In this document: positions 1 to 64,000 of the stretch, in pieces
How the letters are laid out: every line of letters begins with the position of its first letter
Numbering within the stretch: position 1 is the first letter of the stretch
NCBI RefSeq assembly: GCF_026930045.1
Contig: NC_072740.1
Span: 29,428,384 to 29,492,383 of the forward strand
From: Uloborus diversus
Taxonomy: Eukaryota
Reading direction: 5' to 3'
Length of the DNA stretch: 64,000 nt
Notes under the pieces: generated by a model
What the model was told of the DNA's origin: nothing
Database searches by the model: none
The model's input: only the letters and a program-made list of their open reading frames with translations
Made by a program: the position numbers and the translations under genes

Positions 1-3000
1 TGAGTGGTCGTTATAATGAGCGCCGACTGTATACATAAAAAACTGGGGAATATGGGTTTTCTACTGGAAAACTGATAGATGCCCCCCCCCCCCTTTGCTT
101 TCGTTATTATAATTAGAATAAACTGCTAGAATATTTTGTTCCTGCTTTTTTATTAGCTTGCTTGTTTTGTAGTTAATCAATGTGACAGATTGAGCCTAAA
201 AATTCCAATTTTGTTACAATCATATTTCATGAATACATTTAATTTCATTGTAATCAGCTCTTAATTTCTATTCCCACAGGTAACAGGTTTTTTGATATTA
301 TGACTGGTTTTCAAATTATCTGGCTAATTAGTTTCACTAATTAAAGCTTTAAAATTTAATTTTGTTTTAATCATATGTACATATGCATTTTATTCAGTTC
401 TTTATTTCTTTTACCGCAAGTGACCTTTGTTTTTCGATACAGGGCTTAGTTCTCAAGTTAATAAAACATTTAGTTTTATTAATTAAAACTTTGAAATTTA
501 AATTTATTCTAACCATATCAAGTAGGTACTCATTTTGACCAGCTCGTAATTTCATTTTCCTCAAGTTACCTTGTTTTTTTTAATATTCTACCCTGATGGC
601 ATTTCTCTATTGCAGATTTAGCTAGGGGAGCCCATCCCACAAAAGTGATGGTGCCCTTTTCAATTTCACTTGTCTGCAAAAAAGAAAACTTTTTTTCTGT
701 TACATTTAGAAAAATACCTCATCTTAATGTAAAATGATGAGCTGAAAATTCAAATATGCAAACAATTTTTCTCCATCACCCACAGATTTTTTGTAACACG
801 AGACAAAAGTTTGAATGAAATGCACAAATTAACATGCATGACTAACACTAAAATAATGATCAAAAACTTAGCTATTGTTCTTTTCTTCCTGTATTTGTGT
901 ATTTGGCATCAGGAACATCTCTCTTAAGTGTCTAGCATTAATCAGCAAGAATTTATTCATTTTGAGAATGTGGACCTCTTCAAACCTGCAATTTTTTAGC
1001 TTTACTTTAACAATACTTAGAAATTCTGGTTCTAAGTATTATTAAAGTAAATAAGTAAAAGTAAGTAAAAGTAAAAGTAAAGTATTATAAAAAGTATTCA
1101 AATTCAGCTCTAGTGTTACAAAGTCTAAACAAAGATTAATCCAGAAAAGACTTGCAAATCTCCATATGTTTCATTTCGATTATATATTCATTTCGATTAT
1201 TATATATTCATTTCGATTGAATATGCTAGTGATACCCAAGGCAACGTGTTTCAATCATGTAATGTATAGCTTTTAAACTAGTTTTGAAAACGTTAATACC
1301 AAGTCTCAACTGTTTGATATTAAAATACAAACATATCCATTACAGAGTCAATACAATTTCAGTATACTAAATCATGTTTCTTAGAGTAAAACCTATGAAT
1401 TCTTTTTGTTTGCATCAAAATTTAAAAACACAGAAAATGATTCAATTCAGGTAGCGTATATCACAAAAATGAAGTGCCATTAAGACTTGTCTACCATGTT
1501 ACCACAGCAGTACCAGCAAACCTGACTATAACCTGTGATCTATCTCCACATTTCTTGTCTTTATGACAAAATTTTAGTTGTTAAATATGGGTGTTTATTG
1601 TTATGTGATATGGGAAAACACCGGGAAAAATAAATTACTTAAAAACCTATGATTACACAAAAACTGCGGGTGGTGGGAAAAAGTCTAAGTATATATTTGA
1701 AATCAGCGTCAAAAACTACCCTAGGAACACTATAAATGTTTCATGTAACGAAACCTTTGTTTTCCAGTGTTTTATCGAGCCCCCTCCCCTTCTCCCGAAA
1801 AAAAATGTGACCACCTCTTTAAGAGACAAAAATCCTTTTAACCCAAGTGTAGTTATGTCTCTTTAAGACGGTACGTTATTACGCTGGCGCTCCCATTTTG
1901 ATCTTTTCCCCGCCCTAGAGATTTATGATATGAAAAAGAATTTTAAATGATTTCTTTTAGTGTTTGCTTCAGCTAATAGAATATATATTATTTAATAAAA
2001 CTAATGTAATGAAGAACAATACTTACAGCATACGCTGAAAGAAAGTAACTATCGCTGACCTGACTAGATTGTTATTGGTCTGAAAGACTGACATATATTT
2101 ACAAAAGGTATGCAGTCTGGAAATACTGAAAGAAATTCTTAGAATTATGTGTGAAAGTTGTGGAGTTACTCAAGTTCAGCTACACAGGTGGGCTCCATTA
2201 TCAAGATAAGGGACTTGGGGACCCGTGCGGAACTCTGCACTGTGCTTTAAATCGTTTCATGTGGTTTTTCACTCTTTAAAAATTTCACAGAAAGGACATT
2301 ATGAAAAATAATTTAAAAAAAGTACACGGATGTTGGCACAAAAGAAGGCATGTAATTTGAAGATAACAGTAACAAAGCCCCTGTAAATAAAATGTTAGTA
2401 GTGATAATGTGACCATTACTCACTTTTTGGTTGTACGAATCGTCAATGCAAACATAAATATCATTAAAAGTTCTTATTCGTGAAACAGCAGTAATTGTGA
2501 ATGTGAAAAAACGGGTTGTGGCAAATACAATCGTGGCTATGTGAATCTCTGATGGAAACAAAACAAAACAAATAAAAATATTAAAACAATATTTATTGGC
2601 ACAGATTTGAACTGACGCCATTCTGACTATCAGCATGACACCTTAATCAACTGAGCAAAGATTAAAAACAAGTTTTTTTTTGAAAATTTTTATAATTTCC
2701 CATAGTAGGCTACTTTAACCGTTCACGGTAAAAATCATTCAGAAACGTTTCTGGAAATTAATGGGCAGCTTTTTTGCCCAATTTGTGTTACTAACATATC
2801 TTGCAAAAACCAGGAACGTTTCTGTTAAAAATCAGCAATCTTCCTGAAATTAGTCGTGAATCTTTATGAAGACTATGGAGATCTTATCAGTTAAAGCCAA
2901 TCTAGAGCTTTTAAAGGAAATTCAGTAGTTGTAATAAAATTGATTAGAATCTTCCAGACTATCTAAGTAAGCTCAAGAAGCATCAATGGAAACATAGCCA

Positions 3001-6000
3001 GAGTGCTAAGGCGGAGTTGCTAGTAATATGCCCAATCTCACTGCCTGCAATTCTTGCTTTGCAAAGTTGCAGCTATCCAGAAATTTATTCGCTCTCATTG
3101 GAAGCTTAGTCTCCCTGAATGGGCCACAATCTAACTGAAAACGATACACTGATGATGATAAATGAACTCAGTTAATCTTCAAACTGGTAGCTAAACATAT
3201 TTTTTACACCAGTTAGTAATCTGCATTCGTACAACGTGAAGCAATTCAGGAAACTTTTTTGCAAAGATACTTGATTTTACGGGGAAATAGGTGAAAACCC
3301 GTGAAATCCCGCAACGTTTCATGGATATCATCAGTAAAGTTTCGGAACTTTTTTACAGTGTTACGGCTTGGATGCCAATACATGTTTTTCTCCTAATCAA
3401 GCAGTTAAGAAACAAAATCAAAATCTGTTGAACTGAGTCAGTTTTTTAAGTGTAATTTGTGTTATCAGCCGAATGGTATACTGATTGAGCTACTCAGCTC
3501 AGTCGGTCAGAAAGCAAGGATTAATTTACCCAATCAAATCAGTCTGAGCCTTTTAAACTTTCTTTTTTAAAAACAGGCCAAATATGAGATTTTTTTTAGC
3601 CGAAAGTTATTGGCAAAATTGGAAAATTGGATTAGAATTCTATGCTGATGAAAAAAAAACATTGGAACGAAAATTTCCGTTCCAGATACGATTTGCCATC
3701 TTCTCGTTTATACGCAACGCTTTATCCTGCCGAGTACATTTTTAACCTAAGCTTTCGAGTGCTCAGGATAAAATTTTGAAATGAACAACAATTTTAACTT
3801 GTTTTTTTCACCTAAAAATGTAAAAATTCTAATTTTATTTTTAGCCAGTAACCTCGCACTAAAAAAGTTCTCAGCAGCCATTTTGTAGGAGTTAAAAAAG
3901 CTGAATGATGAAAATGAGGAACGCATTTTCCGTTTTCGCTTGAAAATTGACGGACGAAAAATCAAACCCCTTTCCTCAAAATGGACAACATATTCGAGAG
4001 AAATGCACAAAGATTCTAAACTCTGGGGAAAACACTGCAACTCCTTCATACCAACACTCCCCTAATTATCTTGCCCCAATCCCCTATTCACAAAATTTCC
4101 AAGAAAAGGGATGAAAAACGTTAAACAATTGTCCCTGGAACTGGTTTTACTACAAACATTGCCAAAGCAAAACGATAATTGAAACTTGCTTCTGTGCAAA
4201 AATTTCGACATATCAAGGGTTTCGAAAAATAAATTTTGAGATAACTATGGAAAATACATAGGGTTTTTATAGAAAATGCTGGAGAAAATTTTTGTTTCGA
4301 GACATCGAGGGTTTCGAGATAAGGAGGTTCGAGATATCAAGGTTTGACTGTATAGTAATTAGCCTTTTTTATGCACTCTTGTAAACTTTTTCCTACAAAA
4401 GAATAACCAAGGTATGTCTTCCAAGTAAAGTAAGCTCTTCTCAGGGGCTGTAGTTGTACTAGTTGAGGGAGTGGAGGTATAAAATTGCCAAAAAAAGTGT
4501 AGGAATCGCTATTTTATTTTAACTGTTAAACCCTATAACTGGAAAGTATAAATCACTAGGGAATAAACGCATCTGTAAATGGTGTTCAACAGTGTACTGG
4601 CTTTTTAAATTGTATGCGCAATATCTTTAATGAGGATAAATGTAGAAGAAGAACGGGGGTACATATGGGCACTAACTGGCAATTAATTCTTCATCGAATA
4701 AGTTAAGCTATTTTCATAGATTAGTAGTAGTGTGTAAGAACTGCAGTTGTGTATATAGTTTTATTTCCCAATAAATAACTATGTGATATCTATTATGTCT
4801 AATATATCTCATTTTCTCATATTTTGTGTAATATATTAAGTAATAAAAATGTAATGGTGGCTTAAGGTGCTGTTTCATGTCTAAATGCTCTAATAACTAT
4901 GTTAAAAACCTATTTAAATTGTCCTAAGTAAGTTTATGTGCTCTAGTTAAGAAAATATTTAGTTAATACAGAATCCTACTTCGCGAAAATTCTGTTATCG
5001 CGGTAAAGCCTGGAACAAATTAACCGCGATAAACGAGGTTTGACTGTATATTATTTTATACTAGCAGCAATGTTGTCACTCTATGTAACTAGTTTACCAA
5101 AATGTTGTGCTTACATAATAAACTTATCCTTTTTGTATATTTTTAGGATTAAAGCGGAAGAAAAAACGCAAGATCATTGCTCTACAAGGTAGAAGTCATA
5201 AAATTGCTCCATCAGGTTATATTTTATTTCTGAATGTAAATTAAAATGCAATGAAGTGAAATCTCTGAACAGTGACTATTAATGAGCCCAGATATAACTT
5301 GCTTTGTTTTTTTTTTTTTTTTGGGTGCAGATACTACGCCAGAAATTAATTAATTTCATTTCAAAGGTAGCCATTAAAAGTTGATATTGACTATCATTTA
5401 GTGCCGTAAGTGATTAAAGGAATATTTTTTTTACTATATAAAACAGACAAAAGTACTCAGAAGTTTAAATGTTAAAGGTTTTTTTTTTACTTTTTTTTTC
5501 AAAAAAAGGAAAAAACGCAAATTAACTTTGTAGGACGAAAATTGCAAAGCTTATAAAATGCTGTGAAATTTTAAATTTTATTCAAGTTAGTTAAAAATTG
5601 TCAATGTTTTAGAGTTTAGTTCGAAGCTACCTAATGTAACACTGTCATCATTTGGCTTATGTTATGAAACAATCATTTCTTGGACAATGACAAACTACAT
5701 CAAACTATATCTATTTCAGATTAAACTTAAAAATGTCTTAGTTTTTCAACTCCTTGCCATAGTTAATATTTTAAAGAAATTTTGTAGATTGCACAAAATT
5801 TGTTAATAACATGAACTTGATTCAAAATTTTTGGCAATACCACTTTCCCACATGTTAAAATTGAATTTCTAAAATTGACTATCTTTCTCTTTCTTACTCT
5901 GGTTCAGCCCTAAATTAGTTCAAATGTTTTAAAAATGAGTAATACCCTTAATATCAAACAGCGCCGACCAGACGCTATGTCAGGCATGTCAGCCGTTGGA

Positions 6001-6597
6001 GGAGAGAGGGGGACAGCTTGGAATCAGAGTAAGTTTTGTGAGAGAGAGGGGGGGGGGAGAAGGACCTGGTGTACCAAACTGACCAAGTGTCCCATCTTGA
6101 CTCTTGGTGGCCCTGTTATCAAAATAAAACTATATCTTTTAATGAAGGAATAAAACTGTTACCAGCTTTAAATAATCTCAAACTGCTAGGATTTATTTTA
6201 CAGTGATTTTTAAGCTTCAGTGTTTCAAAAAAGAAAAAAACTAGGTTTTGATTATTGCCAATCAACATATCGTCGCCTCACAGCAAGAGTAAGACATGTG
6301 CAAAAAGAGAGTTTCTAGTAAAATTGATTTGAAATTTCGATGTTTTTTTCAATGCTGAATATCTGAGGTTGTAATTCATTGATTTAAAAAAAAAAAAATG
6401 GGAACTCCCCTAGCTTTTGAGTACATTTTAAGGGGTGTACTTAAATATTCAATTAATCTTGTAGGAAAATAATTAAATTCACTTGTCCTACTGTTGCTCT
6501 TAATGTTTCTAAAGACAACTAAGATATAAAAGCGAATAGAAACATGTCCTAGTTTTTTACCTAAAAAAATCATTTTTAATTAAGACACTGCTAAGAT

Positions 6598-6749
6598 CAG
6601 GGCTGCAGAGTCGGAGAGAAAAAGACCAACTCCGACAGCACTGGTAGAGTTGCAGACTTTGAGGAAAAATGACTGACTCTGAGTCTTTAAATTTAAAACC
6701 TTCAACTCCTTTACCACAAAATGAGCCTGACTCCGACTCCGCAACCCTG
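6598..6749. mobile_element. 152 bp MITE/hairpin with 19 bp TIR CAGGGCTGCAGAGTCGGAG
   Basis: The left end is CAGGGCTGCAGAGTCGGAG and the right end is CTCCGACTCCGCAACCCTG. It has a hAT-like CAGGG terminus. Confidence 0.45.
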
Positions 6750-8165
6750 GCTAGCATAAATGTAGAGTTGTTGTTTTGCTGCTTCCAGCTCATCAGTAAT
6801 GTGGATTGAAAATAAACTGTTTTGTGTTTGTGTTGAGAAATTTAAAAGAGTCTAATGCTATTAAACTTTTTTATTGGAAGTACATCAAAACTAGATAATA
6901 TTCGGAATTGCAATTATTATCATTGTCATTAGTTGCGGATCCCTTTAGACACGTAAAGAAGTATTGCTTCTTTGGAATCATATTTTGTTCGTGCATGGAA
7001 ACCAGATCATTTTTCTTTTAGATTGGAATGGATGGTTTTTCTGTATAAACTGGATTTGGTAGAACTTGTTTTCTTTTTTCTCGAGTTTTTCTTCTTACTT
7101 CAATTATACGAACATTATACTCTTTTTCAGGAAATGAAGTCTTGTAAAATATTGAATTTGGGAGTCTCTTTTGAACAGGATTAGTAAAATAGTTCTAAAA
7201 AAAACTTTTTCAGTCTAAAGAAACTTCGAAAATCATGTCAACAGATTTTCATTAAAAAAATCATAAAATTTTAAGCAGTGCCCCCCTCCCCCCCAAAAAA
7301 AAAGCGCCATTCAAATTCAGATAATATTTCCCCAAAACCCCGATTAGAATAGAACAGCAGTTCCGTAAAACCCTCATAAATAGAGCTAACAGTCTTTATG
7401 AAAATTAGATCAAGGACTACGATCATCATAAAAGTCTTCAATGAAGTTAAAACCAAATTGTGATCTCCCTACTTCAGAAAAAACATTGAATCACAAAAAA
7501 AAAAAAAAGCGAAAAAAGAATTAGAAGGGAAATTGAAGAATGAAAGGAAAACTCATTTAAAAAACCCCGTCAAGATAGCACCCTTTTTTGGATCGTCTGT
7601 AAAATGCATTTCCAGATATTAATCCTAAAGAATTAAAATCCATTTAAAAATATTCATAAATCCATAATTCGCAAAAAAGAATGAAAAAGAAAAATGAAAT
7701 CATTTTTTCTATCAGCTGCGAAAAAACAAAATTACAGCTAATGAGCGCTACATTAGAATTAGAGCTATTTGTTGACCTTTACAGTTATAACTCTAGAAGA
7801 AGAGGTTACAAATAGACACACTGACATACAGACAGACAGAGACAAAGACAGATTTCCACATATTTTAATAGAATAGATTATGCATATAAAAAATTGCCAG
7901 AAAAAATATTGCACATTTTTTTTACTAAACAATATCATTTTAAATAAAATATTCACTAAACAGACACACAAAAAATAAATGAAAATCCCTATATAAAACA
8001 AAGTATTATATTTTTTCTATCATTAAAAGAATACATTTCTATAAAATTGTGAATAGAATTAATTCTGTTGAAAACTTTTCCAAGGAATTTCTTCAATAAA
8101 ATTGTCTGTAGAGTTCTATAGAAAACTTTTCAAAAGAACTTTCTAATAGAAAATGTATAGATTTT

Positions 8166-8401
8166 TATACTGCCGTGGCAAGGTAAAACAGAGCATCTGC
8201 AAAAATGAGGTTTTGAGATATTTGAAGAAACGTGTTTTGAACTCCATACTAACAATAGGGAAATGTTAGAATTCGACGTTTTTTACGTGCTTTATTTTAC
8301 TAGAAACCAAACCTTGTAAAATTAAGCTAAAGTACATTAGATGACGGATATAGAAAAAAAAAATTTGCAGATACTGCTCTTCACTTTCCCACGGCAGTAT
8401 A
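8166..8401. mobile_element. 236 bp MITE with TIR TATACTGCCGTGGCAAGG
   Basis: TATACTGCCGTGGCAAGGTAAAACAGAGCATCTGC at 8166 is matched by GCAGATACTGCTCTTCACTTTCCCACGGCAGTATA at 8367-8401. Confidence 0.5.
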
Positions 8402-9541
8402 GAACTCTATAATAATGCTATAATTGAACTAAATATTCACCTTTTGATAATGGTGTCATCCTAACTGCGCATTTTTTAAACTCCTATTTTTATAATGCTA
8501 CAGAAGTTGTAGATAGAAAATAAGCTTCAAATATACTTTGCTTTCAATTTTGACAGTATTTCAATGAAATAGAATTTTTTCTGCCATTAATCGGCATTAA
8601 CTATTATCATGCCTAACAGAGGAACAATGCTGAAAAACTTCGGACAGCTTTTGAGAGCGTTTTATAGTTTAAAATAAAATTATCACTTGCCTGCTGCAAT
8701 ATATATATATATATATATATATAAATCATGAAAAACAGAAACTAAAGTTAGTGTGCGTTAATATGTTAGAGCAACATTAGCAAATTTAATATTTTGGTGC
8801 TCATATTTTACTGAAACAGAAGGATATCTGATTTAACCTAGTGTTGCCCTAAACTAAGATGAATTTTGGAACTTCTGCAACACAAAGTTATGATTTGCAC
8901 ACAAAAGATTTGAGAATATAAAATTTTTTTGAACATTTCACTAAATAAAGGCACATTTGGTAATATTAACAATACCATGAACTCATTTTTGTTTTTTTGA
9001 AGATGTCTTACTGTTGCTCTGAGGCGACGATATATAGATAAGTAACAAAATAATACACACGCCCTTGAAAAATACATGGTCTATTTCAAAGAAGCAAAAC
9101 ATGCACGTCACTTTGCTCTCAAGTCTGCCTCTCCATGATTATGAAGAATGAGGTATGGGTCATTTATCATCAGTTATAGGTGTTGCATGAGCTTTCCATA
9201 TGCCCTAAAAAACTCAATAATGACTGATCTGCCAGAGTTTGAAAAGACATGATTTTTGTAATGAGACTGCACATTAAATATGGTGACTGCTCAGTGAAAA
9301 AAGCATGAAATTTGGTAATATGTCGTCTGCGAAGTACAACAGTGGATGGAAAACAAAGCTTTCTAAGAGGGATAAAAAAGAGTTGACCCACTCCGGTTGT
9401 CCGAAAACTCAAGAAATCTTTACCCCAGATAACACCAGATAGGTACTAACTGGTAGCTAATACAGTATTAGCACTGACCAGACGAGTGACTGAAGAAATG
9501 GTTCGGTTCAACTTGAAGATTGAAGGCAAGGCAGTGGTAAT

Positions 9542-9765
9542 TTCAGTAAGTTACCGCCCTATATAACGCCCTAGATACCGCCCGCATTTGTTTGGCACTC
9601 TTGGCTTCTTTAAGAGGTTTTCCACCTCCAGCTCAGTAACTTCCTAAGCCAGACTGATGAATGCTAATAAGCAAGAAACTGCAGTCCTCAGCTGGAATGA
9701 CTGAGCTGGCGATGTATTTCATGTATTTCTGCCTTAGCCCTTGCTATAGGGCAGTAACTTACTGA
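9542..9765. repeat. Inverted 22 bp repeats (TTCAGTAAGTTACCGCCCTATA / TATAGGGCAGTAACTTACTGAA) bounding a 224 bp segment, MITE-like
   Basis: The two arms are a perfect 22 bp reverse-complement pair. Confidence 0.4.
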
Positions 9766-12360
9766 AACAACCAAATACTTGACAGCTCTGAATGGGCAGT
9801 GAGTATGGATATTGCAAAAACACTATTTTGAATAAGAAGAAATTAATTCAGTCACATTCTGTCAAGACCATGCTTTAGTGCATTTTGTGAGTTGGGAAGT
9901 AAGATATCACAAAACTAGAGCCTTACAAGCATTATTATTGTTTGTTTCATATCATTACGATCTTTAACTTTCATTTTTCTCGGACTTTTTTTCTATCTAA
10001 GTATTTTCTAACTCTTAAGTGTTTTTTCCTTTTGAAAATAACCTTAAAATTTTTGTAGATGTTTCCATATGTGTGATACGGCAAAAGTTAGATGTAGGTC
10101 AGATACGTATAGTTATATTTTCCGAATATATATTCAAAGTAAATATTTATTGAATTTTATTATTATTATTATTTTTTTTTTTTTTGAAATTTATCTACTA
10201 AAAGTATTTTGAATATCAACCAAAAGTTAGATTTTTAACACCATACCAATTTTTTTTCTAACAACTCAAGTAATTTAAATCACTTCGTGTTTTGAGAAAA
10301 TATTCAAAATTAAGTACTTAAAAAAAGATGTGAGAAGCTTTAAGCTTTCAATATTTAACCAAAAAAAAAAAAAAAAAAAAAAACAGGGCTGGCCAGACTG
10401 ACTTTTTCTTTTTTTGAAAACGAATATTCAAAATCATAAGCTGAAAAAGAAAAAGCATAAAATTATTACTTATAATGTTATAGTTTCAAAAAAATAAAAA
10501 ATAAAAATGCTGTGTTGCCTTTAAAATGAAAAACAAAAATGCTGAAATTTTTTTTTTAGTTTGCCATTTCTAAGTAAAAGTTCTTTTAATATTGATGCCA
10601 AATGCATGTGAAGTGCTGCAAGGAAAAAAGAAATATAAATAATGAGATTCTGTCATTATCACAGTTAAATACAAATGATGAAATTTTAACTCTCGTACAA
10701 AGTGTACCTGGGTTTATACTCAAATGAGAAGCACATTTTATCAACATGATACTATCCACATAATTGATATGAAGGGTTATCCTTGTGTACCTTCTCTCTT
10801 AGGGATATGTAAAAGACCAGGTTTGTGTACACTTTTCAGCATGATTTAACAGAACTGAATGAAAAAATTATACATACTGTCAATAACTTTGCTTAAAAAA
10901 AGTTGAGTAGAGTGTGGCAGAGTATTTTATTACAATTTATCTGGTAATTTTTATGTCACCTGAGATTACTTTTTTGTAATTTTCAAAAAATGTTCCTTTT
11001 TGTCATAATTTCATTCTACTTTTTATTTCTTTTTTCCATTTGTGTAAATAATATTAAATCTATATATCTATTTGAAGGGAAAGGTAAATTAAGAAGAAAA
11101 GCTCAACTACGTGAGTGTCATCCATTTGAAGCTGATTATTCTACTGATTCATCTTCGGATTTACGATCTCAATCCCGATCTCGATCTTTGTCGAGAGCAG
11201 GTATACATTTTAAGTTTCTTTCATTAAAAATTTAATGCTTTACCATATTACATTAAATGCATTAACTTATTATGTAAAACAAAATATAGTGAAACCGAAG
11301 TTTTTATGACAACATTTTGACAAGTAACTGCTTATGTTTTCACTTACTGACTGAATTGGACAGATGCCTTCTTTCAGTTACAGAAGAGTGTAGTAAGAAT
11401 TTCCTATTTATGATAACACATAAGGAATTTGAAAAACATCAAATACAGATACCTCTGAACACCTGTAATTCCCTCCCCCCCCCCTTTTGGAAAAAGTATT
11501 ATGTCGCACTACTTCTCAGTGTGAGTATGTAATGCAATATGTATATGTAGAGGGTTATTTAATATTCCTTCTGAGGTTTTGATGGTTAAAAAAAAAGAAA
11601 AAAACTCTGATGAATGTAGCAAAGAAGGGCATTTGACAGGGTGCAGAAAAAATTCAACTTTAATTCACATGCATTACAAGTATTCTCTTTGTAAACACTT
11701 GGTCACTCAACATACATCAGTGTAATATTTTATCTCCAACCACATTCTAACCTACATAATACAAAGCTATTGATGGTATGTACAGGGTGTCCTGAAATAG
11801 ACTGACCATTTTCAAAAATGTATAAAAGGAAACCGGTTAATGGTAAAAAATAATTTCTTGCGGAAAATTGACGTGGTGAACTGTAAGTTTTTTCCCCATG
11901 GGGTTCTAAATTTTATTTAGAATTTTTTTCAATAGATAGTGCTGTAGATAGTAAGCCTGTAAGTTAAAAGCTTACTGAAATTCACCGTTTTTTTCTTCGA
12001 TTGCGATTAGGACATGTGGTTCATAGTGGTGCCGACTCCATGGGGCCTGAGGGGGTTCGAGCTCCTTAAAAAACATTTTGGGGGTGGACAGAGCCCCCCA
12101 ATAACATATTTTGATTTCTAAAATCACAAAATTAGGTTAGCATTTTTCATTTTCGTTATTTCACGATAATTTCCTTGCAAAATAATAGTAAAAATCATGG
12201 TAAAGTTACGGTGCTGCAAGTTCTTTGAATTTATTGCACTTCGGGTAAAATCCGAACCGGCCTTGCGGCTGTGGCGACATGAAAAAGACTGGAGCAAAAG
12301 CGCCTGGAACTCTCCGTCTTGCATCCGTCGCCTTTACGCTTCGAGACAATACGATACCCC

Positions 12361-12375
12361 GGCTATATAAAGCCC
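12361..12375 (+). promoter_or_regulatory. TATA box (GGCTATATAAAGCCC) about 80 bp upstream of the transposase ATG
   Basis: It is a consensus TATAAA in GC-richer context immediately upstream of the 5' leader of the transposase ORF. Confidence 0.4.
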
Positions 12376-12453
12376 ACCCTGCTGGCGCAGGACGCAGTCA
12401 TTCAATGAGAATAGTTTCATTCAGTGCTTAGTGTATTCTGAATTAAGTTTGCA

Positions 12454-14935
12454 ATGGACAAATTTGTTACCAAAAAGGCACGTTTGGAAGTTACTGCAGA
12501 AGAAGACCATACTGCAAGTCAACCACCTGCAATTATTGTGCCTGCTTCATCGTCATCGGGCGAGAACGGTTCACAGCGGAAAACCTGGACAATCCGCTAA
12601 GGGAAGATCATTTCAGAAGTCTTGGTTGAACAAATATACATGGCTAGAATATGAAGCTTCAACTGAAAAAGTTTTTTGCAAAACCTGCAAAGAGGCAGAT
12701 GCTAAAATGCTATTACAATTTTCTTCAAAAAAAGAAGAAGCCTTTATTTCCATAGGATTTTCTAACTGGAAAAGGACTTTGCAAAAATTCTGTTTTCATG
12801 AAAATACGTTTATGCACAAAGGAGTTCTGAACCTGAATTCTATTAATAACCGAAGCGTGGCCTCCCAATTAAATGAACTGTTAGATAGTGAAATTAAGAA
12901 AAGCCGTTTAGCTCTGGAGACAATTTTTACTACCATGCAATTTCTATGCCGACAAGGACTAGCATTCAGAGGGCACGAAGATATACACTCAAATTTTTTT
13001 TCAATTGTTAGAACTCCAAAAGAATGACGTATCCGAGTTAAAAGTTTGGTTAGGGCGTTCGGGGTACAAGTGGATGTTCCACGATATTCAAAACGAGATC
13101 ATTAATATTCTAGGAAAGTCTGTGTTGAGAAAGGTATTGGCTTTGATCAAGAAGACTGAACATTTTTCTATTACGGTTGACGAAACAAGTAATTCTTCAA
13201 TTCACGAACAAGTGTCATTTTGTATTCGTACTGTCGATGATTCCTTAATCATCAACGAAGACTTCATTGGCTTATACGAGACCCCCAACACTGAATCGCA
13301 AACTCTGTTTAGTATTTTAAAAGACTTTTTGCTTGTCTTGATTTATCAATGGATAACATAAGAGGACAGTGCTATGATGGTGTTGCGAATGTGAGAGGTA
13401 AGTTCATAGGACTAAAAAAGTTGGTTTTGGATGCACAACCAAAGGCACTTTACGTGCATTGCACTGCTCACAGTTTAAACTTGGCAGTTGTAGACAGTTT
13501 CCGCCATCTTACGTCTATGAGGGATATTATGGCTTTAGCCAAGGACTTAATAAAAACCATAAGGGGGATATAACCCAAAAAGATGGGACTTTTCAGAAGC
13601 ATACGCTGTGAGAATGCCAACGACCAAGCTGGTCTACGACCCCTTTGCCCGACTCGATGGACGATGCGAGCTTCTAGTATCTTGAGAATATTGAAATGCT
13701 TTGATGAACTTTTACAGTTTTTTGAATGCACAACCAAAGGCACTTTACGTGCATTGCACTGCTCACAGTTTAAACTTGGCAGTTGTAGACAGTTTCCGCC
13801 ATCTTACGTCTATGAGGGATATTATGGCTTTAGCCAAGGACTTAATAAAAACCATAAGGGGGATATAACCCAAAAAGATGGGACTTTTCAGAAGCATACG
13901 CTGTGAGAATGCCAACGACCAAGCTGGTCTACGACCCCTTTGCCCGACTCGATGGACGATGCGAGCTTCTAGTATCTTGAGAATATTGAAATGCTTTGAT
14001 GAACTTTTACAGTTTTTTGAAACATTTTCTGCTAAAGATGAAACAGAGGCAGATTACAAATGTACAGGGTACCTTGAGTCAATGTTACAATTCAAGACTT
14101 ATTTCCTTTTACGTCTTTATTGCCATGCAATGAACTCAGTTGAGGATGTCAATGAAAAAATTCAATGCCCTCATCTAAGTGTTGCTAGTCTAGAAAAAAT
14201 ATATGAGGGCCTGATTTGTGTATGGAATGGTAGGCGTGATAGTTTTGAACACTTTTGGGAATTGTGTTTAAAAGAAAAACTTCGCAAGTTGATGATACTT
14301 CGCTTCCTCGGAGTCGACGTATGCCAAAGAAATATGAAAACGACGATGCCAGCTCACCGCACATTTTCGAAGCCCCAAAAGAGTTCTACAAAGCAATTTA
14401 CATTGAAGTTTGTGAAACGGTGCAATCTTGCATTACTGAGCAGTTTGCATCAACTGGACTTACACAGGTCATTGCAGTTGAACAAGAGTGCTTGCTTTTA
14501 GTAAACAGAGCTGAAACAAATTTTGAAAAATCAACTGAGTTTTTCAAAAATGACCTAGACATTGAGAGACTGTGGTTACACTTGAATATGTTAGCCGATA
14601 TTACTAGTAAAAAGCAACTAGTCTTAAAAGACATGGGTGATGTAAGAAAGTACATTACACAACAGCCTGCAGTTGGAGAAATGTTATGTGAAATAGTAAA
14701 GTGCATTAAGCTTCTTCAAGTAGTTCCAATCTCGACAGCAACAGCAGAATGGTCATTTAGCACCCTAAAACGTCTGAAGTCATATCTTCGATCAACAATG
14801 GGGCAGAAGCGATTGAACAACTTGGCTGTTCTTCATGCCCACCAAGATGTTTTGGATGAATTGGATATCCGACCACTCATCAACGACTTCATATTCAGTA
14901 ATCCAGTCAGACAATCAACATTTGCCCCTTTCTAA
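12454..14935 (+). pseudogene. hAT-superfamily transposase (TTF-type zinc finger + DUF4371-like + hAT C-terminal dimerisation domain; ZMYM1/Charlie-Buster-like), frameshifted
   Basis: Four consecutive six-frame ORFs (12431-13027, 13005-13361, 13349-13573 and 13878-14935) carry the pieces in order. (1) The first has a zinc-finger segment WLNKYTWLEYEASTEKVFCKTCKE ... FSNWKR ... H. (2) The second has a DUF4371-like block ELQKNDVSELKVWLGRSGYKWMFHDIQNEIINILGKSVLRKVLALIKKTEHFSITVDETSNSSIHEQVSFCIRTVD. (3) The fourth carries the C-terminal motif ATAEWSFSTLKRLKSYLRSTMGQKRLNNLAVLHAHQD, typical of hAT dimerisation domains. The pieces sit in different frames, so there are at least three frameshifts. The initiator ATG lies at 12454. 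Confidence 0.7.
13432..14021 (+). repeat. Internal tandem duplication, 2 x 295 bp, inside the transposase gene
   Basis: The segment TGCACAACCAAAGGCACTTTACGTGCATTGCACTGCTCAC ... CAGTTTTTTGAA occurs twice head to tail (13432-13726 and 13727-14021). Two ORFs therefore start with the identical peptide MGLFRSIRCENANDQAGLRPLCPTRWTMRASSILRILKCFDELLQFFE. Confidence 0.85.
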
Positions 14936-15690
14936 AAACACTCTAGCCCTAATAATGGTATTTGCAGTAAAATTGAAAGTCTTTATAAAATCAATAAATG
15001 CGTACAGAATGTTAAATTTTCAGCATCGAAATATTTACTCTTACTTATTATATTACTATATTACTATTGTACTGTATTAATTATTTTCAAATACTTAAAT
15101 ATTTTTAGGGTGTAAGACCCAATCAAAACTCGCTATTTATGTACTTTTTGACTGAAAGTATTAGGCATACTGTACTAACTTTATCAACTGTATTAAAGCA
15201 TTAACTTTGAGATATTGTATTTCTTTAATGAACCATGAGCCTATTCAAAGTAAGCTTAAATTAGCTGTTGCACTTATTAATTTCAGTGCTATTACTAGGC
15301 AATAGCAATATTTTATGTTTTATTCTTTCAATGATAGTTTAGGATTAATTTTAATAATTCAGTCTTTTCTGAGCTATATATTCAGCGCTTTGTAATAGTC
15401 TATATGCATAATTTTTACTGTAAATTAAACTAGCATTTTACAAAAATACCATTCATGTTTTCGTATTTTTTTTCTTTTCAAAGCTAAAAAATGTATTAGT
15501 CTTGTCGAGTTTTCAGGGTTTTAATTTTGATCACATGATTCTAAATTGCTTTAAAAAAATCCCTGTAAAACTCACTAATTTTCAACTAAAATTTAGAAAA
15601 TTTCCCGGAGCAAGACACTTGGTATTTAGAAAGAAATACTTAATTAATAGTATAGTAAAATTTGGCCAAAAAATGGCCAATCCCAAGCAT

Positions 15691-15692
<2 letters not shown>

Positions 15693-15733
<41 letters not shown>
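15693..15733. repeat. poly(A)41 inside the 3' part of the hAT-carrying element
   Basis: An uninterrupted A run. It is in frame in ORF 15502-15801 as poly-Lys, which is spurious. Confidence 0.9.
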
Positions 15734-15736
<3 letters not shown>

Positions 15737-17689
15737 GCCCCCTCAATATTTTTTATAAGTCGGCGCCCCTGTGTGATTGCAGTCGACGGTCGATAGTTTG
15801 AAAAAATTGTTATGTAATTTTGTTCAAATTCGAAAAATTATGATGTAATGTTCAATTTTTGATTCATGGGCTTGCTATCTGCAGTGCCAACTATTGAAAA
15901 ATTTATGAACTAAAATTTACCGCTTTGCTGGGAAAAAAATTATGGCCCGCCACATGAATTTTCTGCAAGAATTATATTTTTATCATTAACCGTTTTTATG
16001 TACTAATTTTTTCAAAACATTCGGTCTTTTTCAGGACACCCTGTATAACTTGTTTTTGTAACTATGTTAAATTGTGTGGAAAAAGATTTACGAAAACTTG
16101 GTTTTTACATACTACAACAAGAAAAGTACATTATAGAAAGTATAGGCAGCTGGTGCACGAGAAAAGTGGGCTTCAAAAGAAGTGAGGGGCTGGGGGTCAG
16201 GAAGTGTAACCCCTGAAGCTGATTTTTTTTTTGTAAAACTGCGTTATACAAGTGGTTTTTAACACTATTGATAAAATAACTTCTAAGAATATGAAATATG
16301 TCATCCAAAATTTGGATCAATGACCACTGTAGACTTTCCCCGAGTCTGCCCACGTTTGGAGTACTTTTTTTCAAAAAATTCAGATATTGAATTAGTTTTT
16401 TTTTTTAAACTGAAAACTGATTCAAAGTTGGAAAACAAACGAAAAAATAATTATTTGCTCAAAAAGATTTTAAAAATGAAAAATTTGAGCACAAATTAAG
16501 CGAATTTTGCAGTTTACCGCCAACTACTCTAAACTCGTTTCAACTCATTATGTTTAAACGTTCTTTCTAATGTAAGTTGATACATTACTTACCTGTGTTT
16601 TGAACTAAAAGCTTCATACCAGTCCCAAAATTTAGAAAAATGTATCAATTTTATTGAAATTCAAAGATTTTTCTTTGGAAAAATCCTTAATTTTTCGCAG
16701 TTAAATACCCGTAAAAATTCAAAATGCTGACCTAGAGCTTAGATTATTGTTCAAAACATAGCTAGCAATCTGGGAAACATTATTTGAAAAAATCAGATTA
16801 ATTGGTATAAAACTTTTGGAGTTATGAGATTTGTCCTAAATGAAAATATCGAAAAAAGTAGTTTCTCAGAAAATGCATTTAAAGATTTTAATATCAATGT
16901 ATTTGATAATTTTTGAGACTAAAATTCTCAATTATAGTAGCTAAAACATTCTTTGACTATACTTGTCAAATATGTACTTTTCTTAAAGTTTTTCCTTTTT
17001 CCTGGTTTTTTGGGTCCATAGGGTCTTTAAGTTAAACTTCCGGTTCTTATGGCATCACTTCCAGTGTACTTAATTGGCTCTAACTTCGTTTTTAATTATT
17101 GCAAAAACAAAATATTAACAATTTTAGGGTCCCAAAAAAATATTTTTTTAAAATATAGACTAAAATTAAAACCTTTTTTGATCAAAATGGTCATTTTAGG
17201 GTATGCAGAGCCCTTAGTTCCATTCTTATGAAATAAAATGAAAAATGTTCATTTATTTGAAATGTTTAGTTTTTAGCTTCGTGAAATATACAAATCCACC
17301 ATTTAATATTTTTTTTCTTCAATCGGTCATTAATTATCTCTGAAAAGTGAGGGGCAAGGACACTTTTCTTTTCAAAGTGAGTTGGCAGTTACCCCTTTGT
17401 CCCTCATTCAAGCTGCCTATGATGACAATGACTGACAAAAAACCTTGCACTAATATTTGTGAACATGGTATTAAAATCTGTTCGCTAATCACAACAGCGT
17501 AACATGGGCATGATTTGTTGCAGCTATCGACACTGTCGACCAGCGCCCTCTCGAAGAGTTAACTTACCCCACCGCCTATTAGGAATTCAATTCATAGAAC
17601 TAAACTTACCCCGCCATGTATTAAGAATTCATAGAACTAAACAATTATCTAAACATTTAATTTGCAATTTCAAATATTTTGGTCAATCT

Positions 17690-18440
17690 GATTTAAAAAA
17701 AAATAGCCTATAGCCTTCCTCAATAAATGAACTATTCAGCAGTAAAAGAATTTTTCAATTCAAACCAGTAGTTCCTGAGATTAGCGAGTTCAAACTAACA
17801 AACTGTTCAGCTTTATAATATTAGTATAAATATAAATTTTCCTATGTTCATAACATTTTTTGTTGCTGCTGGACTCCTATTAGTCATAGCCTGATGTTAT
17901 ATAGTCTATAGCCTTCCTCAATGAATAGACTATTCAACACTAAAAGAATTTTTCAATTTGAACCAGTAGTTCCTGAGTTTAGCGTGTTTAAACAATAAAA
18001 TTCTTCAGCTTTATATTATTAGTTAATTAATAAGAAAATTAAGACTGATACGTATGTGTATATATATATATATTTTTTCATAAATCATTTTTAGCATCGT
18101 TTAGGATTTTCTCTGAAAAGTACCCTCAAGATATGTCTCATGGCTGACGTGAACCTACGCCCACTGGATCGCAAAGCCCGCACTTTCAGGTTGAGCCACC
18201 GTGGCTATGCATATTCTGCGTTCCAAGCATTTTATATTATAAATTTTCCTGTTTTCATAAAAGTTTTATTACTGCTCCACTCTTATTAGTCATAGCATGA
18301 TGTTATATAGCCAAAAGCCTTCCTCAATGAATGGACTATTCAACACAAAAAGAATTTTTCAATTCAAGCCAGTAGTTCCTGAGATTAGCACGTCCAAAGA
18401 AAAACTCTACAGCTTTATACAGTTGAACCCCGATTTGACG
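17690..18440. repeat. Tandem array, about 190 bp unit x3 (..TATAGCCTTCCTCAATGAATRGACTATTCAACAC..CCAGTAGTTCCTGAGWTTAGC..CAGCTTTATA..)
   Basis: Three copies begin at about 17705, 17895 and 18290. The third is separated from the second by a 180 bp insertion that contains (TA)n and a tRNA-like segment. Confidence 0.6.
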
Positions 18441-19364
18441 AATTCACGGGGACCGAAACTTTTATACATTAAATCAGGGTTATTCATAATATCAGGATGA
18501 GAAAAATTAAAAAAAAAAAAAAGCACTTACCTTATCTTAAACCCCTAATAAGTAACTGCGCAAAAATGACCATAATTAGAAAGTGTGCACTTTTTATTCA
18601 GCATTCCACGATTCCATGACTTATCACACGCTACTTAATTTGAAATTTTAAACTACTGAGTAATAAATGTTTGACAATTTCCTTGATACTTGACTCGAAA
18701 TAGTTCTTTTTCAACTTTATGGAGAAAAGAAAACACCCTGTCTTTTGCAGCCTGCTGCATGAGATATGTTTTTAGTTTCGAGAACAAGAAAAGCATTTGA
18801 AAAAGTAAGTTTTAATTGGAGTTTCACTATTGCTTTCTGCATCAGAACCACTACTCGTTAGTTGCCCCTCACCCTCGCCTGTCAAAAATTACTGATTCCA
18901 AGAAAAGTCTTTTTCTGCTTCGGATAATCCAATATTCCCAATCCAATATTTCCTAGCTCCAATTAACAAAATGATTTTTTTTCGGCTGTTAAAATAATTC
19001 GTTATTTTGGGGTTCATTATTCGCTAAATAGGGGTTTTTGCCGTCATTTCAGTCGGGGGAAAAAGAAGAATTCATTAAATAGAGGTCCGACTGTATTATT
19101 AGTATAGATTGTTAATCAAAAAAAAAAATTTGCATCATTAAACTTTTAAAAATCTTTTCCATTAAGACATATGTAATTGTATTTAATTCATTTTATTGCA
19201 TTAATTAAATTTTTATTTGGTTCATTTAAAATGAACTAATTGCTTGAACAACTCATAGTCACTTGATTAAAATATAAATTTAAAACTCAATGTCTCGAAA
19301 CTTATCTTTCTTGAATTTCATTTCTGTCCCTTTGACATTCAAGATAGACATCTTCAACTGTATA

Positions 19365-21348
19365 CAGGGTGTTCCATTTTAACCTGCAAGACCTTTATTT
19401 TCGCAACCCTTAGTCCTGGATGTATATTTCTATTCGCAAAAATGTTCAAAATCAGATGAAGAGTTATATTGAAAGTTTGAAACAAAAATAAAAATGAGTC
19501 AAATAATACAAAATTTAACTTTTGTATACGGCCCCTAGGTCCCCTAATTAATAGGTATTCCAGTTTAAAGTTTTAAGTGACCATACAGAAGATGAGATTG
19601 GAACTTATCGCTCTGTCAAAAGAATGACAGGTCATCAAAGTAAGAAAAACAAGGTATTCGTATTTTTCATTGCTATTTAAAAAAAAATTAAAATGTTATG
19701 CCGTGATATGCCAAAACACACTGCAAAACCTGGAACAATTTGAAAAACCACACTCTGTGCACACATATAATTTTAAACACTTATTAACTCTGGGATGAGA
19801 TTTTTCCGGCTTTTGCCGGAATTCTGGCTTTTTCTGTTCACTTTTAGAACCTTTCCTCCTTTTCCTCCTTTTTTTGCCTCTTTCAAGCCTTATTTTTCTC
19901 AAAAATCGGAAAAAAATACGTTTTTTTTCAAATTTTCGGTCCTCGATTTCTTATTTTTTCTACTTTTCTCCTGCGAATCTTCATCCTCCGCGATATCTGC
20001 CAAAACCGTATGTTTTGGAATCATGCCAACGATGTCAAACACGTGCTGCTCCGAAATTTGCATGCCTTGTATGAGATTTCAATCTTTTTGCATCCTGCAA
20101 GTATTTTAATTATTTTTAATGTTGAGTGTTTTTCACTATATGCTACCTTATATCTGCTTATTTTATTCATCATTTCAATAATATTTTTATCTCTTTAATT
20201 TATTTTGGAAAAAATGCAAAAGTCAAAACAAAAAATGTGGCATAACACTCACAGTCTCAAATTTTATTGAAACTTGGCATGGTTACTTTTTTGTGTATTT
20301 AAGAAAGTGTAAAAAATATTCATGGTGAATCTCAAACTGTTTAGGCTTTACAGCCTGTTAAAATTTTGAGATTTCATGATTAAATGAGGCGTCTGAAAGT
20401 TGTTCTTTTGATTCCGAAATTGTATTAGGAAGTTTTTATAGACAAATTTTGGGTTCCAGTGCAAGGAAAAAGATAACCAATTGTTTATATACATGTATAT
20501 TTATTTATTTTCAATTCTTACTATGAAAAGTATGTTCTACAACATAAAGAAATTTTAGATTTTTCTCTCCGTTGTAAATTTTTACTTCACAAACAGACCC
20601 GAATTTTAAAATTTATGTTCTGACTCGTTTAACACTATAAACTCAAACGGTTTTAATGAAAAAAATGTATTTTTCTCTAAAAAATATGAAAAGTTGACAC
20701 TATTGTGTGACACAGCCAAGATTGACCTCTGACTCCCCAACCCTTTGTTCAATAGCTCAGAGGTTAGAAATTGTTGCCTCTTTTTCAAAATTTAGATTTA
20801 TTTATTAATAAACACTCTTGCAAGAAATGGTACAATGCAGCAAACTGTACAAAATTATTACTTTTACTTAATTAAATAGGTATTACCTTTAAAACTGGTA
20901 AATTTGCCATTTTTTATTGAATTTTTGAAAATCATGACTTCCAGGTTCTATATTGATGCTGTTTTGGGTATCATCCCTTTTACGAAATTTTTTTGGATTT
21001 CTTCCTTTTTGCTCTCTGACCACTCTCATCCCTGTAACTGCTATATTTCCCCCCAAAAGGTGTTGGTGATGGCTAGTGGTGTAAGTCACAAAACGCTGAG
21101 TTTTACATCTTGGTGAACATTGATGCTACTAATTTCAAATTTTTTATGTTGGAATCATAATTTAATGGAGATTTTTTCCCTAAATATAAGTAAAAAGTTA
21201 AATTTTGTATTTTTTGACTTATTTTTACTTCAAATGTTCGATATCTTATCTCTGCATCTGATTTTGAACATTTTTGCAATTAAAAGTATACATCTAGGAC
21301 TAACGCTTGCAAAAATAAAGGTCTTGCATGTTAAAACAGAACACCTTG
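19365..21348. mobile_element. Non-autonomous 2.0 kb long-TIR element of the CAGGGTG family
   Basis: TIRs of about 95 bp match in inverse orientation. The left TIR is CAGGGTGTTCCATTTTAACCTGCAAGACCTTTATTTTCGCAACCCTTAGTCCTGGATGTATA... and the right one ends ...ACACCTTG. TA flanks both ends. Internal ORFs are low-complexity with no recognisable domain. Confidence 0.6.
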
Positions 21349-22132
21349 TAAAGGTGTGTTAGAGGGGTTGTGTTTTTTATAAGCATTATCAAAAGTTACT
21401 GCGAATTCCTAATGCTACAAAGATTTTCTCTAATTAATAGTACAATATGCTGTTTGATATTTTAAATAATATTTAGTATGTCACCTTCTTATAATATGTT
21501 TAACTAAACATTCTTCCGTTAGCTCTGTGCCAAAACATTCAAATTTCAAGACTAATGCTTTGCTCTCTGAAATGTACTGACTATTCTGTTAATGATCTTG
21601 TGTTAGTGAAATTCGTAAACAAATTATCGTAATAACAGGAAGGACTAAAGATCCAATTGAAACGTAACTTAATTATTTAGTTTACAAAACACTCATTAGG
21701 TTGTGAATATTTTGTGACCTCTGGAAATAGTCCTGATTTTGTCCATGCTTATTTTTTTTTTCACTTGTTACTATACCAAAAAGCTGCATGTGTCCATGTC
21801 ATAAGCAAGTAAAGCATTAAATACAAACCTACTTTCAGTTCTGCGGGTTGGTAAACTGATGGTAAGTTGCCCCAGTTAGGTTGAAACACAAAGTTCCATT
21901 TTTCATCATGATAATTCACATACCCATTTTACCATTTTCAAAATTTTGACACTGATTGGAAATTCAAAATATTCCGAAAATAATGCTGTGACTGTGTCAA
22001 ATTTATAGTATAGGGTTTTGATTTTTTTTTAACTCCCATACATTTAAAACAGATGTGAAACTAATTAAAAGTTGTGATAACTGAAAAATAAAGTGTCAAC
22101 TGCTTATCATATCGTTAATTTCTCTGTTTTAA

Positions 22133-22831
22133 GGGGGTCCGGGACACAAAAATCCTCAAATTTTGCAATTTTTTTTTATAATTTGAAAAATTGCTTCGTT
22201 TTTTTCCTGCTTAAGAGGACGTTTGAATCTTGTTTCTACCTTAAATAGAACGAAAGTTATAGTTATTTTTGTTGCATGCATCTAACGAATGTGTACATGA
22301 CTTTAAAACTTTAAACGCGTTTTTCTCCATGATGCAATTTTTCCCGATTTCTTGCATTCAAACTCTTATAAGTCAGGAACCGATAGAGATAAAGTAATGA
22401 AACTTGGAGCATATCTTTTTCGAGCAATTTACTTTAATTTTTATTCGGCGAATTTGAAAAAAACGTTTACTGCAAAAATTATGATTTTTTTAAAAAAAAG
22501 TATCTTCGAATTTTTCGAAATTTTTCTTCAAATATTTTTTATTTTTTATTGAATCAATATTTTTAAAATCGCCGAATAAAAATTAAAGCTTAGATATTTG
22601 TGCATACTTTTTTGAAAAAAAATTGAAAATTGACCAACAATATTTTGAGTTATAGCAATTTAAAGCAACCCCATTTTTTTGAAAAAAACTAATTAAATTT
22701 AAATAAAAAATATTTTTTTTTCATGTTTATGTTATGATTTTGCTTATTAAATAAATGATGAATCAGTTCAAAAAATTTCAAAACTCTAAAGTACATAATA
22801 AAAAAAATTTCAAAATGTGTCCCGGACCCCC
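22133..22831. mobile_element. piggyBac-like MITE (TTAA-flanked, TIR GGGGGTCCGGGACACA)
   Basis: The left end reads TTAA|GGGGGTCCGGGACACAAAAATCC and the right end reads ...TGTGTCCCGGACCCCC|TTAA. This is a perfect 16 bp TIR with TTAA on both sides (22129-22132 and 22832-22835). The element is 699 bp with no transposase. Confidence 0.6.
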
Positions 22832-22917
22832 TTAATGATATGTTCAAAAAAAAAAAAAAAACTAATGATCATTTGCATTTAATTATCTTTTGTTCAATTT
22901 TTTTTTTTTTTTTGCAG

Positions 22918-22983
22918 AACTCCCAGATGAAATATCTCAAGCCATATCTGTACCTTTAGAAGCAGCATTTGCTTCTCCTCCAA
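22918..22983 (+). CDS. TEP1-like gene, N-terminal repeat micro-exon A (..LPDEISQAISVPLEAAFASPP..)
   Basis: The exon is bounded by acceptor tttttgcag| and donor |gtaaat. Only one frame is open across it. It encodes a short Ala/Pro-rich module similar to exons B-E, and its phase (2 nt carried in, 1 nt carried out) joins cleanly to exon B. Confidence 0.4.
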
Positions 22984-23643
22984 GTAAATATTAAAAAAAA
23001 AGTTTTTACCTTTGATTAAATATTTGGAATATCAAGGTGCAACTTCAACAAATTGATAGATATGACTTTTATTGGAACTTACTTTTAACACATACTGTTG
23101 CTGCTAATAAAAAATGTTACATTAGTAACAGAATTACGTTAATTTCGGAGTATGTATGTGGAGCTGCTAAAATGAAGTAGTTTGCTGAAACATTAAATTT
23201 TAACACTTGACCTTGGGAAAAGTACTCTGTTATTGGCTATTTTTTGGCCTCTTAAGTAGGTCGTAGAGAAAGCAGCATTGTGCTTCATCAGGTAAAAGGA
23301 AAGCTTGTTTATAGTGATTTGACTGCATTGATTTCTAGAGTATGCAATTATGCGTGTGGAATTGGTAAAAATAAGTATTTGATGAAAACTGAAATTTTGA
23401 AATTGACATTTGTTAGTTATGACTGTTAGATATTTACACTCTGTCATGGACCATTAATTGACCTCATAAATTAGATCTACCAAAAGCAACGTTGGCCTTC
23501 ACCAGTTTGCTGTACCTTTTTTTTTGTGTTTAAAAATAATTCTATTTTTAAAACTTTATTTATTATTTAAGTAAAGAGAAAGAATAATCTAGCAACTTGC
23601 CAGTAAGAGTGCTGGCAAGTAACTGTGCTGACTGTAGAGTACG

Positions 23644-24129
23644 TACAGTAAAACCTTGTTTATCTAGGTATTTAGGTCTTCAGATTATCTGGATCAAATT
23701 TATTGACTTAAAAAAAGTATGTTCATATTGATAATTTTAAATAATGAGTGTTAAGAACGTAACTATAAGTGTGTCAAACATTTGCTTTTTATTTTGATTA
23801 AATGTACAGCTTCTGCTTAGTTTTTGCTATGAGTTATGGTGCAATACAAAACCTCTGCAACTGAACTTGATGCAAAAGCTTTAATTTTGACTGCATTTTT
23901 CAAACGATGCACGTTTTAGAATTGGAAGACTATAAACTAATTTTTTGTTAAGAACGATGTGAAGGATATTTTGATATTTTTTATGTCTTGCAACTATTTA
24001 ATTTTGCTACAAAATAGGTTTTTGTCATAATGAACTGTAAGTCTGTTGCTTATTTCTTAACCACCGCTGTTATCCGTAATTTTGATCATCCAGATTGTCT
24101 TTAGCCTAGATAAACGAGGTTGTAATGTA
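23644..24129. mobile_element. Tc1/mariner-type MITE (TIR TACAGTAAAACCTTGTTTATCTAGG)
   Basis: A TIR of about 25 bp at 23644 is matched in inverse orientation at 24105-24129 (CCTAGATAAACGAGGTTGTAATGTA). Both ends are flanked by TA. Solo copies of the same terminus (..ATAAACGAGGTTTGACTGTATA) occur at 4325-4345 and 5020-5045. Confidence 0.55.
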
Positions 24130-27100
24130 GTATGGATCTTGTGCCTTTACTTTTGGTATGTTTTTCATTAAATCTGCTTTGCTGGAATATAATACTTTTT
24201 AACAGTAGTAGTGTAATTTCAATATCATTGAACAAATCTTTTATTGCAGCCAGAAAATTAATTTTTAGAATTAAGATAATTATTTATGAAACTGATTCTT
24301 AAGAAATTTTTGCCACACATGTCAGATCGAGTTCCTTCGAGTCCTGTAAGGAAGAATACATTTGCTAGGAGTTGTGCTTTTCATCTGAATAATAAGGGTG
24401 TCATAGAGGATAGTGATGTTATACAGAGGGTGTTCACACATTGTTTAGATGATGTATATTGTATTCACAAAACTAAATTACTTAAAATTCTTGTATTTTA
24501 AATGTTCTATTTGATAGCTCTTACTGCTAGTTTCCTGCCTCTAGCGATATGCTTTGGAGAAAGATGATGCATGTTGCATTTTTTCGTTTTCTTCAGATTT
24601 GAATCAACGTTTATCATTTTGTTTACAGTGGACACCAAGCATTTTAATGACTTTACAACTGTGCTTTGACAAGGGGGATTTTCTTTTAACATCAAACAAT
24701 GTACCTTTGTAACAGTCAAAAGTATCCTTCTTTTCCTTGGATACTTGGAATTTTGGTCCCACTTGAGGCTCCAATTTGACATTTTTTTTTCCTTTCTTGT
24801 TGACGATATTACTTATATGATATAACAGAATATGAAAGTTTCTCTTCGGAAAGAGCATAAATACAGCCTTCGAACCACTGCTTCATTTAAAATGCCATTT
24901 TAAATAAAAACAAACCTATAAAACCACTAACAATAATTTTGACTTTTAAAACCATAGTACAGTTGCAATTATTCTTTTGCAGCAACCCATTTAAAAAAAA
25001 AAATGTACAAACAGCCTCTGTATAAGAGACTTCCTTGTTAAATAACAAGTATGCAGAATGGTGGGTTTTATAGATCTATTTGATATAATTCTAAGGAAGC
25101 TCTACCTTCAACTAAAGTTTGGTAAGACTTCATTTGGATATCAACAAATTCATAAGGGCTCAAAGGTGAGCATCATAGCTCTTAAAATGTATCCTTAAAA
25201 TATTCAAGTACAATGGACTCAGGCTGCTACGAGATTTGACTTACACACAATGGCTATAACACGAGTTTTTTATGAGTTACAAATTTTAGAGCTAGTAAAA
25301 GTCCTCACCAGCAGCATGAAATTTTTTGGCTTTGTAATTTGCTACTAAATATTGGTTTTGTAAATGGACTTTCATTTCTTTAGCATCACTGAAAGAAGTT
25401 CACACCCCACTATTCTAAACATTGTTTTGTTAGTGTATACAAATAACCACTCTGCATTTTTCTTTTATTTTTTTCCTTCTTAATATGAAAATTCATGAAA
25501 TATAACGGTAAATAATACCTAAGCGTGCTGCTTCATCTGAAGCTGGGAAAGAAAAAGTATCTTATAATTAAGCAAAAGGTGAAGATCATCGTTATGCAGG
25601 GCAACACTGATAACAATCTGATGACTTGAACAGCTCAGTGGCGGATACAAGGGGAGGGTCAATGTGGTCATCACCCTCACCTAAACCGTCGACAGCAGTA
25701 TCCATCCGCATTGTGTTCAAACACTTATGCGTAAATTGTAAAGGACTACAATGTCTGTTCAATTCATCAATCATTTTTGAAAGTAAGTATTTGAACTACT
25801 ACTTCGTTTCATTGCTCATAAAATTAATTTGCAATGTTTATCGCCAATTAGGTGCCTTATTCCTCGTCAATTTGGTGCTTTTTATAGACCCCCATAGCAG
25901 TTCCAGAAATTTTTCGTACCCAAAACCATAGATTTGTTCATACCCCATGAACGAATCTATGGGTCATTCTTCAACATGACCCCCCCCCCCTTAAAATGGT
26001 TTTCTGTATCCGCCTCCAATCATCGTCATCTTCTTTTTAGTTTCTTTTACAAAAAAGGAAGTATTGTATTCGCGGAAAAATGTTCACTCAAAAATTGGCC
26101 TTAATTTCCATTTTGCTCACCCTCGAATGAATGTTGAGTTTTTTTCGACCCGACTACACGTAGATATATGCCTAGGGACGTACAGACACCCGAAATATCC
26201 ATTTTGACGATCCCCGAGTTAATTACGAGTTTTCCCGTGACGTCTGTATATACATATGTATGTGCATATGTATCTCACATAACTCAAAAACTGTATGTCC
26301 TAGAAAGGTGAAATTCGGTACGTAGACTCCTAGTGGGGTCTAGTTGGGCACCTTCCCTTTTGGTTGCATTAGGATGTTCTTAAGGGGGTCTTTTACACCT
26401 TTTTGGGGGGAAATCATTGTTAATTTCAATGCTAACTAAAGTGGTGTTATAATTTGTCAAACACTTGGCGATATATCACCAAGCTTTTGACAGCTAAGTT
26501 TAGTTGCCAACTTGGCAAAAAATTTGGCTTTTTTTTTTTTTTTAAATTTTTTAAGTCTGGTTTTAGTTTGGCCAATGTTGGTGATATTTAAAGGGTTAAC
26601 CACTGAATCACTTTAAAATTGCCAATAATGGGGAAATAAATCTGTGTAAAACTTTTTTTTGCCTCGGCTCTCACGAAACGAGAGGTGAAAATATTTAGTG
26701 TTTCCTTGCTTACTCTAAGGCGCTATTATCATTAAATTGGCGTAAAAGGAAGTCATGTGATGCACACATCAGCTGGTTTTTTTAGTAGTAATTACTATTG
26801 CTTGTAGTATTATGGTACTGTATTTGATTATTTTAATTAGTGTTTATCGTACATGCAGTGTACATAAAAATGATTACTTATTTTATTTATATGAATAACT
26901 TTATTTGAGAAAGATTTCATAAAAATGAATAATAATATTCAATTAGCTTAGTATGAGAAAGTCAATCCTCCTGATTACAACATCATGAATAACTGCTCTG
27001 ACCAGATGGATATAGCAATTAAGTATGAAAAAATGCAGAACTATTAATTTCTTTTGGATTTTCACAATTAAAATTCTTAATCGTTTGCTCATTTTGAAGA

Positions 27101-27297
27101 CCATCAATAAGGAAAGTTTGACATTTTTACTCCTCAGTAGAGGAATCAAAATGTCTCCTCAGAAGCTGAAAGAATATTTCTCGTACAAATACTGAATTAT
27201 ACTCAATGTTGAAAAATCAATGAGTATTTTTTAAAATGTGCATAAAAATTCTGTGTTTAATTATCCTCATTTACATATTCTTGATTGTTTTTTACAG

Positions 27298-27366
27298 CAG
27301 CTACCTTTGGTTCAGCGCCTAATTCTCTTTTTGGCTCCCAGAAAAATTCATTTGCTTCACCTGCAG
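27298..27366 (+). CDS. TEP1-like gene, repeat micro-exon B (..ATFGSAPNSLFGSQKNSFASPA..)
   Basis: It has acceptor ttttacag| and donor ctgcag|gtaaat. The frame compatible with exon A is open. It encodes an FG/SP-type repeat motif. Confidence 0.4.
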
Positions 27367-28914
27367 GTAAATAAAATTTAAAACCTTGTAACATTAACTA
27401 TAACAGTAGTTAGATAATGGTCCAATTTCAAAAATAATGGTTGGCTTAAATTGTTTTAACAACTCATTTCTTGTAATTTTACATATACTAACTGTGAAGT
27501 TTATGTCTAGATCTGCTAAAAGAAATTATTACTAAAACATGAAAGTTTGATAGAGGTATTTCTCGAAGTACTATACCATTACCTAAATTACTCCGTTATT
27601 GTTGTAACGGTCTTGGTTTTGTCATGTTCTTGAATTGATTTGCTGGGATTAAAAGCAACAGCTACAGATTGTAATTTCAGCGGAAGAACTTACGAAAAAA
27701 AAAAACACAAATTTTATTATTTCCTCCTCCTCCCTTTTCCTTTAAATTCTTATGTAGTTATTCTCAGCTCATTGGGCTTGTAAATGTGGTCTTGCTGAAA
27801 TTGCTGTTGTCATTTCTTTCTAGTGTAGTCTTAGAAAATGAAATTCAATAATGCAGCAACAGTTTTTGTTGTCGCGAACATTAAATAAAAATGATTAATT
27901 TAATAATAATAAAATACATAAAGGCTGGAACAGATCCATAAGTTACATAGATGTTCCAGTACATGCAAAATACGTAACAGCATGGAGAGATTCGATGAAT
28001 TAAATAGCTTATGCACTAGTGCTCATCTGGAATGGTATTTTTATGAATTTGTTGCTCAGTATATCCTCGATAAACCATCCCGTGAAAACTTTACCGTACT
28101 TTTGATTTTATTTTTCTTATAGATTATTTTATATATTTTAAATGCCAAGGACACCATAAAATGGATGATCTGATTAGAAAAAAAAAATATTTGTATCAAA
28201 ACTTGATTTTTATCCCTGGCCATTTTTTGACATATTACTACTTACACAAATAACTGGTTACAAGTAATAGATCCCAAAACATGTACCAATGTGTGAATTG
28301 ACATAAAAGTTAGAAATTTAAATAATGAAAAGGGGATTCTCATAGCTTTCCTTTCGCAATGTTGCATGGAGGACATTATTTTTTGTACAAAGTACAAATT
28401 TAATCATTTTTTTTTTGGGGTACAATGCTTTGCCAGGGTCTTAGAGAGTAGTAAGGACTGGTTCATTTCTTTGATCTTTTAGTTTCGCAGCCTTTCTGCT
28501 GAAAGGGGGGAAAAAACGACTGTCTCTGATGCCATTCTGGAAGCACTGACTCGCGTGTTTCAGTGTGCTTATTATTGATCACTCTTTCAATTTTAATTTT
28601 TCTGCTGGCTCTATTTATCACAGGAACTCTCCATGCCCATGCCCTGGGTATGAAATTTCTATGGAACTGGAGAATTTTTTATAATTCATCTAAATTCTTT
28701 TTCGAAAATTGGACCAGGGCTTTCATACATAATTCTTTAATTCTTAGTGTTCTTTCCTACCCCCCCCCCCCGTTTTGTGCACGGTGTGTGCATTCTGTAA
28801 TGAATTTAAAACACACAAAGCATAAACGCGTAAAATTGCTATATATTTTAAAAATCTTTGCTATGATTACTGTATACTCCGTCAGTTATTTAAACAGTTG
28901 CGTTCAATAGCAGA

Positions 28915-29770
28915 TTCAAAAGGGGGGGGGGGGGTAAGGGGGCTATTCCCCCCTTCGATGTCCAAACTTGCACTAGATAAAATCAAAAATTTTGAGACTT
29001 TTAATGCTGCAATACATTTGCGAATTTAAATGTGCATTACATTTAAATATAACTACAATATATAGTGGCATATTAATAGATGGCAGGGGGGGGGGGCTAA
29101 GAGACTGTACCCCTCCCATTCTTCCATTTGGTCAAAGCTTAAAACAGATTAAATTTTGATCTGTGCAATGGAATGAAAAGGCATGAAGGTTACATTCTGC
29201 AATCGTTTTTTTTTTTTAATCTCAAATTATAATTTTCAAATTAAACTACCATAAATGTTTAACTTCTATTTAGCGAGATATAGCCCCCTCCCTCCATGAA
29301 GTCAGAAATACCTCTAAAAAACCCAAATTTAAAAGATTTCAAATATTTCAATACTTTTCCGAATTTAAATATGCAATTTATTTAAATAAATATATACACT
29401 GTGGCGTATTAATGGTGAGTTGTGGGGAGGGGGACTAAAAGAACTGTAGCTCCTTCTTCCATTCAGTCAAAACTTACAACAGATTACAATGTGATTTGCA
29501 ATAGCATGGGAAGGCTTGGAGGAAATAGCTTCGTCCTGATGCCATCAACGTTTTTTAGCCTGAAGTTATCAATTTCAAACTAACACAGTCATATATTTTA
29601 CTTCTTTCTCAGGCTAATGGGGCTATAGTCCCCATCCCCCTCCCAATGAGGTCAGAACTCGCACTAGATAAAACCGAATTTTCGGGGATTTTTAATACTG
29701 CATTACCACAAAGAGAGCTTAAAACTTTTTCGGAACATTTTGTTGAGTGAGCCCCGCTTCCCAACAATGT
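28915..29770. repeat. About 330 bp degenerate tandem repeats, each headed by a G/C homopolymer (G12-13 / C-rich) + GCTAT(A)GYCCCC..GCACTAGATAAAAYC..TTTTAATRCTGCAWTAC
   Basis: Two to three unit copies start near 28921, 29280 and 29590. They have poly-G runs at 28921-28933 and 29086-29096. Confidence 0.5.
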
Positions 29771-31650
29771 CATCAAAGATTACTTAAAATTGAATTTTTA
29801 TTACACTATTTTCGATTATTTCTGATGAAAATTTTCTAGCTTTTTTTTTTTACAATTAACATAATCGTCACCCCTTATTTGGACAAACATGGAATGAAAC
29901 TTTATTTTGGCGTTTCAATTTCAAACTACTTTTGGTGTGAAACTACACCTATCTATATTTATCGTCGCCTAAGTGAGCTTTAAAATATTTTTTTAGACCG
30001 GAAGGCCCCCGAATCTCCTTTCCCTAACAATATCATAAAAATGCTTAATATTGCTTTTCTAGCTTTATTGTCGAAATTTAGTAGGGAAAGTCCTCAAACA
30101 CTGTCTGTGCCTTTAATGTGACTAAAAAAAGATTCATCTACAGGCCTTCAAGCTTGAAACATTTCCTTTGGAGACAACCCATTCCATCAAAATATAAATC
30201 AAAATTGTGTTTTCAGAACTTCAATTTCAAAACATTTCAGAAGACAGTCCCGAACCCCAACGCATCTTCTAGCATCGCCCGAGAGAGCCTGAAATGCATT
30301 TTTAAAACTTCGATTTCGAAAAAGTTCTGTAGAAGATCTCCAAACACTCACTCTTTTCCTAATATTACTATAAACCATAGAAGGAATTGTGCCTTTAAAC
30401 TTCAATTTCCAAATTTAGCCAAAGAAGATACTCAAATTCTTCTCTACTCACTAAACATCTTTAAACACAGACAAATTTTTGCGCTTCTAAGACTTCAAGT
30501 TTTGTAAATTTCCGGAGGTTTCCCCGAGCACCTCCCCCATAGTATCAGCACAGATAGCTTTAAATTTCGTTTTAGAAAATTCCTCGGGAGAATCCTCAAA
30601 CATTTTTTCTTGACATACAACCTGAAAATGACTTCTTGAAAGAGATTTCGGGAGGGAAGGAGGCTAATAAATTCAAGAGGAAAGAATCTTGGGAAAGATA
30701 GAAGGAGTCCTCTTTCCTCTATCTTTCCCAAACCTAAACCTTAAGTCACATCTTTAGGACCTCAATTTGGAGAAAAAAAAATCGGAATAAAGAACTGACA
30801 TCACTTTTGTGACATTAGGAGATCTCCCTAACGTTGACAAAGAAAGCGTACCGTTGAGTTTTTTTCTAACTTTAAGGTCAAAAAGCTTCCAGAGACAGCA
30901 CGTGAACAATTTCAATTTCCCAAACAAAAACGCCACCTTTTGAACACTTAGTTGTTAAAATATTTTCATAAAAAAACGTCCAAATCTTCCCATTTTCTAA
31001 ATTTAACCAAACATTAACTAAAATTAAGTCTTTCAGACTTCACTGACAAAACTTTTCCGAAGAGTGCTCTTCATTTCCTAAACGTCACCAGTTACAGCCT
31101 AAATTGGAGTGTTCAATGTTGAAAAACTTCTGGAGGAGAGCGACCAAGTAATGTAAATTCACCAGAAGTTGCATAAAACTCCTTCTTAATGACTCTAATT
31201 TTGAAAATTTTTCAAAGTAAATCACCAAAGAATCCTCCTAACGTCCCCAAAGATACTCTATAATCTTGTTTTTCCCAGTTCTACAGCGAAAAACTTTGCA
31301 GAGAGAGACCCTGCACCTTCCCAGTCACCTTAACGTTATCACATAGAGCATAAAAATGCGTTTTTGACCTTTTATTTGTGCAAAATTTCTGGAAAGAGCA
31401 TTTGATCCCATAATATCACCCGTGAAAACTTGAAATTGACTATAGTAAGGAAAAATACTCGGGAAGGAACCTCAACCCCTTCTCACCTAACTTTACCTCT
31501 AAAACGTTCCGAAAATTGCGTTTTTGATATCAATTTTTCAAAATTTCTACGAGAGGGTCCTGACCCCCTTCATGCATCCGCTTCTTTTTATTACCTTTCT
31601 CCAGCAATAGCTGGGGTATACTGTTTATACCTTAGCTTTTATCTTCACTT
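29770..31650. repeat. Degenerate intronic minisatellite, about 100 bp unit, >15 copies (..TTTCNGRARAG..TCCTCAAACA.. core)
   Basis: The motif reads ...aaatttccggaggtttccccgagcacctcccccatag.../...aaattcctcgggagaatcctcaaacattttt.../...tttctacgagagggtcctgaccccc... It recurs with a period of about 100-110 bp through the exon B-C intron. Confidence 0.5.
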
Positions 31651-33205
31651 TTTCCATAGGGAGTCATACCATGTTTGCACACCTCTTTCTGTTACGTGAA
31701 AATATTTTATCTACCAATGTGATAATCAACTCAGCTTTATATGAGGTTTTTTGCCTGAGCATGGTTTTAGCTACTCCAGACTCATGAGCATAAAGCTAGA
31801 GCACAGCTGCAATCTCTGGATGCTGCAACTGACCTTTCCGATGTTTTTTCTTGCAATTCAGTCTTAGCTTTGGCCATGGGGTGGTAATTTGTAGCTTTAT
31901 ATCTGAGGTGAATATAGTGTTCATGAAATTATTTATATTCTTCAGTATACTATATAAGTTTATTTCAAGTAAAAAGCTGTATTTGAAGTCATAAATTATT
32001 CAGGAGAGGAACCCCTTGGAGAGAAAATTTCATATTGTTTAAACAGAGGTGTCTGTTCCTCTAAGAGTGATGCCTCCCCCAGGACCCGATTAAGGTATCG
32101 GGTGCCCTAGGTCAAAGTTTTTCGGAGGCCCCCCTGGAGCTAAACCATACAATTTTGGTCATTGGATAAATTTTTTTAGTCAATTGGGGGCCTCTAAAAA
32201 GTGGGGAGTCAATGCCACGGCCTAGTCAGCCTGTTCAGTAATCAGGCCTTGCCTCCCCCCCCTTGCGAGATTGAGAGTACCTGCAAAAACGATGAAAAAG
32301 ACCCTCTAAAACAGTGACTCCCAACTTGGACCGAGGTTAGTCCCCCCCCCCCCTTGCTCAAGTTCTAGATCTCTTACTGGTTGTGTTCCTAGTAAACCTG
32401 GGACTTAAATTTTCGCTGTCGCCCCTCCACCCCTCCACTTCCTCCCCCAAATTAATATTTCATATAAACCAGACCAAGTTTCAAAACCAAATGTTCAGAC
32501 CAAGTTTCAAAACCAATATTAATTTATGTGGTGCAAAGAATGTTAACATTAAAAGCCAAGCAAAAATAGATTGAATTTTACATAAAATTCACATTAGACA
32601 CATACATAGCTTCAAAGTTGCCCCTCCATGCACTGTTGTGCACTTTGTTTGCTGAAATTTAATATAGAAAATAAATTTTAAGATTTTTTAGAAAAATTTT
32701 CAGATTTGAAGCATAAATGTTTATCCATAAACTCTTAAAGCCATTTTGTATTTCACTTGGGGTGGACCTCCCCTTCTGCCCTCCCGTAGTGATGCTACTG
32801 ATTTGAGGTAATTTTGATTCATCACTTCTCTATATTTAACTATCCCACTCATATTATTACATTTATTGGCCTAAAATTGAAGAAAAATATAATGTAGAGC
32901 ATATTTATCCAAAATTAATGAACAATAATTATAAAATGAGTTATTAACCTGCTTCAAAGCTGTCCTGTTGCTTAGGGCAACTTTGAGCCTCATGAGAAAG
33001 GTGATGTAAGAAAAATAATTTGATATTAGTACTTCAACTTAGAATTGGACAAAAAATCTAAATATTTAATCCTAAATTTTTATTTCTAAAAGTTTGTAGT
33101 TTATAAAACTTATTTCAAATGTTCATCAGTGCTTGTGTTAAATTAGCTCTTCATCAGTGTTTGTGTTAAATAATATTTCTATGTTTTTGATAGTTTTTCA
33201 GGAAG

Positions 33206-33271
33206 CTGCCTGCAGTTCAGTATCTTATGCTCCACCTGCACCTGGATTAAATTTTTTGGCTGCACCTAGAA
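33206..33271 (+). CDS. TEP1-like gene, repeat micro-exon C (..AACSSVSYAPPAPGLNFLAAPR..)
   Basis: The donor is gaa|gtaagt. Two acceptor AGs lie 4 nt apart (ttttcag|gaag|). Only the downstream AG (exon start 33206) keeps the reading frame continuous with exons B and D. Using the upstream AG (exon start 33202) gives a stop codon in the exon B-D reading frame. Confidence 0.35.
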
Positions 33272-33311
33272 GTAAGTATTCATAAAAAAAAGTTATACCA
33301 CTTTTTAAATT

Positions 33312-33471
33312 CAGTAAAACCTGTAAAGTTGACCACATGTCTAAGTTGACCGTTATTCTTAGGCACAGAATTAGATCTATCATATATTTCAACCTCTATA
33401 AATTGATCACCTGTTTAAGTTGACCACCAAACTAGTGTACCGCAAGTGGTCAACTTAGACAGGTTTCACTG
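33312..33471. mobile_element. 160 bp MITE, Tc1/mariner-like terminus CAGTAAAACCTGTAAAGTTGACCAC
   Basis: A 26 bp imperfect inverted repeat sits at both ends. The right end reads GTGGTCAACTTAGACAGGTTTCACTG. Confidence 0.5.
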
Positions 33472-36400
33472 TATTAAGAAAATAAGAATATTAGGGTTCA
33501 AATTCCTATAGCAGCAAAAATGAATTTTTTGATGCATTAAAGTAATTGCAAAAGATATGAGAGGATGTCCATAAATGATGTCACTTTTTCACCTGCCTGT
33601 GTCAAAGGGTCACACTTTGCCTTTCCCTTTCCCCTCCTCTTGTCACATGCATGGGTGTTGTGAGGGGGAGGGCAGCTGAGGGATCCAGACCCCCCCAATA
33701 ACTGAGACTCCGACCCCTACAATAGTTAGGATTTGGGAAGGTAAATTCTTTGGGGAAACATTACTTTTTTGAGGAACTCACTTGTTGGAGAAAATAAGTT
33801 CTTTCTTGTTTCGATATTTAATACATTTTTTTTCATATTTTGGGTGCCAGAATGCCTCATAAAGTTTCCATTAAATTTAGATCAAGCCTTTTATCCGGCC
33901 AATATAGTAATTTCTTGATATAAGCATCAAGCAATGATTTTGAAGTTTGAGAAAAATGTAATTATACATTATCCTCTTGGTCCAAGCTGTCTAAACCCGT
34001 AATTAACATTGCATTGAGTAAAAAGAAAAATATTGCTCAGTACATGAACATTACTCTCAGAATTCATTCTGCCCTACACAAAAAATTTAGGGGCAGTTTC
34101 CGTCTGTTGCAAAATTTCTTTAGACCGTTGCTGAACAGCCTCTAAATGTACACTTTGTGATTTCCCCCCCCCCCCTTCACAGAGATCGTACTAGAAGTAG
34201 CAAAAACCATCTACCGCATTTTCCTGCTCATTATTCATGGCAGCATATAATCCACAGGTACTAAAATTGGCCTGAGGAAAAAAAGTCTTCGTATAATCCA
34301 TGAATAATACGATGTTAAAAAAAATGAAGTTTAGATTTACTGTACAATTTTAGCAACTAAATTAAAAAACATGAAGAAGTAATAACTTTTAAGGTATAAT
34401 CAAAACTAATGTAAAAAATAATGATTTCTTCTTGAAATTGTGATTATAAGTACCCTAATTACTTAAAAACAAAGAGTCAAAACAAAGGAGCAAACAGTGT
34501 TATCTTGTGACAATGAAGGCTTCGTCCGTAACTGTATGTTGTTTATTTTGCATAGCCTAAGGGGAACATTAAAGCTATGTAAAAATACAACTTATAGGCA
34601 GCGAAAGAACATCCAAGCTACGTAAAATAAACAACATACAGGACAGTGGTAGTGATCTCCTGTTGAATCCTACTGTAAATATCGATCTTGTTGAGAAAAA
34701 AAAAATCACAGATAATCCGCGGCAGCGTATAATCTGCACCTCATTAACTTTACACTTTTTAACAGATAATCCACAGATCATATACAGGAAAATACGATAG
34801 TCCATCCTAATTATACTTTTTCTCATCAAAAAAGATTATATTATCCCACTTTTTACCTATAACAACATATTTTGGCACACTCAATCCTTGGTTCCTTATG
34901 AGCTTTTTAAAGAGTCCTGACATTAGTTTCACATCATGAAACTTTTTTTATTTTGTAAAACATGTTCAACAGTTCGAGAACTGCATCATAACTTGAATTC
35001 CCATCTAATTTCTCATGATGTTTGTTTCTTGGGGCAAGCTTCTCTCTCTTATTACCATGTGTTTCACATGTACAGAAACATATTTCCTACCTGTTTGTTT
35101 TTGTGGGGCTGGGATTTTTGAAAGCTCTGAATTACCAATATCTATCTATTCAGATTTGTTGCTATTTGACCTATAGTAAATTGTGAAAATTTTCAAACAA
35201 CCACTTTTCCTTTCTAAAATTCTTTAAGTTAAGTACTTAGCGGCATGACTAAAAACAATGTGACGTCCACAATCTCTTGCTAATCAATTATATCATTATG
35301 TAGGGCAGTGCGCAGAACAAAAAACATGCAAATTTTGCTTTTTAGAACACAAATTTAAATGTCCTTATAATTTTGTCCAAAAACTGGGATGTCTAAATTC
35401 AAACTTCATTCTATGAACATAAAATTCCTATGCATTTCCAATAAAAGTCATGATTTTTTAAAAAATTTACCAGTAGTTTCCAATCATGAAATTGGCATAA
35501 CGTTCCGACAAAATGCGACCAAAATTTAATGATTTTTCTTTCGTCCTTATAATTTTGTTTTCCACTGTAGTATCAATGAAATATGATGAATTCCACACAG
35601 CTTGCATTTCTGTAAAGTAATCTTATGTCTAAGATTCTAATTACAAAATAATTGTTAAAACTTCCAAATACTTAATCCATTGCTTCTCAACCTTTCAAGA
35701 TTCCTTCTCCTCCCCCCTTTGAACACTCACATGAGGTCATGCCCCCCACCCTCCTCATCATATGTGGTTAATATAAGTAGTGGAATAGGAAACTAATTAA
35801 GATAACTAAAGCAAGTTTTCAGCAAAAAGCTTTGTTCACATACACCAGTTAGTTAGGTTTTAGTTAAAGTTTCGTACACCAAATTCACCATTGTTGTGCA
35901 AAACTTATTTTTGAACATATTATTGTCAGAACAGATAAAATCTGTGGAGCAGAGAGATAAATACAAATTTTTTGGGGGTAATCCAGAATCTAGGTTAGGT
36001 TGGGTGTGCATATCAGTTACTTTTCCTAGATTAATGAGAGAGCTGACACTTATTTAATATTCTCACCTGAGCACAAATTTGAGTATACTACTGAAAGTTT
36101 TACTTTTTAATATATTTTTTGCATGTTCATGCCACCATTGAAACTTTTCTACTCTCCCCCTCGCCCAAAGGAAGGCACCCCTCCCCCCCCAGGTTGAGGA
36201 ATGCTGCTTTAGCATACAATGCATGGAGGCTTGTTAAAAGCTGTTTAATTCTAAAGCATTAACTTTACACTGTGTATAACTCTGTATACTATTCAACATA
36301 AATTGAATTTCATGCATGTAAGTATATACTATTTAAAGTGACTTGAAAGCTGACATTGAAACTGTTTGTTGATGGTATAGCGCTAAGATATAGTGCTTTG

Positions 36401-37002
36401 CATCTAGTTATAAAAATGCCTTTTACCTCTGAATAAAGCTCTAAAATCTCTTATAATATGTGTAGAAAACATTTCTTATTGCTAAAAACGTATGTTGTAC
36501 AAAAACATTTGAATACTAAATAATTTTTCAAAAATGATATCCTTAATAAAGTTTGGTTATCTTAAAGAACTACTTCAGGAAATTTAAACTGAAGGAGTAG
36601 ATTCAATTGTTCTTAAGTTATTGTAAGACTTGCAAACAATTAAGTTTTGCAAACTAGTACCAAATATTTCCCATTTGAATAAGGCAACAGTATGGTGATT
36701 CTTAAAATGTTTCTCTCAAGTGTTCTATGTGTATATATATTTTTTTTTTTAAATACCTAATTGCATTGCTAACATTAGCTGGTGTTTTGACATTTTTTCT
36801 AAATTTGAACCAACTGAATGTTAGGTCCAAATTGCAAATAATATTTTGCTACTATTTAGTTTTCTTCTATTTTCTCATTCATAAGTCTTGTATGTAGCTT
36901 ATGTTTACTAAAAAATCAACATGTTTGAAATGTTCAATTGTATAAAATTTATTTATAATTAGTTAAATTAATTTCCTTTGTATTTTTTAATACTATTTAA
37001 AG

Positions 37003-37050
37003 CTGATGCATCATTCTTTTGTCTTCCACCTTCTGCAGCCAGAAAACAAG
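37003..37050 (+). CDS. TEP1-like gene, micro-exon D (..DASFFCLPPSAARKQ..)
   Basis: It has acceptor tatttaaag| and donor caag|gtaaat. The open frame is phase-compatible with exons C and E. Confidence 0.35.
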
Positions 37051-38439
37051 GTAAATATCTTTAAACAAGTTATGCAACTATTTATTCTACATCAAGATTA
37101 TAAAGGTAGAACTTCTATTGTGCAAAGAAAAATGTGTTTCTTGAAATGTTATAAGTACTGATTGAAAACTGGATGCATGAAAGATGCTGAGAAAAGTGAT
37201 TGCTGAAACTTAACAGTGGTATTATGTAAAATACTCTACTGCTTGTTGATTGTTAGCCTGCACCAATAGATATTATAAACACAGCACATCTTTTTCCAGT
37301 TTATTTCTCTTTTTGTATTGCACAAATTATGTTTTTTGAACTCTTTTAATACTTTGTGTAAGGCAAGAACAATTTGATAGGATAGTAGTGAGGTTTGATG
37401 CTGCATTAAAAAGATTGTTATATTTGAACTCGGCATCCTTTTGCAGTATGTCATACAACAGTTTCATTTTTGATGCTAAATTTTTAATAATCATCAATAG
37501 TAATTAATCATACGGGTGAAAACTCTTTAAGGGATATAGAACATGAAAAATCTACAAAAGAAATACCCTTAGTATTTACATCAATTTTGTTAAACCGTTT
37601 TCACCAAAGTATTTAATACTATCTTTAAAAAATCAATTTAGTTATTTAATTTAATCTAAAACAACTCATTTTACAATCTAGGCCTAAAGCCTCCCTATGT
37701 TTTAAATGCTCCTTTTTATTCCTCCCTGTAACTAAAATGTCATCTAGGAAATTGTTCGCATTCCAGGCTTTGTTAAGTATTTGTAGAAAATATCCATGCA
37801 AATCCATAGGTTTGCCTGTGCTCAAAGACGCTTTTCGTTTCTGCAAATCGACCACCATAAACTTAACTATCGGCTCAATTTCGTTAGATGCTTTTTTTGC
37901 ATCGTAGATTCGATAGCTTTGATGTTGATGTTTGGTTGGCTCGTGGCAGTTTTGTTAGCAAGAGTAACTTGGAAGCTCTTGCAGTTATAGAATGGAAATT
38001 AGTTTGATTTATTTTTTAGATAATTTCCTAACATTTTCTTTAGCATTTCTAATTATCTTTTTTAAAATAGTGCAAGCTACTTTAATTCCAAAAGGTAAAT
38101 GATTAACTGTTTAAATACTATAAGGTGTGTAACTTTTTTATTTCATCTTCCAAACCTAATTGATCATGTGCATTATACAAATCTAGTTTACTGAAACTTT
38201 TCCCTGTATGTAATGCAGCAAAAAGTTCCTCTATTCTTGTTTAAAAGATAGGTACCATATTTCAAATATTTGTTTACAGTGATTCATTATGCACAGACTA
38301 TTATGTATTTGTTATTAGCTTTCAATACAGGTATAAGAGTGTTCTTCACTGAGAATTGTCTATTTTAGAAATCCCCCTCCCCTTTCTCTAATGAATTGGG
38401 AGATTTTGCTAAAAGGGGCATTTAAACAAAGGCAACAGT

Positions 38440-39010
38440 TTCTCAATAGTGTTAGCAGTCCGTATAAATTTCCAGTTTAATTTCGACATTAGTTCCTAAA
38501 AAATCATTACTTGAGTGAGCACAACAGTCAATAAAACCCCCGTCAGAGTAAAGACAACAGTCCCTAAAAATTCCCATTAAAGTGAGGACAGAAGTTCCCC
38601 AAACTCTCAATAAGAAAGAGAAAGACACTCCTTAAAATTCCCTATTAGGACATGTTTCTGAAAATCCCTGTTAGAGTAAGAGTTACAGTTTTCAAGTATG
38701 TAACATCAACAGTCTTTCTAAAAATATCTATCTTGATAAGGGAAATAGCTCAAAAACCTTTTTCCGAAAGAGAAAAAATTTCAAAATAGCAATGTTGTTT
38801 TTTTTAAACCCCATGTAACATTGTTGTGTGTATTGTAGCAGTAGCTTCAAAAAAAAAAAAAAAAAACTCCTTTGTTTTAGTTCTCCAAAAGTCCTCATTA
38901 GAATATCAACGTCAGTCCCTCAAAATCCACAACAGCATCAACCATTCTGAAAAAACGTATACGACAAATCTATAAGTTCTGATTAGATTAAACTTAACAG
39001 TGGAACTCCA
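38440..39010. repeat. Degenerate minisatellite, about 36 bp unit (CAGTCCCTAAAAATTCCCATTAGAGTGAGNACAA), about 12 copies
   Basis: Units such as cagtcaataaaacccccgtcagagtaaagacaa / cagtccctaaaaattcccattaaagtgaggacagaa / tccttaaaattccctattaggacatgtt are visibly related. Confidence 0.5.
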
Positions 39011-41360
39011 ATAATGCTGCAAAAATCCTTGATTATCTTCTGCAGACAGTTAAAAAAAAAATGTGAAAATATAATCAGAGGGAAATTTTTAAATTCTGCC
39101 ATTACTGAAAAAGCCTCAAAGCAAAAACAAGAATTTTATTTGTTCTCACTCAAGCAAAAAGTGGCAAGATATGTTTATTCAGGTATTTTTTCTCAATAGT
39201 TTCTTCATGCTAATTTTAGCACAGTTCCTGCTGATGATAAATTTTCAATTTAAAATTGAGTTTTACTTAAAAATGATCGTATTTTTTTCTGGTTAATTTA
39301 GGTGCTTGGAGTTTTCAAATCCATAGAAAATTTTTTTCTAAAGGCATATTTTTCATGGGCTATCCAATGGAACTAAAATTGAGATGATACGATATTTATT
39401 TCAGGTAAAAACAACCATTTTATGCCAAAAAAAGCTAAAATTAAAAATTGAAAGATTCAGTGGGTTTTTATTGATGAAAGATATTCTCAGTGAGGGCTGA
39501 AGAGAGGCCATGTCAGCCTAGCCAAAACTAAGGACCCAGCCCTTTTGAGGATCTGGCTAGGAATTGAAGTAGAATAAATTATATAAGTTTTATGACAGGA
39601 GGGTGACCTAGCAACCAAACTGATGAGAGACTTACCTTGGTTCTCAACTGCCTTGCCCTCTGTTCTATTCTGCTCTCCTGGTAATGTTTATGCAAAATTT
39701 CATGATGATCAGTTGAGTAGTTAGGGTGTAAAACGTTTCAAACACACAAACTCACTTTCACATTTATAATATCAGTAAGGACTCTGTGTACAATTCAACT
39801 CAGTAAAAATAAATTTTCTTGGAACACATTTTTTTTTTCTTATGCTTTTTTTTTCATTTTTATTTTTCATATTACCTATTCTTAAAAATATTAGCAATTT
39901 CCCAACTATGTTCAATTCTTTAAGTTTATATTACTCTGTTGGAGCATTAAATGGTGTTATAAAATTATTCTTATTAGTTTAAGTTGATTTTAAATGTTTT
40001 GTGTTTTAAAGGTATGTAACAGATACTTCCTCTTTATTACTTGGTATTTTTAATGATTCATTTACACAACCATTGTTGTTATAATTATTGACTTTGCTTA
40101 GCCAGTTCCAAAACTTTAGATATAGATTACTACTTACAGGTTATGTATTCACTTTTCTTATGAAAGTATTTGTGTTTAAAATGCATACAAGAAGTTCAAT
40201 GTTTGTGGATCGATGAATCAATATTATGGATGTTTTAATTTTGAACATCAATGTTTTTGACATATGGATATTTTTATCGATGTCGAGCCACTAGTGTCTT
40301 GAGCAATAGCTAGTCAGAAGACACGTGATCCAATTTTTTAAATTTATTGAAATTGAAGACGTTTATGAGCTTAACATCTACACAAATTTCACAATCTGGG
40401 ATCATTGTTTTAAGGTTTTCAAATCTGAAAATCAATTGCAACGTTTAATGAAAACTGCTGCTACTTTCAATGGCATGAACTGTTTCAAGAGGGTTTTTGA
40501 TCTTCATTGAAGATCAGTAAATTGACTGGTGCCCTCCTAGCTGTGATTAAAGCTTTTTCTTTGGTTCTCTTTTTTTTTTTTTTGTTTGCAATTTATTTAG
40601 AATTTTAATTTTTAATGAGGCTGTTTCTTCCTAAAATTTAAGTTAATGTATGCCTGGTTAGCAAATTAGTACCATTTGAACTTAATTAAACTGTTTCTCC
40701 TTTAAATAAAGCAACCTCGTTTTGACTCTTAAAATATTTCCCTTAAACATTCAAGTATTAAAGAGATTTTTTAAAAAAATAAATATGACCTTGCTAACAT
40801 TAGTTGGTGATTTAAATTTTTGTCTAAATTTAGGGGTATTGAATAGACAGTATTTTGGCAAAGAGCAAATTGTTTACTAGTCTTTTATGAAACTTGGAAT
40901 TTATGATTGCATATAAATGAAAATTACTGAATTTGAGGAAGTTAATGTTTTGCTTTCAGCTGTTTTGAATAATTAATTTAACCAGGTAGGTACAATGTTT
41001 AGCCTAGATGTATTTTCAAATCAAAAGTCAAGTATTATACTTCATAACCAGGAATTTCTCTTGAACGTTCACAATGTAAGTTGCTAAATATAGGTGCAGT
41101 GTCAAAGACCAACAATTGGGAGGGTTTGTTTTTCTGACTGCTTTTGAGGAAAGATTATTTTTGGTGCAAATACTGAGTCCTATCACTCTTAAAATATTAA
41201 TGAAGATTATTTAAAATGTATATGATGTCTGTTGTCCATGTTACATTATTTCCATGTTAAAGTATGAAAAAAATAATGAATATAAAAAAATAGTTGTTGT
41301 TAAATTATTTTCCTTGCATAACTTTATTTCTTTTTAAAACACCTAATTTTTTTCATTTAG

Positions 41361-41396
41361 CTTTCATTCAAATTGGTTTACCTGCTCCGCCTGGAG
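41361..41396 (+). CDS. TEP1-like gene, micro-exon E (..FIQIGLPAPPG..)
   Basis: It has acceptor tttcatttag| and donor ggag|gtaaat. It is phase-compatible with exons D and F. Confidence 0.35.
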
Positions 41397-41443
41397 GTAA
41401 ATATCTTACAAAACTTGATAACATTAATTCAATGCTACATATA

Positions 41444-42019
41444 CAGGGTGTCTCAAAAGGTCATTGCCAAGTTGAACATACACGGGTCTGTCATAACTTG
41501 ACAAACAAGATTTACATAGTAACTTGTGTCCGAAAATCTGAGCAGCGATAGCTAGAGGGCAGGCTGATGGGAGAGTAGGAAGCGTGATCATTTCAGATGA
41601 TGACCTTGCAGGAGAATGATGAATCGGATTTTTAATGAAGAATTGTCTGATATGATTTGGCCAAAATGACATCAGACACAGATCTCATCGCCAGGATGGT
41701 AGAAGCAGCAGCATGTATCCGTGACGCACCTGCGCATTTTGAATGGCTCCGTGAATCCATGCACCGACGTTGTGAAGCTTGCATTGTTGCAAATAGAAGG
41801 AATTTTGAACATTTTCCGTAATTTAGTTATAATCTTTAATGAGAAAACATATTGAAACCTCTTTCGGCATCATTTCTTTCTCTCCCTCTATGCCTACAAA
41901 CATTTCCCTCTAGCAGTCATTGTTCACATTTTCGGACACAAGTTCCTATGTTAATCGTTTTTGTCAAGGTATGACAGACTAGCATATTCAGATTGGCAAC
42001 AACCTTTTGAGACACCCTG
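41444..42019. mobile_element. 576 bp MITE of the CAGGGTG long-TIR family (TIR CAGGGTGTCTCAAAAGGTCATTGCCAA)
   Basis: A 27 bp terminal match is followed by a second subterminal inverted block (GTCTGTCATAACTTGAC...CTTGTGTCCGAAAAT). There is no ORF. It inserted 48 bp downstream of exon E. Confidence 0.65.
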
Positions 42020-42500
42020 AAAAATCAATGAAAATTTAAATATAAGAGTGGTTTTTGATTGATTTACATTTTGCATCCGTTGCTGAAACTCAAAAAATGC
42101 TCTTGTTTTCAAAATTTTAAGTATTTTGATTGTAAAATTTATGCATAGAGAAGAGATATTAAAAGAAAGTTATACTTCTTAAAGTACTTCTACTACTACA
42201 TTATTATGTCAATAGCTCCCGTATGAAGCAACATGATTCTTTACTGATTCTATTTGTATATTTAAAAACAAATAAATAAAAATTTTAATTTTGATGACTT
42301 TGTTAATATTTTGAGCAGAGCAAAGAATAATCTAGTATTCTAATATTAAGAATTTGATGCTGTAATGAAGAGCTACTTATCTACTAAATATGGAATTCAG
42401 ACATTAAATAAGGATTATTTTACCCACTTTAACTTAAGCAATATCTTAATGCTGTAAGAGTTATTGCATATAGTGTCTCTATATAGTGTATACTAGTGTG

Positions 42501-42502
<2 letters not shown>

Positions 42503-42568
<66 letters not shown>
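42503..42568. repeat. (AT)33 microsatellite
   Basis: A perfect dinucleotide run. Confidence 0.95.
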
Positions 42569-42571
<3 letters not shown>

Positions 42572-43429
42572 CATTAGTACATTTCTTAGAAGTCCTAAAA
42601 AGTCTTTTTTTTTTTTATTCCAGATGTTTATTTTTTTCTGTTATTTTTATTTAAGTTTCATAATTTTCTGATACCATATTTTCCAGCAGAAGAAGTTGCT
42701 CTATCACGAAGCAATGCCAGGCCATCCTGATAGCCCCACCATATTTTATTTTTTCCTATCTCTTTATCAGGGGTGCCATTTCTCCCTATTATTTAGTCTT
42801 CCACATTTCTTAATAAATTATCCCTTCCTCAGCGCTTTTAGACTTTCCAGTTGTGGAATTAATGCAGAAATAAAGTACTAATGCTTTGGAAAGAAATTTT
42901 GAATGAATTAACCTAACAATACTAATAATTTTAGTATTCAATTATCCATAAGCTGAAGCTTTGGCCCACATATTTGGCAACATTTTTGGAACCTGCTCCA
43001 TACAATTGTACAACAGTTTCATAAATTTGAATTGTTGTTTTTCTCCCCTAACAATATTTTATCTGACTAGCTTGTTATTTTAGTTTTCTAATTGGAAAAT
43101 TATACTATTAATAAAGCTAAATGTTATAAAACAAATAAAATTACTTTTTGGCTACTTTATTTGTGCTTAAATATGCTGAACATGTAATCCACGAAAAAGG
43201 TAAATGATTTTGAAGAATATTCAGAGAAGCTAACTTTCTCTGAAAGACAAAAATACTTTTTCTCCCAGTTTACATTCGCGGCCATGTTTTTGATATATAT
43301 ATATATACACAAGGGTAAATGGGAAAGTAACCGCCGTTTGGGTCTGGTGCTGGAAGTACGTTTCAGAGCACCCTCAATCAAATGCACAAGCAATGTGCAA
43401 TCCAATAAGCTTCCAGTGAGCAAGTGAGA

Positions 43430-43870
43430 GTGTTGTAGGGCCGAGAGTTCACTAGTTATAACACGATATAATGTGTGTCACCATAGAAAATCCTGCAAAC
43501 TGTGAGGTGCAGGTAGTTTTGGACCAAAAAACTGTCAGCAGCAGCAGATATCCATTGTGAATTGTGTGCTGCTCACTTGCTCGATAACATGCTCCTTCAT
43601 ACCGCTGTAAGAACAGGAGTTGATTTTTGGTAATTCAAATAGGATAAGTTTCAACACTCTCCCTACAACACGGACTTGACTCCTTCTGATTGTCATCTGT
43701 TCACTGCAATGAAGAAGTGACTTGGAGGACAACATTTTGCTGATAACAAGGAACTTAAAAATGCTGTGACACGTTTGTTAAAATTGCAGGCAGCCACTTT
43801 TTATGCAGAAGGAACTAGTAAAACGGTATGACAAGTGCTTGAATAATGAGGGTGACTATGTTGAAAAATA
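43430..43870 (+). mobile_element. Internally deleted mariner-like element (transposase C-terminal part only)
   Basis: The translation ..LLHTAVRT.. FQHSPYNTDLTPSDCHLFTAMKK*LGGQHFADNKELKNAVTRLLKLQAATFYAEGTSKTV.. matches the mariner blocks HDNARPH, PYSPDLAPSDYHLF and ..FY..GI.KL. An in-frame stop is present and the N-terminal part is missing. The bounds are approximate. Confidence 0.55.
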
Positions 43871-44839
43871 GAAGAGAATAGTGCCTTTGATGTGTAAAAA
43901 TTTTTTCCCACTGTGCTGGTTTGTTTTTTACATCAATTCATAGTTCACTTTGTGTATTGCCCTCGTACCGTAAACTGGGGTTACTTTAGACTGACGGGGT
44001 AACTTTATAAAAACCTGTTTTTTATTTTTGAACCATTCTGGTGGGCTTAATTTTACAATTGGCGACCCCCTGGTGGTCTCAGGGTTTCAAGAATCACTTT
44101 TCAAAGTGTGCTGACATCGCCAATTGATTAAAACAGTAAAATAGTTTTGGCAACACTGATTTATGTGGGGATGGGGTAACTTTATTACAAATCACTGAAA
44201 CAGTCGTTTTAGATCGAGAAAACACGTTGTTACAAAGTAACCCCGGATGATGGGGTAACATTAATAAAAAAAAATGACCCCCTCCCCCCCTATTCAAAGC
44301 TATCGTTTGGTTCAAGAACTGTTGAAATATCTTGAAAAATGAGGGTGCTACAATACAAAATATGCGAAACCTGTATCAAAGTAACCCCGGTTTACGATAT
44401 ATATTTATATATATTTATATGATTTTAGTAGTTTGGACTTTTAACTCTCTGACGGTCTTGGGCCATGAGTAAGAATCGTGAAATTTTTTTTTGGAGTAAC
44501 CTGCCATGTAAGTAAAGTGCACTACCTTCTATCAATGCTTAGCCTCAGACTGTTTGGCAACAAGCATTTAGCATCAGAAAAATAAGTAAAATGCTTTCGA
44601 AATGTGCTCGCTATGGCGTGATAAGAAGTTCAAAAATATCGGAGAGTTCAAACGTGCAGTGTTCTAGCTTTGTGCACAAAAAGATTGCAAAACTATTCTA
44701 GTTGCAAACAATTTCCTGATTTTTCACTTTGTGAGGTTGGTAACTCTGCTTATTTATATTTTAAATGTTTTGTACAATATTTCAAGTGAATATGAGGTAA
44801 AGTGGATGTAGCAAAGTGAAATAGTTTATTTCCCTAATT

Positions 44840-45070
44840 TATTCAATGATTTATTAAATGACACACATATTCATTTTTTAATTAATTCATTTGCATTCGT
44901 TCATTTAGTGACTCATTAGTTTATTCATTCATTTATTTTCTTGTTCAATTACTATTTTATTTGCTCATTTATCTGACTCATATATTAGTTAATTAATTTA
45001 TTTGCTGATTATTTCATTCTCTAATCATTTATTCATTCATTCATTTATTTACTCATTCATTTGATCACAA
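44840..45070. repeat. (TTCATTCATTTAT)n-like simple repeat
   Basis: tcattcattt / ttcatttatt motifs are reiterated across about 230 bp. Confidence 0.7.
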
Positions 45071-45706
45071 ATATTTTTGATAATCAAATAGGAAATATTT
45101 CACTTGAAAAATATTTTTTTTTTTAAATTTTGCTCCATGAAAAAAAAAAAAAAAAGTGAAAATTTTCCCCTTTTTTTAAGGTACAAATTTATTGCCAAAA
45201 ATAAAAATTATGTTTTAATGCAAGTTTCATAAAAAAAAAAAAAAAAAAAAATACATTGCTCTTGCTTTGTGTACTGTAATTTTAAAAACAAGTTTCCATT
45301 TAGTTCATCTTGGAAAAGGTGCTCTTTTTTCATTTGTTGTTCAAAATAAATGATTTGAGTATTCTAGCTGAAAGTGTTGTTGAAAGTTTATAATGTTCTT
45401 TACAAGAAAAATTTTCGACACTGTAGCATAAATTTTCTCTAGTACTAAATGTGTGATGTGTGAAAGTGCAATGTTTAATGTTAGCTCAACAGTTGAAGTA
45501 ATCCAGATGCACTGTTTATCAATTGCCTTGATTTATTCATAGGGATATATGCTCTGAAAAAACATTTGACATCCCCATCAAAATGTTTTTAAATGTTAAG
45601 TGAATTCAGGTTAAGAAAATATCTACTCCTCAATTAATTTTTATTTGCATTGTTGATGATAGTTTATATGCATCAGTGTATTTAATTTGCATTATTTTTA
45701 AAAAAG

Positions 45707-45867
45707 GTATACCACAAATGCAAGTTCAGGAAATTAATGAAATGCCATCATATAACTTCAAGCTAGATACTGTATCAGAAGTAAAGCAATCAAGTTTATT
45801 CTTATCACTTGATGAACAGCCTGATGCACTACAGTTAAAGAATGCTCAAAAAAACAAACTAAAAAAG
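45707..45867 (+). CDS. TEP1-like gene, exon F (GIPQMQVQEINEMPSYNFKLDTVSEVKQSSLFLSLDEQPDALQLKNAQKNKLKK)
   Basis: It has acceptor ttttaaaaaag| and donor aaaaag|gtattt. It is 161 nt, and after the 1 nt carried over from exon E it gives 54 codons with no stop. It leads into the TROVE-like exons. Confidence 0.5.
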
Positions 45868-46237
45868 GTATTTATGAATTTCAAATTAAACATTTTTGCT
45901 GTTTTTTTAATGCCATTATGTTGATACAGTAAGTGACTTTAACATTACTATGTCCAATACTGCTCTGCTAAGCAAAGGAATGTTATCTGCAGCTGAATTT
46001 AAAAAGTTTCATACCTTCATTTACTTGTTTCAGATGCCACTTAATTATTATTTGTTCCCAATATTTCCTATTTACATGCAATGGCACATTGTATTAAATT
46101 GCTGAGAAAGAACCAATTTGGGGACAGTAACTCAATTCTGTGAAGAATTGCAGATACAACTTTTGTGCTTAGCATGGCAGCATAGTTTTTCTCTCTAGTG
46201 TGAAAAAAAAAGGATTTTTTTTCTTCTTTTTTTGCAG

Positions 46238-46372
46238 ATTCAACTTTTGAATATTACAAGCTTGGCATTAATGTACTCTGCCAATCTTAAAAGTCCATGT
46301 GACGAATATAGGTTGTTGTTGAAAAAATGTGCTGATGATGTTCGACAATTAGATCCAGAGTTTATTTTGAAG
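46238..46372 (+). CDS. TROVE-domain exon G (IQLLNITSLALMYSANLKSPCDEYRLLLKKCADDVRQLDPEFILK)
   Basis: It has acceptor tttttgcag| and donor ttgaag|gtacc. It is 135 nt in phase 0. The ..DEYRLLL.KCA.D..QLDPEFILK motif matches my recollection of the segment just upstream of the TEP1 TROVE core. Confidence 0.6.
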
Positions 46373-46793
46373 GTACCATGAATCTTTGTTTTTCTAAAAC
46401 AATGTTTTACATTAATTTAAGATATTTTGCTAGTTCATAACTCTGAGCTCTTTATGTGGTTTTTCGTTTGTTGAGTCATTTTATGACAAAGAATCTCATT
46501 TCGCAAATGGTTCTAGCTTGATTGTTTCTAAATTCGTTGAAGTTTAAATGAAAATTTCAATGTTCCTTGATTGTTAAAGATTAATTTTAGCTGAATATCT
46601 CCCTTTGTTGCATTGCTTAAACCTATAATTGTCATAAAGATCATATAAAGAATTGATAAGAATCAAGTGCATATGTTGCCTTTATTGTTTCAATTCTAAA
46701 ATACTTTAATGATTCATACATGTAAAAAATGTTCAATATGTTTTTTGTAAATGTCTTGAAAGCAAAATAGAGCTAATAAAATTTACTTTACAG

Positions 46794-46955
46794 GTTGCAC
46801 TTTATGCACGTCAAGAACTTCATATTAGATCTGTTGCAAATTTCCTGCTTTCTTATGCAGCCTTCTATGAAAGTACTCGTATATTCTTGGAGAAGTATTT
46901 TAAAACTAGTATAGTTTTGCCATCAGATTGGATTGATGTTGGAGAGCATTACCAA
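46794..46955 (+). CDS. TROVE-domain exon H (VALYARQELHIRSVANFLLSYAAFYESTRIFLEKYFKTSIVLPSDWIDVGEHYQ)
   Basis: The acceptor is tttacag|. The 162 nt open frame carries the characteristic TROVE block LYARQ.L.IR..AN..L..AAF ... LPSDWI.V.E.YQ, as recalled from vertebrate TEP1. The donor is a weak gtacta. Confidence 0.6.
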
Positions 46956-47459
46956 GTACTATATTTTCTTACTTTATAGCATTTACACTGATGAACCAAA
47001 ACATTATGACCACACCCCTCACATTTTTTAATGAACTTCTTTGGATCAAATGAAGGACACATGATTAAGTGTGAATGGTATTTAACTGTTACTAGGAAAG
47101 GTAAGGGATTATTCTTGCGCTTACTTTTGCAAGTGATGGGAAAGACAGCTGAACTGAACGGATCTGATAGACAGATTTTATTGGCTTAAAGGCTCAAAAT
47201 GAGTATCTCCAAAACTGCATGACTGGTAGGTTATTCACAATCTTTGTTGTTAGTATTTATGAAAACTGGAAAATTGATGCTGAAACCAGCAGCAAGAGGC
47301 CCATGTGTCATTAAAGAAAAACGACATCAGACACTATTCCGCTTGGTTATCTAAATAGAGACCAGACAGTGGCTCAGTTGACAGTTGAGTACAATACAAG
47401 GCCAAGTACATGTGTTTCGACACACACAGTTCAGCAGAAACTGTTGGCAATATGGGCAG

Positions 47460-50266
47460 TAGGGTGGTCCTTATTTTTGAAGTTGCAGATATTTTACGCG
47501 ACGCCCCCTCAATTTGTTCCATTGTACAAATAAATGATCCTTGCAAAATTTAAAGTCAATCCATGAATATTAACACGTGCCCCTAGGGTCCCCTTTTTTG
47601 AGTTTCGAAGAAAAAATTGCGGATTTTCTCATTTTCATGTAAAAATATTCTAACGTTTTATATATAATAAAATATTCTAGAATAAATATTCTAACGTAAT
47701 TTTGAACCTCAATAGGTGCTGCTACTTCCAGATCGACCATTTTCTCACTTTCATTCAGTAAAATTTAACATGTTACAGAGAATAAAATGTACACCAATGG
47801 CCTTGGGTCAAGCATACCGCTCTTCTGCGCTTGTTCCAACCAAGCGGTAGGGGAACGTTTCTTCCCATCAAGATGGACTAAAGGGATTCTATAGTCTATT
47901 AATGAATGACCAAGGCCATGAACGATCATTGACAACAACAAATTGCCTCCTCCAGGCTTTGGGGGTGTGGATTTACAAAATTCCCTGTGTATAAATTAGG
48001 TGTGTCAAATAGAGTCGCAAGGTTTCAATGCTGTAAATATAAGTAATTGCAATTATATTTTATTTCGCTGTTCTTTAGTTATAAACATACCTAAATGCTT
48101 ATGCAATTTTTAATTTTTAAAATATAACTTTCGAAAAATCCTTGATTACTGCTAACATAAAAATATACTGTATTTTCCATAGCTAAAATATAAATTAAGA
48201 AATAATATCCAGATCGGAACAATGTAGAAATCTATACTTTAAATTAATTTTCTTCTATTTCAGTACATAGTCCTTTTTTATCATCAAATTCTTGCGATTC
48301 ACAAGATTTAGAAACTGAAATGGGTATCTATCCTAACCTGTTGAACTTTTGTTTTCTACAGCTGGTGTACCACAATGCAAAAAAGCTTGACAACTATTAA
48401 TATCTCCTTGCCTTTCATCACTGTTAGACAAATGCCATATTAGGGATAAAGATGTTGTTCATTTCTTTACAGCCTATGTAGATGCAGTAAATTTAAATCC
48501 AAATGACCTAGTGATCAATCGTACATTCCTTGAGAGAGCAAAAGAAATTCTTCGAGAGGTAAAATTAAATTTCCTGAATTTAAATTTAGATTCTGTAGTT
48601 ATTTACTGGAATACAAAGCTACATCCAGATGTAACTGGAAAAAGAACGTCGACAGGATTACCGTGATAGCTTCAGGTCCTAATATTGAACAGCTACTCGG
48701 AATTTTTTAGATATTTCTTCAGTTGTATATGATATCTTAGATGATAGTTCTTTATTGCTAACTGTTCTACTGTAGTGTTTGATACAACGACTTGCAATAC
48801 CAACCGTATAAATTGTGCATGCAATTTTTTAGAGCAAAAACTGAACTGTGATATATTACATTTGGATTGCCATCATCATGCACTTGAAATCGTACTGCAG
48901 AGTGTGTCCTTAAAGAAGTTCTTGCCGTTCTTAGTTCTAGATCAGATATTCAATTATTTAAGTGCTTCAAAATTTGTGGAAAGATCTCCATTATTCAGAA
49001 CTTAAAACATTTCAATCAAGTACACATACCACTTAAATTCTAAAAGACGAAGTGGATGACATATTATTGTTCGTAAAAAGCGGAATTGAGAAAGATTACA
49101 GAGAATTCTCATAACTTGTAATAATATTTCCTGGTGAATTTCCCCCTACAGGTATATGTTTTCGGCAACCTGGAGCTTATCCCTGAGCCACATGGGTGGC
49201 AAAAGGAATTTTTGTTTGAAAATTTTTATATTTAGGAAACAATTTAAATTGACCTTACATGAAAAGAAAGTCCCTTCAATGCTGTTTACAAAGCTCTTTT
49301 ACAATTAAATTCTGTATGAAGATATGTTTTTTTGTAGCAACCCAATCGAGGCTCCTTTGAATAATATAATATCCCTGAAAAACTAGCAGCGTACAAAATG
49401 ACGACAAACATGCAGCAGAAGCAGTGATTGGAAAATTCATAAATCACTTATGGTATTTAGGGGATAAACTAGTAGCTTTGTTCGTATTGGATGAAGGAAT
49501 TAACTTTGAAGATAGAAAAAGACTAGTTCAAAAAATGCTTGTGATAAGGAAGACGTGTCTGATGACTGTTTAACAAATTTCAGATAGCAGTAGATGATTT
49601 AGAATACTTTCTTAGTAAAGATCTTCCTCTTTATAGAATCAATTACGAGTCAATAAAATTGTTTAATAAGTTGCAAATACTAAAAGATTTTTTCCTATTT
49701 GATCCTGATTCACGGCAAAATGCTTAAGCTATTTAAAGGGAAGAGAGATTGTTAAAATACTGAAAATTGTGAATGATACAACTGAAAGAAGAGCACAATA
49801 TATTAATCAAAGAATTTCACAACCAATTTACCAAATATAAGTCACAAAGCAATTTATTTTACAGACCGTCCAAGACTATCAAAAAAAAAATACACACTAT
49901 CAAGATACATTGACAAAAGCGTACGATTAAGGAAAGTTTAAAAAGCATTATTTCATTCTTATTCAAAGTAAAATCTTTAGATGATATAAAGTAATTAAAA
50001 AGGTTAATTTTAGTGCTATCTCACTGTAAAAATATTTTGGAAACCTAGGAGAAACGATGTACTGGGTCTGAAGTAAAAACTCGGAAAATTTGTGGGAAAA
50101 TTATCAAAAGTGTTCAAGTTCAGCGGCCTAGGGGCACGTGTTATTATTGACCGATCGAGTTCAAATTTTGCACACGTTACTTTTTATTATAGTGTCACAA
50201 AACTAGGGGGCGTCACTTGTTGAATTCCGGAAAAAAAATTTTCCCATATAAATAAGGACCACCCTA
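47460..50266. mobile_element. 2.8 kb non-autonomous hAT element (TIR TAGGGTGGTCCTTATTT..., 8 bp TSD ATGGGCAG)
   Basis: A perfect 8 bp direct repeat ATGGGCAG is present at 47452-47459 and 50267-50274. About 150 bp of inverted similarity is visible at the ends: TAGGGTGGTCCTTATTT..GACGCCCCCT..AACACGTGCCCCTAGG in both arms. It splits the Tc1 transposase between ..NCWQYG and QPAVPP... The internal ORF 48775-49005 (..LDCHHHALEIVLQ..) may be a transposase remnant. Confidence 0.65.
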
Positions 50267-50558
50267 ATGGGCAGCCAGCTGTCCCACCCGTATATCTCTT
50301 TCGAACAAGCGTTATTGTTAACAATGCCTACAGTTGGCCCAGGAACATCAAGATTGGATCATATTTAAGTGGAAGAAAGTTGCTTGATCAGATTTATGGC
50401 AAATCGTTATTTATCATTTCACTGGTCATGTCCGGGTACGCCATCTTCTCTGCGAGCAGTTGATCCCTTCATCTACAACGTGTAATACACAGGGGTGGTG
50501 GGAACATTATGCTTTAGGCAACATTCTCATGAGTGGCTATGGGACCCTCAGTTGTGGT

Positions 50559-51910
50559 TAGGGATTGCAATACCGGATCAAAAATGCAATACTGGTATTT
50601 GATATTTTTTAAACGTGATACCGGAATACCGGTAGTAGAAATTTCCCCAAAAAACATTCAAAAACACCATATTCTGTTGCCATATATTATTATTTTGTGC
50701 CAAAAGTGCATTAGTTACTTATTGTGAACACAAATAAAATGAAGGCACAAATATCATAATAAAAAATCAATAATAGCGAGAAACATAATGCATCTATTTA
50801 GCACCCACTAAGCCTGGAACTCATTTTAATAAACAAATTTCCTGCAGTTGAAAATTCTTTCTGGATTCGCACAGGCCGGTGGTACTGTTAATAATGCTGG
50901 ATACAACTCCTTAGTTGCCTGGAAGTCCTTCATTTTCAAATTATTTGTTCTTTAAATTGTTGGTTTTGAAAAAATCATTTTTGTGAGTGAGTGTGTTTCT
51001 TTTGTGTTGTGAGTGGTTTTATTTTTTAATCATTATTATTGGTAGTTAATTGTATGTTCTTCGAGCGAAAATTCTTTTCCAGCATTAACATTATCTTCAA
51101 CAATTTTCCCTTGGTCAGAATAGAATTGTGTTTGCTTTTTATTATCTCTTTGGTTTGACATTTAGGATGTATTTGATCTTGTTAGTTTCTTTTTCTTCGT
51201 TTTTGTTTCTTTTTTGAAATTCTTTACAATTATGTAAGTATCTGAAAATATGTTCCAACTGATTATACCTTACTTCTTTGCAAATGTTCGAGGCATTATA
51301 AATATTATCTCGCTTGGAATCGCAAGACAGAACAGCACTCTAATACTGGTGACAACAAATTACTGTTTGTTATACTATCAAGAAAAAGTTTTTCCCGAAA
51401 TTCAGTACTGTAAAGACAAATATTTAAAAAAAATATCATAAAAAAATTGCTGCAATTGATGTTTGGAACAAATTTTTCATAGCACAAACACATTCGTAAT
51501 TGCACTTAAAATTTATTTTCACAAGAGGACAAGTCAAGGAAACTGAGAAAATAAAAATGTAGTTCACATAAACTCATGAAAGTGTGGTTTATCATACCAT
51601 CTAGTGATGAAAATATCATTTTGTAATCTTTCCGTTACTTTTATTCATTCATATTCTATAACTTTGTGCTTTTGAAAACAAATTTTTATTCAGAAGCTTC
51701 ATTTTGGTACTGTCTGCTCAAAAAAAAAAAGAAAATTATGTTTCAAATAACAGTAGGTATCCGATTATATATAGTTAAATTAAAAACATTTTTTTTTGCT
51801 AATACCCAAAAAACCGATATTCTACCCCAGCAAATATTGGTATTACGGAATTGCAAAATAGCTCCAAATACTGGTACTTGGTATATGGGTGTACCGGTAT
51901 TGCAATCACT
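50559..51910. mobile_element. 1.35 kb non-autonomous hAT element (TIR TAGGGATTGCAATACCGG, 8 bp TSD GTTGTGGT)
   Basis: The left end reads GTTGTGGT|TAGGGATTGCAATACCGG and the right end reads CCGGTATTGCAATCACTA|GTTGTGGT. Subterminal TACCGGTAT repeats are present. It interrupts the Tc1 ORF between ..SGYGTL and SCGRIGYESY... Confidence 0.65.
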
Positions 51911-52696
51911 AGTTGTGGTAGAATAGGTTATGAAAGCTACAGAACATCTGAACATCACTGCAGACCAGTCGCACACTTGCATAGCGTCTTTCTTCGGATC
52001 TGGAAATGGAAACTTTCAAGAAGACCACAACCCGTATCACGAGACTCGCATTGTGTTGGAGTTAATGATGTGTTCTAGAGCGGGGATCGGGACTAAAACA
52101 AAGTGTGTGTGAGGGAGGGGGAAGGAAAGGAAAAAAATGCAAAATTTTGCTAGGGCTGATTTTGAGAGCAAATGAGTGGTCATAGATGTAAATATCTAGC
52201 AACTAAACTCACGTTTTTATTAAGATTTTGATGAATTTTGTACAGAATAACTTTCCCTGAAGAAACACTTAGACATGAATCAGACTTACATTACTTATCC
52301 CAAAGTATTTTGAGATGTCAGAAACACTTAGTAATAATTTCATTGAACAAGTATGGCTTGTTTAAGTAAAACAATTGATATACTAATATCTAAACAATGA
52401 ATACATAAATTAAAAGGAACTGCTTGTGTTAAATAATGTTTCATCAACGAAATAAAACAAATAATTATGTTCTGAAAATTTTGACATTTCTGCTTTTTTT
52501 TATAATTTTGAGTTTTGGTTTCTAAATTGAATTAAAAAGAAAAGAAAAATGGGGGGGGGGGGTCTCCGCTCCCCCTGAATTGCCGCCACTGATGAGTTAT
52601 ACTTAATGTCCCGGCAACTTAACTCACCAGGTTTTTATCCAGTAGAGCATTCTTGAGCTTTTATAGAGATGCAGCTCAGAGAGCAAACCCCACCAT

Positions 52697-53166
52697 TAGG
52701 GTGGTTCAAAAAAACTTTTTTTCAGCTAGAATCCGGGACACCCCATATATTTTTTAAGACTCACTAATAGTATTATGCTGCAAAAGTTTTATGTTCTTAC
52801 TCAAATTTTAAGAGGATACTCAATGACCCATCAATTCATCATTAGCCATACCATAGAAAATGTCACAAATTTAGAAAAATTTAATTTCCCCAGCTGTTTT
52901 TTTGTAAATAATTATTTTATTGCAATTTATATGCATATTACTTCTGCATATAATAATACGTAGCATTGTTTTTCCAGTTCAAAGTATTTTGTTAACCCCC
53001 TCCCGATAATAATAAAGTTTGGGGAAGGGGTTAAGCACCCTCTTTCAGTTGAAATAGGAAGCTAAAATTCTTCCAGTGTATTACTATCCACAAGTCTAAA
53101 AAAATTGAGGGTTGTCCTTTTATCTAGGATAAACTTTTTTTTTACATGTATTTTTGAACCACTCTA
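52697..53166. mobile_element. 470 bp hAT MITE (TIR TAGGGTGGTTCAAAAA, 8 bp TSD CCCACCAT)
   Basis: The left end reads CCCACCAT|TAGGGTGGTTCAAAAAAAC and the right end reads TTTTTGAACCACTCTA|CCCACCAT. It sits in the C-terminal part of the Tc1 element. Confidence 0.6.
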
Positions 53167-53979
53167 CCCACCATGTTAGAATGCCTCCACTTAGTGTGAC
53201 CTCTGCTTAGACATTTGGTACAAACTATCTGTAGGCATCTGCTAATAAATTGTGGTATCCATGGCAGACAAGTTGCAACTATTTTGAATACAAAATAGTA
53301 TAGCTACACATTACTGAGTAGGTGGTCATAATGTTTTTGGCTCTTCAGTGTACTCTTTATTCATATATTTATTCTAAAATATACTCAAAGTTACCAATCT
53401 TGAATAAAAGTTAATTGTATTTTTAAATGTTACAATCAAGTTAACCCACTGGTTGATTGGAATGAGAACTTAATTTAAAGTGATGGGAGCATTCCCTTTA
53501 TTCTAAATACATTTTCCCAGTGTTTTTTATATAAACTATTACTACAACATGCGTTTGGTTTTATTGATCCCTCTTTTCTCTCATTTCTGCAAAAACTATT
53601 TCAACAGCTCACGATTTTATGTTCCCTAGGGAAGATCTTTTTTTTGTTTTTTGAAAGGAATAATGTATGGTGCAGAATAGGTTAAGGGAGGTAGATCCTG
53701 TGCAATTAATCTTTTGCATGTCTGTGTCAGGATTGCAATGACTTAAGATAATATTAAGTGTTCAAATGTTGTTTACATTTTTTTTTCAAGTAAGTTTCAA
53801 TAAGATACTGCATTTTTTTCTTCTAGGAAAACTAGAATATAAGATTTTTATTTGAATGGGAAGAAAAACTAATTTGTGGTAGAAAAGGGCTAACTAAAAG
53901 GGGAAGCAAAGAGTTGTTTGAGATAATCATTCTCAGTGCATTAATGTTTTATGCACTATTTCACAAGGTTTAGTTTAAG

Positions 53980-54725
53980 GACCATTGAAGGGTTGCCAAC
54001 TGCTCCGAATTTTGCGGAGGTGCTCTATAAAAATAGCAAAACTCCACAGCTCTGTGAAGAAGTTATTTTGCTCCGCATTTCCTGGTCGAGTGCATAAACA
54101 CCCTTTCACCTCCCTTCTGCTGTGATCTTCTATTCAGGATTTTTTCTGACACACAGTCTTTCTAGGATAGAAAAATGTTTGGAACTTCATGCCGTGGGTG
54201 GGTAGGGGAAAAGGCTTAAGAGTGATGGTGCAAGCGTTAGCATTTATGCATATCAAAATCAGTTTGCATCCGCTTCTGTAACACTCGCTCATTTTTGTCT
54301 ACTATACCATCTTCCACTTAAACCTTCACAACCTTTTATAGACCTTTATAGACCTTCCTTAGATTTTACTTTTTGCTGAAGACTTGAATGCTCATCATTG
54401 CCATGTCCCATTTTCGGACCGAGCGTTTTCAAGCGATTGCGATCCGTGCAAGTACTCCTTCACCTCTCTTCTGCTGATATGAGATGATTAATTAAAGATG
54501 CTTTTACTCAATGCGTGACATAGTGTTTACAGTTGTTTTATTTTTTTTATAATTATTTTTATAACTAGTGCTTAAAATGATTATCAAAGCTTAAAAACAA
54601 TTTCAAATAAGTGGTGTTTTTCAATTGACTTTATAAAAAATACAGAGCTGCTCTGCAAAATTTCAAAATGCTCCTCTAAATCACAACAGGTGCTCCTGAA
54701 ATAGTTTCTAAAAGGTTGGCAATCC
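53980..54725. mobile_element. About 745 bp MITE with GGGTTGCCAAC... inverted termini and an internal duplicated block (CACCTC(C/T)CTTCTGCTG)
   Basis: GAAGGGTTGCCAACTGCTCCGAATTTTGCGGAGGTGCTC at 53980 is matched by GGAGCACCTG...TTTCTAAAAGGTTGGCAATCCTGG at about 54690-54725. The bounds are approximate. Confidence 0.4.
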
Positions 54726-54879
54726 TGGGTAAGATGACAAAAAACGCTTTCTGGAATAAGCAGAAATGCTGCTATTTATCAGGATCTATTAATAGTAAAG
54801 ATAGTAAAGCAATAAGTCATCGATCTGAGTGTCTTAATATGTCAGAACTTAAAATTTCTTTAACAGTGCAGCCTTGCAA

Positions 54880-55500
54880 GTAGCAAAACAAGCAGAATGT
54901 TGGATTTAGCAAACTTCATTTGGAGTATGCTGTTCAGTTTTATCCTGAAAAGATATTATTTATTGGAAATTGTTCAGAGGAGGGCTACTAGGTTTGTAAA
55001 TAAGCTCTTTGATTTAGATTATGAAACTAGACTTAAAATGCCAAATCTGAACAGTCATGAGCAAAAGTGAATACGTAGGGACATGATCCAGTCATTTGAA
55101 TGTATTCAAATGGCAGATGCTGACAGAAAAAAACTTCTGTAAAGATGACAGAGCCAACAATCACTGTTCAGAAGGAAGTGGCTCTTAGTAGAGTGAGACT
55201 CCTTAATGGGAAGGAGTCAAACTTTGGCCTTGACTGATTGCAGCCTCGCCTCTATAATTAAGGCTTTGCTCTGAACATTTCCAGCAACTATGCACCCAGG
55301 TTAATTGCTAGCTACTAACCACAGGACGTTTGGACCCACTAACTTTACTAGAACCTACACCCCATGTACAGGATGGGTATTTGACAGTGTCAGGGTCTGA
55401 ACTCAGAACCGCCAGACCCTGAGCCATTCAGAGGTCCAATCAGAACATTCAGAGCTCAACAACCATATTCCCTATCAACTAGGCTGCCTACAGTGGAACT
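54880..55500 (+). mobile_element. 5'-truncated CR1/L2-like LINE fragment (ORF2 C-terminus + 3'UTR), older copy of the family at 60.6 kb
   Basis: The translation NKQNVGFSKLHLEYAVQFYPEKILFIGNCSEEGY..LEIVQRRATRFVNKLFDLDYETRLKMPNLNSHEQK*IRRDMIQSFECIQMADADRKKLL.. matches, collinearly, the intact ORF2 sequence ASNKANKMLGF..PHLEYAVQFWSPYLKKDIFVLERVQRRVTKLVRGLSDLDYDTRLNRLNMYSLEQRRVRGDMIQLLKFI. Stops and frameshifts are present. The 3'UTR shows a stem-loop CAGGGTCTGAACTCAGAACCGCCAGACCCTG. Confidence 0.6.
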
Positions 55501-55984
55501 ACTTATGCAGTTCATTCAATTTTATGCCTCTTATTTCCAAGCTCTCACCATTTTACAAACTGCTTGTTAGTTCTGAAAAAAATTCTATTGGAGCAATGTG
55601 ATTTCTCATTCGTTTTAATTTACTGAAACTAGCAAAAATCTCTTTTTTTACAAATTTGATATAAGGCCAAAGTAGTTCTTTCCTAAGAGTTCCAGCACTA
55701 GAAAATCTCAGGGAAGAAAATAATATCTTTCATTCAAACTGTGACTTCATCTTCTATTACTGTAAACAAATGCATTAGTTCAAAATTGGTCAGCAGACTT
55801 TGATCTTGCAATCTGAATTTTTGGATGACTGTGTTTAGACTTTTTTTTTTTGTTGTTATTTTGCCAAAAACAAATAATAAAATATCTATTAGTGTTGATA
55901 GTATATGTAATATGAGTACTTTACCTAGTGCATAGTTTTCCATAGAGATTTCGATTTCACAAACTCTCATCCTCTGCGAACAAA

Positions 55985-57250
55985 CTTTTCAGATGAGGAT
56001 TTCAATTTGTCCAAAGCTAGAAACATACCAGGTATACGGGTTATCAAGTGCAGATTTGAAAAAAAAAGAAGAAACATGTTAATCTCATAAGATGAATAAA
56101 AAGTTCTTTATTCAAAATATGCATCATTCAGGCAATATGTGAATACCACTCTAATAAAAAAGCTTCTTCTTTTTCTGTGAACCATTTGCCAAGCCATTTT
56201 TTCACATCTCCCTACAAAGTGAAGTGCTGCTCACCAAGTGAATGACCCATCGGTGCAAATAAATGGTAATCGGAAAGAGCAAAGTCTAGTGAGTAAGCCA
56301 CATGGTGTATAACTTCCTGGCTGAGTGCTTCCAACATGTTGCAAACCCATTTTTCCATAGATAATGAAGCACTGAGCATGAAGATAAAAGACTTTGTGTT
56401 GCCACTTTCAGCATTCTGACCTTTTTTCGAGTAGTTAACAGTTCAGATCAGTATCATTGTTGATAACCTTTAAGATTAACTGTTTCTCCAGGTTATAACA
56501 GCTCATAACAGACCATCCCTTTGAGTCTCACCAAACGCAGAGCATTGTCTTTCTGCAAAGTTCACCACATTTGAGATTTTGAAACCATCATTCACACCAC
56601 TTGCAAAGAAACATGCTCATCATTAGCTTCTTGAAGTAATTTCTATGATTTGGCAGCAGTTTTCTTTGATAGAATGCAAAATCATTAATGCTGTCTGACA
56701 ATACTCTTTGTTTGGTATTAACTTTGACATATTGAGTGCAACAGCACAGCACTATGCAGATATTTTTCAATTTATATCTCATGCTCTTCTAACACTTGTT
56801 GATCACACAACAAAATGGCGTAGTGTGAAATGTTTATAGAAAAATTACCTTGGTGCAGCATGTGTTGTCTGAAATTCGCATTTCATATTGTACACCTGGT
56901 AATATCAGACCATTCTTGCTGTTTTCTGTCTTGCTACAACTAATACTAATTCCAGTACTGAAAAAAAAAAGTTATAATCCCAACCATCCCATTAAACATA
57001 GTTTTGATTTAGTGTTACATACTTTGAATTTTATATTTAAGATCAATGGAGTATTGTGCATCTTCATACGTCAAAATATGCATTTAAATGTTTTTATTAT
57101 TTTTAACTATCTTATGCTTAGTTACAAAACTTTCAATGACTATGTTAAGTCTTACTACCTGCTGCTTCCTAACTTTGTATATTTTTAGGTGAATATTTAC
57201 AGTTAATAATTATTTTCCATTGCCTCTCAGTGAAGTATTTAGCTACACTA
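55985..57250 (-). mobile_element. mariner-like element, transposase pseudogene
   Basis: The minus-strand translation ..KVIFMLSASLSMEKWVCNMLEALSQEVIHHVAYSLDFALSDYHLFAPMGHSLGEQHF..DVKKWLGKWFTEKEEAFY*SGIHILPE.. matches the mariner C-terminal blocks (HDNARPH region, PYSPDLAPSDYHLF, E.K.WLD.W.A.K...FF..GI..LPERW). Stops are present. The TIRs are not resolved, so the ends are approximate. Confidence 0.5.
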
Positions 57251-57471
57251 CTGTAAATTATACATGTTATCTCCAAATACAGTGCTAATTACCCAGTGTA
57301 TTTTTGTGATTTTAGCAGAACGTTACCTAAATTAGCCTTCAACATAATAACTTCACATTTCTGTGACTCTCTGTATCAAAAAGAATCTACATCCCTTGTT
57401 TATATTATGATTATGAGTATTATATTAAATGTTAGAAAATTATTTTTCTGTACCAAAGTATATTTGTTTAG

Positions 57472-57589
57472 GTGCTGGCTGTAGAAGCAAAAAAGAAGTG
57501 CTTCACTCTACATCTTCACACTTCTTTTCCTAGTGCTTTACGCAAAGTTTTGAAAAATTCCTTTTCAAAATTTGATGAATATCAACTTG
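57472..57589 (+). CDS. TROVE-domain exon J (VLAVEAKKKCFTLHLHTSFPSALRKVLKNSFSKFDEYQL)
   Basis: It has acceptor tgtttag| and donor cttg|gtatgt. It starts in phase 0, so it joins directly to exon H. The ..KFDEYQL(G/A)KY motif follows ..YQ as in TEP1. The 10.5 kb intron between exons H and J is filled with TEs. Confidence 0.55.
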
Positions 57590-57949
57590 GTATGTGTCTC
57601 ATATTTGTGTGTAATATTATATGATAAATTTGTCATTGCATCAGAAAATAAAACTTCCAAGTGGTAAAATAAATTGCACATCTTAAAAATAATACCACAG
57701 CTAAATATGCTACTCTGCTTGACAATTGCTAAAAAAACAAATATGTTTTTTGGAAAAGTTAAGAATAGACAATGATTAAAGAAACAGAACTAAGTACATA
57801 GTTAGTAGGGATGATGTGCCTTTATTTTAAGTAGAAAATAGTAGAGATATTACTGCATCGATGAAATAAAAACTTAAAAATAAAAGAAAACCTTGCTTTG
57901 ATGGTTTTCAAACAACCACAAAAAATTAATCTAAGTCAGAATATTGGAG

Positions 57950-59250
57950 ACATGAGTACCTTAGTATGATGTGTGATTACTATTGACACTAATGCACATT
58001 TTGCATCTGTTTTTCCATACTTCCCACTAAACTATTGAGGAGTGCTTGGAGGATATTTTCCTACTCCTTTCTCAAGGCGAATTTGAGTTCTTATACTGTT
58101 CTGGGAGGGAGGGTTTTTGTGTAACACATCTGCCAAGAGCATCTCAGGCATGTTCAATTGGATTTAAGTCAGGAGAGTGAGCAGGCCACTGCATATGAAG
58201 AATGTTTTCACTTTTCAGTGTGTCTGATACTTTAATGCTCCTGTGTGATCATGCATTGTCTTCCATAGAGAGAAAGTCTGGACCTACAGCCCCTCTAAAA
58301 AGACGAACATGATACAGTATAACTTCTCTGCAATACCTTTGCAACATAACGCTCCCTTGTTCAAAAATGTGAAGCAGTGTTCTGCCTTTGTGCATGATGC
58401 CTGCCCACACCTCACGCCTGGGCTGTACCAATCACGTTCACTAACAAATTTTTGTGCATAACGTGTTCCACGCTCGCTCTACAGTAGTTGGTGACCAGAA
58501 TTACTTGTCACACTGAAACGAGATTTCTTGGAGAACATCACTCTAGACCAATTTTGACGATCCCAACCAACATGTTTCTTACAACAGCGTAATCTCTCTC
58601 GACCAGGGCTTGGTTGAAGTGGGTTACAATGTACGGCTTCCATGCATACAAACCAAAATTGTTTAATTGCTGTGAGATGGTTCTTACAGAAACATGCATA
58701 CCGGTAGCGGTAACAAGATTTTCAACTATCTGTCCTGGAGTGAAATTTCTCTTCATTTTTGCCACAAGGGCTACATAACCATCCTCTGAAGGTGTGGTGT
58801 TCCTACCATGACCCCTGGCATGCTTTCGCGAAGCGATTTCCTCCTCAGCGGCCTTCTTTAATCGCAAGATGACACTTTCTGATACACCCATTGAAGCGGC
58901 TAAAGAGCTGGAAGCTTTGATCAGCTTCCAGCTGTCCAACTGTTCGTCCACGATCCTAGGTATTCAAATGATGTCTTGCGGACATTTTACTCTTAAATAT
59001 TTCCAGAACCAAACAGAATTTCAGAGAAAAGACTATTTCAACATCCAGCACTATTTTTGTTAAGCACCAAACAGCATGAATTTTCGTACCAATCTTGAAC
59101 TTGTATGCACTGTCTTTTATACAGATAACGAGTCTTGATCTACGACACCATCTGAACTTGAATTTATTTCCATTGGCCAGCTGTCTGAGGCACAAATTTG
59201 TATAAATCACTTGTTACTTAGCAATTGTCAAGCAGTGTATTTTTAATAAT
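57950..59250 (-). mobile_element. Tc1-like element, transposase pseudogene
   Basis: The transposase is read in three pieces on the minus strand. (1) ORF 58538-58951 is an N-terminal HTH/paired-like region (..GRNTTPSEDGYVALVAKMKRNFTPGQIVENL..VSVRTISQQLNNFGLYAWKP..). (2) A frameshifted continuation follows: W..VMFSKKSRFSVTSNSG.. then ..WAGIMHKGRTLLHIFEQGSVMLQRYCREVILYHVRLFRGAVGPDFLSMEDNA (the DDE core). (3) Finally comes ..MQWPAHSPDLNPIEHA*DAL.. The TIRs are not resolved. Confidence 0.6.
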
Positions 59251-60651
59251 GAAACATAATAATGTAAATGCAGCTTCAACATTTTTTGTGTTTTACTGAA
59301 CTATTTTCACAATTATCACTCTTGCATTTTACTCATTTACACAATATCACTCTTGCATTATTAAAGAAAATTTTCAATAGGGTACGTTGCCATGTATTGT
59401 AAAGGATAAGGAATACATATACTATTTCAGTCCTTCCAGTTCTTTTCAGTCCATTAAACTTTTTTCTTCTCTTTCATACATATGGTTTATAATGTATCAC
59501 TGAAAAAGGAACTTTTACGTTACTAATTCAAATTGTTATCAATTTATTTTCAAATGTCATTCATCATTTTTATGTGTCATACATATACAGGGTGGCGACA
59601 GATCAGGAAAATCAGGGAGATCAGGGAAAAGTCAGGGAACTTTATTAATCAGGGAAAAGTCAGGGAAATATCAGGGAGTTTTGAAAAAATAACAAAAAAT
59701 CAGGGAAAATTTATTTTATGAAGAAATTTTTTTTTTTTTTGCTTTACAAAATTAAGTACTCTAATTCCCTGCGCATTTTCCGCCAATCTGTTCAAAAAAA
59801 AAAGGTAAAATTAATGAGGTGCGATTATACACTGCCGCATATTTGTGCATCTTTTTTCCTCAACGTCAAAGTATTGAATCTTACTTATTAAACCACAGGA
59901 TGAACTTCCTAAGATTGCTTCTGTGTCTGTTAGGTTGTTTATTTTAGAAAGCTTGAAATTTCCTATTACGCTTTCATTGCTACGTAAAATAAACAACCAT
60001 ACAGGCAAAGAGGAAGCCTTCATTAACGCCTTAGCTCCTTTGCCTTTATTCCATTGTCTCAAAGTAATTAGCGTACTGTAATCACGATTTCAAGAAGAAT
60101 CTTTGGTTCTTGAATTAATATTATAAAAGCGTAAAAGCTATTACTTCTTCGCGTTTTTAATTTAATTGCTAAAATTGAACTTTCAATTAAAAAAACTTGT
60201 GTTTTTTTTTTGCCGTTATACTATTTGTTGTTGCCGCAGATTATAAAGGTTTTCTTTTCTTCAGACTTAAGTGATTCTTTAATTTTATAACCAAGTTGTA
60301 TTCTTTTATATATTTTGGAATTAACTAATTTTTTTTTCTTTTTTTTTTCTTGCATTTCAAAGTTTTTTTTTACAAAAGCAATCTAAGATTTTTTTTCGTT
60401 ACATACTGAAATCATTTGAAATAGAGTTAACTTGTGTACTTAAGTAAAAATCTTTATTTTTTTTATTGTTAAAATGCTGTATTCATTCATTAAAACCTAT
60501 GTTCTTGATTAGAGAAAAGCTCCCTATGAATGGATGTCAAATGGTTTCATCTGTTTTGCATAAATATGTCAATTAGTTATACAAATACAAATATACAAAT
60601 ACAAATGTGACGACCAGCAACAGGCTCTGGGCCCAGCTAGGCTGGTCCTAG

Positions 60652-63507
60652 TCAATTAATTAGTCCCCAATGAAGATCAATGGCCCTCTTAAAGCTATCC
60701 ACTCCCTTGCTCATTACCGCCTCTTCCGGTAAGCTATTCCAAGTGCCCACGACCCTGCTAAAGTAGTAGTTTTTCCTGATTTCCAAGTTAGCCTGAGATT
60801 TAAATAGCTTAAAACAATGACCCCTTGTCCTGCTTTCCCCACAAAAATTTAATCCATTTACATCTTTCATTTTGATAAATTTAAGTAACTGAATCATGTC
60901 CCCTCTGACTCTCCTTTGCTCCAGGCTGTACATGTTAAGCCTATTCAGTCTGGTATCATAATCTAAATCTGAGAGTCCCCTTACTAATTTAGTTACCCTT
61001 CTTTGAACCCTTTCCAATACAAAAATATCTTTCTTCAGATAAGGCGACCAAAACTGAACAGCATACTCCAAATGAGGTCTTACTAAACTCCTATATAAAG
61101 GCAGAAGAACTTTCTTAGATTTGTTTGAAATAGATCTATTGATGAACCCAAGCATTTTGTTGGCTTTGTTACTAGCAATACTGCACTGTTGACTAAACTT
61201 GAAGTCCTGACTTATAAAGACACCCAGATCCATAACATTTTCTGCCTGATTTATGACTGAACCCTGTAAACGATATCTCATACGCTTATTTCCATGACCT
61301 AAGTGTAGCACTTGACATTTCCCTACATTAACTGCCATACCCCATTTATCTGCCCACTTAGTAATATGATCTAAATCCTCTTGCAGCTGTTTTACTTGTT
61401 CTTCATTTTCGACAATCCCCATAACTTTTACATCGTCAGCAAAACAATTCATGCTTCCAGAAATATTTTCATTGATGTCATTCATAAATATAATAAACAA
61501 AAGAGGCCCTAAAACTGATCCCTGAGGAACCCCACTTAAAACATCACTCCAATTAGAATGATTTCCTCTCACAACTACTCTTTGCTTCCTACCAGTAAGC
61601 CAATTTCTAACCCAAAGTAAAGTTTTTCCTCCTATTCCAATGTCAGCTAACTTGCTGAGAAGAGCAACATGCGGTACCTTGTCAAAAGCTTTTTGAAAAT
61701 CAATATAAACAACATCCACACATTTTTTGTTATCTAAAGCTGAGGTAACCTTGTCGTAGAAATGCAATAAATTAGTAGTACAGGATTTACCTTTCCTGAA
61801 ACCATACTGCAAACTAGTCAACAGACTATTAGTCTCTAAGAACATCATGATCTTAATTTTGATCAAAGTTTCGAAAATCTTACAAATCACCGAAGTCAAA
61901 CTTACAGGTCTATAATTCCCAGCAATACCTTTAGACCCCTTCTTGAAGAGTGGCGTTATGTTAGCCAGCTTCCAGTCCTCTGGCACCATCCCCGAGTTAT
62001 AAGAAGCATTGAAAATATTCAAAATAACATCCACTAATTCCTCTGCACATTCAACTAAAATTTTTGGATAAATATTATCTGGTCCCGGAGCTTTAGTTGC
62101 TTTAATCTTTTTCAAATGAAATAAAACCTCCTCCCTGGAAAATACCAAATCCTCAAGCTGTATAATAGCTTGTGTCTTGTTAGTGTCAACTGTTGAGATA
62201 CAGTTATCGTTAAACACACTGGAAAAAAAGTTATTTAGAACATTTGCAATATCCCTATCGTTTTGGATTAAATTTCCATACTCATCAACCAAAGGCCCAA
62301 TTTGACTGTTTCGAGCTTTCCCGGAATTAGCGTAAGCAAAAAACCTCTTAGGGTTCCCATCAATGTCATCTGCCAGCCTTTGCTCCAATTCCCTTTTCTG
62401 AATCCGTACCAAATACTTAAAATTTCGCCTTGCCTTACCATACTGGAGCCTCTCCGCACTCTGACCAGTTTCTTTAAACTTACGAAAAGTGGCTTGCTTA
62501 TAATTAAGAGCTTCTTTAGTCTCCCTGGAGAACCACATGGGCCAAATTTTGGTACTAACACCTTTTCTCCTAAATGGAACATAGTCCCCAACGGTTTTAG
62601 CAAGTTTATCCTTAAATTCCATCCACTGCTGATCTACTTCGCTACTTTCCAACCCTGATGAAAAAACCTCTTTCAAGCTCTGCCTAAGTGCAACAAAATC
62701 AGTGTTTCTGAAATTGGGCACAAACCTAAAATTATCATCTTTGCACACTTCAAATTTAACCCGGAACCTAATGCTGTTATGATCACTATCTCCAATATGC
62801 TCCCCTACACTCAACCCCTGAACAAAACTACCTATGTCACAAAAAACTAGATCCAAAATCGCCTCCTCTCGAGTTCCCTGAGTTACAACTTGATCTAAGA
62901 AACAGTCACCAATTACTTTTAAAAATTCCTCTTCTTTGCCATTACCAGGGTAAAAATTATTCCAATCAATACCCGGAAAATTGAAATCCCCCATTATGAT
63001 AACGGATCCCTTACTGGACATGTCACTAATAATACGGTACATCTGTTCATCTTGTCCGTGGTTTGAATTAGGTGGCCTATAAATGTTTCCAAAGCGTAGC
63101 TTTTTGTCCTTACTGCTGATCAACTCCAGCCAAACCATATCAATATCAGTAGGCTTATCATTTATGACCAATTCATTGCAAATAAAATTGTCTCTAACAT
63201 AAAATAAAATCCCACCACCTCTTTTACCTACTCTATCCTGTCTGAACAAATTATACCCAGCAATATGTAATAACTCTGCATCAGATTCGGTAGCCCATGT
63301 CTCTGTAATTCCAATAACATCCAACTTCTCATCCATAACTATGCTTTTCAATTCATCCATCTTGTTCCTAATACTGCGAGCATTGGTATAGAAAACTTTA
63401 AGCATGCCTAAGTTGCTTTTATTTAACACCCTGAAATTTCCTAAATTACAATTGTTAACATTACTACTCTTGTTCGTCACTTTATTTCCATTTCTAGCAA
63501 TACCCAA
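60652..63507 (-). CDS. LINE ORF2: apurinic-like endonuclease + reverse transcriptase + CR1-type C-terminal domain (951 aa, uninterrupted)
   Basis: The EEP endonuclease motifs are ITETW..GYNLFRQDR..GGGILFYVRD..IIMGDFNFP. The RT motifs are YRPVSLTSVICKIFE..QYGFRKGKSCTTNL..YIDFQKAFDKVPH..SGVPQGSVLGPLLF..FADDVKVMG. The CR1-clade C-terminal signature is CGESRTRGHCFKLFK..RKNYYFSRVVGTWNSLP. There are no internal stops. Confidence 0.85.
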   Translation of the reverse strand: MGIARNGNKVTNKSSNVNNCNLGNFRVLNKSNLGMLKVFYTNARSIRNKMDELKSIVMDEKLDVIGITETWATESDAELLHIAGYNLFRQDRVGKRGGGILFYVRDNFICNELVINDKPTDIDMVWLELISSKDKKLRFGNIYRPPNSNHGQDEQMYRIISDMSSKGSVIIMGDFNFPGIDWNNFYPGNGKEEEFLKVIGDCFLDQVVTQGTREEAILDLVFCDIGSFVQGLSVGEHIGDSDHNSIRFRVKFEVCKDDNFRFVPNFRNTDFVALRQSLKEVFSSGLESSEVDQQWMEFKDKLAKTVGDYVPFRRKGVSTKIWPMWFSRETKEALNYKQATFRKFKETGQSAERLQYGKARRNFKYLVRIQKRELEQRLADDIDGNPKRFFAYANSGKARNSQIGPLVDEYGNLIQNDRDIANVLNNFFSSVFNDNCISTVDTNKTQAIIQLEDLVFSREEVLFHLKKIKATKAPGPDNIYPKILVECAEELVDVILNIFNASYNSGMVPEDWKLANITPLFKKGSKGIAGNYRPVSLTSVICKIFETLIKIKIMMFLETNSLLTSLQYGFRKGKSCTTNLLHFYDKVTSALDNKKCVDVVYIDFQKAFDKVPHVALLSKLADIGIGGKTLLWVRNWLTGRKQRVVVRGNHSNWSDVLSGVPQGSVLGPLLFIIFMNDINENISGSMNCFADDVKVMGIVENEEQVKQLQEDLDHITKWADKWGMAVNVGKCQVLHLGHGNKRMRYRLQGSVINQAENVMDLGVFISQDFKFSQQCSIASNKANKMLGFINRSISNKSKKVLLPLYRSLVRPHLEYAVQFWSPYLKKDIFVLERVQRRVTKLVRGLSDLDYDTRLNRLNMYSLEQRRVRGDMIQLLKFIKMKDVNGLNFCGESRTRGHCFKLFKSQANLEIRKNYYFSRVVGTWNSLPEEAVMSKGVDSFKRAIDLHWGLIN

Positions 63508-63560
63508 AAAAATTTCATTCTCTCGATACCTGATGCTTGAACCATGCCCCCCATTCCAAC

Positions 63561-63989
63561 TTAGTTTTTTGACTCCGAAGCCCTTAAAATTAATCCACTA
63601 ACCATTTTGACCCCTGTAGAGCTCAGATGCAGGCCATCCCTAGCAATCCAATCCTGTTTACAATGACTCCATACATCAATGAACCTGATACTGCGCTTTT
63701 CGCAAATTGACTTCAGTAGCAAGTTCATACACCTCGCACGTTGATTTAGCCAGCTCCTATGCACTCCATACCTGGGAAGCAAACCAACCACTTGGACATT
63801 CGTCGAAAAGCTGGTTGCTTTATCCAACAGGGATTCCCATTCCCTAGAAAACTCCTCATTTTTACTGTGACCTACATCATTTGTTCCCACCCACAAAGTA
63901 ACCATGTCCTCCTTATGCAATACTCCCTTCTTTTCCGCAACCATATTAACGTCTTTTACCCGAGCCCCTGGTAAACAACACCTAGCCAC
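63561..63989 (-). CDS. LINE ORF1 with SGNH/GDSL esterase-like domain (142 aa)
   Basis: The ..VTLWVGTNDVGHS.. block resembles SGNH hydrolase block III (GxND). An esterase ORF1 is a known feature of CR1/L2-type elements. The ORF ends 53 bp upstream of the ORF2 ATG. Confidence 0.6.
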   Translation of the reverse strand: MARCCLPGARVKDVNMVAEKKGVLHKEDMVTLWVGTNDVGHSKNEEFSREWESLLDKATSFSTNVQVVGLLPRYGVHRSWLNQRARCMNLLLKSICEKRSIRFIDVWSHCKQDWIARDGLHLSSTGVKMVSGLILRASESKN

Positions 63990-64000
63990 CTTACGCTTTA

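Follow-up and report, generated by a model that had tools for sequence, protein, structure and literature searches.

hAT transposons are defined by a length of 2.5–5 kb, terminal inverted repeats (TIRs) of 10–25 bp, and a target-site duplication (TSD) of 8 bp (PMC3942097). Among them, the DUF4371-type hATs are the closest known relatives of the inner element described in this article. To these belong BuT2, Tip100, and other elements of the Tip/Buster group, as well as the elements annotated in Podarcis raffonei and P. muralis. They share with the inner element the domain order (an N-terminal zinc-finger region, a DUF4371 RNase-H–like core, and a C-terminal dimerisation domain), the D/D/E residues together with an HCxxH motif, TIRs of 15–16 nt that start with YAG, and a length of ~3.5 kb; a TSD of 8 bp is present in a family member. 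In contrast to these relatives, the copy in the window (the whole 64 kb stretch of DNA that was analysed) is a pseudogene with an internal tandem duplication of 295 bp, and it sits inside another transposon.

The outer element resembles the MITEs derived from Tc1/mariner (IS630-Tc1-mariner) transposons. Like these, it has TA flanks, long arms spanning nearly the whole element, no coding capacity, and a size of ~0.5 kb. When class II elements are nested, the pair can pass for one long-TIR element. A precedent comes from Drosophila mojavensis, where a mariner-like element has inserted into a copy of the hAT BuT2 (PMC3942097); it is alike in that one class II element lies within another and each has its own termini. 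Here, in contrast, a TA-type element hosts the hAT, which occupies the exact apex of its host's hairpin. The nested insertion as such is ordinary, and its mechanism is already known.

Architecture of the locus

The locus at 11783–16043 is very probably a dead hAT transposon nested in an older, TA-flanked, hairpin-forming MITE-like element (Table 1). It comprises two unrelated cut-and-paste DNA transposons, one inside the other, and is not one long-TIR transposon. The initial annotation had described a single pair of termini and favoured a single unit, be it a long-TIR element carrying a hAT gene or a long-TIR lineage of hATs that targets TA; its fallback was that a hAT had inserted into a long-TIR element of the TA-targeting kind. 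It is the fallback that the comparison with other genomes bears out. Homologues from four other sources end at 12024/15771, and this second, internal pair of termini (~12024 and 15771) had been overlooked; the flanks beyond it are unrelated, and one homologous copy has a TSD of 8 bp. The outer TIRs are thus from another element family than the transposase, which is carried by an insertion with its own internal termini.

Table 1. Coordinates of the two nested elements and their parts, numbered from the first letter of the window
Feature	Positions	Strand	Remark
Outer element, left TA flank	11781..11782	.	presumed 2 bp TSD
Outer element, left arm	11783..12023	+	terminus CAGGGTGTCCTGAAA; pairs with 16043–15772
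Candidate hAT TSD, left copy TGTGGTTC	12015..12022	.	register uncertain by 1–2 nt
Nested dead hAT, 3,748 bp including 295 bp duplication and 109 bp insert	12024..15771	+	left boundary could be 12022
hAT left TIR TAGTGGTGCCGACTCC	12024..12039	+	same end in L001, L004, L005, and L006
Putative hAT core promoter	12364..12403	+	TATA TATATAAA at 12364–71, Inr-like CAGTCATTC at 12395–12403
hAT transposase pseudogene (DUF4371 and hAT C-terminal dimerisation)	12454..14935	+	intact form 726 aa
2 x 295 bp head-to-tail duplication within coding region	13425..14014	+	99.7% identity
Copy-specific 109 bp insertion, 67 nt then A42	15625..15733	+	absent from L004 and L006
hAT right TIR (reverse complement reads CAGGGGCGCCGACTTA)	15756..15771	-	same end in L004 and L006
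Outer element, right arm	15772..16043	-	first 8 nt TGTGATTG = candidate right copy of hAT TSD
Outer element, right TA flank	16044..16045	.	TA dinucleotide at arm tip

Boundaries and termini of the nested hAT

The copies used for comparison are four Logan contigs (L001–L004), whose proteins cluster with Podarcis proteins, a copy from the spider Oedothorax gibbosus (L005), and a copy on a Podarcis raffonei chromosome (L006). The flanks of the Logan contigs are possibly assembly chimeras, so that true genomic flanks come only from L005 and L006. With a GC content of 33%, the window is close to the spider (Oedothorax) flanks at 30–31% and unlike Podarcis at 46%. An intact LINE ORF2 that was also compared has its best matches at 57% identity.

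The window hAT shares 86–91% nucleotide identity with these full-length or partial copies. Five copies of the family are collinear with the window only from 12024/12025 to 15770/15771, and outside these limits the flanks are unrelated in every copy. The element so delimited is somewhat longer in the window than the full-length copy L004 with 3,527 bp. Its ends form imperfect TIRs of 15–16 nt starting with YAG (YAGKGGCGCCGACT). On the left, the TIR reads CAGTGGCGCCGACTCC in L001 and L004, CACTGGCGCCGACTCC in L006, and CATAGGCGCCGACTCC in L005; on the right, it reads TAGGGGCGCCGACTTA in L004 and CAGGGGCGCCGACTTA in L006. A search of the window with the hAT ends AGTGGYGCCGACT returns only the site at 12024 and its partner.

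Around the same termini, the P. raffonei copy L006 displays a perfect 8 bp TSD, TTCCTTCA, so that the family has the TSD length typical of hATs. The corresponding candidates in the window, TGTGGTTC and TGTGATTG (15772–15779), match at six of eight positions with a register slip of 1 nt, a match expected by chance in ~3% of cases by our own estimate. If the hAT starts at 12024, A12023 separates the left candidate from the terminus. The flanks of the Logan copies L001–L004 do not duplicate; they were left out of the TSD comparison, since chimeras can arise when multi-copy repeats are assembled from short reads. With its transposase domains, short YARNG-type TIRs, and length within 2.5–5 kb, the inner element has features by which hATs are recognised.

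Transposase domains and residues

In its intact form, the family gene is a single intronless ORF, and the window pseudogene shares 85% amino-acid identity with P0001 and P0002, two intact homologues. The frame-corrected product of 723 aa matches Pfam DUF4371 (1.6e-18) and Dimer_Tnp_hAT (6e-7), both above the cutoff, and P0001 contains the same Pfam domains. The hAT/DUF4371 assignment made at the outset is confirmed by this search of the frame-corrected product. In addition, homologues carry precomputed listings for the RNase-like families PF27073 and PF27039. As to the TTF zinc finger that had been assigned together with these domains, a member of the Podarcis cluster, at least 90% identical, is named "TTF-type domain-containing"; the Pfam zinc-finger match itself falls below threshold. 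The labels of the Podarcis relatives in NCBI and UniProt are either this name or "zinc finger MYM-type protein 1-like". When the intact homologue was compared by sequence with the PDB, no match came back.

Three acidic residues are invariant in an alignment of 12 sequences and kept in the window copy, namely D237 (VDET), D303 (YDGA), and E662; we take them to be catalytic, as is established for Hermes and other hAT enzymes. Equally invariant, and present in the window copy, are H330-C331..H334 (HCxxH) and RPLCPTRW397 of the RPLCPTRWT motif. R663, nearly invariant next to E662, is replaced by W in the window copy.

A TATA and Inr-like block lies ~50 nt upstream of the ATG. The lizard copies preserve this block, GGCTATATAAAGCCCACCCTGCTGG...CGCAGTCATTCA, with hardly a change, in a surrounding 5' region that is only ~75% identical. 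Its conservation suggests that the hAT carries its own TATA/Inr core promoter, in agreement with the earlier remark on a TATA box at this place.

Decay of the hAT copy

Judged from its reading frame, the hAT copy in the window is dead. Compared with the intact 726-aa homologues, it contains four single-base frameshifts (+1 near 12580, +1 in a T-run near 12994, -1 at 13326, and -1 at 14280), where the initial annotation had counted at least three, as well as an in-frame stop TAA at 13571–73 and the in-frame indels +12 (12493–12504), -6, and -3. The head-to-tail duplication within the coding region is real; it had been placed 7 nt too far to the right, at 13432–14021, and its units lie at 13425–13719 and 13720–14014 (TRF gives 13425–14021). 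The units are identical at 294 of 295 positions. As 295 nt correspond to 3n+1, the duplication itself shifts the frame. The duplicated stretch is single-copy in L001–L006, and the junction falls on a TTTTG(R)A microhomology.

Outside the coding region, the window copy has lost 82 bp of its 5'UTR and gained the 109 bp insert, the A42 of which (15692–15733) ends 38 nt from the right end of the hAT. L004 and L006 read GGTATGGGCC across the insert site, without the 109 bp. The 67 nt part of the insert is not repeated elsewhere in the window.

The outer element

The outer ends of the inverted repeat lie exactly at 11783 and 16043, start with CAGGGTGTCC, and are adjoined by TA on both sides, as initially annotated. 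The background of the TA dinucleotide in the window is 8.4% at each site. The description of the arms as TIRs of about 160 bp and near-perfect does not hold: the match from arm to arm is perfect for 15 nt (17 including the TA) and imperfect from there on, with an identity of 80% over the first 40 nt that declines to 67% by ~200 nt and amounts to 74–77% overall (175–240 nt). Because the arms are only ~75% alike, the outer element is now old.

Removal of the hAT and one TSD copy leaves a reconstructed empty element of 504 nt. Calculated with DNA parameters, it folds as one long hairpin (-106 kcal/mol) with 180 cross-arm pairs, and the hAT insertion point is the apical loop of this fold. The centre of the empty site reads ...GGACA-TGTGRTTS-CAGTCGACGG...; this sequence is a reconstruction, since a solo copy of the outer element was observed neither in the window nor elsewhere. 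Without its insert, the outer element measures ~504 bp; it is MITE-like, non-coding, and palindromic over nearly its entire length. When the 64 kb window was searched for further copies by sensitive blastn, both the outer arms and the hAT matched only themselves, and the arms have no similarity to the flanks of any of the homologous hAT loci.

The tip TACAGGGTG occurs five times in the window against 0.26 expected occurrences and also bounds at least two further inverted-repeat elements, at 19363–21350 and 41442–42021. Extended to 17 nt, the terminus TACAGGGTGTCCTGAAA was used as a probe against metagenome contigs and found 92 loci, of which two, L047 and L025, contain it as a TA-flanked inverted pair. 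L047 (contig ORMF011245262.1) is an element of 1,310 bp that encodes a 354-aa transposase with DDE_3 (match at 5e-9), HTH_32, and DUF4817, and L025 is a MITE of 566 bp. The identity over 17 nt was itself the search criterion, and beyond these terminal 17 nt the outer element and both contigs are unrelated in sequence; despite the same terminus, they are not one family. The other loci were treated as chance single matches, only one of them extending further, to 31 nt. An exact probe of 22 nt from the outer terminus found no match in metagenome contigs. In the window, tblastn with the L047 transposase yielded nothing significant and no related transposase remnant, and an ORF of 54 aa within 41657–41821, in another CAGGGTG element, has neither a Pfam match nor a likeness to this protein.

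The TA flanks and the shared 17 nt point to the outer terminus TA-CAGGGTGTCCTGAAA as the type used by Tc1/mariner-superfamily transposases. The hAT had initially been proposed as the autonomous partner of the CAGGGTG MITEs in the window. This pairing is not supported: the outer terminus matches a DDE_3/DUF4817 element, and the hAT ends occur nowhere else in the window. The CAGGGTG-type elements of the window probably belong to a TA-targeting, Tc1/mariner-type transposase rather than to a hAT.

Order of events and alternative readings

From the two pairs of termini and the lesions, we infer the following order of events. The outer element would have been moved in trans by a transposase of the Tc1/mariner superfamily (DDE_3/DUF4817). 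Later, an autonomous hAT of ~3.5 kb would have inserted at the hairpin apex and duplicated 8 bp of target, the two copies of which have since diverged. The hAT would then have decayed in place by frameshifts, the stop, the R to W exchange beside the catalytic E, the 5'UTR deletion, and the A-tailed insertion of 109 bp. The 295 bp tandem duplication would be the most recent lesion, having probably arisen by replication slippage or unequal exchange at the short microhomology.

An element that has inserted into the middle of a palindromic MITE gives the appearance of one long-TIR element with the "wrong" target duplication. For the reading of the locus as one hAT with TIRs of ~200 bp, a TA target, and true ends at 11783/16043, it can be said that CAGGG fits the YARNG rule for hAT termini and that the inner ends in the window are without a clean 8 bp TSD. 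It is nevertheless extremely unlikely, because relatives with 86–91% identity, among them one in a spider and one on a chromosome of a lizard, stop at the inner termini amid unrelated flanks, one of them with a perfect TSD; moreover, the arms match nothing beside any homologue, and in another source the outer terminus is that of a DDE_3-type element. That the inner segment might instead stem from a domesticated, ZMYM1-like gene of the host, copied by LINE-mediated retrotransposition (a processed retrocopy) into a MITE, is suggested by the A42 near its 3' end, the intronless gene, and the ZMYM1-like names of relatives, yet the probability of such an origin is close to zero. Beyond the poly(A), homology extends for another 38 nt and reaches a conserved TIR, and the poly(A) is part of the insert that L004 and L006 lack; a conserved promoter lies upstream of the transcript, the termini are inverted, and the family has multiple copies and 8 bp TSDs. 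The arrangement looked for in a retrocopy, a terminal poly(A) followed by a TSD, with neither TIRs nor a promoter of its own, was not found.

With regard to the arms, the single copy seen and the low identity would suit host DNA that is locally palindromic or duplicated in inverted orientation, either before the hAT arrived or through aberrant hAT transposition. This origin is very unlikely, as the similarity peaks, and is perfect, exactly at the outer tips, which abut TA, and decays inwards; furthermore, the tip TACAGGGTG bounds other elements of the window, and the 17-mer bounds TA-flanked transposons elsewhere. A very small probability is also given to a composite transposon, in which the 4.26 kb unit of arms and hAT was itself mobilised, after nesting, by a TA-targeting transposase of the Tc1/mariner type acting on the intact 17-nt ends, with the hAT as cargo. 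The outer tips are still perfect over 15 nt and TA-flanked, and one window cannot tell nesting at the locus from nesting before arrival. Against this stand the 64 kb in which neither the composite nor the arms occur a second time, an arm divergence of ~25%, which is much above that expected of a recently mobile unit, and the extra event that it requires without supporting evidence. If the composite existed nonetheless, the hAT might owe part of its unusually wide distribution to being carried along in this way.

Implications for annotation and possible horizontal transfer

For the preferred reading of a hAT nested in a MITE-like element, the practical consequence concerns repeat libraries, in which the misreading could give rise to a false family of "long-TIR, TA-targeting" hATs. 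What is resolved here are the true ends of the hAT family (YAGKGGCGCCGACT, with its 8 bp TSD), the relative dating of events at the locus as proposed above, and the probable assignment of the CAGGGTG elements.

Of wider interest is a single lead, namely how closely the DNA of the hAT agrees between spider and lizards. A literature search on horizontal transfer of this hAT family involving Podarcis found nothing relevant. The spider and lizard copies are 93–94% identical in DNA, for which horizontal transfer is a candidate explanation, and the hAT copy in the window might be a fossil of a cross-phylum wave of such transfer that involved the spider, lacertid lizards, and the present host.

Architecture of the locus

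The locus is an ordinary nested insertion, in which the apex of an old hairpin MITE with TA flanks is occupied by a dead hAT transposon. The initial annotation had read it as one long-TIR element, with a hAT nested in a TA-targeting long-TIR element as a fallback. The fallback is correct, as evidenced by internal termini and the unrelated flanks of relatives; the single-element reading fails because the true ends of the transposase-bearing unit are internal.

Coordinates of features at the nested locus and in the remaining window
Feature	Position	Description
Outer inverted repeat	11783-12023, 15772-16043	tips begin CAGGGTGTCC; TA adjoins both
hAT transposon	12024-15771
Candidate TSD	12015-12022, 15772-15779	TGTGGTTC, TGTGATTG
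Left hAT end		CAGTGGCGCCGACTCC (L001, L004); CACTGGCGCCGACTCC (L006); CATAGGCGCCGACTCC (L005); TAGTGGTGCCGACTCC (window)
Right hAT end, reverse-complemented		TAGGGGCGCCGACTTA (L004); CAGGGGCGCCGACTTA (L006 and window)
TATA box	12364-12371	Inr-like CAGTCATTC ~30 nt downstream
Broken reading frame	12454-14935
Frameshift	near 12580	+1
Frameshift	near 12994	+1, T-run
Frameshift	13326	-1
Frameshift	14280	-1
Duplication	13425-13719, 13720-14014	2 x 295 bp, head-to-tail; length 3n+1, hence also frameshifting
Stop codon TAA	13571-73	made by 3-nt insertion with substitutions
In-frame indels of the window hAT copy		+12, -6, -3
Deletion		82 bp, 5' leader of the window hAT copy
Insertion	15625-15733	109 bp (67 nt + A42), 38 nt from hAT right end
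Second TA-CAGGGTGTTCC element	19363-21350	~1,988 bp; 104-nt arms, 87% complementary
Third element	41442-42021	CAGGGTGTCT tips; ~580 bp; arms ~85% alike; TA on left side only
Subterminal repeats	59584-59720	TACAGGGTGGCGACAG, then at least 7 repeats of ATCAGGGA(A/G) type
Transposase HTH ORF	58538-58951 (- strand)	137 aa; Tc3-type PF01498, 6.5e-6, below Pfam cutoff
Non-LTR retrotransposon	60652-63989 (- strand)	apparently intact; 951-aa ORF2 with endonuclease and RVT_1
Inverted-repeat pair	54956-55119 / 60861-61024	164 nt, 71%
Inverted-repeat pair	47500-47587 / 50127-50214	88 nt, 74%
Inverted-repeat pair	6252-6306 / 8994-9048	55 nt, 82%

Termini of the hAT transposon

The frame-corrected 723-aa protein is 84-85% identical to two intact homologues of 726 aa (P0001 and P0002), 76% identical to a fragment from the spider Oedothorax gibbosus and 63% identical to a Nilaparvata protein. 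In clusters at 90%, P0001 and P0002 fall together with proteins from Podarcis muralis and P. raffonei, which carry the names "zinc finger MYM-type protein 1-like" or "TTF-type domain-containing". The surrounding DNA was compared for six hAT copies, located on four Logan contigs (L001-L004), an Oedothorax chromosome (L005) and a P. raffonei chromosome (L006). The window is collinear with these, at 86-91% nucleotide identity, only between 12024/12025 and 15770/15771. Beyond both ends, the flanking DNA is different in every copy, and no sequence resembling the outer arms is found beside any of the six. On the P. raffonei chromosome, the 8 bp on either side of the copy form a perfect duplication, TTCCTTCA. 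By definition, a hAT element measures 2.5-5 kb and has TIRs of 10-25 bp and an 8 bp TSD (PMC3942097). The internal termini, the short TIRs and the 8 bp TSD of the family therefore place the transposase gene in a canonical hAT transposon with its true ends inside the interval first annotated. These ends have no further occurrence within the window and are different from those of the CAGGGTG MITEs, so that the proposal of the hAT as their autonomous partner is abandoned. The P. raffonei copy (L006:84-5797) reaches 5.7 kb because its 5' region holds ~2.3 kb that L004 lacks, probably another nested insertion.

In the window, the octamers adjoining the hAT match at 6/8 positions, for which we estimate a ~3% chance of accident. 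A hAT start at 12024 leaves one extra base between TGTGGTTC and the terminus; a start at 12022 requires a one-base deletion to fit the TSD. The pair is hence called a candidate TSD, degenerate rather than clean, with a one-base slip.

Transposase gene and decay of the hAT copy

With the frame corrected and one duplicate taken out, a Pfam run on the translation recovers both expected domains, DUF4371 (1.6e-18) and Dimer_Tnp_hAT (6e-7). Lesions were scored by aligning the window copy to the intact L001 and L004. Four single-base frameshifts, a stop codon and a frameshifting duplication bear out the earlier description of a dead copy with at least three frameshifts. The copy still has the catalytic D, D and E, together with the HCxxH block and RPLCPTRW; the nearly invariant arginine beside the catalytic E is replaced by tryptophan. 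The 295 bp duplication was noted before with coordinates offset by 7 nt; its units are 294/295 identical and meet at a TTTTG(R)A microhomology. Because the units are near-identical, compared with 9-14% divergence from relatives, the duplication would be the latest lesion of the copy. The 109 bp insert lacks an obvious target duplication and is absent from lizard copies, and its 67 unique nt are not repeated elsewhere in the window; a tiny retroposed fragment is one possible origin.

The TATA/Inr block is almost invariant in lizard copies, within a 5' region that is only ~75% identical to them. This supports the block as the hAT's own putative promoter, as was proposed for the TATA box.

The outer element

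The outer inverted repeat is real and abuts TA on both sides (arm versus arm, E = 2e-24 by blastn), but it is not near-perfect as first described. Perfect match is limited to the first 15 nt (17 with TA), and identity is 80% in the first 40 nt, ~67% by 160-200 nt and 74-77% overall. Taking out the hAT and one candidate TSD copy reconstructs an empty element of 504 nt without coding capacity. Folded with DNA parameters, this forms one long hairpin of 180 cross-arm pairs at -106 kcal/mol, and the hAT insertion point falls in the apical loop. Entry at 12023/15772, essentially the apical loop, may reflect a target preference for cruciform/loop DNA or coincidence. No arms-only copy showing the empty site is found within the 64-kb window.

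Metagenome contigs were scanned for exact matches to the 17-mer TACAGGGTGTCCTGAAA; two carry it as an inverted pair. L025 is a TA-flanked MITE of 566 bp, and L047 (ORMF011245262.1) is a TA-flanked element of 1,310 bp with a 354-aa ORF. The domains of the latter, DDE_3 (5e-9), HTH_32 and DUF4817, are the set of IS630/Tc1/mariner-type transposases. Because of its TA flanks and the 17 terminal nt in common with both contigs, the outer element is best read as an old, putative Tc1/mariner-type non-autonomous element. Past the 17-nt tip the sequences differ, and the window contains no transposase remnant related to the L047 protein. The window contains five occurrences of the tip motif TACAGGGTG (0.26 expected). 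The motif also delimits at least two further inverted-repeat elements, 19363-21350 and 41442-42021, which have only ~12 terminal nt in common with the outer element.

Three observations, namely the internal termini, relatives with unrelated flanks and the 8 bp TSD, contradict a hAT lineage that has long TIRs and targets TA. The A42 tract might suggest a processed retrocopy; this is likewise contradicted, as the tract lies within a copy-specific insert and family homology runs past it to the TIR. A non-transposon palindrome is an unlikely source of the outer repeat, whose similarity is highest exactly at the tips, where it abuts TA and matches the ends of known transposons. Mobilization of arms and hAT as a unit is unlikely, and the one window analysed holds no support for it.

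Identity between spider and lizard copies

The Oedothorax copy (L005:3839-6483) and the Podarcis copies L001, L004 and L006 are 93-94% identical in DNA over ~2.4 kb; identity between the window copy and either group is 86-88%. The lizard copies have intact ORFs of 726-727 aa. The spider-lizard identity points to candidate cross-phylum horizontal transfer of the hAT family, or possibly assembly contamination. No paper on such transfer of the family turned up in the literature library searched.

Other elements in the window

The element at 19363-21350 contains no recognizable ORF, and a 54-aa ORF (41657-41821) inside the third element has no Pfam match. The stretch with the subterminal repeats resembles the left terminus of a DNA transposon from yet another family, with no partner end identified. 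The HTH ORF is probably an N-terminal remnant of a Tc1-like transposase. Among the inverted-repeat pairs, the longest has its right arm in the LINE ORF2 and so probably reflects a LINE fragment in inverted orientation; the other two may bound further DNA transposons. Upstream of the LINE ORF2, and extending towards the edge of the window, lies an ORF of 142 aa that encodes a GDSL-like esterase domain (9.6e-13). The closest database relatives of this retrotransposon are only 57% identical, and it may be a CR1/L2-like LINE that is still active and has an esterase ORF1.

Follow-up and report, generated by a model that had tools for sequence, protein, structure and literature searches.

The 64,000-nt window analyzed here (Uloborus diversus, contig NC_072740.1, positions 29,428,384 to 29,492,383; all coordinates below are those of the window) raises the question of whether a string of tiny exons encoding Phe-Gly- and Ala-Pro-rich modules belongs to the TROVE-domain gene downstream of it, and of how these exons arose. 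Very probably, the window carries the 5' part of an ortholog of TEP1 (telomerase protein component 1, also known as vault protein p240, which is found in vault and telomerase RNPs), whose FG/AP-rich micro-exons originated by local duplication.

Identity of the gene

The translation of exons A to J matched the TROVE profile PF05731 with an E value of 7.5e-26 and a score of 91.7 bits against a cut-off of 23 (Pfam), covering profile positions 7 to 152 of 442, and exons G and H alone reached an E value of 2.3e-17. The initial annotation had assigned exons G, H, and J to a TROVE domain, and this call stands. The blocks it quoted lie on the plus strand (DEYRLLL and DPEFILK at 46301-46372; LYARQELHIR, ANFLL, LPSDWIDV, and EHYQ at 46800-46955); FSKFDEYQL is also present, but at 57562-57588, 10.6 kb beyond the end of the range in which it had been placed. 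Together, exons F, G, H, and J account for one third of this RNA-binding domain, its N-terminal part.

A search of the protein library returned 393 matches; many of the top ones are 2,300 to 3,100 amino acids long, and every one that carries a source name is a TEP1 or TEP1-like protein. The nearest proteins are the spider TEP1s of Araneus, Trichonephila, Caerostris, and Nephila, the best being Nephila pilipes TEP1 (52% identity); shark, reptile, and amphioxus TEP1 were among the further TROVE homologs matched. Two of the top matches were scanned with Pfam, namely P0002, a transcript-derived TEP1 (8.3-kb contig, Logan SRR2155568), and P0003, and both have the TEP1 architecture, with TROVE, DUF4062, and TEP1-specific propellers, NACHT being on record for P0002. 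Ro60 and bacterial Rsr, proteins of about 500 amino acids composed of TROVE and vWA, share the TROVE fold family. Ro60 identity was ruled out, since Ro60-type proteins scored 19 to 34 bits compared with 105 to 178 bits for TEP1 proteins (spiders on top), and since the TEP1-specific motifs are absent from Ro60. The predicted gene is thus of the TEP1 type and not Ro60, as had been proposed, and the role of its product is most likely that of TEP1 elsewhere.

The spider proteins used for closer comparison, all of them computationally predicted gene models that stop short at about 800 amino acids, are those of Araneus ventricosus (P0158; genomic locus L001 in assembly GCA_013235015.1), N. pilipes (GFS98075.1), Trichonephila clavipes, and Caerostris extrusa. 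They share with the predicted protein the motifs EMPxYxF, DPEFILKVAL, LPSDWI, and FSKFDEYQL. The conserved EMPxYxF motif lies in exon F, and so does the start of TROVE, the Pfam profile beginning within this exon; F matched the spider TEP1s in a local search (E=0.0015 to Caerostris) and by tblastn, and its junction corresponds to that of Araneus exon 9 in position and phase. The junctions of exon G match those of Araneus exon 10, so that F/G and G/H coincide in position and phase with Araneus 9/10 and 10/11. Exon G is 57 to 64% identical to spider TEP1s and is the sole exon with similarity across species at the DNA level (score 46); exon H is 62 to 65% identical to chelicerate TEP1s. While exons G and H thus span 57 to 65% identity, the alignment of the N-terminal and early-TROVE regions as a whole is only 39 to 45% identical to the spider proteins. 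Exon J, preceded by a 10.5-kb intron, lies outside the range initially annotated. No further TEP1 exon was found in the window after 57589, so the remainder of the gene lies beyond it, and the window carries only the first ~330 residues; the first exons, with the TSTKNKFL motifs of the orthologs, were not found in positions 1 to 11077. The gene is ordinary, short exons and long introns being typical of spider genomes.

Micro-exons upstream of the TROVE exons

Upstream of exon F we delineated a basic exon (X), itself 5' of the initially annotated range, and five micro-exons (A to E), listed in Table 1. The module peptides quoted earlier were all located on the plus strand: FASPP at 22968-22982, FGSAPNSLFGSQKNSFASPAG at 27306-27368, YAPPAPGLNFLAAPR at 33226-33270, LPPSAA at 37023-37040, and GLPAPPGG at 41375-41398.

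Table 1. Predicted exons of the TEP1-type gene and a duplicated intron segment, in window coordinates
Feature	Position	Strand	Length (nt)	Phase	Boundaries and remarks	Encoded peptide
Exon X	11078..11200	+	123	1-1	AG/GT bounded; basic, Ser/Arg-rich	KGKLRRKAQLRECHPFEADYSTDSSSDLRSQSRSRSLSRA
Micro-exon A	22918..22983	+	66	1-1	Strong polypyrimidine tract, CAG acceptor, GTAAAT donor	(E)LPDEISQAISVPLEAAFASPP
Micro-exon B	27298..27366	+	69	1-1	AG/GTAAAT bounded	TATFGSAPNSLFGSQKNSFASPA
Micro-exon C	33206..33271	+	66	1-1	AAG acceptor, strong GTAAGT donor	AACSSVSYAPPAPGLNFLAAPR
Candidate micro-exon D	37003..37050	+	48	1-1	AAG acceptor, GTAAAT donor	TDASFFCLPPSAARKQ
Micro-exon E	41361..41396	+	36	1-1	TAG acceptor, GTAAAT donor	AFIQIGLPAPPG
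Exon F	45707..45867	+	161	1 to 0	EMPxYxF, TROVE start	GIPQMQVQEINEMPSYNF...LQLKNAQKNKLKK
Exon G	46238..46372	+	135	0-0	TROVE	IQLLNITSLALMYSANLKSPCDEYRLLLKKCADDVRQLDPEFILK
Exon H	46794..46955	+	162	0-0	TROVE	VALYARQELHIRSVANFLLSYAAFYESTRIFLEKYFKTSIVLPSDWIDVGEHYQ
Exon J	57472..57589	+	118	0 to 1	TROVE	VLAVEAKKKCFTLHLHTSFPSALRKVLKNSFSKFDEYQL(G)
Mosaic intron segment	40638..41230	+			Two pieces, paralogous to introns upstream of D and B (blastn, nhmmer)	

Each micro-exon is bounded by AG and GT, all five are multiples of 3 nt in phase 1-1, and joining X through J yields a single frame that is open without interruption; the mutually compatible phases claimed for these exons are therefore real. Two acceptor regions allow alternatives. 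Exon B has a CAGCAG tandem acceptor, and use of its second AG (27301) would shorten the exon to 66 nt. The tandem acceptors described earlier for exon C at 33200-33206 do exist (CAG/GAAG/C, slashes marking the two junctions): the AAG that keeps the frame lies 4 nt past a better CAG, and splicing at that CAG (33202) would lengthen the exon to 70 nt, shift the frame, and bring in an internal TAG stop. Application of the same splice and open-frame criteria within 11.2 to 45.7 kb returned about 7 other candidates, taken as pseudo-exons, on the plus strand and 5 on the minus strand. Because splice-like open segments are not rare, the case for A to E must come from homology and paralogy beyond the splice sites alone.

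Homology was sought in the spider orthologs, which have an FG/AP-rich stretch at the matching position, just 5' of the conserved EMPVYxF. Exon A is homologous to exon 6 of Araneus TEP1, IPEEISECISAPFGAF; the alignment score of 43 has P=0.0014 when random intronic open reading frames serve as the background and was equaled in 0 of 5,000 shuffles. It is also homologous to the transcript-derived P0002 (P=0.014), which gives indirect support at the transcript level. Exon B resembles the FG stretches in the Caerostris and Nephila proteins (P=0.015 against intronic open reading frames, 0.06 against shuffles). Exons C and E show compositional likeness only (shuffle P=0.39 to 0.50; for C, P=0.10 / 0.50), and exon D shows no similarity to the orthologs (P=0.72 / 0.96). 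Across the E/F junction, GLPAPPGGIPQM resembles Araneus GAPPPGFGAIPKM. Exon X is collinear with a KKKKK...SRSRSRSRS segment in the Araneus, Nephila, and Caerostris proteins, although, taken singly, its pairwise matches are weak (E of ~20 to 30, local phmmer). The spider TEP1s thus share one order, a basic SR-rich segment, an FG/AP-rich stretch, and then TROVE.

The layout of the Araneus gene is similar as well: its N-terminal region consists of small exons that are all in phase 1, with exons 4 to 8 measuring 33, 138, 78, 51, and 111 nt and introns of up to 10 kb. Counterparts of Araneus exons 4 and 5 were sought between X and A, and none was found; the two genes also differ in that five exons of 36 to 69 nt stand here where Araneus has 78, 51, and 111 nt. 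Phase continuity, the FG/AP stretch of the orthologs, the homology of exon A, and the Araneus exon layout together support the assignment of the predicted micro-exons to the TEP1 gene.

Local duplication of exons and their flanks

At the DNA level, exons A, B, C, and E are reciprocal best non-self matches (E=4e-7 to 1e-5) when both strands of the entire window are searched, and their exon-plus-flank alignments score 24 to 31, whereas 35 of 35 pairs involving a control exon or D score 18 or less. Exon A is paralogous to B and C; the best non-self matches of B are A and E; E with its flanks is paralogous to B (E=3.5e-6); and C is in register with A and B from ~45 nt 5' of the acceptor to ~30 nt past the donor. 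A multiple alignment of the duplicated exons is likewise in register at acceptor and donor. No DNA similarity was found between exon D and the other exons; however, ~200 nt of the intron upstream of D (36613-36816) is paralogous to that upstream of E (40638-40841), with E of ~1e-8 in nhmmer and down to 7e-20 in blastn. Adjacent to the latter, ~300 nt of intron (40926-41230, upstream of E) match 26946-27252, upstream of B (E=6e-9). No further copies of this mosaic segment were found in the window by blastn or nhmmer, and it looks like the relic of a duplicated unit. The reciprocal best matches and the extension of similarity into flanking introns support the proposal, made in the initial annotation, that the repeat region grew by exon duplication. 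No such paralogy was seen among the Araneus exons.

These similarities indicate that A, B, C, E, and the intron beside D arose from one another when an exon was duplicated locally together with its splice-site flanks. In the predicted protein, the segment encoded by exon X would be followed by a low-complexity FG/AP-rich stretch (A to E) which, judged by composition, may be a disordered segment linking the N-terminal region to TROVE. Because all micro-exons are multiples of 3 nt in the same phase, a copy could be gained, lost, or skipped and the frame would remain intact.

This same property leaves room for a possible, though rather doubtful, variant in which the micro-exons are used only in part: A, B, and probably E would be constitutive, and C and/or D would be decayed pseudo-exons or usually skipped cassette or "poison" exons. 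Skipping any of them preserves the frame, the better acceptor of C leads to a stop, Araneus has a single 111-nt exon in place of C, D, and E, and pseudo-exons of comparable splice quality occur in the same introns. D, which has no homology support, is the least certain micro-exon. On the other hand, C stays aligned with A and B through the exon and the flanks on either side and has kept an open frame and its strong donor, D retains its donor and open phase-1 frame within a duplicated intron context, and the GC contents of C and D (0.44 to 0.45) are like those of A, B, and E and not those of the surrounding introns (0.33).

That the micro-exons belong to a gene of their own upstream of TEP1, such as one encoding an FG-nucleoporin-like protein, with TEP1 starting at or near F, is very improbable. 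The FG-rich composition, the in-frame ATG codons inside exon F, and a weak Nucleoporin_FG match in the Nephila TEP1 N terminus (residues 195 to 244; E=0.1, 13.9 bits against a cut-off of 32.2) would fit such a gene, but the spider and transcript-derived TEP1 polypeptides carry the X-like segment, the A-like segment, the FG stretch, and TROVE in the same order. In addition, the phase carries over from E to F with neither a stop nor a terminal exon evident between the two, and the A-F peptide has no Pfam match even at E≤10, neither PF13634 (Nucleoporin_FG) nor any other nucleoporin domain being matched by the window peptide at that threshold. It is equally far-fetched that the exons are pieces of a repetitive element whose splice-like sites and open frame are due to chance. 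A, B, C, and E are indeed alike, noncoding flanks included, and transposable elements are present in the locus, but the copies occur only on the plus strand, one per intron interval, within the gene; neither the remaining ~40 kb of the window nor the minus strand yielded another copy, all copies preserve frame and phase, and a specific ortholog of exon A exists in Araneus TEP1.

Relation to other repeat-bearing N termini

Vertebrate TEP1 has the architecture TROVE-vWA-DUF4062 (TIR-like NADase)-NACHT-WD40, as drawn in bioRxiv 10.64898/2026.05.01.722283. Like the vertebrate protein, the predicted spider protein has a repetitive, nonglobular N-terminal region ahead of a homologous TROVE; its modules, however, are low-complexity and 12 to 23 amino acids long, in contrast to the ~30-amino-acid TEP1_N repeat (PF05386). 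Neither the A-F nor the A-J peptide matched PF05386 at E≤10, and the family was not matched at E≤1 in the scanned spider, P0002 (Logan), and horseshoe-crab TEP1 proteins; it appears to be confined to vertebrate-type repeats. The FG/AP modules are not the counterpart of these repeats, a distinction already drawn in the initial annotation, but a linker downstream of the Lys-rich, Ser/Arg-rich exon. The T-x-T-K-N-K-F-L motif further upstream in spider TEP1s is more likely to be the putative TEP1_N counterpart. As to the suggestion of a lineage-specific N terminus, the FG/AP stretch is absent from horseshoe-crab TEP1, yet it is common to orb-weaving spiders and hence not unique to this species.

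Low-complexity stretches generated by tandem duplication of symmetric, same-phase exons of 3n nucleotides are found in collagens and in the PEVK region of titin. The TEP1 micro-exons resemble these in their short 3n single-phase exons, in paralogy that includes splice flanks, and in a copy number varying between relatives; they differ in that there are only about five strongly diverged copies, in a protein not known for such duplication.

The introns between A and F measure 3.7 to 5.8 kb (4 to 6 kb had been stated previously), but the transposable elements said to fill them are weakly shown there: we detected one subthreshold reverse-transcriptase remnant (37649-37858, minus strand, E=0.045) and one inverted-repeat pair (41486-41979). 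Clear transposable elements are located in the intron separating X from A and 3' of exon J.

Identity and predicted structure of the gene

The gene in the window is, as judged by sequence comparison, an ortholog of TEP1, most probably that of a spider and at least of a chelicerate. The spliced translation of its predicted exons A to J matches the Pfam TROVE profile with an E value of 7.5e-26 (profile positions 7 to 152 of 442), and exons G and H alone reach 2.3e-17. HMMER was run exhaustively against 1.84 billion representatives and returned 393 matches, many of the top ones 2300 to 3100 aa long; the best is the Nephila pilipes "telomerase protein component 1" (52% identity), and others include a TEP1-like protein of Tachypleus and P0002, a 2612-aa homolog from an 8.3-kb transcript contig (Logan SRR2155568) that carries TROVE, DUF4062, NACHT, and TEP1-specific propellers. 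The architecture of TEP1 is TROVE-vWA-DUF4062 NADase-NACHT-WD40 (bioRxiv 10.64898/2026.05.01.722283). Scored side by side, spider TEP1s gave 157 to 178 bits and other TEP1s 105 to 135, far above the 19 to 34 bits of Ro60-type proteins, and the TEP1-type TROVE gene proposed in the initial annotation is thereby confirmed. A word-indexed protein search found no match for the 99-aa G+H peptide and only two proteins with an alignment (A1) as query; because the index seems to be swamped by low-complexity words, the lack of a closer relative there carries no weight. Among PDB sequences, the only matches were chance ones to dynactin and FAF1 and very weak ones to TROVE chains.

The window is AT-rich (~32% GC), with short coding islands amid long introns, like a large metazoan genome. 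Exon boundaries were set by reading the DNA around each peptide for AG...GT; a home-made weight matrix for splice sites was dropped because exons H and J, which are genuine, failed it. Predicted exons X and A to E each have a length divisible by three and phase 1 at both ends, exon F leads from phase 1 to phase 0, exons G and H are 0-0, and exon J is entered in phase 0; concatenated, exons X to J form a single open frame without interruption. The peptides quoted in the initial annotation all lie on the plus strand where it had placed them, except FSKFDEYQL, which is encoded at 57562-57588, ~10.6 kb past the end of its range; its reading of the locus was otherwise correct in nearly every respect. 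Since spider genomes have short exons and long introns (PMC4273655), the architecture of the gene is expected, and it is an ordinary ortholog whose exon-intron organisation is the usual one for its clade. TEP1 extends over >100 kb in spider genomes, and its first exons and all that follows TROVE position 152 fall outside the window. Exons with the "TSTKNKFL" motif, sought at 1-11077, and counterparts of exons 4 and 5 of Araneus ventricosus TEP1, sought at 11.2 to 22.9 kb, were not found. A/P/G-rich open segments at 32106 and 43331, which look GC-rich and repeat-like and have no splice sites, were rejected as exons. Public spider TEP1 models are truncated, ending at about 600 to 820 aa, compared with 2612 aa for P0002.

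Predicted TEP1 exons and mobile-element features of the window
Feature	Position	Strand	Length	Remarks
Exon X	11078-11200	+	123 nt	AG...GT-bounded
Exon A	22918-22983	+	66 nt	AG...GT-bounded
Exon B	27298-27366	+	69 nt	AG...GT-bounded
Exon C	33206-33271	+	66 nt	AG...GT-bounded
Exon D	37003-37050	+	48 nt	AG...GT-bounded
Exon E	41361-41396	+	36 nt	AG...GT-bounded
Exon F	45707-45867	+	161 nt	AG...GT-bounded
Exon G	46238-46372	+	135 nt	AG...GT-bounded
Exon H	46794-46955	+	162 nt	AG...GT-bounded
Exon J	57472-57589	+	118 nt	AG...GT-bounded
hAT-type transposon remnant	12371-14935	+		X-A intron; hAT dimerisation domain, E=1.9e-7
Short ORF with "...DDILVTGRNKKEHLKH..." motif	37649-37858	-		D-E intron; weak RVT_1 match, E=0.045
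Inverted-repeat pair	41486-41559 / 41906-41979		74 nt	85% complementary, 346 nt apart; begins 90 nt past exon E
Tc1/mariner-type transposase HTH remnant	58538-58951	-		Intron after J; HTH_Tnp_Tc3_2, E=6.5e-6, under Pfam cut-off
LINE	60652-63507	-	951 aa (ORF)	Intact ORF; AP-endonuclease and reverse transcriptase (RVT_1, E=1.2e-36)
Esterase-type ORF1	63561-63989	-	142 aa	GDSL-lipase/esterase domain, E=1e-12; just upstream of LINE ORF, same strand

Assignment of the micro-exons to TEP1

The FG/AP-rich micro-exons A to E cannot be established from splice-like sites plus an open frame: the same filter also yields ~7 junk candidates on the plus strand and 5 on the minus strand of the same 34 kb. 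Their predicted membership in TEP1 rests on the ortholog proteins, the ortholog gene structure, and the lack of any sign of another gene. Spider TEP1s share the segment order of the window gene, namely a Lys-rich and SRSRSRS block, an FG/AP-rich low-complexity stretch, a conserved "EMPVYxF" motif, and TROVE; the first block corresponds to exon X and the motif to exon F. Exon A ("LPDEISQAISVPLEA") matches "IPEEISECISAPFGA" of Araneus (P=0.0014 against random intronic ORFs; score reached by 0 of 5000 shuffles) and also the transcript-derived P0002 (P=0.014). Exon B resembles the FG stretches of Caerostris and Nephila TEP1 (P=0.015 against intronic ORFs, 0.06 against shuffles), exons C and E are like the orthologs in composition only, and exon D shows no similarity to them (P=0.72). 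A separate upstream gene as the source of the micro-exons was rejected: the A-F peptide matches no Pfam family at E<=10, and exon X, upstream of A to E, likewise fits TEP1.

The Araneus gene structure was obtained by mapping its TEP1 protein onto its genomic locus. Exons 4 to 8 measure 33, 138, 78, 51, and 111 nt, all junctions from exon 3 to exon 9 are in phase 1, and introns reach 8.5 to 10 kb. The F/G and G/H junctions of the window gene have Araneus equivalents identical in position and phase. Because Araneus shows the same layout, one small symmetric exon per module is a trait of the spider TEP1 family rather than an artefact of exon picking in the initial annotation, whose placement of the micro-exons in the TROVE gene is supported by phase continuity, segment order, exon A homology, and the Araneus exons.

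Exon duplication and its meaning

Exons A, B, C, and E are paralogous, intron flanks included, as the suggestion of growth by exon duplication had implied. In pairwise local alignments of the exons, 60 nt of flank included, the scores were 24 (A-B), 29 (A-C), 31 (B-C), and 28 (B-E); all 35 pairs with exon D or a control exon (X, F, G, H, J) scored <=18, and the 95th percentile for random intron pairs was 15. When each unit was compared with the whole window on both strands by blastn, A, B, C, and E were mutual best non-self matches (E values of 4e-7, 1e-5, and 3.5e-6), and their multiple alignment is in register at acceptor and donor, spanning ~45 nt of upstream and ~30 nt of downstream intron. 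A reading of the micro-exons as a repeat element was also considered and rejected, no further copy having turned up in the rest of the window or on its opposite strand. Farther out, ~300 nt upstream of B (26946-27252) match 40926-41230 upstream of E (E=6e-9), and ~200 nt upstream of D (36613-36816) match 40638-40841 (E about 1e-8), with no further copies of either pair in the window. Whole-intron diagonals between the ~4.3-kb units revealed no residual similarity, and the apparent duplication trace is limited to about 100 to 700 nt around the exons. The D-E (37051-41360) and E-F (41397-45706) introns are each exactly 4310 nt long and the A-B intron (22984-27297) 4314 nt, with start-to-start spacings of 4380, 4358, and 4346 nt; these near-equal lengths are probably a coincidence.

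Exon B has a tandem acceptor, CAGCAG (27295-27300), whose two sites, 3 nt apart, are both in frame, and exon C a homologous one, CAG-GAAG (33200-33205), whose sites are 4 nt apart, the first being out of frame and the second in frame. Counted from the second AG, exons A, B, and C are 66 nt each, which fits their duplication history. Exon C is in frame only if the AAG at 33206 is used; splicing at the stronger CAG (33202) makes the exon 70 nt long and brings in a TAG stop. Exon C may be alternatively used or a poison exon, and alternative splicing coupled to NMD may occur at the homologous acceptors of B and C. The evidence for candidate exon D consists of its frame, a GTAAAT donor, its GC (0.44 versus 0.33 in introns), and the duplicated intron context.

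The TEP1 5' region has a pre-TROVE segment encoded by symmetric, mutually paralogous predicted micro-exons. Unlike A, B, C, and E, the Araneus exons have no detectable mutual paralogy, and residues 195-244 of Nephila TEP1 comprise three consecutive "A-x-(V/L)FGS-x-A-x-x-P" modules. FG-module number varies among Nephila, Araneus, Caerostris, and the window gene; given the lack of paralogy in Araneus and the repeats in Nephila, it changes independently in different spiders. The locus also shows rapid evolution of the pre-TROVE TEP1 linker among chelicerates. The segment would be a disordered linker tolerating module gain and loss, in a protein that presumably works as TEP1 does elsewhere. We consider it very improbable that TEP1 of this spider lineage carries a nucleoporin-like disordered FG/AP-rich module, recently expanded as a ~66-nt phase-1 exon was serially duplicated, that gives the TEP1/vault RNP a possible new property. 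The FG-like character falls short of "nucleoporin-like": Nucleoporin_FG (PF13634) has no match at E<=10 in the predicted peptide of the window gene and a sub-threshold one in Nephila (E=0.1, 13.9 bits versus a cut-off of 32.2). If such a module did exist, it could, for example, bind nuclear transport receptors, enter the nuclear-pore FG phase, or form condensates, and the B (CAGCAG) and C (CAG/AAG) acceptors could adjust the number of modules or serve as an on/off switch through NMD. The locus leaves knowledge of TEP1, vaults, and telomerase unchanged; it contributes one more minor example of disordered-segment growth through symmetric-exon duplication. Its practical use lies in annotation, as a worked example, with coordinates, of recovering micro-exons by phase logic, ortholog collinearity, and paralogy. 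Exons of 36 to 69 nt within 4- to 6-kb introns are easily overlooked by gene finders.

Mobile elements and simple repeats

The description of the introns as TE-filled holds for the X-A intron, with its hAT remnant, and downstream of exon J, but is barely demonstrable for the introns from A to F. The hAT remnant also has a weak zinc-finger match (zf-C17orf113, E=0.004). Within it, 295 bp are duplicated in perfect tandem (100% identity, 13425-13719 and 13720-14014), doubling part of the transposase ORF; the duplication either is very recent or is an artefact of assembly. Downstream of exon J lie the Tc1/mariner remnant and the LINE, which may still be active and accounts for the strongly negative GC skew at 60 to 64 kb. 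The ORF in the D-E intron is probably a decayed retroelement, and the inverted-repeat pair past exon E looks like a MITE; nearby, 41987-42019 matches 41444-41476 in inverted orientation. Two simple repeats give spurious tblastn matches to the Lys-rich region of TEP1 orthologs: an A-rich run at 15690-15730, translated as poly-Lys in several frames, and, at 42486-42600, a (TATA/ATAT)n microsatellite translated as "YIYIYI".

Follow-up and report, generated by a model that had tools for sequence, protein, structure and literature searches.

Nests of transposable elements have been used for relative dating in maize and other eukaryotes: younger elements lie inside an older one, the order is read from the topology, and excision in silico restores the host element. 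The closest described components are the Tc1 family (Sleeping Beauty and C. elegans Tc1), whose members have a TA duplication, one transposase ORF, and ~29-nt inverted ends that begin with CA, and the hAT elements (Ac and Hermes), whose terminal inverted repeats (TIRs) start with the consensus YARNG. The locus described here, in the 64-kb stretch of DNA that we analysed (the window), is likewise an ordinary "transposon nest," a Tc1 remnant with later inserts. We assign a probability of about 0.88 to the reading that 46986-53350 arose stepwise by the nesting of class II (cut-and-paste) transposons. Nothing notable distinguishes it from known nests; it is small, contains class II elements only, and probably lies in an intron. 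Its parts are as follows.

46794-46955, + strand: TROVE-domain gene exon, preceded by an exon that ends near 46372 (splice signals read from sequence).
46984-46985, no strand: left TA target duplication of Tc1, read from sequence (right copy at 53351-53352).
46986-53350, + strand: whole composite, a Tc1-family (DD34E-type) DNA transposon remnant with four internal interruptions (ends TA/CACTG...CAGTG/TA; SB100X match after excision).
46986-47013, + strand: left TIR of Tc1 (right arm 53322-53350).
46986-47459, + strand: Tc1 segment A, the 5' end, transposase start, and DNA-binding part (aligns to SB10 residues 62 to ~112).
47460-50266, + strand: ins1, a decayed autonomous element (2807 bp) of the hAT-like TAGGGTGGTCCTTAT family, with target-site duplication (TSD) and TIRs.
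48355-49870, + strand: dead transposase gene of ins1, with stops and frameshifts (tblastn with P0001).
50267-50558, + strand: Tc1 segment B, the region of the putative first catalytic D, through GGGNIML...GPS (alignment to SB100X and Tc1A).
50559-51911, no strand: ins2, a 1353-bp non-coding element with TSD, TIRs, and subterminal motifs.
51912-52070, + strand: Tc1 segment C, ...VVVE.VMKATEH...FQEDHNPYHETRIVLELMM, with the putative second catalytic D (alignment to SB100X).
52071-52589, no strand: fourth interruption, an AT-rich block of 519 bp that includes a G12 run (break in the SB100X alignment).
52590-52696, + strand: Tc1 segment D, DELYLMSRQLNSPGFYPVEH..., with the putative catalytic E (aligned to SB100X ...VLEWPSQSPDLNPIEN...).
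52697-53166, no strand: ins3, a 470-bp MITE of the TAGGGTGGT group, with TSD and TIRs.
53167-53350, + strand: Tc1 segment E, covering the transposase C terminus and the right TIR (reading frame, SB100X and phmmer alignments).

Judged from its sequence, the outer element is a heavily decayed member of the Tc1 family of the Tc1/mariner superfamily. Its left end begins CACTGATGAACCAAAACATTATGACCAC, and its right end is the reverse complement of CACTGAAGAGCCAAAAACATTATGACCAC. Aligned with each other, the two arms (28 and 29 nt) agree at 26 positions, differ at 2, and require 1 indel; the alignment includes a perfect core of 16 nt. Both arms abut TA directly, much as an earlier note on this DNA had described (TIRs of 30 bp and a TA TSD). 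The TA duplication alone is weak evidence, the window being 67% A+T. Once the interruptions are removed, the element is ~1.19 kb long, and the in-silico excision proposed in that note does restore a collinear, mutated transposase. In a phmmer search against the PDB, the stitched peptide has a sole match, the homologous catalytic domain of SB100X (5cr4_A, E=5.2e-15), in one contiguous alignment (query 119-322) that runs across junctions 2 and 3. There, the peptide motifs xSD, FQED, and PVEH align with SDE, QHDND, and NPIEN of Sleeping Beauty, which we take to carry the DDE triad, and about 33-34 residues separate the second D from the E (33 ± 1 by count, the uncertainty coming from a frameshift). 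Segment A reads MGKTAELNGSDRQ...VSTHTVQQKLLAIW in frames +0/+2. By tblastn, the excised element matches SB10 residues 188-265 in one frame over junction 2 and residues 272-311 over junction 3, and a local phmmer alignment to Sleeping Beauty reaches residues 57-322, so that junction 1 is included. The Tc1 identification is based on these Sleeping Beauty comparisons together with the PDB match; the stitched peptides of both Tc1 and ins1 are conceptual translations whose frames were chosen by hand. Unlike intact members of the family, the outer element is short, carries several frameshifts and, in 335 codons, at least 13 in-frame stops, and is missed by Pfam models: DDE_3 and HTH_Tnp_Tc3_2 gave no match at E<=1 to six-frame or stitched translations. 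The stitched peptide also retrieved nothing in a word-indexed search of 5.8 billion proteins. The silence of Pfam is likely due to decay, since a PDB homolog is detected.

Besides the 519-bp block, the interruptions comprise three inserts, each with a perfect 8-bp duplication (8/8) and inverted ends of the form TAG(G/R)G.... They are the three independent later insertions that the earlier note had reported, and all of its coordinates and strings were correct on re-reading. ins1 lies between copies of ATGGGCAG (47452-47459 and 50267-50274); its ends (47460-47476 and 50250-50266), TAGGGTGGTCCTTATTT, match at 17/17 positions, and the similarity between them extends over ~130-140 nt. ins2 is flanked by GTTGTGGT (50551-50558 and 51912-51919), with ends TAGGGATTGCAATACCGG and TAGTGATTGCAATACCGG matching at 17/18, and ins3 by CCCACCAT (52689-52696 and 53167-53174), with ends TAGGGTGGTTCAAAAA and TAGAGTGGTTCAAAAA matching at 15/16. 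The three termini had been attributed to one TAGGGTG-type family, which is not borne out: TAGGGTGGT ends are common to ins1 and ins3, but the ins2 terminus TAGGGATTGC (with TAGTGATTGC at the other end) has nothing in common with them past TAGGG, and blastn among the three finds no insert that matches another. ins2 also has subterminal ATACCGG/CCGGTA repeats (CCGGTA and AATACC six times each in the terminal 2x200 nt); neither a coding remnant in it nor a further copy of it in the 64-kb window or the fetched loci was found. Its sequence suggests a non-autonomous element unrelated to the other two.

The dead gene of ins1 connects this element to a large protein family. P0001 aligns to the gene by tblastn in three frames, over aa 45-558 of its 565 (E=5e-75), and the stitched peptide matches 14 proteins, the best at E=1.6e-109 and 46% identity. 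The gene contains no fewer than 6 in-frame stops and shifts frame about 8 times. At E<=1e-3, the family comprises 13,718 cluster representatives (50% identity clusters), and its proteins are ~560-790 aa long; H127/D129/K131, D194/N199, C223/H226/E229, R335, and N529/D530/R534 are invariant, and W336 and E533 are conserved in >=90% of sequences. Terminus, protein, and TSD occur together elsewhere. An autonomous copy in Uroleucon formosanum (L001:3925-7435) has ATCTACAT on both sides (8/8) and ends TAGGGTGGTTCAAAAA and TAGGGTGGTCCAACC, the former being identical to the left end of ins3; a copy in Aphis glycines (L002:3179-7666) has the TSD ATATATAT (8/8) and TAGGGTGGTCCTTAT at both ends, as does the JGI contig L003 at its right end. 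When contigs were retrieved by the 15-mer terminus alone, 19 of 120 also encoded the family protein, in every case (19/19) on the inner side of the terminus, and 15 metagenome contigs carry ends that match those of ins1 at ~73% identity over 70-138 nt. The target logo from 94 non-redundant termini (A.51, T.70, G.45, T.46, A.45, C.43, A.63, T.52) has the palindromic consensus ATGTACAT, with its signal mostly within the 8 positions adjoining the terminus. By the family target PWM, the TSD of ins1 is in the 99.9th percentile among 8-mers of the window.

In principle, there may be no real insertions at this locus: short direct and inverted repeats could have come together by chance, or the assembly could be chimeric. 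Beyond this general possibility, what might be cited for it is that each element has only one copy within the window, and we regard it as extremely improbable. A perfect 8-bp direct repeat abutting an inverted repeat of >=11/12 occurs exactly three times in the 64 kb, at ins1, ins2, and ins3, whereas first-order Markov shuffles contain on average 0.12 per window and never more than 2; a relaxed, YARNG-anchored scan again returns these three alone (shuffle mean 0.37). Moreover, the transposase recovered by excision is collinear and statistically significant, and the termini, protein, and TSD pattern of ins1 are found again in aphid genomes and metagenome contigs. The 519-bp block is a different matter. 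Tc1 had been read collinearly over four segments; the collinearity stands, but the block makes the segments five. The block could be a fourth mobile element that inserted independently, duplicated 5 bp (TGATG), and has ends that are unrecognisable or lack TIRs. This would fit its position, precisely at a point where the SB100X alignment calls for no additional residues (with the block removed, the alignment passes this point with a 1-residue gap). It would also fit the TGATG on both sides (52066-52070 and 52590-52594) and a GC content of 33%, which is like AT-rich host DNA and unlike Tc1 at 41%. However, a 5-nt flanking repeat is weak evidence, and the block lacks a convincing TIR (the best inverted match, of 13 nt, is internal) and any recognisable TE hallmarks or hAT features; searches for poly-A, tRNA, and Rfam signals were negative, and no further copy turned up in the 64-kb window or the fetched loci. 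Filler DNA from double-strand-break repair via TGATG microhomology fits equally well, and we place the insertion reading slightly below an even chance.

The earlier note had also called the inserts hAT elements. For ins1 and ins3, this agrees with TSD, termini, target, and predicted fold but not with the dimerisation and BED domains. The TSDs are 8/8 in ins1, ins3, and the Uroleucon and Aphis copies, and TAGGG stands at all ins1 and ins3 ends but the right end of ins3, which has TAGAG. Hermes integrates preferentially at 5'-nTnnnnAn-3' (PMC10368747), and the sites of the ins1/ins3 group, with T in 70% at position 2 and A in 63% at position 7, fit this Ac/Hermes-type pattern. An AF2 model of the family protein (pLDDT 91, pTM 0.86) predicts an RNase H-like DDE core into which a large, entirely alpha-helical domain is inserted, a fold nearest to that of the hAT transposase Hermes; Foldseek against the PDB with a first, poorer model gave nothing significant. 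Unlike Ac and Hermes, the family has no dimerisation domain or BED finger detectable by Pfam, HMM, or hhalign. Pfam matched none of 11 + 10 members (the first 11 not even at E<=10), which includes PF05699 in all 21 and zf-BED even in members of ~740-790 aa with an extra N-terminal region; hhalign against a PF05699 (Dimer_Tnp_hAT) protein gives a probability of 1%, and PDB sequence searches with an 11- or 76-sequence profile found no match. A dimerisation domain could still exist at the fold level. Identity to the Hermes transposase (PDB 8edg) is only 11%, and the inverted ends of the aphid copies are ~370-550 bp versus only 10-25 bp in hAT. It is conceivable that ins1 and ins3 represent a separate superfamily-level DDE lineage that resembles hAT in its 8-bp stagger and overall architecture but lies outside hAT proper; we think this unlikely. 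P element and MULE transposons, whose TSDs are also about 8 bp, both score below Hermes, while the termini and target logo fit hAT; THAP, GTP-binding, and MULE Pfam domains were not found in the members scanned. Because the predicted fold is closest to Hermes and the sites follow nTnnnnAn, the ins1 family most likely works like a hAT element. For ins2, the 8-bp TSD and the YARNG-type TAGGG end suggest hAT, and they are the sole basis for its superfamily because neither a coding remnant nor any relative turned up.

The stepwise nest would have arisen as follows. A ~1.2-kb Tc1-family element would have entered a TA that lies 28 nt beyond an exon of the TROVE-domain gene; this exon and the one before it, joined and translated, match Pfam TROVE (PF05731, E=6.6e-17). 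With a GT donor at 46956-57 and the TA this close past the exon end, the target was presumably intronic. The Tc1 copy would then have died and taken four further events, listed here in no order: ins1, ins2, ins3, and the TGATG-flanked block. Staggered 8-bp target cleavage would have left the perfect duplications around the three inserts. By analogy with Hermes, where excision proceeds via hairpins on flanking DNA, ins1-family elements may be excised by double-strand cleavage and then integrate with the 8-bp stagger. Carrying the sister terminus TAGGGTGGTTCAAAAA, ins3 was presumably moved in trans by an ins1-type transposase, and ins2 may likewise have been mobilised in trans.

Tc1 is older than its inserts, as the nesting itself dictates; stop density is 13 in 335 codons in Tc1 versus 6 in 471 in ins1. 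The inserts had been called relatively recent on the strength of their perfect TSDs. They are later than Tc1, but very recent insertion does not follow, because the 50 unchanged TSD and TIR bases of ins1 bound divergence only loosely, at roughly <6% per site, and its gene has decayed.

A modest by-product of this locus is the hAT-like family. Its 15-nt termini and ATGTACAT target preference are conserved among aphids, the present organism, and metagenome hosts, which could stem from strong co-constraint between transposase and ends or from repeated horizontal transfer. It seems quite unlikely that the TAGGGTGGTCCTTAT elements form a deep, so far unnamed hAT-like branch in which the BED finger and a recognisable hATC were lost or never present; were this so, the branch, at 13,718 clusters, none of those scanned having a Pfam match, would rank with the more abundant families of eukaryotic transposases in public data. 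Elsewhere in the window, the members of a CAGGGTG family are mostly flanked by TA and not by 8-bp duplications; this family is probably not hAT.

The nest of transposons is real but ordinary, and the core of the earlier note's reading is right once corrected for the number of host pieces, the grouping of the inserts and their age. A decayed Tc1-family element carries three inserts (ins1, ins2 and ins3), each with an 8-bp TSD, and a fourth interruption of 519 bp:

46986-53350: outer Tc1 element, TA at both flanks, inverted ends of ~29 nt
47460-50266: ins1, 2807 bp, TSD ATGGGCAG at both flanks, TIR TAGGGTGGTCCTTATTT (17/17)
50559-51911: ins2, 1353 bp, TSD GTTGTGGT at both flanks, TIR TAGGGATTGCAATACCGG (17/18)
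52071-52589: 519-bp block between ...RIVLELMM and DELYLMSRQLNSPGFYPVEH..., which are contiguous in the alignment to Sleeping Beauty (SB) transposase
52697-53166: ins3, 470 bp, TSD CCCACCAT at both flanks, TIR TAGGGTGGTTCAAAAA (15/16)

All strings and coordinates reported for the locus were correct on re-check, and the outer inverted ends align with 26 identities, 2 mismatches and 1 indel. Taking out the three inserts in silico, with one TSD copy each, left 1711 bp. With SB and Tc1A as tblastn queries, residues 188-265 of SB then aligned in one frame over junction 2 and residues 272-311 over junction 3; in the unexcised window the same queries matched only fragments of segment B. A conceptual peptide, stitched across frameshifts, had one match in the PDB, the catalytic domain of SB100X (5cr4_A, E=5.2e-15), as one stretch (query 119-322) running through junction 2, the site of the 519-bp block and junction 3. 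In it, xSD, FQED and PVEH align with the SB motifs SDE, QHDND and NPIEN, the carriers of the DDE triad. A local phmmer alignment lengthened the match to residues 57-322 and covered junction 1 with a 2-residue gap. Excision restores a collinear, mutated transposase over all three junctions, and the nested reading therefore came through the excision test that the earlier note had itself proposed. Over 335 codons the stitched frame has 13 in-frame stops; the absence of matches between Pfam and the six-frame and stitched translations of Tc1, and between the stitched peptide and a word-indexed protein search, fits this heavy decay. Pfam was likewise silent on the six-frame and stitched translations of ins1.

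The count of four host segments did not survive, since it overlooked the 519-bp block; the element lies in five pieces, and without all interruptions it measures ~1.19 kb. The block is AT-rich (33% G+C versus 41% in Tc1), contains a G12 run and has TGATG at both flanks. Inspection gave no convincing inverted ends, and no other copy was found within the window or the fetched loci. Several identities were considered and rejected. No GT...AG pair restores the frame as a Tc1 intron should, and there is no space for one in the alignment to SB; a piggyBac-type insertion between two TTAA sites would cost ~8 conserved residues; the 5' TC and 3' CTRR-T rules of Helitrons are not satisfied together; and neither ARAGORN nor Rfam gave the signal of a tRNA-derived SINE. 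Two readings are left for the block: another mobile insertion, with a duplication of 5 bp, or filler DNA of break repair.

Scanning the whole window for inverted repeats of at least 11/12 with perfect 8-bp direct repeats right outside them returned exactly ins1, ins2 and ins3 (Markov shuffles, 0.12 per window), and a looser YARNG-anchored scan again returned only these. The three insertions recognisable in the 64 kb by 8-bp TSD and TIR all fall within a single Tc1 remnant of 1.7 kb (p about 0.002, post hoc, uniform insertion assumed). Target motif was rejected as the cause of this clustering, good sites under the TAGGGTGGT PWM being about as dense in Tc1 as elsewhere in the window. When each part was compared with the window by self-BLAST, no second copy, empty site or paralog came up.

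The earlier note took the inserts as termini of one TAGGGTG-type family. They show no mutual resemblance in blastn, and we now recognize two hAT-like families, with ins2 standing apart. No coding remnant was found in ins2; its TAGGG... end, 8-bp TSD and repeated ATACCGG/CCGGTA subterminal motifs make it a plausible hAT element. The ins1 family can be followed through a gene and through independent copies:

48355-49870, + strand: dead gene in ins1; tblastn with P0001, a 565-aa family protein, aa 45-558, three frames, E=5e-75
L001:3925-7435 (Uroleucon formosanum): 3.5-kb copy, TSD ATCTACAT at both flanks, ends TAGGGTGGTTCAAAAA and TAGGGTGGTCCAACC, holding a gene homologous to that of ins1
L002:3179-7666 (Aphis glycines): 4.5-kb copy, TSD ATATATAT, TAGGGTGGTCCTTAT at both ends

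The right end of the aphid copies also occurs in a JGI contig. In these independent copies protein, termini and TSD go together, and the ins1 terminus therefore recurs across distant hosts. Because its left terminus is identical to that of the Uroleucon element, ins3 is a MITE of the same group. The inverted ends of the aphid copies span ~370-550 bp, far exceeding the usual hAT figure of 10-25 bp; end-to-end similarity in ins1 covers only ~130-140 nt. In the literature searched, the terminal sequences were met only in primers and bacterial REPs.

A metagenome scan for the 15-mer TAGGGTGGTCCTTAT found at least 120 contigs, part of which are surely chance matches given the size of the collection. 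An ins1-family protein is encoded in 19 of 120, inward of the terminus in all 19, and 15 contigs share 70-138 nt of subterminal sequence ~73% identical to ins1. The 8 bases outside 94 non-redundant termini with AT-rich interiors gave a palindromic target logo (A.51 T.70 G.45 T.46 A.45 C.43 A.63 T.52; consensus ATGTACAT), its signal lying mainly in the 8 positions adjoining the terminus, with the exception of one A-rich position, -10. This logo matches the nTnnnnAn preference reported for the hAT transposase Hermes (PMC10368747). Scored by the logo, the ins1 TSD ATGGGCAG ranks at the 99.9th percentile among the 8-mers of the window.

The stitched ins1 peptide matched 14 proteins (best E=1.6e-109, 46% identity), including two aphid "hypothetical proteins" and none with a Pfam domain. 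A profile from 11 of the 14 recovered 13,718 representatives from a library of 1.84 billion at E<=1e-3; among 21 members scanned, none carried a Pfam family, and profile HMMs of the family met only noise among PDB sequences. An AlphaFold model from 76 sequences (pLDDT 91, pTM 0.86) has a predicted fold closest to that of Hermes; Foldseek of the first model against the PDB gave no significant match. Invariant positions are H127-x-D129-x-K131, D194...N199, C223-x-x-H226..E229, R335 and N529-D530..R534, and W336 and E533 are kept in at least 90% of sequences. Presumably these fit the hAT DDE triad with its CxxH and RW motifs, which we treat as a lead only. About half of the full-length members (proteins P0019-P0163) are ~740-790 aa long, with an extra N-terminal region of ~190 aa (consensus including ...LFDIA...ED..FL..QR..R) that has no Pfam match and may be a DNA-binding module replacing the BED finger.

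For ins1 and ins3, the 8-bp TSD, nTnnnnAn target, YARNG end and Hermes-like predicted fold are those of hAT elements. At the sequence level, however, neither a hATC dimerisation domain nor a BED finger was found, and hhalign of the family against a hATC-domain protein gave a probability of 1%. The family may instead be a distinct lineage, which we consider unlikely. Membership of hATx or hATm was rejected, as the elements in those papers carry both domains; even the divergent hATx-6 retains BED and hATC (PMC8721813). We therefore call the family hAT-like, and its mode of transposition is very probably that of a hAT element. A modest by-product is this Hermes-like TAGGGTGGTCCTTAT family, on which Pfam is silent, and the wider value of the locus lies in it alone. 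Defined ends, a palindromic target of 8 bp and a predicted fold like that of Hermes can now be assigned to a very large protein family outside Pfam coverage, and thousands of "hypothetical proteins" of arthropods and others could be annotated as transposases, unless Repbase or Dfam has already done so.

The locus also provides a local relative chronology of transposon activity. Nesting proves that Tc1 predates every one of its inserts, and its in-frame stop density, roughly threefold above that of ins1, agrees. The further claim that perfect TSDs mean recent insertion does not follow: the 50 unchanged TSD and TIR bases of ins1 limit post-insertion divergence only to about <6% per site. Decay of the ins1 gene (at least 6 stops, about 8 frame changes) is compatible with this bound or with a copy already defective on arrival.

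The window has 33% G+C and is taken to be eukaryotic from its exon-intron structure. Two exons lie upstream of the nest:

46292-46372 (end approximate), + strand: TROVE exon 1
46794-46955, + strand: TROVE exon 2, GT donor at 46956-57

Joined in translation, they form part of a Pfam TROVE domain (E=6.6e-17), as in TEP1/Ro60-like proteins; their peptide had no close homologue in a word index of 5.8 billion proteins, and no downstream exon was identified within the window. The Tc1 target TA (46984-85) lies 28 nt past the exon 2 donor, and the nest is therefore probably at the start of an intron. For annotation, the locus comprises one dead Tc1, two hAT-like families and one MITE beside a TROVE-domain exon.

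Elsewhere in the window, a second Tc1-like transposase remnant (~58030-58950, - strand) is better preserved than the nested one, with which it shares no nucleotide similarity; Tc1A matches it by tblastn over 58129-58598 (E=1.6e-13), and it includes a 137-aa ORF at 58538-58951. CAGGGTG-ended sequences, the CAGGGTG family of the earlier note, at 11783-16043, 19365, 41444-42019 and 59588 are flanked mostly by TA, not by 8-bp duplications. TA followed by CAGGGTGTCCTGAAATAGAC at 11783 pairs with CAGGGTGTCCTGAAAAAGAC followed by TA at 16043 (inverted ends 19/20), and these sequences have the look of elements that target TA, and not of hAT. At 42474-42668, a long microsatellite of the (TA)n/(TATA)n type reads as poly-YI in translation.

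Follow-up and report, generated by a model that had tools for sequence, protein, structure and literature searches.

Two questions are raised by the LINE at the end of this 64,000-nucleotide stretch of the Uloborus diversus genome (NC_072740.1:29428384-29492383, referred to here as the window). Is it an intact and active copy, as an earlier note on this DNA proposed, and how is its second open reading frame translated? The answer that we consider probable is a young CR1-group LINE with an esterase-type ORF1, probably lying antisense in an intron of a TROVE-domain gene, whose ORF2 would be made by frameshift fusion to ORF1.

ORF2 occupies 60652..63507 on the minus strand and is uninterrupted, encoding 951 amino acids from a TTG codon or 917 from the first ATG at 63405, and it ends with a TGA at 60654-60652. 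As the earlier note had described, it carries an EEP endonuclease (~63405-62770), a reverse transcriptase (RT) with the FADD motif (~61941-61246), and a conserved CR1-type C-terminal region (~61230-60655). The two enzymatic domains were recovered by Pfam (RVT_1, E=1e-36; Exo_endo_phos, E=1e-11), and the motifs YTNARS, ITETW, GDFN, SDH, YIDFQKAFD, PQGSVLGP, and RPHLEYAVQFW are all present. An N-terminal apurinic-type endonuclease followed by a reverse transcriptase, seen here in both Pfam matches and catalytic motifs, is characteristic of the CR1 group, in which Repbase places CR1, L2, Rex1, Daphne, and others. At 183 alignment columns with 90% or higher conservation among 60 homologues, ORF2 departs in only 9, and all nine changes are conservative. 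Among named proteins, turtle and frog CR1 ORF2s come closest, with ~40% identity over 99% of the length; closer, unnamed relatives reach 52 to 57% ORF2 identity and are likewise built of an esterase ORF1, an ORF2, a hairpin, and a (TTTGTA)n tail. Assignment to the CR1 superfamily rather than L2 is suggested by the nearest named matches, not by a reference phylogeny, and the ORF1 identities of 24 to 31% are without power to discriminate between superfamilies.

The 3' end is also of the CR1 kind. The 3'UTR contains a hairpin on the minus strand at 60612..60647, in which a GACCAGC/GCTGGTC stem surrounds an inner stem of the GGGC/GCCU type. Its fold energy of -18.6 kcal/mol is not exceptional by itself (z=-1.2); the hairpin is kept in the relatives L001 and L002, with two base pairs changed on both sides in a compensatory manner, and it is presumed to be the site that the element's own reverse transcriptase recognizes. 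The element ends in the previously described (TTTGTA)n microsatellite tail at 60578-60606 on the same strand, with ~4 copies, one of them imperfect. There is no poly(A), and the identical hexamer tail is found in L001 and L002. A hairpin combined with a short tandem-repeat tail in place of poly(A) is a hallmark of the CR1 group (PMC4316615).

Upstream of ORF2, the C-terminal 145 codons of ORF1 and its TAA stop (63561..63998, minus strand; TAA at 63563-63561) are open to the window edge and encode part of an SGNH/GDSL esterase. This part matches Pfam Lipase_GDSL_2 (E=9e-13, profile positions 59-176 of 178), and its best PDB match is 4c1b, the ZfL2-1 ORF1p esterase (E=6e-12), confirming the SGNH-esterase-like block that had been proposed. 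Esterase blocks II (CLPGA), III (GTND), and V (DGLH) are visible. Block I (GDS, with the catalytic Ser) falls outside the window, past base 64000; in L001 and L002, whose ORF1s are full-length, it reads GDSM, and a Cys-rich N-terminus and a linker stand ahead of the esterase. Judged from the alignment with these two relatives, ~125 to 140 ORF1 codons and the 5'UTR are located beyond base 64000. The description of the element as intact is therefore not an observation, because the window cuts it inside ORF1 and leaves the first esterase block and all 5' parts out of view. The classification as a CR1/L2-type LINE with an esterase ORF1 fares better: judged by domain content and nearest relatives, the window element is a CR1-group LINE with an esterase-type (type IV) ORF1, a known type.

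How old is this copy? The 917 codons of ORF2 and the 145 codons of ORF1 (~1,060 in all) contain no stop or frameshift, and since ~4% of substitutions would make a stop, divergence is bounded at d <= 0.6 to 1.1% (P=0.05). Unbroken frames thus imply ~1% or less neutral decay, and the window copy is therefore a young insertion; the cis-signals within the window are all preserved as well. The further suggestion that it is likely still active is not shown, with the 5' part of ORF1, the 5'UTR, and the promoter outside the window and no near-identical sibling on record: the best protein match has 57% identity, and exact-sequence look-ups were also empty. We give substantial, if minority, weight to the reading that this copy was 5'-truncated and dead on arrival, young but never autonomous, in which case the open ORF2 would reflect recency only and the term "master-like" would be wrong. 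CR1 copies are usually severely 5'-truncated (PMC4316615), the window holds 3.43 kb of an element whose relatives measure at least 4.3 to 4.9 kb, and the missing siblings point the same way. However, the copy spans all of ORF2 plus the 145 ORF1 codons, which would place it among the longest possible truncation products, and no 5' junction is visible within the window. It is very improbable that the frames are kept open by host selection on a domesticated LINE-derived gene rather than by recency. The unbroken ORFs are the sole point in favor of such a gene, whereas the slippery ORF1/ORF2 junction described below, the 3' hairpin, and the microsatellite tail are all retained, no orthologue-like match exceeds 57% identity, and the element lies antisense in an AT-rich, TE-rich stretch beside decayed copies of the same lineage.

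These decayed copies, with 67 to 75% nucleotide identity, are the only relatives within the window. The larger one is an old, 5'-truncated relative on the plus strand at 53645..55124 (tblastn, 37 to 45% amino acid identity; blastn, 67 to 73% nucleotide identity), consisting of a frameshifted RT part at 53645-53987 and a C-terminal part at 54816-55124, split by ~830 nt of unmatched sequence. A diverged, 5'-truncated copy on the opposite strand had indeed been reported; it exists, but at 53645-55124 and not at 54880-55500, and no CR1-like sequence was detectable beyond 55136 in this upstream plus-strand copy. Its assignment to the same family holds in that, of 61 CR1 proteins, the one from the window element matches it best, but the term is loose at ~70% nucleotide identity. 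The second fragment, on the plus strand at 40295..40543, covers the last ~90 ORF2 codons and the start of the 3'UTR (tblastn, 36% amino acid identity; blastn, 75% identity over 60 nt). Between the two relatives, the plus strand carries two TROVE-domain exons with GT/AG splice sites (46262-46372 and 46795-46955), which makes an antisense position in an intron of a TROVE-domain host gene plausible. The claimed intronic location would fit these two exons; a search of the following 13 kb gave no additional TROVE exon.

The second question concerns translation of ORF2. The 53-bp inter-ORF spacer noted earlier only measures how far the first TTG of the ORF2 frame lies from the ORF1 stop, and the two ORFs in fact overlap. 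Relative to ORF1, ORF2 lies in the -1 frame, which is open from 63597, giving an overlap of 37 nt; the open stretch ahead of its first ATG (63406..63597, minus strand) includes the last 11 sense codons and the stop of ORF1. In shuffled sequences, such an open -1 frame arises by chance with a frequency of 0.005 for the window element and 0.001 to 0.12 for its relatives. Inside the overlap, in the ORF1 (0) frame, is A_AAA_AAC (63564..63570, minus strand), a canonical -1 frameshift heptamer that directly abuts the stop codon (A_AAA_AAC-TAA). A GGGGGG run (63547..63552, minus strand) starts 12 nt past the heptamer, and a stop-free, poorly conserved linker of ~53 codons leads to the endonuclease. 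No significant hairpin or pseudoknot was detected downstream of the window heptamer (z=-1.15). The stimulatory RNA structures of -1 frameshift sites usually follow a spacer of 5 to 9 nt, and the distance between heptamer and G-run, at 10 to 12 nt, is beyond this range.

The same junction recurs across relatives. In all 12 esterase-type CR1 elements compared, which include the window element and turtle L007 and are not fully independent samples, a slippery heptamer lies in frame 0 to 3 nt before the ORF1 stop, against a background rate of 0.7% per codon. The heptamer is A_AAA_AAC in the window element and L001-L004, A_AAT_TTT in L005, T_TTT_TTA in L010, and T_TTA_AAC in turtle L007, L011, L075, L088, and L089. 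Four different valid heptamers are thus used, and the slippery pattern is kept while the C-terminal residues of ORF1 vary, a conservation beyond coding constraint. ORF2 is in the -1 frame and open across the heptamer in 11 of the 12 elements, and this frame is open and in frame through to the endonuclease match in 9 of the 10 elements checked. Seven of the 12 (the window element, L001, L002, L003, L005, L088, and L089) have an open -1 linker without a Met codon. L011 and L075 are also Met-free over the stretch checked, with the endonuclease match out of frame in L011 and doubtful in L075. A run of five or more Gs starts 11 to 13 nt past the heptamer in 8 of the 12 elements, compared to ~1.7% expected; this conserved G-run could be a frameshift stimulator or could reflect a Gly-Gly coding constraint in the linker. 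Strong hairpins occur downstream of the heptamer in L010 and L075 (z ~ -2.1 to -2.5).

Fusion of ORF1 and ORF2 by frameshifting is the best-supported expression mechanism on these sequence patterns, because the heptamer is found at the ORF1 stop in every element compared and the G-run in eight. The element would be transcribed into a single RNA, with ORF1p as the main translation product. Some ribosomes, on reaching A_AAA_AAC in the final two sense codons of ORF1, would shift back by one base and read through the linker into the endonuclease-RT, yielding an ORF1-ORF2 fusion at a Gag-Pol-like ratio. The reverse transcriptase would then recognize its own RNA by the 3' hairpin and hexamer tail and copy it into nicked target DNA by target-primed reverse transcription. 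Target-primed reverse transcription with 3'-end recognition is established for other "stringent" CR1/L2 LINEs.

Alternatively, ORF2 could be translated separately after termination on ORF1, by reinitiation or another unconventional route of the kind known from human L1 and silkworm SART1, which we regard as rather unlikely. In the window copy, an in-frame AUG at 63405 stands just ahead of the endonuclease and six codons from the catalytic Asn, and reinitiation from it is therefore possible for this copy. Termination-reinitiation is documented for SART1, and the mechanism is described as unclear for other two-ORF LINEs (PMC3708506). Moreover, ORF1p of ZfL2-1 enhances retrotransposition but is reported to be non-essential for it (PMC3905857), so a fusion cannot be strictly required in every esterase-type element. 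On the other hand, separate translation needs no stop-free stretch of 36 to 82 codons leading from the ORF1 stop to the endonuclease, yet this stretch is stop-free in nine of ten elements, and the seven elements with a Met-free open linker have no AUG before the catalytic Asn from which to start. The in-frame heptamer at the ORF1 stop, ubiquitous and of four interchangeable types, would also be left unexplained. The frameshift fusion can be extended to the whole type: esterase-type CR1 LINEs from turtles to this genome may make their endonuclease-RT solely as a G-run-aided frameshift fusion, with no true spacer between the ORFs. We put this broader proposal forward tentatively; if true, frameshift-only ORF2 would represent a Gag-Pol-like strategy in a LINE clade. 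The literature that could be searched gave no description of a -1 frameshift fusion for CR1-type elements. In sister lineages where an in-frame UGA-C separates the two ORFs, stop-codon readthrough may operate instead.

Several known systems resemble the element. The amniote and amphibian CR1 elements (chicken, turtle; Natator depressus L007; Xenopus/turtle P0012 and P0040) have the same ORF2 architecture at ~40% identity, an esterase-type ORF1, and a 3' hairpin with a microsatellite and no poly(A) (PMC4316615). Turtle CR1 likewise has ORF2 in the -1 frame, and at its ORF1 stop it carries a heptamer, followed after 11 nt by a G-run, although its heptamer is T_TTA_AAC in place of A_AAA_AAC. The window element differs in its hexamer tail, where amniote CR1 has an octamer, in a 3'UTR of only ~45 nt, in an esterase that has W/V in place of the H191/S228-type pair, and in a host genome that appears to be AT-rich.

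Zebrafish ZfL2-1, a retrotransposition-competent member of the L2 superfamily, offers a structural reference, since structures of its ORF1p esterase (4c1b) and coiled coil have been solved (PMC3905857). Its SGNH esterase ORF1 has ~31% identity to that of the window element, and the two proteins share the catalytic Asn, Asp, and His blocks. ZfL2-1 is also one of the "stringent" LINEs, whose 3' ends carry a stem-loop and short tandem repeats. In contrast, its transposon-specific H191 and S228 are replaced by W and V/I/L in the window clade, and the Cys-rich N-terminus precedes the linker in the full-length relatives L001 and L002.

SART1 and L1 similarly encode two ORFs in a single LINE RNA, with the ORF2 coding sequence a short way past the ORF1 stop; SART1 uses termination-reinitiation at a UAAUG and L1 an unconventional reinitiation (PMC3708506). 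Unlike these elements, the window element has no stop-start overlap and its ORF2 no conserved AUG, whereas the ORF2 frame stays open across the inter-ORF region.

The junction itself resembles the -1 frameshift sites of retroviruses, coronaviruses, and LTR retroelements, in a review of which CR1-type LINEs are not listed (PMC5009743). The heptamers A_AAA_AAC, U_UUA_AAC, and U_UUU_UUA are identical, the polymerase ORF likewise follows in the -1 frame, and a minor fusion beside a major upstream product is predicted. The CR1 version is distinct in that its heptamer directly adjoins the 0-frame stop codon, a G-run at +11 to +13 takes the place of a demonstrable pseudoknot as the conserved element downstream, and the upstream protein is an esterase instead of a capsid protein.

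ORF2 of the CR1-group LINE copy in the window (60652-63507, minus strand) is uninterrupted, giving 951 aa when listed from a TTG codon and 917 aa from its first ATG at 63405. It matches the Pfam families Exo_endo_phos (EEP endonuclease, E=1e-11) and RVT_1 (reverse transcriptase [RT], E=1e-36) and carries the full expected motif set, with YTNARS, ITETW, GDFN, and SDH in the endonuclease, YIDFQKAFD, PQGSVLGP, FADD, and GKCQVLH in the RT, and RPHLEYAVQFW in the C-terminal region, bearing out the earlier note's description of an open ORF2 with its catalytic motifs. Aligned with 60 homologues, it deviates at 9 of 183 columns conserved at ≥90%, and all 9 changes are conservative. The C-terminal part of ORF1 is an open frame of 145 residues running from the window edge at 63998 to a TAA at 63563-63561 (minus strand). 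These residues match Lipase_GDSL_2 in Pfam (profile positions 59 to 176 of 178), and their top PDB match is 4c1b, the esterase of the zebrafish ZfL2-1 ORF1 protein (E=6e-12), in agreement with the SGNH-esterase-like block proposed from the sequence.

On their contigs, the closest relatives show a 5'UTR of 480 to 790 nt or more, an ORF1 of 264 to 286 aa and then ORF2, and their ORF1 consists of a Cys-rich N terminus, a linker, and an esterase beginning at GDSM. Alignment to these relatives places the first window residue ~125 to 140 residues into the ORF1 protein, so the catalytic-serine block, the N-terminal domain, and the 5'UTR lie beyond base 64000, and intactness cannot be observed in the window. 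Within the visible part, W36 and V72 (about 63893-63891 and 63785-63783, minus strand) occupy the positions of H191 and S228 of the ZfL2-1 esterase, which were reported to be transposon specific and needed for catalysis (PMC3905857). These positions are W and V/I/L in the window element and its closest relatives. The H/S pair is also absent from three other surveyed elements, L005, L010, and L075 (N, L, or M with V), and both residues are retained in the turtle element, L011, L088, and L089. The change at the two positions reads as a correlated replacement.

How is ORF2 translated? The 53 bp that had been taken for an inter-ORF spacer only mark how far the first TTG of the ORF2 frame lies from the ORF1 stop. 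With respect to ORF1, ORF2 lies in the -1 frame, which opens at 63597 and shares 37 nt with the end of ORF1. ORF1 ends with ...TCA AAA AAC TAA, containing a canonical -1 slippery heptamer, A_AAA_AAC (63570-63564, minus strand), in the correct phase and abutting the stop codon, and a run of G follows at 63552-63547 (minus strand). Minimum free energy folding found no significant frameshift-stimulating structure 3' of this heptamer (z=-1.15).

We surveyed this junction in 12 elements, namely the window copy and every obtainable esterase-type relative, and an in-frame slippery heptamer lies 0 to 3 nt 5' of the ORF1 stop in all 12, against a background of 0.7% per codon in the surveyed ORF1 frames. 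Four heptamer types are used. The window copy and L001 to L004 (ORF2 52 to 57% identical to the window) have A_AAA_AAC followed by the stop; L005, from TARA (42%), has A_AAT_TTT and L010 (39%) has T_TTT_TTA, each one codon 5' of the stop; and L007, from the turtle Natator, together with L011, L075, L088, and L089 (~40%) has T_TTA_AAC followed by TAG. The ORF1 C-terminal residues encoded there vary (KN, LN, NFC, and FLV), whereas the slippery pattern persists, indicating that the pattern is not a product of protein conservation. Eleven of the 12 elements have ORF2 in the -1 frame, with that frame running open through the heptamer; ORF2 is out of frame in L011, which has presumably decayed. Between the heptamer and the endonuclease match, 9 of the 10 elements checked are open and in frame over 36 to 82 codons, with a shuffle probability of 0.001 to 0.12 for the openness of each.

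Downstream of the heptamer, a run of 5 to 7 G begins 11 to 13 nt away in 8 of the 12 elements (the window copy, L001, L002, L004, L007, L011, L088, and L089) compared to ~1.7% expected. Two of the exceptions have strong hairpins instead (L010, z=-2.5; L075, z=-2.1). The G run always includes a GGG (Gly) codon of the -1 frame, and the constraint could act on either RNA or protein.

The main alternative to frameshifting is reinitiation at Met35, by which ORF2 could still be made in the window copy. The open -1 linker is free of Met up to Met35 in the window copy, and a Met-free open -1 linker is likewise found in L001, L002, L003, L005, L088, and L089; L011 and L075 are also Met free over the stretch checked, with an endonuclease match that is out of frame in L011 and doubtful in L075. 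Judged from these sequence patterns, -1 ribosomal frameshifting that yields an ORF1-ORF2 fusion is the best-supported candidate for the route of ORF2 expression.

CR1-like elements without an esterase ORF1 show two further arrangements. Some have a -1-frame ORF2 whose overlap with ORF1 contains a canonical heptamer, either G_GGA_AAC or A_AAA_AAC (L016, 1854-1860; L017, 634-640; L022, 1372-1378), and the frameshift arrangement may thus extend beyond esterase-type elements. In others, ORF1 and ORF2 share a frame and are separated by one stop codon (L009, 983-985; L012, 1646-1648; L015, 1930-1932; L071, 1379-1381; also L018 and L072), usually TGA followed by C. The stop in L071 reads TGA-CTAG, a stop context known to be leaky. 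This layout suggests stop codon readthrough as a putative alternative route to an ORF1-ORF2 fusion in such non-esterase elements.

How ORF2 is translated in two-ORF LINEs other than L1 and SART1 is still regarded as unclear (PMC3708506), and a review of frameshifting does not list CR1-type LINEs (PMC5009743). We found no description of frameshifting in CR1 or non-LTR elements in the searchable full-text literature, which leaves out subscription-only older work on chicken and turtle CR1, and no priority is claimed for the signature. It is simple and testable, consisting of a slippery heptamer, a stop codon, and a G run, and it is kept across esterase-type CR1 elements whose ORF2s are just ~40% identical. 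Its confirmation would mean that CR1-type LINEs set the ORF1:ORF2 ratio in a retrovirus-like manner, that their ORF2 annotation should change, since there would be no start codon to seek, and that the esterase domain is tethered physically to the RT within a fusion protein. This conserved junction is the sole point of wider interest in the window element, which as a LINE copy is ordinary, a single young intronic copy being routine annotation.

The nearest proteins on record, encoded on short contigs of Logan, ENA, and JGI, are 52 to 57% identical to ORF2, followed by turtle and frog CR1 proteins at ~40% identity across 99% of the length. Exact-protein look-ups with the 951-aa and 917-aa forms gave no match, nor did a single-protein metagenome scan with the window ORF2. 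An alignment-based metagenome scan returned 80 loci, each at ≤53% identity, which fed the junction survey and are unsuitable for copy counts. About 4% of random substitutions in ORF2 would yield a stop codon; with an indel rate assumed to be 5 to 15% of the substitution rate, the computed chance that 1,062 codons remain open is ≤5% beyond ~0.6 to 1.1% neutral divergence. All of them are still open, so the copy is judged from its sequence to be young. The window element is a real CR1-group LINE copy of known type. Youth is necessary yet insufficient for activity, and 5' truncation is typical of CR1 copies (PMC4316615). Domestication as a host gene was rejected because the LINE cis-elements are all retained.

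The plus strand also carries decayed fragments of this lineage, at 53645-53987, 54816-55124, and 40295-40543, with 36 to 45% amino acid and 67 to 75% nucleotide identity and the intact window element as their top match. The diverged copy placed at 54880-55500 by the earlier note corresponds to the first two of these pieces, so its coordinates there are off. Older activity of a related lineage in this genome is a reasonable reading of the fragments; at about 70% nucleotide identity, 'same family' fits the upstream copy only loosely. A perfect 9-bp inverted repeat, CAGGGTCTG...CAGACCCTG (~55391-55429, plus strand), ~270 nt 3' of the decayed CR1 copy, may be that old element's 3' hairpin or part of another repeat. 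Outside the window element, G+C is 32.6%. A degenerate hAT-type transposon (12431-14935, plus strand) consists of frameshifted pieces with DUF4371 and a hAT dimerisation domain and contains a block duplicated internally; among named sequences, its closest relatives, by partial matches, come from the spider Oedothorax gibbosus (70%) and from a leafhopper (86%). A Tc1/mariner-like transposase remnant (58249-58951, minus strand), ~1.6 kb away from the LINE 3' end, matches HTH_Tnp_Tc3_2 at E=6.5e-6 and 26.8 bits, under the Pfam cut-off of 31.5 bits.

Two host-gene exons with GT/AG boundaries (46262-46372 and 46795-46955, plus strand) encode positions 44 to 119 of the 442-position TROVE domain (Pfam, E=5e-17), the start of a Ro60/TEP1-type domain, and had no match in a word-indexed protein search. 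A Pfam scan of concatenated plus-strand ORFs at ~47.0 to 53.7 and 56 to 60.3 kb detected no further TROVE exons, so the LINE may sit antisense in the intron that follows, with the downstream exons outside the window.

Domain content and 3' end place the window element in the CR1 group. A placement within CR1 proper, and not L2, would follow only from the nearest named hits, the turtle and frog CR1 proteins. The ORF1 esterase is uninformative on this point, since its identity is 24 to 31% to all sequences beyond the immediate clade. CR1/L2 elements with an esterase ORF1 have been recognised since 2003 and occur widely. Esterase-type ORF1s occur in the CR1, L2, RTEX, and Penelope clades and in chordates, cnidarians, and sponges (PMC3905857); among vertebrate lineages of CR1 and L2, no other ORF1 type has been found (PMC13343379), and one survey placed esterase-type ORF1s in vertebrate subgroups only (PMC4120745).

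The 3'UTR extends 45 nt downstream of the ORF2 stop (minus strand) and leads into about four copies of TTTGTA (60578-60605, minus strand). It can form a hairpin with a GACCAGC/GCTGGTC stem and an inner stem (-18.6 kcal/mol, z just -1.2), and a scan of the entire window against Rfam gave no match. L001 and L002 have the same hairpin in the same place, followed by the same (TTTGTA)n repeat, with two stem pairs altered on both sides (G-C to A-U and C-G to U-A); the 3'UTRs of L003 and L004, also among the closest relatives, differ from this type. The CR1 reverse transcriptase is thought to recognise a 3' end made up of a hairpin and a microsatellite (PMC4316615), and the window element matches CR1 in this arrangement.
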